A DNA stretch of 64,000 bases, from positions 67,541 through 131,540 of the forward strand of contig NW_004798040.1 of assembly GCF_000002075.1 (NCBI RefSeq), in the 5' to 3' direction. Under the pieces are notes generated by a model. That model did not search any database, had not been told where the DNA came from, and saw only the letters and a list, made by a program, of their open reading frames with translations. Numbering within the stretch: the stretch's first letter is position 1; each line of letters opens with the position of its first letter. A program made the position numbers and the translations under genes. Source of the DNA: Aplysia californica. Its lineage: Eukaryota. Shown here one piece after another: positions 1-64,000 of the stretch.

Positions 1-166
1 ACAGACTATATGTGTACACTTGAATGGCTCTCTATGCAGTATTGATTTATCGACTGAATTGTATTGAACGCGCTCGTGAACATGGTAAGAAAGAAGATTA
101 TACCATGCGGTTCACGAAAGCTAATTTTGTAGCTAGGCATGGGACTTGGGGAAACAGGAAATTGTC

Positions 167-173
<7 letters not shown>

Positions 174-231
<58 letters not shown>
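174..231 (+). repeat. (GA)n microsatellite
   Basis: Directly visible. Confidence 0.95.
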
Positions 232-236
<5 letters not shown>

Positions 237-629
237 ATTCATCATTGTAATAAGTTATAATATAAATGTATTGATAATAAATACTGCGAAAATCAAGAAA
301 GACGAAGTGGAAACAGAAGAAGGGAAGTAACTCAAAGTTCATCATAATAGTCTTTGCCTCAATAGTGGAATGAAATTGTTGGACTGTCTCATCATCTCAT
401 TGATAGTTGTGTATATAATATTTCATTTTACACTTAGTTGGCCTGTCAGGCCCCGAGTGGAACTCAGTAGAGGACTAGTAAGGAGACTTGTGTAGTACAA
501 ACACTCAGAAAGACCTGAAATAATCTTATAATGCTTCAACACGGTGAGTGGATTGCTGTTGTCTGTTGTCAGCTGGGAAGGTGATGAATTATCACGAACA
601 TCAATCATTTAAGATTCATTACGCATGAT

Positions 630-892
630 TCTAGTCTAGATATATAGATCTAGATCTAGATCTAGATTTTAGATCTCTAGATTCTAGATCCAACACAGAA
701 CGAAACCGGAACTAGATGTAGATCTAGATCTACTTAAATGTTGAGCCTCGCTGTGCAATGCGCCTATACTCTACACTAACTAGATATCTATACTAGATAT
801 CTAGTCTATTAATGTTCCTGCTGGTCCACTTTTCTTTTCTCTGTTCTCATAATTTATTATTGTTTTGGATTTAGATCTAGATCTAGCCTAGA
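630..892. repeat. (TCTAGA)n / TAGATCTA palindromic low-complexity cluster
   Basis: Runs such as tagatctagatctagatctagat; similar clusters at 26455-26550, 26968-27120 and 29459-29480. Confidence 0.85.
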
Positions 893-1959
893 CATATGTG
901 TGTAAGTTTTTAAAAATTGTTATTGTTGCCAGGGGGGTCGGCCTAAAGTCCCCCACTGTTGTTATCAGTGCACATTAATAATTTGTTTTCATTTGTGCAT
1001 GCAGAGAATTTTGAGACAATTGTGAAGAAACGGGATACACTGTCACGCTATCTGCAAGATACTTCCAGTGTTTCCACACCAAACTGAATTACATCAGAGA
1101 TTATTAACTGCTTATCTGTTGTTACTGTGTTACTCTGAAAATGTTCGATTGCATACATAATTATAAAAGAAACTCTTGATGCTATTTTTTCAGACTTGAC
1201 AGTATTCAATGAGTAATTCTGGTTCTTAAAGTCAAGTAATGTGGTAGTCAAGAAACTTTTGCAAGACCTATACATTTCCATTTCGAAATATAAATGAAAT
1301 GAAAATATTTTGTCAATTTAGACGCAATTTTCTTTTTCTCTGAGAGTATTTCTAATTTTCTTTTGTTGTTGCAATTTTTTAGTAGCTTGCATAGTCTTTT
1401 TGTAGTTAACTATTCACCGCAAACTGTCTGTCTCTAATGATTGTTGGGCTAAAGATAGCTCAAGCTCAAGTGGATTAAACAGTTTAGAAGCATCTAAGTC
1501 TTAACTCACTGCCTTCATGATGTCTAAAATTTCTTCCTAAAACTAAAACTGTAATAATCTGATACAATGAAAATCACATGCAAACTTGATTTCGTTGTAA
1601 TGGCACCGTTTTGATCTTGCCATGTGGAAAAAAGGGGGAAAGGTTCGACCAAAAAATCAATGGTACCAAGTGTTGGGAGTCCCCACAATTTTATAGTTTT
1701 CTCGTGATTATTACAAATGCATTGCTGTTCAAGTAGGCTAAAAACTTTTATTCATGATGGTTATAATATGAGTTCTTTCTTAATTTCTACAGTTTTGCAC
1801 AAACACCTTTCCCTGAGAAGACATGTTTGTACAGAGGGTCACATGGCTGTCTTCAACTTTCACGAGACGGGACATCTAGAATGGTCAGCTGTGAGCTCTG
1901 AGTGAGCTTGGGGAGAGACAGACAGACAGACAGAGAAAGAGAGAGAGAGAGAGTCAGTC

Positions 1960-4794
1960 ATGAGCCAGATAATGGAAAGGACCCTGGCCTCTCTCCCCAA
2001 ACTGCTCTCTCAAGGGTTGTCGGGGGGAAAATCGTCCAAGTCCTCCGGTCCGTCCCCACTCTCCCTGGACGTCCAGAACTTTATGAAACATGTGCACAGA
2101 GCCAGGTCAAAGACACAGGAAAGTAACATCATTGCTTCTGAAATGGCGACTGTTCAACAAAAACTCAAGCAATCGGAATATTCGGCGTCACCAGCATTCA
2201 TGCGGTCTGTATTCTCCAAAGCGATATTTTGCCATTTACTTGGCTATGATGTTAGCTTCGTGACCATCTCTGCCATCAACTTGGCACAACAAGGTCAAGG
2301 TTATGACAAACAGCTGGGTTATCTGGTCTCCAGTCTGCTGTTGAATCCGAGCCACCACATGGCAATGCTGATGATGGCCACCCTTCTCCGAGACTTGAAG
2401 AGCTCCAACATGGCCGACAATATGGTCGCACTGGTCATGGCGGCTCATTTAGTGGACGTAGAAAACGTCCCCACTCTGTTACCCGCGGTCACGAAGAAAC
2501 TGAGTCACCCCCATGACCTTGTGCGAGAGAAGGCCGTCCACTGCCTGCGGGCATTCTACCAGCGGTCGCCCGATGTCGTACAGTCCTCCCTCGGTCAGCT
2601 CAACAGTCTGTTGTCCTCGAGGGACCCGGGCGTCCTCAGCGCCGTAGTCAACACTTACCTACTGATGTGTGAGAAAAACCCGTCCAAGTTGGTGGGTCTG
2701 GGCCGCAGCTTCCTGCACATCCTGCACCAGGTGAACAGCCGTGGGTTCGGCGCCAGCTACTACCACCACATGGTGCCTCTGCCGTGGCTGCAGGTCAGCC
2801 TGCTCAAAGTCCTCAGCCTTCTGGGTAGCTGCGACGCTCAGGTCAGCACGGCAGTCATCCCTCACCTTGAGGGGTTGATGGAGAAGACAAAGGTGTCAGA
2901 ACCCGCGTCTCTCGCCGTTCTGGTGGAGAGTGTGGTGACCGCTACACGTCTGACGGGGGCCGACAGTTTGATGCCTCTGTGTTCCCGCTGTGTGGGGAAG
3001 TTACTGGAACCACAAGCCGGGCCCGACATGAGATACCAAGGCCTGGGTCTGCTGGCCGCTCTTGTACGTGTCAAACCGTCCCTGGCTACTCAGCACCAGG
3101 CGGCCGTTGTGGCAAGTCTACAGGACCCTGATCCCGCTGTGCAGCAGAGGACAGCACAGATTTTACATGCCATGGCCAACAGGGCCAATGTCAAGGCTAT
3201 TTGTTCCAAACTGTTCCAGCAAATCGACGAGACGGAGGACAAAGTGTTTATCAGCGACATGTTCAAGATGATCGCGGACCTTACGGAGAGGTTCTCGGCA
3301 GACATGGACTGGTACGTGAGGACGGTCTTCTACCTCCTGCAACACCCGGACAACGTGTACCTGGGCGAAGATTTGATCCAGGCCGTGGTGTCGCGAGTTG
3401 AGCAGTTCTGTCTGGGCTCGCACTCACTGGACGGGCAAGGAACTCAGGCCTTTCTCTCCGTTCTGTTCGACGTACTGGACAACAGCGAGTCTAGCCAGAA
3501 GGTCGTCGTTCTAGCCCTGCATTTGTTGGGAATTTTTGCGCCGAGGTGCGGGGGAGAATTTCCCAGCGAAAGACTTTTGGACGCAGTAGACAGGATTTTG
3601 TTTCCTGATCCTGGACTGTGTGCACAACCCCTGGTCATCATCCCCAGTCCTGTGCCACAAGATGAGGCGGCTGAGAGCGTGGTGGACTCGGAGCTAGAGG
3701 CCGTATGCTGTGCGTGTGTTGAGGGTTTGTGTCGTCTGGTTCTCATGGGCTGTGTGTCTAGCGATGTCGTCAAGTCGTGGCTACATCGTCATGACGACCG
3801 GGAGCCTCGCGGTGGGAATGCCTCGCGGTGTCGTCTGCTGGAACTGTGTGAGCTGATCGCATTACCACTGGGACACCTACCAGCCACTCCTGAGCTGGGC
3901 TCACACTGGGACGTGGACAGCATGGACTTCTCCCTCAGCTTCCTGGACGGCCTTGTGGTCCAGGATATTCTTGCCGGAGCGTCCGTGTTCAAACCTCGTG
4001 TGGACCCGAGCCCCAACTCGCTGCTCGCTGGTGATGTCATCGTCGCGGGGAATGAGATGGAAAGCAGCGTGAGTGTGGCTAGCGAGCAGGCCGTCTACAC
4101 CAGCACCGAGTCCGCCCTACTAGACAGCTGGCACGAGTCCACTGCTTATCCCCCGGTGAGGGGAAAGTGGCGGGAAGATGCCGATGATGATGATGATGAC
4201 TTTGAGGACCATGAGGAAGTAGAAGCTGACATGGAGGATGCGAGCAACAAAGGGGCCCAGAGGACAAAGTCAGATTTAACCCTTGACCTTTTCGCTGGTC
4301 TTTCATTGGACCCGGTCTCAGTAACCAAGAGGACCCATTCTGATGGATGGGCAAATTCGAGACGAGGAAAAAATATTTGGGATGATGATGAGGATGAGGA
4401 AAGTGACAGCGTGAAGATGAGAGTCGCAGGATTCGACCTGCACCCATTTGGTATTCCCAGTAAAAAGAGTAAACTTTTATCTTGTGATGACACCTCCATG
4501 ATCTCTTCTGACGAATTTGACATGATGTCACCACAAACTATTTCCACCAACCAAATGGGGTCACAAAAGTTCCCACCAGTGTCCAATAAATGGTCAGAAT
4601 CTTCACTGTATTCAAACACCCTCAAAAACGTTTCTCTATCGGGCCTCAACAACAACCTTTACGATATGGAGGAAGGGAGCCATCATATAGCAGCTCACGG
4701 TGACGAGAGCATCTACGCCGACAGTGTGGCGGCCACCATCAACTCTGCCTCCACTGTCGATGATCTGACTGACAGCGAACCCGAGGCCTCCTAG
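1960..4794 (+). CDS. AP-4 complex subunit epsilon-like (adaptin N-terminal trunk plus hinge, no ear domain), single coding exon, 944 aa
   Basis: Motifs recalled from human AP4E1 recur in order: MSQIMERTLASLPKL (cf. MSDIVEKTLTALPGL), LLGYDVSF..AINLAQQG, RDLKSSN, SRDPGV, YHHMVPLPWLQVSLLKVLSLLG, LQDPDP, MDFSLSFLDGLV..GASVFKP (cf. VDASLSFLDGFV..GAAPYKP) and hinge DLFAGL. Left unnamed because it may be a paralog. Confidence 0.9.
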   Translation: MSQIMERTLASLPKLLSQGLSGGKSSKSSGPSPLSLDVQNFMKHVHRARSKTQESNIIASEMATVQQKLKQSEYSASPAFMRSVFSKAIFCHLLGYDVSFVTISAINLAQQGQGYDKQLGYLVSSLLLNPSHHMAMLMMATLLRDLKSSNMADNMVALVMAAHLVDVENVPTLLPAVTKKLSHPHDLVREKAVHCLRAFYQRSPDVVQSSLGQLNSLLSSRDPGVLSAVVNTYLLMCEKNPSKLVGLGRSFLHILHQVNSRGFGASYYHHMVPLPWLQVSLLKVLSLLGSCDAQVSTAVIPHLEGLMEKTKVSEPASLAVLVESVVTATRLTGADSLMPLCSRCVGKLLEPQAGPDMRYQGLGLLAALVRVKPSLATQHQAAVVASLQDPDPAVQQRTAQILHAMANRANVKAICSKLFQQIDETEDKVFISDMFKMIADLTERFSADMDWYVRTVFYLLQHPDNVYLGEDLIQAVVSRVEQFCLGSHSLDGQGTQAFLSVLFDVLDNSESSQKVVVLALHLLGIFAPRCGGEFPSERLLDAVDRILFPDPGLCAQPLVIIPSPVPQDEAAESVVDSELEAVCCACVEGLCRLVLMGCVSSDVVKSWLHRHDDREPRGGNASRCRLLELCELIALPLGHLPATPELGSHWDVDSMDFSLSFLDGLVVQDILAGASVFKPRVDPSPNSLLAGDVIVAGNEMESSVSVASEQAVYTSTESALLDSWHESTAYPPVRGKWREDADDDDDDFEDHEEVEADMEDASNKGAQRTKSDLTLDLFAGLSLDPVSVTKRTHSDGWANSRRGKNIWDDDEDEESDSVKMRVAGFDLHPFGIPSKKSKLLSCDDTSMISSDEFDMMSPQTISTNQMGSQKFPPVSNKWSESSLYSNTLKNVSLSGLNNNLYDMEEGSHHIAAHGDESIYADSVAATINSASTVDDLTDSEPEAS

Positions 4795-6320
4795 GTGGGG
4801 ACATGGTCAACTTTGACCCTCCCACTCGGAACTGACTTGACCTAGTTATATTTTTAGATACTACAACTATAACCATTCTTACTTTACTTTACTTTACTTT
4901 TTCATCCTCTGTTGCTGTTAAGCGTCGAGGGGAGATGCAGTTTTCTATGGTAGGCCAGCTCCACAGCTCTTTCAGTTGTAACCATTCTTACTAGCATAGA
5001 GTAAAACCAAGCTGTACTGTGAATCAACGTGAAAACAACCAACTTGTGTCCTACGCACTCATCTGACAATATACAGTTGCTTGTGTTGTAAAACTTATGA
5101 GACTGAAACTGACCTAGTTAATATAATGTAATGTAAGTATGCAGAGCCAAGGTTTTTGGGGTCGGGGATTGGCAATGGGGTTGATGGCTCTGCGTTACTA
5201 CTCTGGAACAGGCTGGCTGTGACTGTTGATGAGCACAAAGACACGAGTGTCGTTCCTTGCTTTTACTGCTGTTTGAAAGAGGGTGAAAGTAGAATGAGAC
5301 ATTGGTGAAAATTTTTAGATGTGGTGGTTTTGATTGAAGGCAGTAGAATTAGAATGAGGTGTTGGTTTATTTGCTTTGTGATAAATGGTCAAAATCACAT
5401 TGAAAATGCTGCAACGGTTGTTTCTTCTGCTGTTGTTTTTCTCGACTTTTTGCTAATGTGCAGGCTCATGAACTTAATATCCTCGCCTCTAAAGAATCTA
5501 AATTGCGCTAATGGCCAATATGAGCATAAAACATGTGCAATGTTACCTTAGTCCTGACTGGCAACAGGAACTGAGAAGCAATGGCTTCCTTTCATGACTT
5601 TGGTGTCCGTGTCTGGTCCCACATTTTGTTCTCTTTCTGTTCAGCTCTTTACTCCATGAATAGCTGGACTTTGAACCTTGCTGAACAAATGTACATTTTT
5701 GTATTTCATAGATATTTATAATATAACCCGGGATTTGCAATTTTGTTAGAGTGCTAGATACATATATTCAATTCAATGTTTGGAAGTTAATGTGATATTT
5801 CAGCTTGAAGTTCATGTAATGTGGTCCCTATGTATAGTGTATTACTGTGCGCAAATAATCAACGTTTTTCAGAGTGCGATGTCTGTACGCTCTATTGCCT
5901 TGTCATTCATCGTTGTCACAGAGAAGATAAATGGCAGATCGAGCCTCCAGCCAAAACAAAGCTGTGGCCTTTGGGAAAAAATTAGCTGTACCGGTATTGT
6001 TGGAACATTGAAGAACCAGTGCAACTTATATATATATGAATGCTTTCATTTCTGTGCATTGTAGGCAAGTGTAAATGTAGGGGGTTAACAACACCCCTAT
6101 TAACATTGGTTATTTGAGAGGCGGAACCTATGAATTTTACCTCCGTCTCTACTAGGACCAAGAGAAATGGGACTAGCTAGAGCTTTGAAAACTCCACAGA
6201 ACAGCCCAAGTTCAAGTAGGTGTTGCAAGCCCCTGCCTGCGGGAGCCAGAAAACTGCCTTATTGACGGCAAGGTCTTCAATCAAAAAGCCCTGCTTTTCT
6301 TGTCCTAGTTCAAGAAGCCC

Positions 6321-6392
6321 TGACTGGGATTCAAACCAGGGCCATATATACTCTGTAGTCCAGCATGATAGACAACCAACTGAGCCCCCACG
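6321..6392 (-). mobile_element. Degenerate tRNA-derived SINE head
   Basis: Minus strand has A-box-like GGCTCAGTTGG and B-box-like GGTTTGAATCC at tRNA-like spacing; no intact cloverleaf. Confidence 0.4.
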
Positions 6393-6572
6393 TATTTTGC
6401 CAATGGTCTGAAGTGCTGGCAAAATGCTGTAGGATGTCCCGGTGTCCCAGTTTTTCTCTCTCAAATATAAAGAGACAAGTCCATGCCCACCCTGCCTTCG
6501 TGGAAGGTTATAGTTAGAGAGAGAGGGCGCCACTAGCAGTAGTAGCTCTTACTTCTGGTCTATCCTATGGCT

Positions 6573-6639
6573 ACTTGAGAGAGGCATTGCGCTGCCAAGA
6601 GCGAAATGCTCGCAGCTAAAGGGATTTGAAAACAACAAC
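6573..6639 (+). mobile_element. 5'-truncated LINE 3' end with (AAC)n tail
   Basis: 11-bp TSD ATCCTATGGCT (6562-6572 and 6640-6650); near-identical to the 3' end of the minus-strand copy at 16255-16420. Confidence 0.8.
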
Positions 6640-7153
6640 ATCCTATGGCTTTGATTGTATTGATTTGCTTCTATACATAATTTAACTCAAAACTGAAACG
6701 GATAAAACTCCTGCACTTTGTTGAGGCTAACATCTGTTCCTGACGTGAGAAGTCTGGATCATAGGGAAAGGCCTACGACCACAAGCACAGGCCCAGTTCT
6801 TGCATTCAGTCATGTGTGTTTTATGGAAATTCTAACAATTCTGCCTGTGTTATGGTGTTATGATGGATTTTAATGTTTTACTTAATGAAAGGTATGGTAA
6901 GCTGAGCTTTAAGTATGCCGTTGTGAATTTTCATTTATATTTAAAATGTTAAAGCATTATTTCTAATTTGCCATTCAGAAGTTGAAATGTTTTCTCTTGT
7001 GTAATTTGTGATAAATGTGTGACGTTTTTGGTGTAGCCTCTGAATCTGAATGTGAAGTGAAAAAATTCCCTCAAATAGATCTAGCTGTTTGTTTGTTTGT
7101 TTTCTATAGGTACTTAACAAAAGTACAGTATTGGGTTTTCCTGCCATGTCCAC

Positions 7154-7305
7154 GGGTGGCTGGAGGGTGCCACTGGAAGGTCCTCCTCCTAGTCCTAGTT
7201 TTGTTCTTTCCCTCTGTTGTTTCCGTCTGCCTGTCTGTCCCACTTTTTCCTTGTGCAACAGACCGTTATTGTTGATGTGCTTCTCTCTACACAAACAAAC
7301 AAACA
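7154..7305 (+). mobile_element. Family B short retroposon (SINE-like, about 135-150 bp)
   Basis: Head GGGTGGYTGGAGGGYGCCACTGG, pyrimidine-rich body, tail GACCGTTATTGT..GATGTGCTTCTCT..CAAAC; many dispersed copies. Confidence 0.75.
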
Positions 7306-7810
7306 GACTGACGGACTGAAACCAAAATTAGATTTATAAGAAACTTCCCACTGTTGGTAACTGTTACTGACACTGACAGCCATTTTTGCACAAAATGTGT
7401 CCTCCTGTTCACTGCTAAGTGTTCAGGGGAAAAAATGAATTGCAAAAAAAAAAACCTTAAAAAACAAACACACATCATATTTATATTTTTATGGTTGATT
7501 TTATTGTTTATGAGCATAAAACATGACAAAGAAAACAGAAACATGATGGAGTAATGGAAATGGAAACAGTATTTTATTTGAAGAAAAAAAAAATATTTAG
7601 GCCTATATTTTTAAATATATATGGCTGCTACCCTCACCTTCAGAGACAGAACCATTACCGATAAAAGGAGCTTGAAAAAGAGAAAAGAAAAGATACAGAA
7701 ACAATCAAAGGTTACAGACAACACTACATGTTTGACCCCCCCACCCCCCCTAAATATCTTTTTCCATATCTGGTAGGCGAAAATCAGGTCTTCTCTCTAT
7801 AATTATAATA

Positions 7811-8182
7811 CAGTGGAACTCGGTTTCAACGAGCTTGGATTCAACGAGAGGAGATGGATTCCCCATTTTTTTTCTTCTTTAAAATCCATAAAAATAACCC
7901 GGATTCAACAAGCACTTAAATGTGTGAGCTCGGATTCAACGGGGCTTTTTGGCCAACAATCGAGATGACACAGGCGTGCATTTGAACGAATCGGTCTTTT
8001 TTTGCGCTGCTCATAATATGCAGGCATTTCAGGTACTACTTGTTACTTCTCTTTATACATTACTTGCTCAGTGCCTGTAATTATCTACACAAAACCTCTT
8101 GTTTGCTATAATATAACGAACACTTGGATTCAACGAGATTTTAGGTCAGACCCGGCGACCTCGTTGAATCCGAGTTCCACTG
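7811..8182. mobile_element. pogo/Tigger-like (Tc1-mariner) MITE
   Basis: TIRs CAGTGGAACTCGGTTTCAACGAG / CTCGTTGAATCCGAGTTCCACTG, TA on both sides, internal GGATTCAAC repeats. Confidence 0.9.
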
Positions 8183-8528
8183 TACTCCCAAAGTCATGAT
8201 GAGTCCTCTCAACTGGGTAAACATCCCTCACTCTGGTACCGTCACTGCCACACTGTCGTGTTACATTTAGTGAGCTACATACATGAACTACAACCAAGTG
8301 CTGTGACATTACCTACGTCATACCATTATAACATCACAATTGTTTAAGTCATTTTGTGGCCAACTTTTAATTTTATTATATATATACGGTAATGAAAAAA
8401 TACCTGTTTCTTGTTGAGTATTCTCAGTATAGCGTGGTTATGTTTTATGTGCTAAAAACTGAAATATTGAGACAGTTGTCACATTTGCTCAACTCGTTTC
8501 ATAAGGTTTACTTTCGTAAACTTTTAGA

Positions 8529-8681
8529 TGGGTGGTTGGAGGATGCCACTGGACTGATAGGGCCTACTTCTTTTTTTTCCCTTTTTTTCTATATATATAT
8601 ATATATATATATACTTTGCTTCTTCCTGCACTAAATGACTGTTATTGTGTCTATGAGCTTCTCTTTACTCAAACTTTAAAC
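8529..8681 (+). mobile_element. Family B short retroposon with internal (TA)n
   Basis: Same head and tail as the 7154 and 44559 copies. Confidence 0.7.
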
Positions 8682-9115
8682 ACTGCTTTTTTAAAAAATG
8701 TTTTCGCAAAACAACAAGGAATGACTTAAGCAATTGTGTTATGACCGAGACAGTGTATTGTGCCATGGATGACTGCTGTGGCAATGTACTTTTTTTTCTC
8801 ACATTACTTACTGCCTCTTACTCTTATTGTCGGCCAGGTGTCAGATGGAACTGTCAGTGTCAGTGTTACGGCAAGACTGGCTATAGGTTATTCATAGCAG
8901 CATTCACATACATACCCCCCCCCCCTCCCACCAATGTAAATGCTTTCAAGTTGTGTGTATGGTGAGATTAGTAATGTGTATGGTTTCTTAACCCCCCCCC
9001 CCCCCCTAGAGACATAGACCTGTCTACTCCCTTTACGGTACCATACTGTGAGAAGTCTTCATATCTTTACTTTGGAAGTCAACGGTAAAAGTTTATTGTC
9101 GCATGTTAGTTGTTA

Positions 9116-9390
9116 GCCTGCAGGTCAAAAGAAAGACAGTGACAGTGTTTGCCTGCAGGTCAAAAGAAAGACAGTGACAGTGTTTGCCTGCAGGTCAAAA
9201 GAAAGACAGTGACAGTGTTTGCCTGCAGGTCAAAAGAAAGACAGTGACAGTGTTTGCCTGCAGGTCAAAAGAAAGACAGTGACAGTGTTTGCCTGCAGGT
9301 CAAAAGAAAGACAGTGACAGTGTTTGCCTGCAGGTCAAAAGAAAGACAGTGACAGTGTTAACCTGCAGGTCAAAAGAAAAACAGTGACAG
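9116..9390 (+). repeat. 35-bp minisatellite, about 8 near-perfect copies
   Basis: Unit CCTGCAGGTCAAAAGAAAGACAGTGACAGTGTTTG. Confidence 0.95.
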
Positions 9391-10191
9391 GATATAACCT
9401 TACTTCTTTTTCCCCTGCCTTTAGATTACGTACACGTAATTATTTTGGTGTGTGAAAAACTGAAATCATATTATTAAACATTTGCTATAAATTCATGAAT
9501 TGTTTTTTCTTTCTTTGTAGTTGTTTACAATTGTAATGTTTTTCATCAACACAATTTAGCAAGCTGGCTTCTCCAACCATGCCCAGCAGATAGATGGAGA
9601 AATTCCATCATATGAACTCATGTTAAACATGCAACAGAAAAGACCCTAACCCTCAATCCTTACATCACAGATGCTGGTTTTTGAAGCTGTATCTGAGGAC
9701 TGTGCTTGACTGAGGACTGTGCTTGACTGAGGACTGTGCTTGACTGAGGAGATCTAAATGTAACATTACAGAAGACAATGTGTATTTCAGTTGTTTAAAG
9801 GTCAACATCTCAATAAGAAAAGAACCATCAATATTAAGCAAATGGACAAAGCAAAGCAACCATGCCAAGATTAAGAAGACTGAAACATAATATGAAATAT
9901 TATCACTATATACAACAAAAACTTTGCTACCAAAAATATGATCTCACAACCTTGGAAGCCATCTTGTCCCTCTTCAGCACAGAACTAGTGTACTACATGT
10001 AGTAGGCTACTAGACATGATGTGATTTAAGCTGTTTATTAAGACATAGACATGATACAACAAAAACCTGATAACACAAACCTCACAGGACCAGAGATTTT
10101 GTTTGTGTCAAATAGAGTTCATGTTTTTGTGCTTGGTACTGAAAAGAAAAGAAAAGAAGGTAAAGGCAACTCCTTACTACTTTCTACTGTT

Positions 10192-10380
10192 GTGGGTGGT
10201 TGGCACGTGCACTGGTATTGCTTGCCCTTTCTTTCCTGTCAAACATCTATCTTCCTTATTTCTCTTCCTTTTCTTTGTATGTCACTCTCTAGAAGCACCT
10301 CAAATCTTTGGCAATTATAATATATCGTAAGACCTATTTGTGTTATAAAGTGCCGTAAAACTCTGACAAAAACTAAACTA
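10192..10380 (+). mobile_element. Family A short retroposon (about 175 bp)
   Basis: Head GTGGGTGGTTGGC, CTTTCCTRTCAAACATCTATC, tail AAGTGCCGTAAAACTCTGACAAAAACTAAACT. Confidence 0.75.
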
Positions 10381-10477
10381 AAGAAACCGTGTCTATCCAG
10401 ACTCACAGGGTGGCTTGTTGCTCTGGGGCAGTGAGAAGATTTGATCCCAGCTTCAATCTCTGAAGTAGGCCTACCTA

Positions 10478-10623
10478 AGTGACTGGAGGACGCCACGGTT
10501 AGGGCCTACTTCTTTTCTTTCCCTCTATTGTTTCTGTCTGTCTTGCTTCTTCCGTGCACTATAAATAAACGATTAAATGGCCGCTATTGTATCGATACGC
10601 TTCCCTCTACTCAACCTCAAACT
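10478..10623 (+). mobile_element. Family B short retroposon
   Basis: Similarity to the 44559 copy. Confidence 0.7.
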
Positions 10624-11792
10624 TACTTTCTGACAGACAGTGAGTCAGCCACAGGGCGCAGAAAGCAGGCTTGTAGTAGTCACATTTCAGGACTCGATCT
10701 GGAACTTTTCACACATGGAAGCAACTTGATCATGTGAGGCAGTAGCAACCTCTTGTCATGACAGACACAGAGAAAACCTGACTAATGGAAATGTCATGTG
10801 GATACCATGTAAATTAGATTCAAAGCGCAACACGTTTTTTTAAAGTTCTCATTAAATGTGTGTGATTTTACGCCCCCATCGACATAAGCGCAACATGCAG
10901 TACCGAAAAAGCCCACGAAAATGTTGCACAATAAGTTAAGGACAAGGGTTCTGGCATACAGGAAATGAGTCATCTCACCCAAACATACCAGTGAAAATGT
11001 GCTGCTCACAAATCAAACTCAGTCGGTCTTTGAACCACAATCAACAACACACTTCATCAAAGGTCCAATATGTTCTTCAAAACCTGGGGNNNNNNNNNNN
11101 NNNNNNNNNNNNNNNNNNNNNNNNNNNNNNNNNNNNNNNNNNNNNNNNNNNNNNNNNNNNNNNNNNNNNNNNNNNNNNNNNNNNNNNNNNNNNNNNNNNN
11201 NNNNNNNNNNNNNNNNNNNNNNNNNNNNNNNNNNNNNNNNNNNNNNNNNNNNNNNNNNNNNNNNNNNNNNNNNNNNNNNNNNNNNNNNNNNNNNNNNNNN
11301 NNNNNNNNNNNNNNNNNNNNNNNNNNNNNNNNNNNNNNNNNNNNNNNNNNNNNNNNNNNNNNNNNNNNNNNNNNNNNNNNNNNNNNNNNNNNNNNNNNNN
11401 NNNNNNNNNNNNNNNNNNNNNNNNNNNNNNNNNNNNNNNNNNNNNNNNNNNNNNNNNNNNNNNNNNNNNNNNNNNNNNNNNNNNNNNNNNNNNNNNNNNN
11501 NNNNNNNNNNNNNNNNNNNNNNNNNNNNNNNNNNNNNNNNNNNNNNNNNNNNNNNNNNNNNNNNNNNNNNNNNNNNNNNNNNNNNNNNNNNNNNNNNNNN
11601 NNNNNNNNNNNNNNNNNNNNNNNNNNNNNNNNNNNNNNNNNNNNNNNNNNNNNNNNNNNNNNNNNNNNNNNNNNNNNNNNNNNNNNNNNNNNNNNNNNNN
11701 NNNNNNNNNNNNNNNNNNNNNNNNNNNNNNNNNNNNNNNNNNNNNNNNNNNNNNNNNNNNNNNNNNNNNNNNNNNNNNNNNNNNNNNNNNNN

Positions 11793-12110
11793 ATAGAGCT
11801 GTTGTGCTGTTGAACAATGAACAAACAAGCATCCCTCACACATGCCCTCACACACACCCTCACACAGAACATAGAGCTGTTGTGCTGTTGAACAATGAAC
11901 AAACAAGCATCCCTCACACATGCCCTCACACACACCCTCACACAGAACATAGAGCTGTTGTGCTGTTGAACAATGAACAAACAAGCATCCCTCACTCATG
12001 CCCTCACTCATGCCCTCACACACGCGGTGCTGTGGAACAACGAGTGAAAACACATGCCCCTTACAATAAGGCCCTCACACATGCCCTCACACATGCCCTC
12101 ACATACATTC
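11793..12110 (+). repeat. 78-bp tandem repeat abutting an assembly gap
   Basis: ATAGAGCTGTTGTGCTGTTGAACAATGAACAAACAAGCATCCCTCAC.. three times, then degenerate. Confidence 0.9.
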
Positions 12111-13574
12111 CTCTCACACCTCCACCACACCACGGTCCTCTGGAACATGTGCATAAAGTCCTTGGTCAATAATACGAAAAAAAAGAACAACAACAAAAGT
12201 CTAGCAAACACATAGCGACAACTGCAGAACGTGAAAATCTTTTACTTTTTGTTATACCTGCACCAATTTCGATTTGCACATGATGTTTTGAATATAAAGA
12301 AATACATAATATATTAACAAATTCAGGACCTGAAAATCAGTGAAAAATATTCAACCAGCTGACAACTGGCACGATCAGCAAGCAGACCCTTTCATGGATC
12401 CTGGGGAGGAGGGAGGAGCAGCTATGGCACTGTGCAGCCTGCAATGATGCGTTCTATTCTCCAACCAAGTAAGTAAGTAAGTAAGGACCTGAAAATCATT
12501 TGCGTTGTGTGTGTTTCGCTATATGTGTGCTAGACTTTCCTCCGTTTCAAACAAACATTTGAGAAATCCGAGGAACAAATACAACAATAATGATGATCAT
12601 TCCAAAGATAAGATATAATACATTTGACCCAATGTAACAGTATTGCCCGACAATAAAAAGCGAGACTGAATAATTCACAGGGTCAAGGTCATTTACACAG
12701 ATACAATGACAGAAACCTAAAGCACGTCGCCCCCGCACTAACATCGTCAATGTTTGTTTATTTACAAGTATAGTTTTACTCCTTTTCCAAATACATCCCC
12801 CACACAGCATCACTTTTCACTCACAGGTATTCTTACTCCATCTCCAAATATAAATCCCTTCACTCACTCAGCCATCGTTTATGCTCTAATCTCACACACT
12901 CCTATTCCAAATAGGACACCCCCCCCGCCCCCCTATTTGTCAATCTTTCTTCACTGATAAATTACAACTCCTTACCTGACTAGAGCACCTGGTCTAGTTT
13001 GAAATGAGACTGAGCTTGAAAAGGGAAAGATTAGACGATTTTTACCGATTTACCAATACACTGGAAAACTGATAAAGTGGAATATTTTGGGCCTTTGAAT
13101 TGCTTTGAAATTATCTGTGGTTTAGAAAATGTTTTTGATTTAAGAAAAAAGACTCTCATAAACAGAGTAAGGAAGATCAGATTTGGGACATGTAAAAACA
13201 CAGTTTCTTTTCCTTCGTTAGGATATGAGGTTCCAAACCTTACTGTTAAAGCGAAGACTTCTCAAAATGACAAAACTGTGACACCACCCCCCCCCACTGT
13301 CTTCAAATGAAAAGCTCAGAATTAGACATTTTCCCCCTGCCTCCCCTCTACTCCTCTGCCTCAAGCAAAAGTCTTCTCAACATTCTTCACGACAGAAAAC
13401 ACAACAACAACAAAAAAACGACTCAACAATCACTCAACAGTCATGCAACTTCCCACCACAATCCTATAGTTACTGTTGTTGCATCAATCACATGTTTCTC
13501 TTCTCTGCATCTTTTTTCCTGACTTGAACTTGAATAAATTGCAAGAATAGAGGTAACATCTCTCTTCTGTCCCA

Positions 13575-14003
13575 GTCCTACTGTCACCAGTGTAGCTAAT
13601 GTCCTACTGTCACTACTATCACTACTATGTCACTGCTGACACTACTGTCACTATTCTACTGTCACTTTTGTCACTACGTCACTACTGTCAACATTGCCAC
13701 TTGTTGTCACTTTTGTCACTACGTCACTACTGTCAACATTGCCACTGTTGTCACTTTTGTCACTGTTGTAACTACTCTTACTTCTGTTACTACTGTCACT
13801 ACTGTTACTACTGTCACTACTGTTACTTCTGTCACTACTGTTACTACTGTCACTACTGTTACTTCTGTCACTTCTGTCAATACTGTCACTTCTGTTACTT
13901 CTGTCACTACTGTTACTTCTGTCAATACTGTCACTTCTGTTACTTCTGTCACTGTTGTCACTGCTGTCACTGTTTCCCCTACTTTCACTGCTGTCACTGT
14001 TGC
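13575..14003 (+). repeat. 9-bp-period minisatellite (ACTGTYACT/TCTGTYACT)
   Basis: Directly visible; produces spurious VTT/CHY ORFs. Confidence 0.9.
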
Positions 14004-14500
14004 ATTAACCATACACCTTTCCGCCCTAACCCTAGTGCGGCTGTACATCCAAGATGTCGGGGCACAGCTGGGCCAGCTCCCGAAAAGCCTTACAGGAGAG
14101 GCTTTACTTAAATTATTCTATTCCAGACAACTTCAACTCAAATTTTATGGGAATGTTTCGATACATTGAAGTGGGCAGGGACTAACATTCAAAGCGTGGC
14201 GTCAACTGCTCTCTGCCTCGTGTACCTGACAGTATAGGGAGAGAGTAAGTAAGTCAGTTTCAATACATTTTTTATTTTCTATTTGTTGAATTTTTTTCCA
14301 CCATTTATTGAGATGATGTGTTTGACCCTGCTTTACACAACAGAGTCAAAAATCAGGTTTTAAAAAGTTTTAGAGTTGGCCCACTTGCACCCTAACATCT
14401 TCGATAATACGTAACGTTCTACATCAATCCTATCCTTGTCATTGTTGCATTATGGGTTACAATTGCCGTTAGCCTCCTAAAGAAACCTTGCCGGACTGGT

Positions 14501-16541
14501 CTACTTGATGATGGTGGATATCCAGGGAAGCAGAGTGAGGCGTGAGGCCCGGTAGCAGCCGTAGGTCAGAAGGCCGATCGCCGTAAGACGGAAACCCCAT
14601 CTGGCAACTGAAGACGCCATCGACGCCGGGGGCAACCTGGCAATGATGAATGAGAAACAGGTGAGATAAAGCCAGGCGAAATTTCTTGCCTTTGTTATAT
14701 TTTTGTTATAGTTATAATAAATACTTTTACAGCACTTGCAACAAAATAAGGTCCTATAAGTGCCAAAGATTAGAGGTGTTACAAGACAGTAACAAACACA
14801 CAAAAAATAAGATAGACGTTTGATAAAAATAGAAGGAGCAAACCACACCGGAGCAGCTGCTAACTACCCACAATCTCTTGTCAGAGGTGCTGACAAAAAA
14901 CAAAATAAAACCACCAGAAATCTCTAGCCTCAGGTTTTTTGTTTTGTTTATTTGAGAAGAGAAAAGCACATCAACACAGTAACTGTCTTATGGTGCTGGA
15001 TAAAAGTATGAAGGACAAACAGAAACAACAGAAGGAGGTAAAGAAGTAGGACCTATAAGTGGGGCCCACCAATCACCTGCAGCCTCAGGTAATTTTTTTG
15101 TTTTGCGTTTCAGTAAAAAGAAAGATATGAACACAAAGATGGTCATTTAGTGCAGGAAGAGAGAAAGACAGACAGAAACAGTAGAGGGAAAGAAAAGAGG
15201 AAGGTCCTACCAAACACCTGCTCCTCATCTTATGTGACAGTAAAACACACAAAATATAGACACAGGAAATCTCTGTTTTTGTTCTAGTAGAGGTTTTACA
15301 GCGCTCGCAACTGCATAAGGTCATATGAGCGCCAGAAGATTAGAGGTGTTACAGGAGAGTAACAAACATAAAAAAAGAAGGAGGGGAGATAAGGACGATA
15401 GATGTTTGATGGGAAAGAATTTCAAAGAAGGAGCAAACCACACCAGAGCACCCACCAACCACCCATACAGGAAATCTCAGGTCTTGAGGTAACAAACACA
15501 AACATAAAGCCTGTAGACTGTATGTCACCGCAGGTCAGAGCAGCCTGCCTCTAAAATGACCTAACTTGTGTCGATGGGGCCACAAAACGTATTGCCAGCA
15601 AGCTGTTCAAATGTACAGCAACATTTTTTTTGGGGGGGAGAAAAACTGTTTTATTCTTTTAACAACTGTATCTTAACCCTTCCAGCCCCATGCATGTATA
15701 TTTTCAGCAGTGCTTGTACTTCCCACTATCCCAAGAGCGTATATTCTCAGTTTCAGGTGGTACCGAATTTGCACATTTTGTGAACCTGAATAAACTTAAA
15801 TGTTTGTTCATTTACCTTTAAACATTGTTATATAACATACTACATCAGTTTTTAGAATGCAAGCCTCTTTTCTAAAATACTGCTGTATAGGCAGGGACTG
15901 GGATTAGGGAGTGCACAAAAGTGGCTGGGGCAGGAAGGGTTAACTTGCTTTTTTCAACATTTAGACTTTGAATTTCGAGAAAACATATTTCTCTAGCACA
16001 TGCAACCAATACCCTACCTCAGATTAAGAAACTGAAATTAAAAAGATTTTGGGCAAAGTCAGTACATCTGAACAGCTGATCGACGCTACATGCAAAGCAC
16101 AGGGGTCACTCAAGACCCAACAAATGAGAGAACTGACCGGCAGATTTCCTCCACGTCCAGCTCCTTGTGCCAGTTCTCCGTGATGCCCTTCACATGACCA
16201 ATCCCCACCACGCCCACCACCACTGCTGGGACCTCGCCTGGAAAAACACAAGATGTTGTTGTTGTTGTTGTTTTCAAATCCCTTTAGCTGCGAGCATTTC
16301 GCTCTTGGCAGCGCAATGCCTCCCTCAAGTAACCACATGTCCTTGTCATCTGGTCAACGCCAGAGTAGAGCAAGCTTTGTAAGTCTGTAGGTGTGTGTAG
16401 GAGCTTGCATCGAAGAACATAACACAAGATACAACATGATAAGATAACATAACAATTTCTTGATCTCCACAAAAAGAACTTTGCTGCGACATGATCAATA
16501 CATACACACATGCACTTATCTGTTATCAACACACTCTCACA

Positions 16542-16589
<48 letters not shown>

Positions 16590-16628
16590 AATACACACAT
16601 GCACTTATCTGTTATCAACACACTCTCT

Positions 16629-16662
<34 letters not shown>

Positions 16663-18090
16663 CAAACATATACACACATGCACTTATCTGTTATCAGCAC
16701 ACTCTCTCACACACACAAACACATACACACACATGCACTTATCTGTTATCATCACACTCTCTCACACACACATACACACACACACACATGCACTTATCTG
16801 TTATCAACACACTCTTTCACACACACATACACATATATACACACACGCACTTATCTGTTATCAACACACTCTCTCACACACACAGACACATACACACACA
16901 CACTTATCTGTTATCAACACACTCTCTCACACACACAAACACATACACACATGCACTTATCTGTTATCAACACACTCTCTCACACACACAAACACATACA
17001 CACACATGCACTTATTTGTTATCAACACACTCTCTCACACACACACACACATGCACTTATCTGTTATCAACACACTCTCTCACACACACAAACACATACA
17101 CACACACACACAAAGAGTATCTGGACGGACATACAAAATAATGTTGTTCTCCCACACATCAATAGCTCATGTTGATGACAGTATGAAGTAATTTTTATAC
17201 CTGTTGGATCTTACTTAAACTTTTAACTGCTGGACCTACATAAGCTCACAAAGGACTCAAGCCTGGCAGTGGGGAGGCAAAAGGGGGAGAGGGATGTTTA
17301 GTACTGTTTTACGCCACTCGCAACTGCATAAGGTCATATGAGCAACAAGGGGTGGATGTCAACAGAGAAGTCTTTACAGGGAATCAGGCTTATTCTGCTC
17401 ACCTCTCTAACCTCAACAGCACAAAGTCTGCTTCGACTATCATCAAGGCATCCCGGAAATAGCAGTTCACCAGAGCGTGACAAACATGACAAACGAAGTA
17501 GGGGATAATTGACAATAATAAGGATGAGGAAAGAAAAAGCGGTGAAAGGGGTAGGGGAAGAAGGGATATAAGCGTGAAAGAGAGGAGAGGAGAGTGTTTA
17601 ACCTATTGAAGGAAAAGTTTCAGTGCTCTAGTTCTGTGACTGACCTCCTGGAGCCTCTGGGCAGGGCACAGGCTGCGTGGCTTTGCGGAGAGAATGTGCC
17701 AAGTAGACGTCTCGCTCGCTGACAAACACCTGGCCAAGGGCAGGGAACTCTCCGGTCATCTGCTCGATCGTCTGCTCCAGCATGTCCTTCTGTTTGCATT
17801 TCTCCACATCTTCTTTCCTGGCGGCGAAGAAAGGACGATGGAAAAATTTAGCATTTTTTAAGGGACAAGAATAAGTTAACATTTTTCAATATCTTCTGTC
17901 CTGAGGATAAATAAAGAACAAGAGAATGTTATCATTTCAGGCCTTATATCCCAGGACAATGCACGACTATCTGTATGTGAAACTGACGAATCAAAGGATA
18001 AAAAATACACAATGTGAAACCATTTAACAACAGCAACAATAACAACAACTACAACAACACACACAAACACACACACACATATATATAGGC

Positions 18091-18122
<32 letters not shown>

Positions 18123-19629
18123 ACAAATCCGAGACCTGGACAAATTCTCAACATACAAAATTACTGGCCGGGGATAATGTTGAACAAATGTGTCTTTCGC
18201 CTTTAGTTAAACTCTGTCTCTCATGTTACGATAAACGTTTCTCTTTGGAGGGAATCCCAGATCTTTTTTTGTTTTCAGCTCTCTTGAATGAACACTCTAC
18301 CTGTTGGTACAAACGTAGATCTATGGAAACGTTTCAGCATTGAAAAGGTTAAAGCAGTGTCAGTGTTGACTAAAGGACTGATTTTTCTCAAGAGACACCA
18401 TACAACTGCGAGAGGAGCAAACTCACGTGATGGGCTCTTTCGAGCAGAGGATAGCATATGCCAGTTTGAGTCTCTGCCAGAGGCTGAGGGAGGCCAGGGC
18501 TCGTCGCAGCGTGATCTGAATGGGCCGGTCGCCCAGGATAAACCGGCAGCCTCCACGCAGCTTTCTTGCCTGAGTGGGGAAAAGAGAGTTTAGTTTTAGT
18601 TAGAGTTTCACGCCACCTGTGAGACAAATAGGTCTATATTAGTGCCAAATTAGTCCTAGTAAGAGTTTTACGGCACTTGCAAAACAAAGAGGTCATATAA
18701 GTACCGAAGACTAGAGGTGTTACTAAAGAGTAACGTATAAAGAGAAGAAATAGAAATAAAGACAATAGAAGTCGGAAAGGAAAGAAAGAGCTAATCACAC
18801 CGCAGCGTCCACCAATCACCCACAGGAATAGAGAAGTGACTATTTATTTGTTCCAATATTTTTATTCAATGACTTTATCGAGACAGCTTTGTTATGTAAG
18901 TGCTACATCGTGATTTTGACTTCCTGCTTTAGACTTCCTGGGTAAAAACACTTAAATTCAAGAAAAAGCAAAGGTACCTCATTGAAGGCGGTGCGGAACT
19001 CCCCTCCGGGCGCCATTCCCAGCTCCTTGGTGATGTAGGCCGACATGTTGAGGAGGAGGATGTTGAGGACTCCTTGCATCACGCCATTCTGTAGGAAAGA
19101 TACAGAAGGTAGAGCTGGGCGAAGAATTGAATCCGGAACCGATTCCCACGATTAATGCTACGGAGGAAAAGTTCCGACTCCTTTTTACACAAACCAACGG
19201 TTACCAGCTACCTTAATTATTCAAATCTTTTCTCTTTTTTTTTCAAAATATATTTTTGAAAAATAAAAGTCGAGACTTCCTCGTGTTCCAAAATCGAGGT
19301 TATCCTAACTCCCGAAGATGTTCGGAGCCAACCAGGTAACAATCGGAAGAAATCACATCCTTGGAAAGTAAGTAATTGGGATTGGAGTCGATTCCTACGA
19401 TTCCTAGCTTTTATTTATAATCGGGAAACTAGCCGCCCAGCACTAACAGAAGGTCATTTTTACCATCATCTATCATAATGCTTCCATCTTAACCATCTCG
19501 TATAAGTATTCTTACGACCTTAGAGCATGCATCAGAATAACATTGAGAGTGTATCTAGCTTAAGATTATTATTGTTTATATTGCTGCTCATTTATATTAT
19601 GCATGTGATTGTAAGCCTGCATGTGTGTG

Positions 19630-19691
<62 letters not shown>

Positions 19692-22583
19692 CGTGTGCAT
19701 GTACACGTGGTGAAACACCATACCAATGTGCCAGGATCTGGGCAATTAAGATATATCTTATCTTATCTTATCTATTGGGGGGAGGGGAAGGGGGGGGACA
19801 TGAAAACAACAGCTTGTCCTCAACAGCATGTATTTGTTTATTTTAATTATACTTTTCCTCAACTACACAAAATACAAACGACCATAAAAAAAATAAAAAG
19901 CACAGCCCCAACACTCCGAACTGCTTGACCTGAACCAGTGCGCAATATCTAGGGTCAAGTGGAGGTTCAGTTATGTCTTACTGGAATAGTAAATGGTAGG
20001 GGCTGTGATGTGTGTGTGAGTGAGTGTTAATGAGTGTGTATGTGCGGTGTGTGTGCGCGCGCGTGTGTTAGTGTGTGCCTGCGCGTGTGTTAGTGTGTGC
20101 CTACACGTGTGCATGTGTGTGTGTCTGTGTGTGTATGTGTGAACGTNNNNNNNNNNNNNNNNNNNNNNNNNNNNNNNNNNNNNNNNNNNNNNNNNNNNNN
20201 NNNNNNNNNNNNNNNNNNNNNNNNNNNNNNNNNNNNNNNNNNNNNNNNNNNNNNNNNNNNNNNNNNNNNNNNNNNNNNNNNNNNNNNNNNNNNNNNNNNN
20301 NNNNNCCCCCCCCCCCACAGGACCAGCACCTACCCTCTGGATGAGCTGCCTGATGGTGCTCATGTTGATGTTTTTCGCCTCCTCCAAGATCCGTGCCTCG
20401 TCCATCTTGAGGATGTTCACCCTGCTCTGGCACAGCTCCACCAGGATCACGTGCGGCTTGGCCATCTGTATCACCTTTACAACACACAGAAAAAATAGCT
20501 ATCAGTATCACCTTTACAACACACAGAAAAAATAGCCATCTGTATCACCTTTACAACACACAGACAAGATAGCTATCTGTATCACCTTTACAACACACAG
20601 ACAAAACAGCCATCAGTATCAACTTTACAACACACTTACACAAAATAGCCATCTGTATCACCTTTACACCACACAGACAAAATAGCCTTCTGTATCACCC
20701 TTACCACATGAACATATAACATAGCCATCTGTATCACCTTTACAACACACTTTCACAAAATAGCCATCTGTATCACCTTGACCACATAAACATATAACAT
20801 AGTCTGCTGTATCACCTTGAAAACACACAGACTATTTAACCATTCTGATCATCTTTACAATACACAGACAAAATAACCGTCTGTAATACCTTTACCACAT
20901 TATCACAGATTAAATAGCTACCCGTATCCCCTTTAGAAACAACAGATAAAACAGCCATCTGTATCTCCTGTACAATACACAGATAAAATAGCCATCTGTA
21001 TAAAAAATCCCACATCAAAGGCCATCTGTATCGCCTCAACCATTTTAGTGTAAAATGTCATCAATCAAAACTCTACAGCCATTACTAAATTAATAAACCA
21101 GAAATAAAACTGTCAGACTTTTAAAGGTAAGATCTTTTCTTTTCATGCGGAATGTGATAAGCTGTAACAGATTTGTGGGTTAAATTACATAAAGCAAAGC
21201 AGAGATCCCTGTGGTATAGTCAGATGTGCCAAGTGGCGACTAAAAAGAAATCCTGAATTTTTCGGACCCGTAGGAACGTGTACGTAGGGACTTAAATATA
21301 TACGGATCGTATTATATAATATATCTTTTATCTTGAAGTTAGGAAAAATCTGGACAACTTCAGAAATCCATACTTCCAGATTTATCTGGAAAATCTACAT
21401 CTCTGTATAGTGTGCACTGGCCAACCAGCACCGTTTTCAAACACATCTATTTAATCACAGAGCATCAATTTCTTCTCACCCTGGCCACATCCTCCTGGCT
21501 TTCCTTGCTGAAGTGAGCGGTGCCCACCAGGTACAGCCTGCAACCGCCCCTCTCTAGCACCGTGACTGTGTCCGGCAGTTCTGACTCCGGCACTGGCATG
21601 CGAACAAGCGAAGCCGAGTCTGCCTCTGGTTCCTCGTCCGTGTAATTCTCGTCTTCGTCTTCATCTTCTGTCAACCACACATCCTCTTGATCTTTGGAAA
21701 TTTAAAGATTAATTAATGTAGGTGTTTTTACTCCCATTGACATAAAAAGATCTTTGAAAAGATAGAACAAACACTAACATTACAAAACAGAAAACACAGA
21801 AAATGTACAGGTTGGAGTACCCAGTTCAAGAATTTGAGTCAACAGAAGCAAACTGACCCAATAAATGAATTTCTTCAGAACAAACACCTTGGAATTTGTC
21901 ATAATTAACCCTTGTATCTTAACTGGAAAAATAACTGGCTTCTTAATTTTGAGTACAAGGAGTAAAGAGAAGTGAGAAGCACTACAATGCTGGAAATGGA
22001 CAAATAAACTAAAGCCGCATTTTTATCCAAACAAAATTTTTTACCAAAAGCTAAACTATGATCAGTTTTCCCCTTCTCAGTCAACAGTACAGATGAAATT
22101 GAAATTATTAGAATTTTGAATTTTAGAAAGAGAAGTTCATTTGAGGCAGTGCAGGGAAAAAGGAAGAGGCAGGCAGAAACGACACAAGGAAAGAAAAAAA
22201 GTAGGACTTACCAGAGCCACCCTCCAACCACCTGCACAAAATCATTTAATGTACCATATATTTTTTTTACCAAGCCATACATGAGTTTTAGACAATTTTC
22301 CAAGTGCGTGATGGCATTAATTAGGAAACAGAAACATCTGAGAGAAAAAAACTATGCCATCTGAGAGAAAATAGTACTAGTAATAGTACCATCCGAGAAA
22401 ACAATACCACCTGAGAGAACTCAAACCATGAGAGAAAAGCCCACCTGGATTTTCCTCATCATCCTCTTTGTTATACAAGGCGGCGCCATCTACATTATTG
22501 TTCTCCGAGTTGTCTACCACAATATGGCCACTATTGTTGTTGCTGCTGACATCATCGTCCTCCGTCCTGCTTGCTTGCGACAT
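14501..22583 (-). CDS. TRABD: TraB domain-containing protein (TRABD ortholog), 8 coding exons, about 384 aa
   Basis: Exons in gene order: 22583-22445, 21691-21480, 20474-20334, 19088-18978, 18569-18427, 17817-17645, 16237-16138, 14636-14501. All GT-AG with consistent phases (1155 nt). Motifs LYLVGTAHFSKESQEDV, LVELCQSR, ELGMAPGGEFRTAF, LGDRPIQITLRRA, VSERDVYL, VVGVVGIGHVKGI and a C-terminal hydrophobic anchor. Confidence 0.93.
14700..14871 (-). mobile_element. Family A copy in last TRABD intron
   Basis: Reverse complement of family A; tail about 60 nt upstream of acceptor 14637. Confidence 0.75.
14945..15220 (-). mobile_element. Two tandem family B copies
   Basis: Reverse complement of family B at about 14945-15078 and 15100-15220. 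Confidence 0.65.
15275..15465 (-). mobile_element. Family A copy, full length with TSD
   Basis: Flanked by ACAGGAAATCTC on both sides (about 15262 and 15467). Confidence 0.85.
15677..15939. mobile_element. piggyBac-type MITE
   Basis: TTAA-CCCTTCCAGCCCCA ... TGGGGCAGGAAGGG-TTAA. Confidence 0.75.
16255..16420 (-). mobile_element. 5'-truncated LINE 3' end (ORF2 C-terminus plus (AAC)n tail)
   Basis: 10-bp TSD AACACAAGAT (16245-16254 and 16421-16430); open frame ..PTDLQSLLYSGVDQMTRTCGYLREALRCQERNARS* ends just before the tail. Confidence 0.8.
16495..17112 (+). repeat. Compound minisatellite: CATGCACTTATCTGTTATCAACACACTCTC plus variable (CA)n, about 11 copies
   Basis: Directly visible. Confidence 0.9.
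17298..17545 (-). mobile_element. Family D retroposon (distinct body, same 3' tail as family A)
   Basis: Near-identical to 61025-61515; tail GCTCATATGACCTTATGCAGTTGCGAG..GTAAAAC. Confidence 0.8.
18587..18823 (-). mobile_element. Family A copy plus a second tail fragment directly upstream of TRABD acceptor 18570
   Basis: Gene strand reads ..CTAACTAAAACTAAACT-ctcttttccccactcag|exon. Confidence 0.75.
19110..19445. mobile_element. hAT-type MITE
   Basis: TIRs TAGAGCTGGGCG / CGCCCAGCACTA; 8-bp TSD ACAGAAGG (19102-19109 and 19446-19453). Confidence 0.88.
20461..21040 (-). repeat. About 37-bp minisatellite containing the TRABD coding-exon-3 splice acceptor
   Basis: Plus-strand unit GCCATCTGTATCACCTTTACAACACACAGAAAAAATA, about 16 copies; the first copy overlaps the exon. 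Confidence 0.9.
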
Positions 22584-23620
22584 TTTGACAAAACTGATCA
22601 CCTCATAAATAATAATCCTGAAAAAAATAAAAACACCATCATCCAGACTTTGCATTATAATAAATCTGAAACAAAAGACCAAAAATTGAAAATAATAAGA
22701 CTGCTTCATTGCCTTGAGGCCAGTCTTGTCTATTGGGAGAAAAAAATCCATTTTTATTCAAACTTAAAATCATACTAAAAACTAAATTTTATAGTTTTTA
22801 AATCAAACTGTAGTCTGAGGTCACCAATGACTTTATGAAAATCAAGGCAACATTAATTGAATACAGGGAAAAAATTACAATTTTTCGGTTTTGAACAGGG
22901 CTTTTTAAGGGCCTTCTGATTGGGCTTCATACTTTATGTAAAAGCACACATAAATAAGCCCACACCCAAGCATCCAGTGTTGAGGACGAATGTGAGATTA
23001 CAGCACAAAACATTCAGCAACATTAAAATTTGGTATTTAACTCGACTCTAACTCTAAGCAAGTTCATTCCCCCCACCTCCACACATACAAACACCATCGC
23101 TTGAATCAGTAACTGGTCTCCCAAAAGAATAAGATCCGAACAATGCCGCTATTGAATTTACAGACTCTTTGACATCAATAGTAAGTACATAACTAACATG
23201 ATCTACCCAAATTAGACTTGGACACTGGGATAATTTTTGGGTTCAGTACATATGGAAGACAGATAAATATATAATACACAAATTTAACAGACTGACTCCT
23301 TCCTCATCAACAACAATTTAGTGACCAGCCATTGACAATGATAACGAAAACTGTTAATAATACTACTTTATGAGTTTGAACCAAGCATCAAATTTTCTGT
23401 TCCGATCTGGTCAAAATTTCAGATAAGAACATTTTATTCCGACTTGGTGGATTTATGTAATAAAAGTAAAAATTTGATTCTCAGATTTACTTGAAAATTA
23501 ATTACAATTCTACTCTCTTGCTACAATAAAAAGTATTTTTAAAATTTACCAATGACATATTTGAGTGCTTTATTTTCTCATTTTATTCACTACCCTATGT
23601 GGTTATTATGTTTGTATTAA

Positions 23621-24432
23621 CTCTTTTTATCCGAACTACAAGTATTCTCCGAAGACTAGGCCAGGCTACGAGTAAACTCCCAACAGCTATACAGTCACGT
23701 CAAACTGCTAGTTCTGCTTAACTACCAAAATACGCATATATTTATATACGTCTGAATATTTCAATTTTTCAATGAAAAGCGGTTTCTTTGTTTTTGATAC
23801 TTAAAAAATGTCTCAAAAACGAACTTTCACGACCGATGAAGTACTTCAGGAAGAGGCACTGGGTTGTGAGGGGGAATTAGACTAATTTGATGAAAGTGAT
23901 TCTGAATTAAGTGCCATAAATTCCGCTGTGGATGATAACCAACAGGAATTAGACTCATCTAATACAGATGGTAAAGGGACCGGTCAGCCTACTGGAATTC
24001 ATGCAGTACCGATGGGAAGGGGTAGATCTGTAAATCCAAGGGGACGTCGTGGGCGTGGCAATCTGGGTCAAGTTGGAGGGTGGAATACACCTCAAAATCT
24101 ACATGGTGCAATTTTGGTGGAATTCCTAACCACACAGGCCTACATTTTCAGAAATTACATTCAATTTCTAACATAACTGCCAAATTTCCATAAAATCTAA
24201 GATTAAATGTAAGAAATTCAGCACTTTGAAATACACTGAATTCCAACTCATTGATGCGGCAGCCCTAGGATGGGTACAGTCCGTGGAGGGTAAGGCCATG
24301 ATAAAAAGAGTTTTAAAGCCACACCAGTAGGCCTACTTCCTGAAGAGGTGCTGTCAAGCAAAAACATGATGTTGATGCATCCCTATGAAATCTACTCGCA
24401 CTCACACAAGGTAGTCTGAGGGTAGAATAGAG
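23621..24432 (+). mobile_element. Internally deleted piggyBac-like DNA transposon relic
   Basis: TTAA on both flanks, imperfect TIRs (CTCTTTTTATCCGAACTAC / GTAGTCTGAGGGTAGAATAGAG), and a broken acidic ORF start at 23808 (MSQKRTFTTDEVLQE..*FDESDSELS) like a piggyBac transposase N-terminus. Confidence 0.55.
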
Positions 24433-26569
24433 TTAAAATAAAATTATAGAGTCCGAAAATAAAACATCTGATAAGGATGTTTCTGCTGAATTTTTAAAGT
24501 GAAATTGACACTAAAAGAATAGAAGTAGCCTACAGGGAACAATACAGATCTAATTTCAGCTGTCAGAGGAATCTGAAGTTCAAACTTTAGGCCTACTTTA
24601 TAATTTTGAATCCACCAAGTGTGAACAGAAAAAAACCTTGAAAATTCACTTGTCTAATAGAAATTTCTTTATTTACTTTTATAAATAAAATTTAAGTTAA
24701 AATATTGACAAACTATTCACTATGAGACCTCAACCTAGATTTAGAACCGAGACCGGTGATCTTGTAGTTCCGTTCGTTATAATGTCCACGATCCATTTCA
24801 TCCAGAGAAAAAATCCAGAAGTCTTGATGACCAAATAGGCAACACAAAGAACAGGGATGCAACCTAACTGCAAAACAACAAATTATTGTAAAATTCAGGG
24901 GGCATGCCCCCCTGATTCCCCCTTCCATAAATTTAGGTCAGGGGGGCATGAAACCCCCCTACTCTTGACTCTTGGGGCCCCCCCCCTCCATATTTTTATT
25001 ACGTTACCCCTCTGAAACCCCCCTTTAACTCAACGAACAAAACTACAAAATCGCCCCGAGACCCTCAATATATAATCTAGTGAGAATGATAGATCAAGAT
25101 TCTAGGAGATAAATTAAGGTATCAAGGGTGGGACAAGCCCTGAAGATCTAGGAGAAGATTTAAAGTAGGCTAGACCTAAATTAAGACAATAAAATATAAA
25201 TGCCTTGCATAGATCTAGATTCTAGATTTATTTAATATTTTTATGAACATAAAACTGAAGAAATTGATTGGCTTTCTCATTTTCATCTCTCCTTTCGGAC
25301 GAGTCACTCGCAGACTCTTCATTTTCTCCCAAAACAACAAGACACAAATTTCTAGGGAAGTATACCGCCATACACTGTCAAACGAATGGGTCCCAGTAAA
25401 AGCAGCAGCTGTTAGACTTTTGTCACCATCATCATGCTATTCTTCCTTCTCGAACAAACTTCCAACCACATCAGTTGACACTGAGTTGTCTGCAACAAGT
25501 GTTAACGGTTATCTCCCCTACCTTTCGGTTTGTACTATCCGCGTTTCGGTAAATTAATTAACATGTACAATGTAGGCCTACAGTGTATTATTATTATCAT
25601 TACCTTTGTTATTATCATTATTATTGTTACAATTGTTCATCTTCATCATACATGTATATCGTTATCATCATCATCATAATTATCATTGTCATCGTTTTTG
25701 TTGACCACTCTTATTGTTCTCTTGTGCGTTCTCACGTCTCACGTGTAAATTATTAGCCTACTGTTTATGGTTCTTTATAATTATTTTGTGTTTAACGTTA
25801 TGTATACCTAAATATTGCCTCTTATCACTGCCCTAACAAACCACAGCAAAAATATTCATGCCTTCTTTATTTTAATTTCCGAAATCTAACCTGATCTAAC
25901 CCAGTGACAAACTAATATATGGGAGAGGGGGGAAGGCAGTTTCATTTGTGAGGATTGGGGGAAAAAATTAACAATGGTGACAGACAAAGAGTGCTACTAG
26001 TGCTTCAACTTTAAACATTATTTTTTAAGCTTATTCTAAGAAAGGTAAGTTTTAATATAACATAATATTCGAAGTCGTTTCCACCCTCGATTTTGGTACG
26101 CTGAGACCAGTCTACTTTTCATTCAACAAACCCTGGCAGCGAGAACAATTGCGAATAGAAAAAAGGGTGGTGAAAATACTCTTCTGAGAAAGAAAGTCTG
26201 AACATACTTCTTCCTGTTTCTCTCCTTCCTTCCATCCATTCTTCTCTTCATGCTTCGGCCTTGTGTCGGTTGGTACATTCATGAGTTTATAGACTTGACT
26301 GTCTTTATTCTTTATCGTTGATGTATTGTATGATTTTTAACTAGTCATCATGAGGACCTTTAAAGGTTTTCACTTTGACTCTTTAGTTTTGTAGTTTGTA
26401 GCATTTTTAGTTGCTCGGGAAACACGAAAACTTGCAAACCCGGCGTTAATATGCCCTAGACTCTAGACTCTAGATATAGATTCTAAGTCAGTCTTAGATC
26501 GTCTATATAGCTACCCAGATCTAGATCTAGATGCTAGATTAGATTAGATGCCTCCTATACTATGCATGC

Positions 26570-27240
26570 TCTAACTTACTTCTAACCACATGCGATTAAA
26601 AGTAGAAATGATGCAAACTATTTTTAGGTAAGGCGCCCATCTTGTTTGACGTCAGACCAGGATACCCCTCCGATCACGTGACTACATCTAAGTATAGACA
26701 ACCGCATGGCACCAAAGATGGAAGTGTCTATGTATATTATGCTTAATCTTCACAAAGTTCTCGGAATTTCTGATAGCTGATTTGATAGCGCGTCTGCGTT
26801 TGATGTCCGGTCCCGGACAGTTGTTTTTTTTCTCTTTTCCTCCTCCCGAGTGACCAACAGTTCCATAAATTATAGGCCTAATTTGTAGAGTTGCTTTGAC
26901 TTTGAAGTTGTTGTTTATTTTTTAAAGTGTATTAGTGATTAAAAATGCAGGAGGGGGGGGGGGGTGGTAGATCTAAATTTAGATATCTAGATCTAGATAT
27001 TATCTAGTCCTCCTGCGTCTTTACGGCAATTTTCGTGCGGTCTTCCATCATGTCCAGGTAGGCCTAATAGATCTAGATCTAAAATCTAGATCTAGATCTA
27101 ATCTAGAATCTAGATCTAGAAAATCCTAAATGTTACCGAAAACACTTCGTTCCATGTTTGGGTATCCCAGGAAGTGATGACATCACATTACTAAAATAAG
27201 CAGCCAATCAGAAAGATGCGTCATTTCTAAGTTTAACGGC
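26570..27240. promoter_or_regulatory. Probable bidirectional promoter region of TRABD (-) and NAA10 (+)
   Basis: Lies between divergent genes. Contains CRE TGACGTCA (about 26647), E-box ATCACGTGAC (about 26673), YY1-like CCATCTT/AAGATGG, ETS GGAAGT, TGACATCA and CCAATCAG (27170-27212), and candidate first-intron donors (minus GTAAGT about 26579; plus GTAGG 27058). Confidence 0.55.
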
Positions 27241-27311
27241 ATGTCTTCTAACCTAACCCAACCTCTAGCCTGATCTCAAAGTCTAAGTTTCCTAAACTAA
27301 GCCTAAGCCTA

Positions 27312-27570
27312 CTGGTAAGATTGATGAAGAATACCGGACCAGCGGACTGACTTTGCCTATGTCTCAACCTTAGGAATTCATAATTTCCCCGTTTTTGATA
27401 TCTCTCAATGGAGAATCTCGGACCGGTAGATCTATTCGTTAAAATTTTGTCAGGGGGGAGACCCCCCTGAACCCCCCCTCCCCCCTCCTCCACCCCAACC
27501 ACCCGCCCCACCTACTCCACTTTCTCGCGCAATAATGTACGAGTGGTCCGGTATTCTTCAATCTTCCCAG
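27312..27570. mobile_element. MITE upstream of the NAA10 start exon
   Basis: TIRs CTGGTAAGATTGATGAAGAATACCGGACCA / TGGTCCGGTATTCTTCAATCTTCCCAG; CCTA on both flanks. Confidence 0.75.
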
Positions 27571-27671
27571 CCTACTAAACAAGCTTTTAACTAAACAACC
27601 TCATCAGTCAGCTCTATCCCATTTTCCCAGGTCTCTGATACTGATAGTAACAGTCGACAGCAGCTGCAACC

Positions 27672-33930
<6,259 letters not shown>

Positions 33931-35203
33931 GTCAAGGCTGTATTCAAGAGGTCATGGCTATATCCAGTAGATCAACGCTGGGCAAAAGTAAAGTTAGAAC
34001 CCCCCGCCCCCCCAAACCCTCCCATGTCTTCACATATAGTGGTGATCACAGCCAGCTATTTCCTGTTCCTGTGAGACTTGAGTGCAGCACAACTACTATG
34101 ACCCCCGCAGTGCCCCCGAATGTTGTGCACTAGGTGTACTTCTTCAATGTGGTGGGGGGGAGGGGGGGGGTATCCAACCTTACTTTAACCCAGCTCTATA
34201 CAAAACCTCATGTCCATCAAACTCAATGAAACCTGAGAATCAGAGAAATCAATGTCTTTTTCTTCTGTAAATGCCAGATCTGAAACAAACCAAAAATTAT
34301 GGTTCACCACGCTTTTATCTGCTTGGATACTCACAACAAAAATTTGTATTTTCCTGGTCTCTACCCATCACCCATCTCTAATCAAGTGTCAGACCCGAGG
34401 AATTCATTGGATGCCGGGTTCAGTTCGCTGTATAGGCCTACAACTGCTTTACAAATTGCATGTGTGTGGGGTGTTACAAATTGTGTGAGTGTGTGATGTT
34501 TCAAATTGCATGTGTGTGTGGTGTGTGATGTTACATATTACATTACATGTGTGTGTGTGTGATGAGGGAAAAGGCTGAGCGGAATGTTTTGTTTTGATGG
34601 TACAGATTGTGGGTGTTGTTCTGTGTAAGATTGTTGTCAACCGCTGTTCTGTGTATATATGGTGCGACTGACTGGGTGGGTGTGTAATGTATGTTTTCCT
34701 GTCTGTGGAATGGTTGTATGTGTACAAGAGCGTAAGTCGCCTGTCTCTGCATCTGATTGAGTTGTTTTAAAAGTTTAGAAAGTTTTAGTGTGTTGTCCAT
34801 TTATAGTGACTTCAGTATCAAAATGACATGTTTGTGTTTATCTTTTATGATGAAAGATTTATGAGATGTTTGCTTTACCTTTATGTGAACAGAAGACTAC
34901 TGCAGGAGCTTTTGTTATAGAAAGACGTTGAAATGTTTGGTGTGGGGTCTTCGAAATTAGGAGCGAATAGCCTAGTTTGCGGGTGCCACTGTTAGTGTTA
35001 GGTCTGGGTTTTTTGTTTTTTTTCCCTCTTTTGTCGACATTATTGTGTCGATGTGGATCTCTATACTTTAAACAAACAAATGAATTTTGAGTGAGAGCAA
35101 TAGTGTTACTAAATGACTAATGTCAGTTACGGGTGGAAGGAATTTTGGTCACTCAGATTGAAATTTTTTTTTTAACTTGTGTTTTTATTTATTTTCTTTA
35201 TGA

Positions 35204-35209
35204 ATTAAA
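35204..35209 (+). terminator. Candidate polyadenylation signal (ATTAAA) of NAA10
   Basis: ATTAAA preceded by a T-rich tract and followed by a GT-rich downstream element (35230-35290). Confidence 0.4.
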
Positions 35210-35360
35210 AATACTAAAAACGACGCTGACAGTTGTTTATGTTTTTGATCTGATATGTTTCGTTGTTGTGCTGTGCTGTGTGTGTTCTTTTATTTGAGTA
35301 CTTTTGAGGCATCATCATCACTCTCAGGGCTGTGGAGTTAGTTCACAAAGAAATAATGTA

Positions 35361-35830
35361 CAGTGGAAACCATAGACCCGGAAATAACAGGAAGTTTTTA
35401 AATACCCATTTTTTCCTACTCTTTGTCTTTATTTAAAGTTATCGGCAATAACAGGGCCTCATCGGAGCCCAATCGATTATAGCAGGGACAAAGGCTCGTT
35501 AACAATGTGTAAAAAGTAAGAGAGTGAGAGTAACGCAGTTATGGAGTAAGCCCTCGCAAACTACACCACTGCAGACACACACAACGGCTGAAGCGGGAGA
35601 GGGCTGCAGTGAGCTGCAGACTTCGATCTAGCCCTAGCTACACGCACACGTAATGTGTCATGTGCTGGCCTGCCACATGGTACTTGTGGCAAGGGAAACT
35701 ACCCATGAATAAATACAACTGGATTAGTTCACAAATGTTTACTTCCCTTGCATTTCTGATTTAACAGGGATCCAATATAACAGGACTTTTTCTCTTGTCC
35801 CACCATCCTTGTTATATCAGGTTTCCACTG
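35361..35830. mobile_element. pogo/Tigger-like MITE
   Basis: TA-CAGTGGAAACC..ATAACAGGA / TCCTTGTTATATCAGGTTTCCACTG-TA. Confidence 0.8.
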
Positions 35831-37144
35831 TATATATAAAGAACACTTGTGCCTACACTCCCACCTTCCCCCTAGACACACGCAGTAGTAGCCACACATG
35901 TGCTGGCCGCTAATCTGACACCTCCCAACCTCAGCACATGCTGAGCTGAGACATGTCATGTCTTAAGTTATGTGTGTGTGTCAACAATGCAGTGTTGATG
36001 TGAAAGAAGATTTCTAATTAGTCACATAAGATGTACGCAGTGGGCTTAGGCTAAGCCGCACTAAGCTCATAATGATCCACAGAGTATGTGCAATCGATGG
36101 TCTCTTGGAATTGGAATAAGAGTAGATAAGCTTCATTGCAGGAGAACAATGCGTGAAGCCATATCAGCATGGGTTGTTCACCCGCCAAGAGACTTCGATC
36201 AGCCCGATTTTGCTCATTTATGTGTTTGTTCATTGAATCCCATTTTGCTGATTTTAGATTTTAATAAATTGTTTAAAATGGGGAATCCGTCTCCTTTTGT
36301 TGACAGTTGAATCCAAGTTCGTTGTATCCGAGTTTCACGGTATTACTATTACCTTCAGATTGATTTAATCTGTGAAACAGGTAATTAGAAAGTTCCATTC
36401 TGCATTACTTCCCCTTTTCTGGGCCAGATATTGGCTATATGCCGTGTGTATAATTAACAATATGGGTGGTATACATGTACTTTTGAACATCATTTTAGAA
36501 AAAAAAAACATTTATATGATAATGATAGACAAGTATACGCACCGTATACTAATGGCCTTCCGTACAGAAGTAACACCAGGAAACTCGCATGCCACGAGGC
36601 CCAGTTAGAAGATTTAAGTTCAGAGATCACCAAACTTTTTTCAGAGTAGGCCAGAGAACTGTGAGAATAGCAAGCATGGGCCAGATGGCTACATACATGT
36701 ATTCTATTTCTATTCAATACAAAGACTTGAAAGACAATATATATATATATATATACCACTACATGTACCTTTATTATACACTGAATACGTAAAAAAAAAT
36801 TAAGACATCCAACCTATTGATTCATTATAAACAAAATACATCATGTAGACTGGAGCCTTAAAAAATTAATACACATTTACAACAAACACAGTATTATATA
36901 GGTATGTAGTAGTTGTAGACTCTATAGTCTTACTTTTACAGATAAGTAAAGTTTGTAATGAGATTGTTATAAATTAAACCACACCTAGTGCTCACGACTG
37001 TGAATCCCTCAAACCAAGCAGCGAAAAAAACAACGAAGAATAACATTTTAACAAATGAGATTTATGAAACTTGAGCTCAATTTAGCTTTCAACTTTTTTC
37101 AAGGTATCATCAATATTCAAACCAAAACAATTGCTTTCAAGCAT

Positions 37145-37782
37145 GTGGATGGTTGGAGGGCGCCACTGGTAGGTCCTACTTCTTTTCTGTATGCTTCCCG
37201 GGAAGCTGAGAATGTTTCGGAGTGTTCTATGGTCTACTGGGGTAATAATATAGTGTAAAGCGCATAGAGCCTGCTGTTGAGCGGGGATATGCACAATACA
37301 AATGCTATCTATTATTATTATTATTATTATTATTATCATTATTCTGTCACTCTTTGTGTCTTACCGTCTGTCTTACTTTTCCACTTACACGAAATGACCG
37401 TCGTTGATGTTGTGTCAATGTGATTCTCTTTACGCAAACTCAAACAGTGGGTGGTTGGCAGGTGCTCTGGTGTGGTTTGCTCTTTCTTTCCTATCAAACA
37501 TCTATCGTCCTGATCTCTCCTCCTTCTTACTTGTGTTTGTTACTGTCTCGTAACACCTCTAATTTTCGGCACTTATATGACCTTATTGTGTTGCAAGTGC
37601 TGTAAAACTCTTACTAAAACTAAACTGCTCTGGTGTGGTTTGCTTCTTCTTTCCTATCAAACATCTATCGTCCTTATCTCCCCTCCTTCTTTTTTGTGTT
37701 TGTTACTCTCTTGTAACACCTCTAATCTTCGGCACTTATATGACCTTATTGTGTTGCAAGTGCCGTAAAACTCTTACGAAAA
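37145..37782 (+). mobile_element. Nested cluster: family B interrupted by a family C SINE 3' end (37191-37341), followed by two family A copies (37447-37626, 37626-37782)
   Basis: B head at 37145 and B body resuming at about 37345; the insert ends in (ATT)n, is flanked by TTCTGT and matches 51051-51180. Confidence 0.8.
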
Positions 37783-39336
37783 AGCTTTCGTTGCTTTCAA
37801 ATGTTCATCAGTCAACTGTATTCGATGTATTACCGTCCCATACTTTACTTTTTTTTAATGTTTGCCTTCAAACTCAGACATAGGGTGTTCCAAAAACTGA
37901 TGCCATGCCTGTTTGATGCAGAACTTGTGTGAAATGAAAGATTTGTCACACTAAAACCGAACAAGAGAATAATAGACTACTTTAGCTAGAAAAGGACGTT
38001 TCATTTCCACTGTAAAATTCAATGGAATTATTATTTTTTTTAAATAAGACCTTAACTCTCTACAAAATCATTTTCCAAATTGTTTTCCCCAGCAGGGCGG
38101 TAGGCCAAACAAACCCGACCTTGCGGACTATAGTTTTAAAATGTAATTAGGAGCCCCTGATCCGAAGGATTTTTAAAATGGTAGATAACTCAGGGTAAAC
38201 ATTCTTTAAAAATTATTTGTCAGGTTACCTCCCTTCCCCTATACTGTAAACGTTTTACAATGATGGGGAAATCCCCATAGCTCTCATTGGCGAAACGAAG
38301 AAATTTATCGCTGTACATGTTGCCATCATGAAAACGACAACGCAGTCGTTCACCTAAAAATACACTTTTTACAGGCTAAACTTTCTATGCCTTTGAAACA
38401 GTGTTTCATTTCTTTTTTTTCTCCTGAGGTCGTATTTTAGTCTGAGGCTAAGGGGAAAAGGAAGTACACAAAACGTTTTATTTGAAAGTAAAAGGAAAGC
38501 GAGTAAGCAACATTCCCCCTTCTCTAGAAAAATAACAACAACGATGAAACAAAACAAAAGCGAACAAACAATAATGAACAAATTGATAATGAACTTTTCG
38601 AAAACAAACGGCGGATATTGACGCTTTGATTTTCCTGCCAGGTTTTTGCTGATTCTCTGGTGCATCACTCAAAAACGGTTTACGTCGTTCCAAATTACGT
38701 AAAAGGGGTGCTTATTTTTCATGATGTTATAGATCTAGTATACTTAACACTTTCATTATTGATCTTGGCTAGGCTACAGAGCATGTGAATGGTGAACATC
38801 AACAAATATTGTTATTTGATAATGTCAATACACATTTGAATCCAAAAAGGTAGTGTCGTTATTATGGGTATCGTCATTGAATTTTTAATGGTGACGAGTA
38901 GAGTATCGTTTGCCAAAAAGCGAGAGATTCTCTCATTCATCTATGAAATATCGTGTCTGTTTGTACTCTTTAAAGAAAGTATCTAGCTAACAATGGGAAC
39001 ATGATTACTACCGTATGTCAACCACGAAGATCAACAACAGAAACATAACATTAAAATTAAAGCAGATTTTGATCTTGACCTAGAATAAATATTTAGATCT
39101 AGGTGTAGATTTTAATTCTAGGTCTGGCACTGGTACATCTTTTTTTCGTTTTAAAGACATGTGCAGTTGCTGATGCAGTGGTGAACAAGGAACCTACCTT
39201 AGGGTCTCAGCATCTGGGAGGGAGGGCTTCACACAAATGTGGTGGGTGTAAAAATAGGTTATGTAGGCTAGGCTAGGGGTTAGGAAGTCATTCGATCGGT
39301 GATCCTAGATTTTTTAAATTCTTAAAGTGTGAAAAT

Positions 39337-42300
39337 ATGGGTTCTGCTGCCACTGCAAACACAAAAATCTCCTCTTTGGGCCTCTTTTTGTTCGTCTTTT
39401 GTGGCATATTTTGCTCATCTTACGGTTTACGCCAAGAGTCGAGAACATGGCTCAGCGTTTTCCCCTGTGGTGTGTGTTCCTGTACAAAACGGTCTTCCAA
39501 CACAACAGAAATTGGAGAGATTAGCATGAATTGCTCATCTAGAAATTTAAAGGCACTCCCTACAGATTTTGCGGATGTTTTTCTGAACAGCTCTTTCGTT
39601 CTGAAAATAGACCTGTCAATGAACCCACTATTGTCAGAAAGTATCAGTTTGAGCGATCAGGAAGATCAGAATTTCTGCCAGACTTTCCCTGACATCGAGG
39701 ACCTGTCACTGGCTTTTGATGGGTTTGAAGAAGTTCCTATTTTTCTGAAAGGTAAGAGTAAGAGCAGCTTAGCATTATAGCCCATCATGTTATTACTATT
39801 TTGTTTATTTAGAAATTTTATTTTGTGATTCCCACAGGTAGCGTACAACGGCGTAAACTTAAAACACAGAGGGAGGAAGTAATATATGACCTCCCCTCCC
39901 CCCTCGGTGTCGGTCTCTCAACTTCCTTCNNNNNNNNNNNNNNNNNNNNNNNNNNNNNNNNNNNNNNNNNNNNNNNNNNNNNNNNNNNNNNNNNNNNNNN
40001 NNNNNNNNNNNNNNNNNNNNNNNNNNNNNNNNNNNNNNNNNNNNNNNNNNNNNNNNNNNNNNNNNNNNNNNNNNNNNNNNNNNTAAAAAGAAGAAATCCG
40101 CCCGTTTTCTTTACCAGGGTGTAGCAAACTCCAGGTGCTGAATCTGACCGGAAACTGGATCTCCTCCGTGTCGGCTGACCAGTGGCGGGGTCTCCATAGT
40201 TTGCGCGAGCTCCACGGCCTGGGTGTGACGTCACGTCTGTCTGTGTCTGCCCTCGCGCCCCTGGCCGGCCTTGAGGAACTGGAGCTGACCTTCACCGGGC
40301 GGCGTCTGGGGGCGGGGCTTGTCGCGGGAAACCACGCCCTTCGCCGGCTCAGCCTCACGGCCACCAAAGTGTCGCGGCTGCCGGGAAGTCTGTTTGATAA
40401 TGGAAACGAGGCTCAGGGGATCCGTGTCCTCACTGTCAACGGACCTTTGGTAACTATGGACGCTCTATGGGTAGAGAGCAGATTATCTGTGAACGGACCT
40501 ATAGTAACTAAGAACGCTGGGTGGGTAGAGAGTAGAGTAGTTGTGAAAGGACCTATGGTAACTAAGGACGCTGGGTGGGTAGAGAGTAGAGTAGGTGTGA
40601 AAGGACCTATGGACTAAGGACGTCGGGTGGGTAGATAGTAGAGTAGCTGTGAACGGACCTATACTATGGTAACTATGGACGCTGGGCGGGTAGAGAGTAG
40701 ATTAGGCTAATTAGCTGTGAACGGACGTACAGTAACTATGGACGTTGAGTGGGTAAAGAGTAAATCAGCTGTGAACGGGCCTAGGGTAACTATGGACGCT
40801 GAGTGGGTAGAGAGTAGATTCTGGTTAGCTGTGAACAGACCGATGGTAACTAAGCACGCTCGATAGGATAACGTAGCTTACATTACTATTGGCATTAGTG
40901 TCAGAATACGGTATGTAAATATACAGACTTACAGACCTGTGGTAACTAGGGACGCTAGGCGGGATCGTACAGACCCATGGTAACTAAGGATGCCGGGTGA
41001 GATGAAGTGCATTAGCAATAGCGCTAGTGTGTACATGTATGTAGATATACAAATCCATGGTAACCAAAAACGCTTGGTGGATGGAGTACATTTCCATTAT
41101 TATCCATATACACTGTATAGTGTATGTATAATATACGTTTATTTAATAGATCTATGGTAAATAAGGACGCTGTGTGGAATAGAGTACATTAATTAAATGG
41201 ACCTATAGTAACTAAGGGCGCTCGATGGGATAGAATAGGTACGCACTTGTACGTTGGCTGCATCTATGATAATAATATGCAATATACAGATCTATGGTAA
41301 CTAAGGAAGCTCAACGGAATATCAGTACTTCTGCAGGGGCATTTTTGTACGTATACAGTAAAGATGTACATAACATTGTGCATGTATGTATTCATCTCGT
41401 ACACTTGAAAAAAAAATCAAGAATTTTCTTTTCATTTGACCAAAATGGCAACAATAACAGGCCCCCCAAAAGTGTGTGTGTGTGTNNNNNNNNNNNNNNN
41501 NNNNNNNNNNNNNNNNNNNNNNNNNNNNNNNNNNNNNNNNNNNNNNNNNNNNNNNNNNNNNNNNNNNNNNNNNNNNNNNNNNNNNNNNNNNNNNNNNNNN
41601 NNNNNNNNNNNNNNNNNNNNNNNNNNNNNNNNNNNNNNNNNNNNNNNNNNNNNNNNNNNNNNNNNNNNNNNNNNNNNNNNNNNNNNNNNNNNNNNNNNNN
41701 NNNNNNNNNNNNNNNNNNNNNNNNNNNNNNNNNNNNNNNNNNNNNNNNNNNNNNNNNNNNNNNNNNNNNNNNNNNNNNNNNNNNNNNNNNNNNNNNNNNN
41801 NNNNNNNNNNNNNNNNNNNNNNNNNNNNNNNNNNNNNNNNNNNNNNNNNNNNNNNNNNNNNNNNNNNNNNNNNNNNNNNNNNNNNNNNNNNNNNNNNNNN
41901 NNNNNNNNNNNNNNNNNNNNNNNNNNNNNNNNNNNNNNNNNNNNNNNNNNNNNNNNNNNNNNNNNNNNNNNNNNNNNNNNNNNNNCCACTCCACTCCCCC
42001 CGCCACCCCCTCCCCAGAGGCTGTCTGTCCGAGCCGTCCACCAGCTGACCACTGACCTATCCGGTCTACACAACCTGGTCTCCCTCACGCTGACCCAGTC
42101 TCGTGACGTCACACGCCTCGTCTTACCCACGTCTGCCTCCCTGCGGGTATGGGTTGGTGTTGATGTTGTTGTTGTAGACTTGGATTGTGTACGTGGAAAG
42201 TGGGATTCGCTTAATTAAACTGAATACGGTTGATAAAAAAAGCAGTAAACTGAACTTGAAAGTAGTGAAAGTAGATCTAAATAAAATCCCAGATTTTACG

Positions 42301-43902
42301 TTTTTTAAAAAATTTGAACAACCCCTCTAATCTTCTCCTTTTGTGTGTATGTTACTCTCTAGTAACACCTCTAATCAATTCTTTGGCACTTATTATATTA
42401 TATGATCCTATTGTTTTTGCAAGTGCCATAAAATTTTGAATAAAACTACGACGTTTTCTTTGTATTTTACTCTCTAGAAACACTTCTGATCTTCAGCACT
42501 TACAAGTTTTTTGTTTGACCTAATTATTTTGTCGTTGCAAGTGCCGCAGTAAAACTCTTACTAAAACGAAACTGTCTCCCAACAGGCCCTGGAAGTGTCT
42601 GGCTGCAGCATGACGTCAGTACCACGTGGCTGGTGGCCATCTCTGTCCGACCTCCGGTCACTGAACCTGCACAACAACGAGATAGACACGTTGACCTCTC
42701 TGCCGGAAATGACCAACCTCACCGACCTTGACCTGTCCCGCAACTTCCTGTCCGCCCTGACCCCGGGGTCACTGACCGGCCTGCCTGGGTTGACCTCTCT
42801 TAACCTTTCCCGTAACACCCTAGAGGCGGTCACACCCGGCTCGCTGTCCACTCTCCCTGCACTGACCAGACTAGACCTCAGCTGGAACTACATCAAGGAA
42901 TGGAACCCCGGCCCTCTGGCGTCTCTCCAGGTTCTGGATCTGAGCGGGAACTTGTTGACCGATCTAATGTGGTCTGAGTCCGGGCGCAGCTCTGAACTCA
43001 GGTCTGTGGATCTTTCCGAGAACGAGCTGTCTGACTTCCCGCCCGACGTCCTGGGTCTGGCCAATGTCCGAGTGGTCAGTCTAGGGAGTAACCCGCTGAC
43101 CAGCGTGCCCGGCCGGGAGATTTGTCATCACGTGACCTCGCTGTCTGAGCTGGGGCTGGAGGCGACCTTGCTTCACTGTGACTGTCGCGTGACGGCCTTG
43201 GCTCGGTGTCGGGAGAAGCTACAGGTCAGAGGTCACTGTGCCGGACCCTCTGACGTCAGCGGTCAAGCGGTGGGGCAACTCCAGGCTTGTGTGGTGACCA
43301 CTATTCCACCAACCACCACTACCGCCACCACCACCACTACTACCACAACCAGGCGGCAGGACATACTAATACAAGCGTTTTCCCGAAAAGAAGGGTTCGA
43401 ACCGCCATCCCGTGGCGACAACAGACCAGCTCAAGCGCACCAGGCCACATCTTTGTCCAGGCCAGCGAAAAATCCCTCCGCCTCCAGGTCCCAACCTGTT
43501 GCGACGTCTAGGAAACAGAACATCTCTCTGACAGGAAGTGGCAACAGCAATACTTCCATTCCCCCGCTAGTGGCAGGCAAAAACGTCCAACAAGCTGTCA
43601 CCCCCACCGTCCTGTTTCTCTCTCCGCTTCCCGTCAAACACACGGTACAGCAATCTACGACCTTCCACTTGATGTCCCCTCCCGTGTTGACCATCGTCTT
43701 GGTCCTGTTGGCAACGGTCGGCGTGACTGGAGTCCTGGCTCTGTCCGTGTGGGCTGTCCGGCGCCGCCTGACCACCGGGCACGGGGAGATTTCGTGTGGG
43801 TCTGAGGACGGGGGGCTGGGGTCAGAGAAAGACCGCTGGGCCGTGGCTGGGCCAGGCGATGAGATGAGCCGGCCTGCGGGGCTGCAGGAAAGCTCTGTCT
43901 GA
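39337..43902 (+). CDS. Type I transmembrane leucine-rich-repeat protein (signal peptide, LRRNT, LRRs, LRRCT, Thr/Ser-rich stalk, TM, short tail), about 730 aa from visible exons
   Basis: Exons 39337-39751, 40118-40449, 42018-42146, 42586-43902 splice in frame (2193 nt); extra exons could hide in the two N gaps. LRRNT CGVCSC..NCSSRNLKALP, many LxxLxLxxNxL repeats, LRRCT LHCDC..CAGP..C, poly-Thr, TM VLTIVLVLLATVGVTGVLALSVWAV followed by RRR. Confidence 0.85.
40433..41330 (+). repeat. About 54-bp minisatellite containing the LRR-gene exon-2 splice donor
   Basis: Unit approximately GTGAACGGACCTATG|GTAACTAWGGACGCTGGGTGGGTAGAGAGTAGA..; degenerates distally. Confidence 0.88.
42335..42573 (+). mobile_element. 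Two tandem 5'-truncated family A copies ending 12 nt before acceptor 42585
   Basis: ..AAGTGCCGCAGTAAAACTCTTACTAAAACGAAACT-gtctcccaacag|exon. Confidence 0.75.
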
Positions 43903-43952
43903 AACTCGGGCATTGTAAGACAAGATAATTATAATTTACATTAGATCTATAT

Positions 43953-58406: not shown

Positions 58407-60555
58407 GTAGAATGGTAGTGGAGTTGGCTGAAGCTGATGGTATATTTCTGGTGTTGGTGGTGGGGTATGCTGCCTTCTTCTGCTGCCTGATGAGTGGCTG
58501 AGTGAGTGAGTGAGTGCGTGTGAATGAGTGACGGAGGGAGGGAGGAGTGAGTGTGTGATGTGTGTACCTCACACCAGAGGGGGCAGCCACAGGCCAGCTT
58601 GCGAGACAATAAGAGCCGAGTGTGGCCAGGTTTTGGCTTGGCAGGTCCCTTTGCAAGGACTGGGTAGTATCAATATGGAAAAACCTAAACAACAAAATGA
58701 TACTAACCAGGGGTATTTGCAGTCGAGGACAAATAACCTGCCCTTCACACAAAAACAACAGGGGGGGGGGGGAAGAAGTAGGGAACTATCAGTGGCACCC
58801 TCCAACCACCCGCTATATTGCATTGTGTGGACAGGGGTGGGGGCGGGGGAAGGGATGATGATGGTGGTGGTGGTGTTGCAGGGTGGAGTAGCTCGCTGCA
58901 GCCATGGAGCTGTCAGTAAGAAACACTGATAAGCTAACACAAACCACTGACTGAGCCAAACCCTATGCCGGCCAGCTAACAAACTAAAGGGCCCATCGGG
59001 GAGCTAATGAGGGGGGGGGGTCCACATGAGCAACAAAACAAAACAAAAAAACACCAACACCGACAAAACCAAAATGTTTAAAGGTCAAAGAGCACAGGCC
59101 AAACCAACAGCTCAACAAAAAAAAACAAAAAACAAACAAGGTAACGAATGGGGGTGGGGGAATGAGGTGAGGGGAAAAACCCGTAACCCCTGAACCAGAT
59201 TCCCAGTTGGTAGACTACTATTGCTGTGGTCGTCTCGTCCTGGGTTAGGGCTAAAGGGCCAGCCACCCGTTGAGCTGTCAGTTGCTACAACAAAAATCTA
59301 CATGGTTATTCTTCCTTGAACGAGGGAGGGAGGGAGAGAGCGACCGGAGGAACGAACACACAGAATAGAAACATGGAGGAGGAGAACAACAACACACTTC
59401 CAGAAAAAAACCAAACCGCAACACACAGTGAGACAGATACACATTAGAAAACGTGACACATATAGAGAGACAGGTATACACTAGAAAACATGACACACAG
59501 ACAGGTACACAGGAGGAAACATAAAATACTTATGTATTAACACAACACACAGTGAGACAGGTACACACTAGAAAAAATGACACATAGTAAGACAGGCACA
59601 CACTAGAAAAGTGACACAGACAGGTACACAGGAGGAAACTTGACTCATTTATCTGTTGACATGACACACAGTGAGACTGGGACACATTAGAAAATATGAC
59701 ACATGGAGAGAAAAAAGACACTCTAGGAACCATGACACACAGACAGGAACACGTTAGGGAAAACACGACACACTGTGAGATAGGAACACGCTAGAAACAT
59801 GGAAAAGGTCAACACACAGCTTGTAGAAAAGAGAAAGTGACACACGTATAGGTAAAAAAACACAACACACTGAACATGTCGACACGCTGAAAAGGACCCC
59901 CCCCCAACAACATGTCGTGACGCAGGTACACACACCAGAAATACACAACACTTTGAACAAGTCGCATCTTTATCACGTGATGACACAGCTACACACCAGG
60001 ACAAAAAAACAGAACACACAACAACAAAGAAAGGACCCTCATCACGTGACATAGTGATACATGAACATTTCAGAAAAAAAACGAAACACAATAACCTGTC
60101 AACACATTAAAAAAACAAAACAAACCCACCAACAATACAGGTGACACAGGTACACACAAAAAAACCAACAACCTCACAGCACACAACACGTCAACACACA
60201 ATAATTCCCTGTAAAGAACCCCCCCCCCAAACACATAATGACACACTGCACAAAGATACTCACGCAACAACACATCAACACACAACAAAACGATGTCAAG
60301 ATAACACGCCTCCACAACACATGGTGACACATGTAGACACCAGAAAAAAATAATAAAATTTATCAGCAATGAAGAAAATACCCCACAACAACACATAGTG
60401 ACGAAAGATACAACACACTTAACACATCAACACATAGCAACAAAGGAAACACGCCACCACAACACATAGTGACCAAAGTACACACACACTGGAAAGAAAG
60501 AAACAATACACTAGAGACACGCCACTGACGACACAAGCTGCCACGACCCTCTCAC

Positions 60556-63500
60556 CTTGGAGTTCCCCATCTTGCCCGACCTGGGCCCGCCATGCCTGCG
60601 GTTATTGCGGTGGGCCTCACGGTCACACTCCAAGTCCTCCAGCCTCTGGGTGAGCGCCAGTTTTTGCTGGATGGCCATACGCAGCAGGGAGTTGAGCGTC
60701 TTCTTCTCTTCCTCCGCAGCCGACAGCTGCCGCTGCATCTCGTCGAGCTGAGTCACGTACTCGTCACAGCGCTGGGCGAACATGGCGCGGAGCGAAGCGA
60801 AGGTCGCAGCGTCCTCCTTCAGGGATTTGAGTTCGTTCCTCAGTTTCATCATGGTTTCCGTGACGATGACCTTCTCGTTCTCGTACTTCTGCTTCAGGTT
60901 GGCCAGGGCCACCTCGGCCGTCGACTTGTTGGCCTTGAGGACGGAGCGCAGCGTGGCGATCTGTTCGCGCTTGGTGGACAGCATGGCCTTCAACTTGACC
61001 ACCTGAGGAAACGCAGGAAAGATGAGTTTTAGTTTTAGTAGAGATTTTACTGCGCTCGCAACTGCATAAGGTCATATGAGCGCCAAGGGGTGGATGTCAA
61101 CAGAGAAGTCCTTACAGGGAATCAGGCTTACTCTGCTCACCTCTCTAGCCTCAACAGCACAAAGTCTGCTTCGACTATCAAGGCACCCTGGAAATAGCTA
61201 GAGGTGGGCAAAATCCGGATAATCCAGAAGGATAACCCGATAACTCTCAATGAAACTTTATCCGAATTCAGACTCTTAACTCTCAGTCCTTACTCGTTCG
61301 CCAAAGTGGGTGCACCCATTTGTTGAAGTGGTTCTAACCCATTTGCCAAAGCGGTTCATATCATATTATTAGCCGAAGAGGTGCACTAAAATATTCGGAT
61401 TTTGCTGAAGAGACTCATTGCCCAGCTCTAGAAATAGCGGGTCACAAGAGAGTGACAAACATACAACAGAAGTAGAGGTAAATGATGATAGTAAGGATGA
61501 GGAAAGAAAAAGGAGCACTTCCCTGTTGCAGTTCAGGAATAGTTATCAGCATGGCATCGCTGAATCAGCCCATTTACAATTCTACAGTGCATAAGACCCA
61601 CTCCTGCATCTCCATGGGTGCGTCACCTGGCATGTTCCCTAACCCACCGACCCACATAATTGTTCCTGCAGCTCCTATGTTCAACACCCCCTCCCCTCAC
61701 AACCTACAAACAGGTTCCTACGGCTCTTGTGTCTCTCCACACACATACACACACACCCACCCCCCACACAATCCCCCAACCCACATACCTGTTCCTGCAG
61801 CTCCTGTGTCTCCTCGAGCGTATCCCCCGGCCCGTCCCCGCTCTGCTGCCACTGCTGGGACAACTCCATCAGGTGCTCGATGGCTCCGCGCAGGAACCGA
61901 ACCTGGGGACATACACAACACACCTGGTTTTAGTCAGAGTTTTATGGCACTTGCAACACTATAAGGTCATATAAGTGCCGAAGATTAAAAGTGTTACAAG
62001 AGAGTAACAAACACAAAAAAGAAGGAGAGATAAGGACGAAAGATGTTTGATAGGAAAGAAGGAACAAACCACACCAGAGCACCCGCCAACCACCCACGAA
62101 GTTTTGTCAAAGAGAAGCACATCAACACAATTGTTATTTATTACAAGGAAATAGACAGACAGACAGAAACAACATAGGGAAAGAAACAGAGGTACCAACA
62201 GGCTACCAAAAAAACCCGAACCTTTCAGTCAGACCTCGTGGAAACCATGCACAGAATCTTAAAATAAAAGAATCATATTGTTGTCTTCATGCTATATATT
62301 TTGTATTAGGACTATTTTCATATAAAGAGCAATAAGATAATTAAAAGAGGAAAATGAAATGTATCTGTACGTGTGTGTGAGTGTATGTGCGCCCGCATGA
62401 GTATGCGCATGAAGCCATAAACATTCCACGCAAGCACCCACCTGATCCACAATGGTGTTGGAGAGAGTGCCGCAGGAAGTGGGGTCCTGCTTGGCCTCCG
62501 ATGGCGGCAGCTGGCCAGACTTGGCCGCAGACTTTGGTGTGGAGCTGGACACGGGGGCTGGGGGGACGGAGCTGGACACTTCGCCCACCGTGCCCGACTG
62601 AAACCGACAAGAGAACGTCATCATCATCAATGATTTTCTCACCCCAGATCAGGATATTGGTCATGAACAAACAACTTTCCACACTTCCCTCCACCAAGAT
62701 AACCCGAGGTCTACATATCATATCTTATTTATCTTATCCCATCTTCTCCTACCCTAGTCATATCTTATTTATCTTATCCCATCTTCTCCTACCCTAGCTA
62801 CTTCATCGTACAGAGGTGATTCAGCACTAACCTGACCTCATGGTGTTTCAAACAGACTAGGAAAAAAATCTCAAACTTTTCAGAACCTGTGAAAATGCAC
62901 ACATGAGGACTCAAAGTTTACAGACCATACTTTCGAATTCAACTCGTATCAAGATTATTTTTTATATACAGTCTGGCATCCACAGAGCAAATATATTTTC
63001 AGGCCCAGAATTGTTTCCCATGCACGTACATTCTTTGTGTCTAAAACACATACACAGCGAACTTGGTACATAACAAAAACATTGCAAAGTCCCATTAATT
63101 TTGTTTTCAGCATGTTAAGACTGCATATGGTGCAATATCTGAATAATTTCAGAAATCCGAGATTTCTGGATTTATCAAGAAAATTGGCATCTCAGGTCGT
63201 ATCTGGTCTGAAATACAGTGCAGCCTCTCTATAACGACCTTCAATATAATGACATCCTCTGTATACCGACATGGAGCCCAGGTCCCGATTTTTTTTAAAC
63301 ATAGTAAATTATCATTAGTAATATTTTTGGTTGCCTCTCTATATCGACAACTCTCTATAACCACTTTTTTTTTTCTGGTCCCGACGATGTCGTTATAGAG
63401 AGGCTGAACTTTACCTTATTCTGTCTACCCCCCCCAACAAACACGTACCTGTGACCTGTCAGCGTCGCCGGCCGGGGACACGCCCGGTGGAGAACTCTCC

Positions 63501-63640
63501 TCGCTGGGCGGCCGGTCCTCGGGCCGCACCGACCCGCTCTTGGCGTGGTCCAGCATGACACGCGAGGGCGTGTCGCCCGTCACCTGACACACCAGGTGGT
63601 ACACTTGGGCCAGCTCCTCCGTGATGCGGGTCAGCTCGCC
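60556..63640 (-). CDS. BicD: Protein bicaudal D (dynein adaptor), partial: four internal coding exons; 5' part lies beyond the window and the terminal exon is uncertain
   Basis: Exons 63640-63449, 62597-62442, 61902-61789, 61002-60556, all phase 0 and GT-AG. Conserved CC3 [88 protein letters not shown] and [19 protein letters not shown]. Confidence 0.95.
61025..61515 (-). mobile_element. Family D retroposon interrupted by a hAT MITE; tail 22 nt upstream of BicD acceptor 61003
   Basis: Matches 17298-17545 on either side of the MITE. Confidence 0.82.
61199..61430. mobile_element. hAT-type MITE
   Basis: TIRs TAGAGGTGGGCAA / TTGCCCAGCTCTA; 8-bp TSD GAAATAGC (61191-61198 and 61431-61438). Confidence 0.9.
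61927..62205 (-). mobile_element. Family B followed directly by family A; tail 24 nt upstream of BicD acceptor 61903
   Basis: A at 61927-62097, B at about 62100-62205. Confidence 0.82.
63216..63411. mobile_element. pogo/Tigger-like MITE
   Basis: TA-CAGTGCAGCCTCTCTATAACGAC / GTCGTTATAGAGAGGCTGAACTT-TA. Confidence 0.85.
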
Positions 63641-63691
63641 CTGGAAAGTCAAAGGTCATAAGGTCATTTTTTTTTTCTTTCTCTGAGAAAG

Positions 63692-63871
63692 AGTTTAGTT
63701 TTAGTAAGAGTTTTACGACACTTGCAACACAATATGGTCTTACAAGTGTCGAAGAATAGAGGTGTTACAAGAGAGCAACATACACTAAAAAGAACGAGGA
63801 GAGATAAGGATGATAGATGTTTGATAGGAAGGAAGGAGAAAACCACACCAGAGCACCCACCAACCACCCAC
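63692..63871 (-). mobile_element. Family A copy with TSD, about 50 nt upstream of BicD acceptor 63641
   Basis: Gene-strand TSD TAAACTCTTWCTCAG overlapping the element tail. Confidence 0.85.
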
Positions 63872-64000
63872 TGAGTAAGAGTTTAAGACGAGAGAAACTT
63901 ATTGGAAAACTTGAACAGATGGGCGACATGGAAGCACCAGGATAATGCAGGATTTTTTTAAAAAGCATCTGAGTGGAGAAATGAATACAGAACTATGTTC

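What the first reader, a model, noticed from the sequence alone, without database searches (positions are those of the whole stretch)
6573..63871. Near-absolute sense-strand orientation of families A, B and D relative to host genes
Seen in sequence: orientation flips with the host gene. Copies are + downstream of the AP4E-like gene (6573, 7154, 8529, 10192, 10478); - inside TRABD (14700, 14945, 15100, 15275, 16255, 17298, 18587, 18650, 22145); + inside or after NAA10 (30617, 31305, 32446, 32915, 33134, 33199, 37145, 37447, 37626); + inside or after the LRR gene (42335, 42455, 44559, 46698); and - across the BicD territory (46733, 46962, 49916, 50090, 51197, 52072, 53397, 53580, 53895, 56045, 58745, 61025, 61927, 62100, 63692). 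The switch at about 46.7 kb falls between the convergent LRR and BicD genes. Family C is an internal control: copies at 51051 and about 57222 are antisense to BicD. Established: mammalian intronic L1/LTR elements are biased antisense and only modestly, so this is opposite and much stronger. Element strand could serve as a marker of transcription direction in this genome.
Basis: seen in the sequence. Interest (0 to 1): 0.8.

Follow-up and report, generated by a model that had tools for sequence, protein, structure and literature searches.

The report
Jumping DNA aligned with gene direction
In this animal genome several very abundant short retroposon families lie, about nine times in ten, in the same direction as the gene they sit in, which is the reverse of the mammalian pattern and far stronger, and the cause is not settled.

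Summary
Profile searches of both strands find about 40 A/B/D hits in the window. They read + at 5.0-10.6 kb, - at 14.7-22.2 kb, + at 30.6-46.7 kb and - at 46.7-63.9 kb, and no credible copy breaks this pattern. Pfam and PDB matches place AP4E-like, NAA10 and the LRR gene on + and TRABD and BicD on -.

The bias holds outside the window. In 12 myosin genes elsewhere in this genome, A/B/D copies are 104 sense and 11 antisense. Two further SINE-like families with the same 3' tail are 19:3 and 6:2. Family C (7:5), a MITE (8:10) and an RTE-like fragment (3:2) show no bias. One head motif has 26,678 forward and 26,462 reverse matches genome-wide. Neighbouring copies share a strand in 87% of pairs under 5 kb apart and 50% beyond 20 kb.

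Caveats: about half of the window's copies lie downstream of the last recognisable exon, so they are not shown to be intronic. The bias is about 90%, not absolute, and two genes show little or none. No RNA data could be obtained.

The mechanism is open. I slightly favour integration coupled to transcription direction over selection. Earlier notes from this scan (s1-680717, s1-691639) reported the same pattern on other DNA of this genome. I found no published report.

The parts
1960..4794 (+). Intronless AP-4 epsilon-like ORF. It gives the host strand for the first + block.
   Evidence: Pfam Adaptin_N, E 2.9e-60.
5047..10640 (+). Five + copies downstream of the ORF: an A tail fragment at 5047-5112, B at 7149-7315, B at 8515-8691, A at 10188-10382 and B at 10463-10640.
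   Evidence: nhmmer. The region lies after the stop codon and transcription there is not shown.
14702..15469 (-). Cluster of A (14702-14876), B (14931-15087), B (15084-15231) and A (15271-15469), all on the - strand.
   Evidence: nhmmer. The copy at 15271 has a 12-14 nt target-site duplication.
17280..17555 (-). Family D copy, with its own body and the A-type tail.
   Evidence: nhmmer E 6e-88; alignment with 61017-61529.
17631..17885 (-). TRABD exon.
   Evidence: Pfam TraB_PrgY_gumN positions 171-228.
18587..18826 (-). A tail fragment followed by a full A copy, lying between the two recognised TRABD exons.
   Evidence: nhmmer.
21468..21701 (-). TRABD N-terminal exon.
   Evidence: Pfam TraB positions 3-30.
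22105..22242 (-). B copy upstream of the TRABD N-terminal exon.
   Evidence: nhmmer E 2e-19.
30170..32900 (+). NAA10 exons 2-6 with three intronic + insertions: B at 30616-30753, B at 31287-31456, and A at 32443-32620 with a 49-nt tail unit repeated out to 32718.
   Evidence: ORFs, PDB NAA10 match, nhmmer, repeat family D13.
32910..33305 (+). A (32910-33101) followed by B pieces (33121-33177 and 33179-33305), just after the NAA10 exon at about 32.8 kb.
   Evidence: nhmmer; target-site duplication at 32910.
37130..37784 (+). B (37130-37188 and 37355-37446) split by a family C copy (37172-37343, +), then a full A (37442-37625) and a 5'-truncated A (37626-37784).
   Evidence: nhmmer; sequence.
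39277..43899 (+). LRR gene exons (39277-39777, 40087-40614, 42565-43899) with two A 3' halves in the intron (42332-42452 and 42454-42574, both +).
   Evidence: Pfam LRR_8, LRRNT; nhmmer.
44547..44716 (+). B copy downstream of the LRR ORF.
   Evidence: nhmmer E 1e-45; target-site duplication.
46562..46730 (+). A family T copy (the + hit starts at 46562; its end was not measured) and a head fragment of about 30 nt (46698-46730). These are the last + elements and they abut the first - copy.
   Evidence: nhmmer with the T model; sequence.
46728..58817 (-). The - block downstream of the BicD coding end. It holds A 46728-46916, a B fragment 46954-46993, A 49921-50050, B 50085-50217, B 50974-51028 plus 51196-51232 split by a + C copy (51032-51196), B fragment 52068-52105, A 53395-53579, B fragment 53579-53630, B 55965-56174, T at about 57432, and B fragment 58746-58817. 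A + C copy lies at 57215-57308.
   Evidence: nhmmer. No Pfam domain was found in ten ORFs of this region. After masking, the - strand is T-rich, AT skew -0.225.
60514..61005 (-). BicD exon reaching the end of the Pfam domain, followed by an in-frame stop.
   Evidence: Pfam BicD positions 592-717 of 718, E 3e-79; translation.
61017..61596 (-). Family D copy. Its tail ends 22 nt upstream of the 3' splice site of the BicD exon.
   Evidence: nhmmer, cluster 5, sequence.
61924..62211 (-). A (61924-62103) abutting B (62100-62211), in a BicD intron.
   Evidence: nhmmer.
63428..63655 (-). BicD exon.
   Evidence: Pfam BicD positions 445-488.
63692..63876 (-). Full A copy with a target-site duplication of about 14 nt, in a BicD intron.
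   Evidence: nhmmer; sequence; duplication.

Best explanation
SHOWN. A, B and D, together with two further SINE-like families (T and U), are short non-autonomous retroposons that share one LINE-type 3' end made of two hairpins and an ACTAAA-like tail. Each copy was inserted on its own by target-primed reverse transcription. They carry variable target-site duplications of 10-16 nt, a sharp 5' end, and 5'-truncated copies that keep the tail. Family A alone has more than 50,000 copies, split equally between the two genome strands. Inside transcription units about 90% of copies have their sense strand on the gene's sense strand, and the strand agreement between neighbours fades over about 20 kb. 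INFERRED (most likely, about 45%). The bias is set at integration. The partner LINE's machinery nicks or primes preferentially on the template strand of DNA that is being transcribed, or of DNA replicated in the same direction as it is transcribed. New copies would then land mainly in transcribed DNA and in the sense direction.
For: The bias was reproduced in 12 other genes, 104:11. It is confined to families that share the same tail (A/B/D 144:12, T 19:3, U 6:2). Family C (7:5), a MITE (8:10) and an RTE-like fragment (3:2) in the same introns are unbiased; Fisher p = 1e-7. The bodies of the biased families differ, so the common factor is the tail, that is, the shared mobilising machinery. The bias is the same in every divergence class: 13/14 at >=90% identity and 12/13 at <75%. 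Without any annotation, neighbouring copies on two large contigs share a strand in 34 of 39 pairs under 5 kb apart. That leaves little room for a large pool of randomly oriented intergenic copies, which uniform insertion followed by selection inside genes would predict. In the window there are no copies in the 7.8-kb divergent promoter region or in the two convergent gaps, while the bias persists for kilobases downstream of stop codons. The target site is only weakly defined (T-n-Y then A-rich) and has no strand-asymmetric motif.
Against: There are no RNA data and no data on polymorphic insertions, so bias at insertion has not been separated from rapid purging. The intergenic fraction of this genome is my own estimate, not a measurement. 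The intergenic DNA sampled is about 12 kb in a single window, and promoters are also protected by selection. The partner LINE was not identified, so its own copies could not be tested. Two myosin-XV-like genes have many copies with little bias (3:3 and 8:4). The model explains this only if those genes are silent in the germ line, which was not tested. I know of no LINE with such coupling; de novo L1 insertions in human cells are reported to be unbiased with respect to transcription (from memory, not checked here).
Confidence: 0.45

Rival explanations
1. Selection after insertion. Copies insert in both directions, but antisense copies inside transcribed regions are harmful. The antisense strand is purine-rich, carries 5' splice-site-like GTAAG motifs, and would pair with the many sense copies in the same pre-mRNA. 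In a species with a very large population such copies are removed before they fix.
For: This is the accepted explanation for orientation biases in other genomes (PMC2911107; PMC3517506). Sense copies are pyrimidine-rich like introns: AT skew is -0.41 for A and -0.33 for B, against -0.09 for masked intron DNA. Sense copies are tolerated right next to 3' splice sites. A bias that is equal across all ages of fixed copies fits purging before fixation. Weaker bias in two genes could reflect weaker constraint on them.
Against: About eight in nine antisense insertions would have to be removed, across five families whose bodies differ and whose antisense tails share no common splice signal. Unrelated families in the same introns are unbiased. 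The bias continues kilobases past stop codons, including behind an intronless gene. Genome-wide neighbour agreement of 87% leaves little room for the many randomly oriented intergenic copies this model predicts.
Confidence: 0.35
2. Avoidance of inverted neighbours only. Closely spaced inverted copies are unstable as DNA or harmful as double-stranded RNA, so each region drifts to one orientation with no intrinsic preference for sense.
For: Copies are dense, about one per 1-2 kb, and neighbours agree strongly at short range. Many copies abut head to tail.
Against: Blocks would then be sense or antisense at random. In fact all 4 window genes with domain evidence, plus the AP4E-like ORF's downstream block, and all 10 other genes with a majority, are sense. 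Close inverted pairs do exist and are tolerated in contig C587 and on contigs C1 and C2. This could still amplify a weaker primary bias.
Confidence: 0.05
3. Asymmetry of the target motif. The endonuclease prefers a sequence that is much commoner on one strand of transcribed DNA, because intron sense strands are T-rich.
For: Masked intron DNA has T>A on the sense strand, AT skew -0.087. L1's TT/AAAA preference is thought to contribute to its antisense bias (from memory).
Against: Seventeen mapped target sites show only a weak T-n-Y / A-rich pattern, and its reverse complement has similar composition. A 9% compositional skew cannot produce a tenfold bias. An A-rich target on the element's own strand would in any case predict antisense orientation, not sense.
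Confidence: 0.05
4. Artefact. The copies are not independent (segmental or tandem duplication, composite elements), or scaffold pieces are mis-oriented.
For: Some hits are fragments of one event: the tail triplication at 32573-32719, B copies split by C, and tandem pairs. The window has six gaps.
Against: Target-site duplications differ from copy to copy. Merging all hits within 100 nt still gives 74:10 outside the window and 24:1 inside. Flipping a scaffold piece flips its gene and its elements together. Coding exons used as an internal control were all co-oriented with the assigned gene strands.
Confidence: 0.02

Closest known systems
Antisense orientation bias of L1 and LTR elements in vertebrate and fly introns
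   Same: It is a strand bias of retroelements relative to the host gene, measured in the same way.
   Different: The sign is opposite (sense here) and the size is much larger (about 10:1). The published surveys I read report only antisense or no bias in chicken, zebrafish, fly, worm and Ciona (PMC2911107). Here it affects short non-coding elements that have no polyadenylation signal on either strand.
Mollusc SINEs with modular head, body and LINE-derived tail (gastropod and bivalve SINEs, PMC4758252; bivalve HCD-SINEs that accumulate in genic regions, PMC11481361)
   Same: They are short retroposons with swapped bodies and shared LINE-type tails, very abundant, and enriched in genes.
   Different: Neither paper analyses orientation relative to genes. 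A and B have no recognisable tRNA, 5S or 7SL head.
Site-specific LINEs co-transcribed with their host unit (R2 and R1 in rDNA) and intronic snoRNA retroposons (PMC1687206)
   Same: These mobile elements are found in the sense direction of a host transcript and may depend on host transcription for expression.
   Different: R2 and R1 owe their orientation to a single specific target sequence. These elements have variable targets. No ribozyme or snoRNA signature was found.
Replication-strand preference of L1 integration (from memory, not checked here)
   Same: It is a precedent for strand choice being set at the integration step by a DNA transaction rather than by the target sequence.
   Different: That effect is reported as modest and tied to fork direction, not to transcription. 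Here the blocks switch at gene boundaries 10-20 kb apart.

Membership tests
SINE (non-autonomous non-LTR retroposon) | Short (under about 600 nt), non-coding and highly repeated | tested here: met
   A is about 180 nt, B about 140 nt and D about 600 nt. Genome-wide motif matches are 53,140, 12,957 and 5,140.
SINE (non-autonomous non-LTR retroposon) | Inserted by target-primed reverse transcription: variable target-site duplications, and 5' truncation with an intact 3' end | tested here: met
   Duplications of 10-16 nt in 17 copies. Partial A copies all keep the tail.
SINE (non-autonomous non-LTR retroposon) | Head derived from a small Pol III RNA (tRNA, 5S or 7SL) with an internal promoter | tested here: not met
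   For A and B there is no Rfam match, even at E<=10, and no ARAGORN hit. T and U have B-box-like motifs by eye, but ARAGORN (T and U) and Rfam (one T copy) found no tRNA.
SINE (non-autonomous non-LTR retroposon) | 3' tail shared with a partner LINE | tested here: inconclusive
   Two hairpins and a short-repeat tail are shared by A, B, D, T and U. The partner LINE itself was not found.
Introner-like elements (transposons that create new introns) | Each copy is itself a spliced intron bounded by splice sites within coding sequence | tested here: not met
   Several copies lie within one existing intron or downstream of genes. None interrupts a recognised exon.
MITE / DNA transposon | Terminal inverted repeats and a short fixed target duplication | tested here: not met
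   A and B have no terminal inverted repeats. Their target duplications vary from 10 to 16 nt. The unbiased family Z does have inverted ends.

The most novel reading that the evidence does not exclude
A LINE/SINE system whose integration is physically coupled to the direction of transcription (or to co-directional replication). Priming would occur on the template strand, so more than 90% of tens of thousands of insertions enter genes in the sense direction. As a side effect, the T-rich sense-strand skew of this animal's introns would be produced largely by these elements.
Probability: 0.4. Interest if true: 0.85.

Novelty: new variant of a known kind. Interest (0 to 1): 0.7.

Why it matters
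Orientation bias of mobile elements in genes is normally antisense and modest, and it is read as a signature of selection. A tenfold sense bias shared by several abundant families with one type of tail does not fit that picture.

Either retrotransposition here is steered by transcription, which would be a new property of a LINE machinery, or selection on intron content is extraordinarily efficient in this lineage. Both alternatives can be tested with existing kinds of data.

There is also a practical use. In this genome the strand of these elements predicts the transcribed strand of unannotated regions. It was correct in every informative gene tested. This helps annotation and strand assignment of long 3' regions and non-coding transcripts.

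These elements make up at least 9% of the sampled gene DNA. They are strongly T-rich, so they may account for much of the strand asymmetry of introns.

Tried and rejected

The 34 kinesin gene spans mapped could therefore not be fetched.

The look-up of encoding contigs found no record for the AP4E-like protein.

The run of + copies spanning about 2 Mb on contig C1 in the first motif list looked like megabase-scale domains. A second motif showed many - copies inside it. The merged data give a correlation length of about 20 kb, so I dropped the megabase reading.

A ribozyme or small-RNA origin of the head was not supported. Rfam gave nothing at gathering or at permissive thresholds. The fold is no better than shuffled sequence, z = -0.5.

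tRNA origin of families T and U could not be confirmed: ARAGORN found none in either family, and Rfam, run on one T copy only, found none.

The family T motif was too rare (521 matches) for a genome-wide cross-family test.

Stratifying by age showed no trend. This cannot separate the two main models, because purging before fixation also predicts no trend.

The idea that tissue-restricted genes lack the bias gave mixed results. The myosin-XV-like genes are weakly biased, but a myosin-VIIa-like gene is 14:0.

I did not run the large protein searches, because organism identity was not needed for the claim.

Exons were searched one at a time by reference.


Full report
WHAT IS IN THE WINDOW

The window is gene-dense animal DNA. 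It corresponds to G000:C770:67541-131540 in an assembly of 927 Mb in 4,332 contigs.

Pfam and PDB matches fix the gene strands:
- An intronless AP-4 epsilon-like ORF at 1960-4794 is on +.
- TRABD exons at 17631-17885 and 21468-21701 are on -.
- NAA10 exons between 30.2 and 32.9 kb are on +.
- An LRR gene with exons at 39277-39777, 40087-40614 and 42565-43899 is on +.
- BicD exons at 63428-63655 and 60514-61005 are on -.

The BicD exon at 60.5-61.0 kb reaches position 717 of the 718-position Pfam model, and an in-frame stop follows. The 14 kb from 46.7 to 60.5 kb is therefore downstream of the recognisable BicD coding region. Ten ORFs there have no Pfam domain.

THE ELEMENTS

Self-comparison and alignments define the families:
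- Family A is about 180 nt. It has a sharp 5' end starting (G)TGGGTGGTTGG, a pyrimidine-rich body, two 3' hairpins and an ACTAAA-like tail.
- Family B is about 140 nt, with the same first dozen bases and a related tail.
- Family D is about 600 nt, with its own body and the A-type tail.
- Family C is unrelated and has an ATT-repeat tail.

Partial A copies always keep the 3' end. Seventeen copies have target-site duplications of 10-16 nt with different sequences.

The head has no match to any Rfam family, even at permissive thresholds, and ARAGORN sees no tRNA. The RNA fold is unremarkable apart from the two tail hairpins.

CHECK OF THE OBSERVATION

Profile searches of both strands (relaxed to E<=10) place every A/B/D hit in four blocks: + at 5.0-10.6 kb, - at 14.7-22.2 kb, + at 30.6-46.7 kb, and - at 46.7-63.9 kb. 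The only exceptions are three weak hits of 7-12 bits.

The last switch is sharp. A + head fragment at 46698-46730 touches the tail of the - copy that begins at 46728, and this lies inside a gap-free stretch of sequence.

The counts are 40:1 as raw clusters and 24:1 after merging hits within 100 nt. The single '1' is a boundary effect.

Only about ten copies lie strictly between recognised exons of one gene:
- TRABD: 18587-18826.
- NAA10: 30616, 31287 and 32443.
- LRR gene: 42332 and 42454.
- BicD: 61017, 61924, 62100 and 63692.

All ten are sense. The remaining copies are in regions downstream of coding ends, where transcription is assumed rather than shown.

DOES IT HOLD ELSEWHERE?

Exon matches to the myosin motor domain gave strand and span for many genes.

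In six fetched gene spans, A/B/D copies are 39:3, 20:1, 14:0, 8:4, 3:3 and 0:0 sense to antisense. In 3-kb loci around exons of six further myosin genes they are 22:0.

The pooled count, with E-values computed over the larger combined database, is 104:11. After conservative merging it is 74:10. Myosin exons themselves served as a bookkeeping control and were all co-oriented with the assigned strands.

A de novo repeat survey of the same 260 kb found two more SINE-like families. T and U have B-box-like motifs by eye and tails related to A and B. They are also sense-biased, 19:3 and 6:2. Family C (7:5), a MITE with inverted ends (8:10) and an RTE-like LINE fragment (3:2) are not biased. Tail-sharing families against the others give Fisher p = 1e-7.

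The bias does not change with divergence from the consensus.

GENOME-WIDE EVIDENCE WITHOUT ANNOTATION

An 18-nt motif from the A head has 26,678 forward and 26,462 reverse matches, against 0 for the reversed control. A second A motif has 6,487 and 6,470. A B motif has 2,583 and 2,557. There is therefore no global strand preference.

From the listed places on contigs C1 and C2 (166 distinct A copies), two copies share a strand in:
- 34 of 39 pairs less than 5 kb apart (87%),
- 70-74% of pairs at 5-20 kb,
- 50% of pairs beyond 20 kb.

That distance is about the size of a gene. B copies agree with the nearest A copy in 5 of 5 cases on C1. An apparent 2-Mb run of + copies in the first list was a sampling accident.

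MECHANISM

The target site is only weakly defined, a pyrimidine before the nick and an A-rich start of the duplication. It cannot give a tenfold strand bias.

Avoidance of inverted neighbours alone cannot explain why the sign is always sense.

Two models remain.

(a) The bias is set at integration, coupled to transcription or to co-directional replication. Four points support this:
- Only families with the shared tail, and so presumably the same partner machinery, are biased, although their bodies differ.
- The bias continues kilobases beyond stop codons, even behind an intronless gene.
- No copies are seen in the 7.8-kb divergent promoter region or in the convergent gaps.
- The high genome-wide neighbour agreement leaves little room for randomly oriented intergenic copies.

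(b) Antisense copies are purged by selection. Three points support this:
- It is the standard explanation elsewhere.
- Sense copies have an intron-like composition.
- Sense copies are tolerated right at 3' splice sites.

I put (a) at about 0.45 and (b) at about 0.35. Two myosin-XV-like genes with little bias (3:3 and 8:4), and a striated-muscle myosin gene with no copies in 16.7 kb, are leads for a dependence on expression. A myosin-VIIa-like gene at 14:0 shows this is not simple.

COMPARISON WITH WHAT IS KNOWN

Surveys of mammals, chicken, zebrafish, fly, worm and Ciona report antisense or no bias (PMC2911107; PMC3517506 and PMC3088655). Papers on mollusc SINEs describe modular heads, bodies and tails and enrichment in genes, but they do not analyse orientation (PMC4758252 and PMC11481361).

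Six text searches found no report of a sense bias of this kind.

Within this scan, notes on two other windows of the same genome describe the same behaviour (s1-680717, which has a follow-up, and s1-691639). My tests on independent loci agree with them.

LIMITS

- The partner LINE was not identified.
- Continuity across gaps was not tested, but no claim depends on it except the relative orientation across 11090-11792.
Exons were searched singly by reference.

Noticed in passing
window 61003-61060 (-) and 30700-30775 (+): In two cases a sense-oriented element ends 22-30 nt upstream of a 3' splice site: family D before the last BicD coding exon, and family B before NAA10 exon 3. The element's CTACTAAAAC or TTAACTCAAAC tail therefore sits where a branch point is expected. 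The elements may supply branch sites or pyrimidine tracts.
   Followed up: partly
loci L043-L044 (C413), L045-L046 (C596), L047-L048 (C587): A striated-muscle-type myosin gene has no A/B/D/T copies in 16.7 kb. Two myosin-XV-like genes have copies with little or no sense bias (3:3 and 8:4). This may mean the bias depends on where or how much a gene is expressed.
   Followed up: partly
window 46700-60513: After masking A/B/D, the - strand of the region downstream of BicD is strongly T-rich, AT skew -0.225. Typical masked introns give -0.09 and the divergent intergenic region about 0. This suggests either an unannotated - strand transcript or long 3' UTR, or many decayed sense copies.
   Followed up: partly
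window 43935-44384 and 45834-46280, flanking 45035-45655: Two copies of a MITE of about 450 nt with inverted ends (family Z, 74% alike) flank a 27-nt tandem array of about 23 units, between the convergent LRR and BicD regions.
   Followed up: no
window 32573-32719: The last 49 nt of an A copy (hairpin plus tail) is repeated three times in tandem. Contig C129 (22334 and 22517 of the fetched span) has a tandem pair of A copies sharing the same flanking duplication. Local re-copying of tails seems to occur.
   Followed up: no
window 37172-37343 and 51032-51196: Family C copies (ATT-repeat tail) have inserted into B copies twice, splitting them. C is unbiased in orientation (7:5 overall).
   Followed up: partly
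window 42883-42973 (-): ARAGORN calls a tRNA-Leu(CAG) inside the large LRR coding exon on the opposite strand. This is probably a false positive.
   Followed up: no
window 6568-6640 and 16263-16335: A 73-nt repeat, 97% identical and in inverted orientation, has one copy in the + block and one in the - block. It belongs to none of families A-D.
   Followed up: no
window 13678-14028, 9076-9425, 20445-21027, 40428-40860: There are several minisatellites with units of 9, 35, 37-39 and 54 nt. The 54-nt array begins inside the open frame of the LRR exon at 40087-40614.
   Followed up: no
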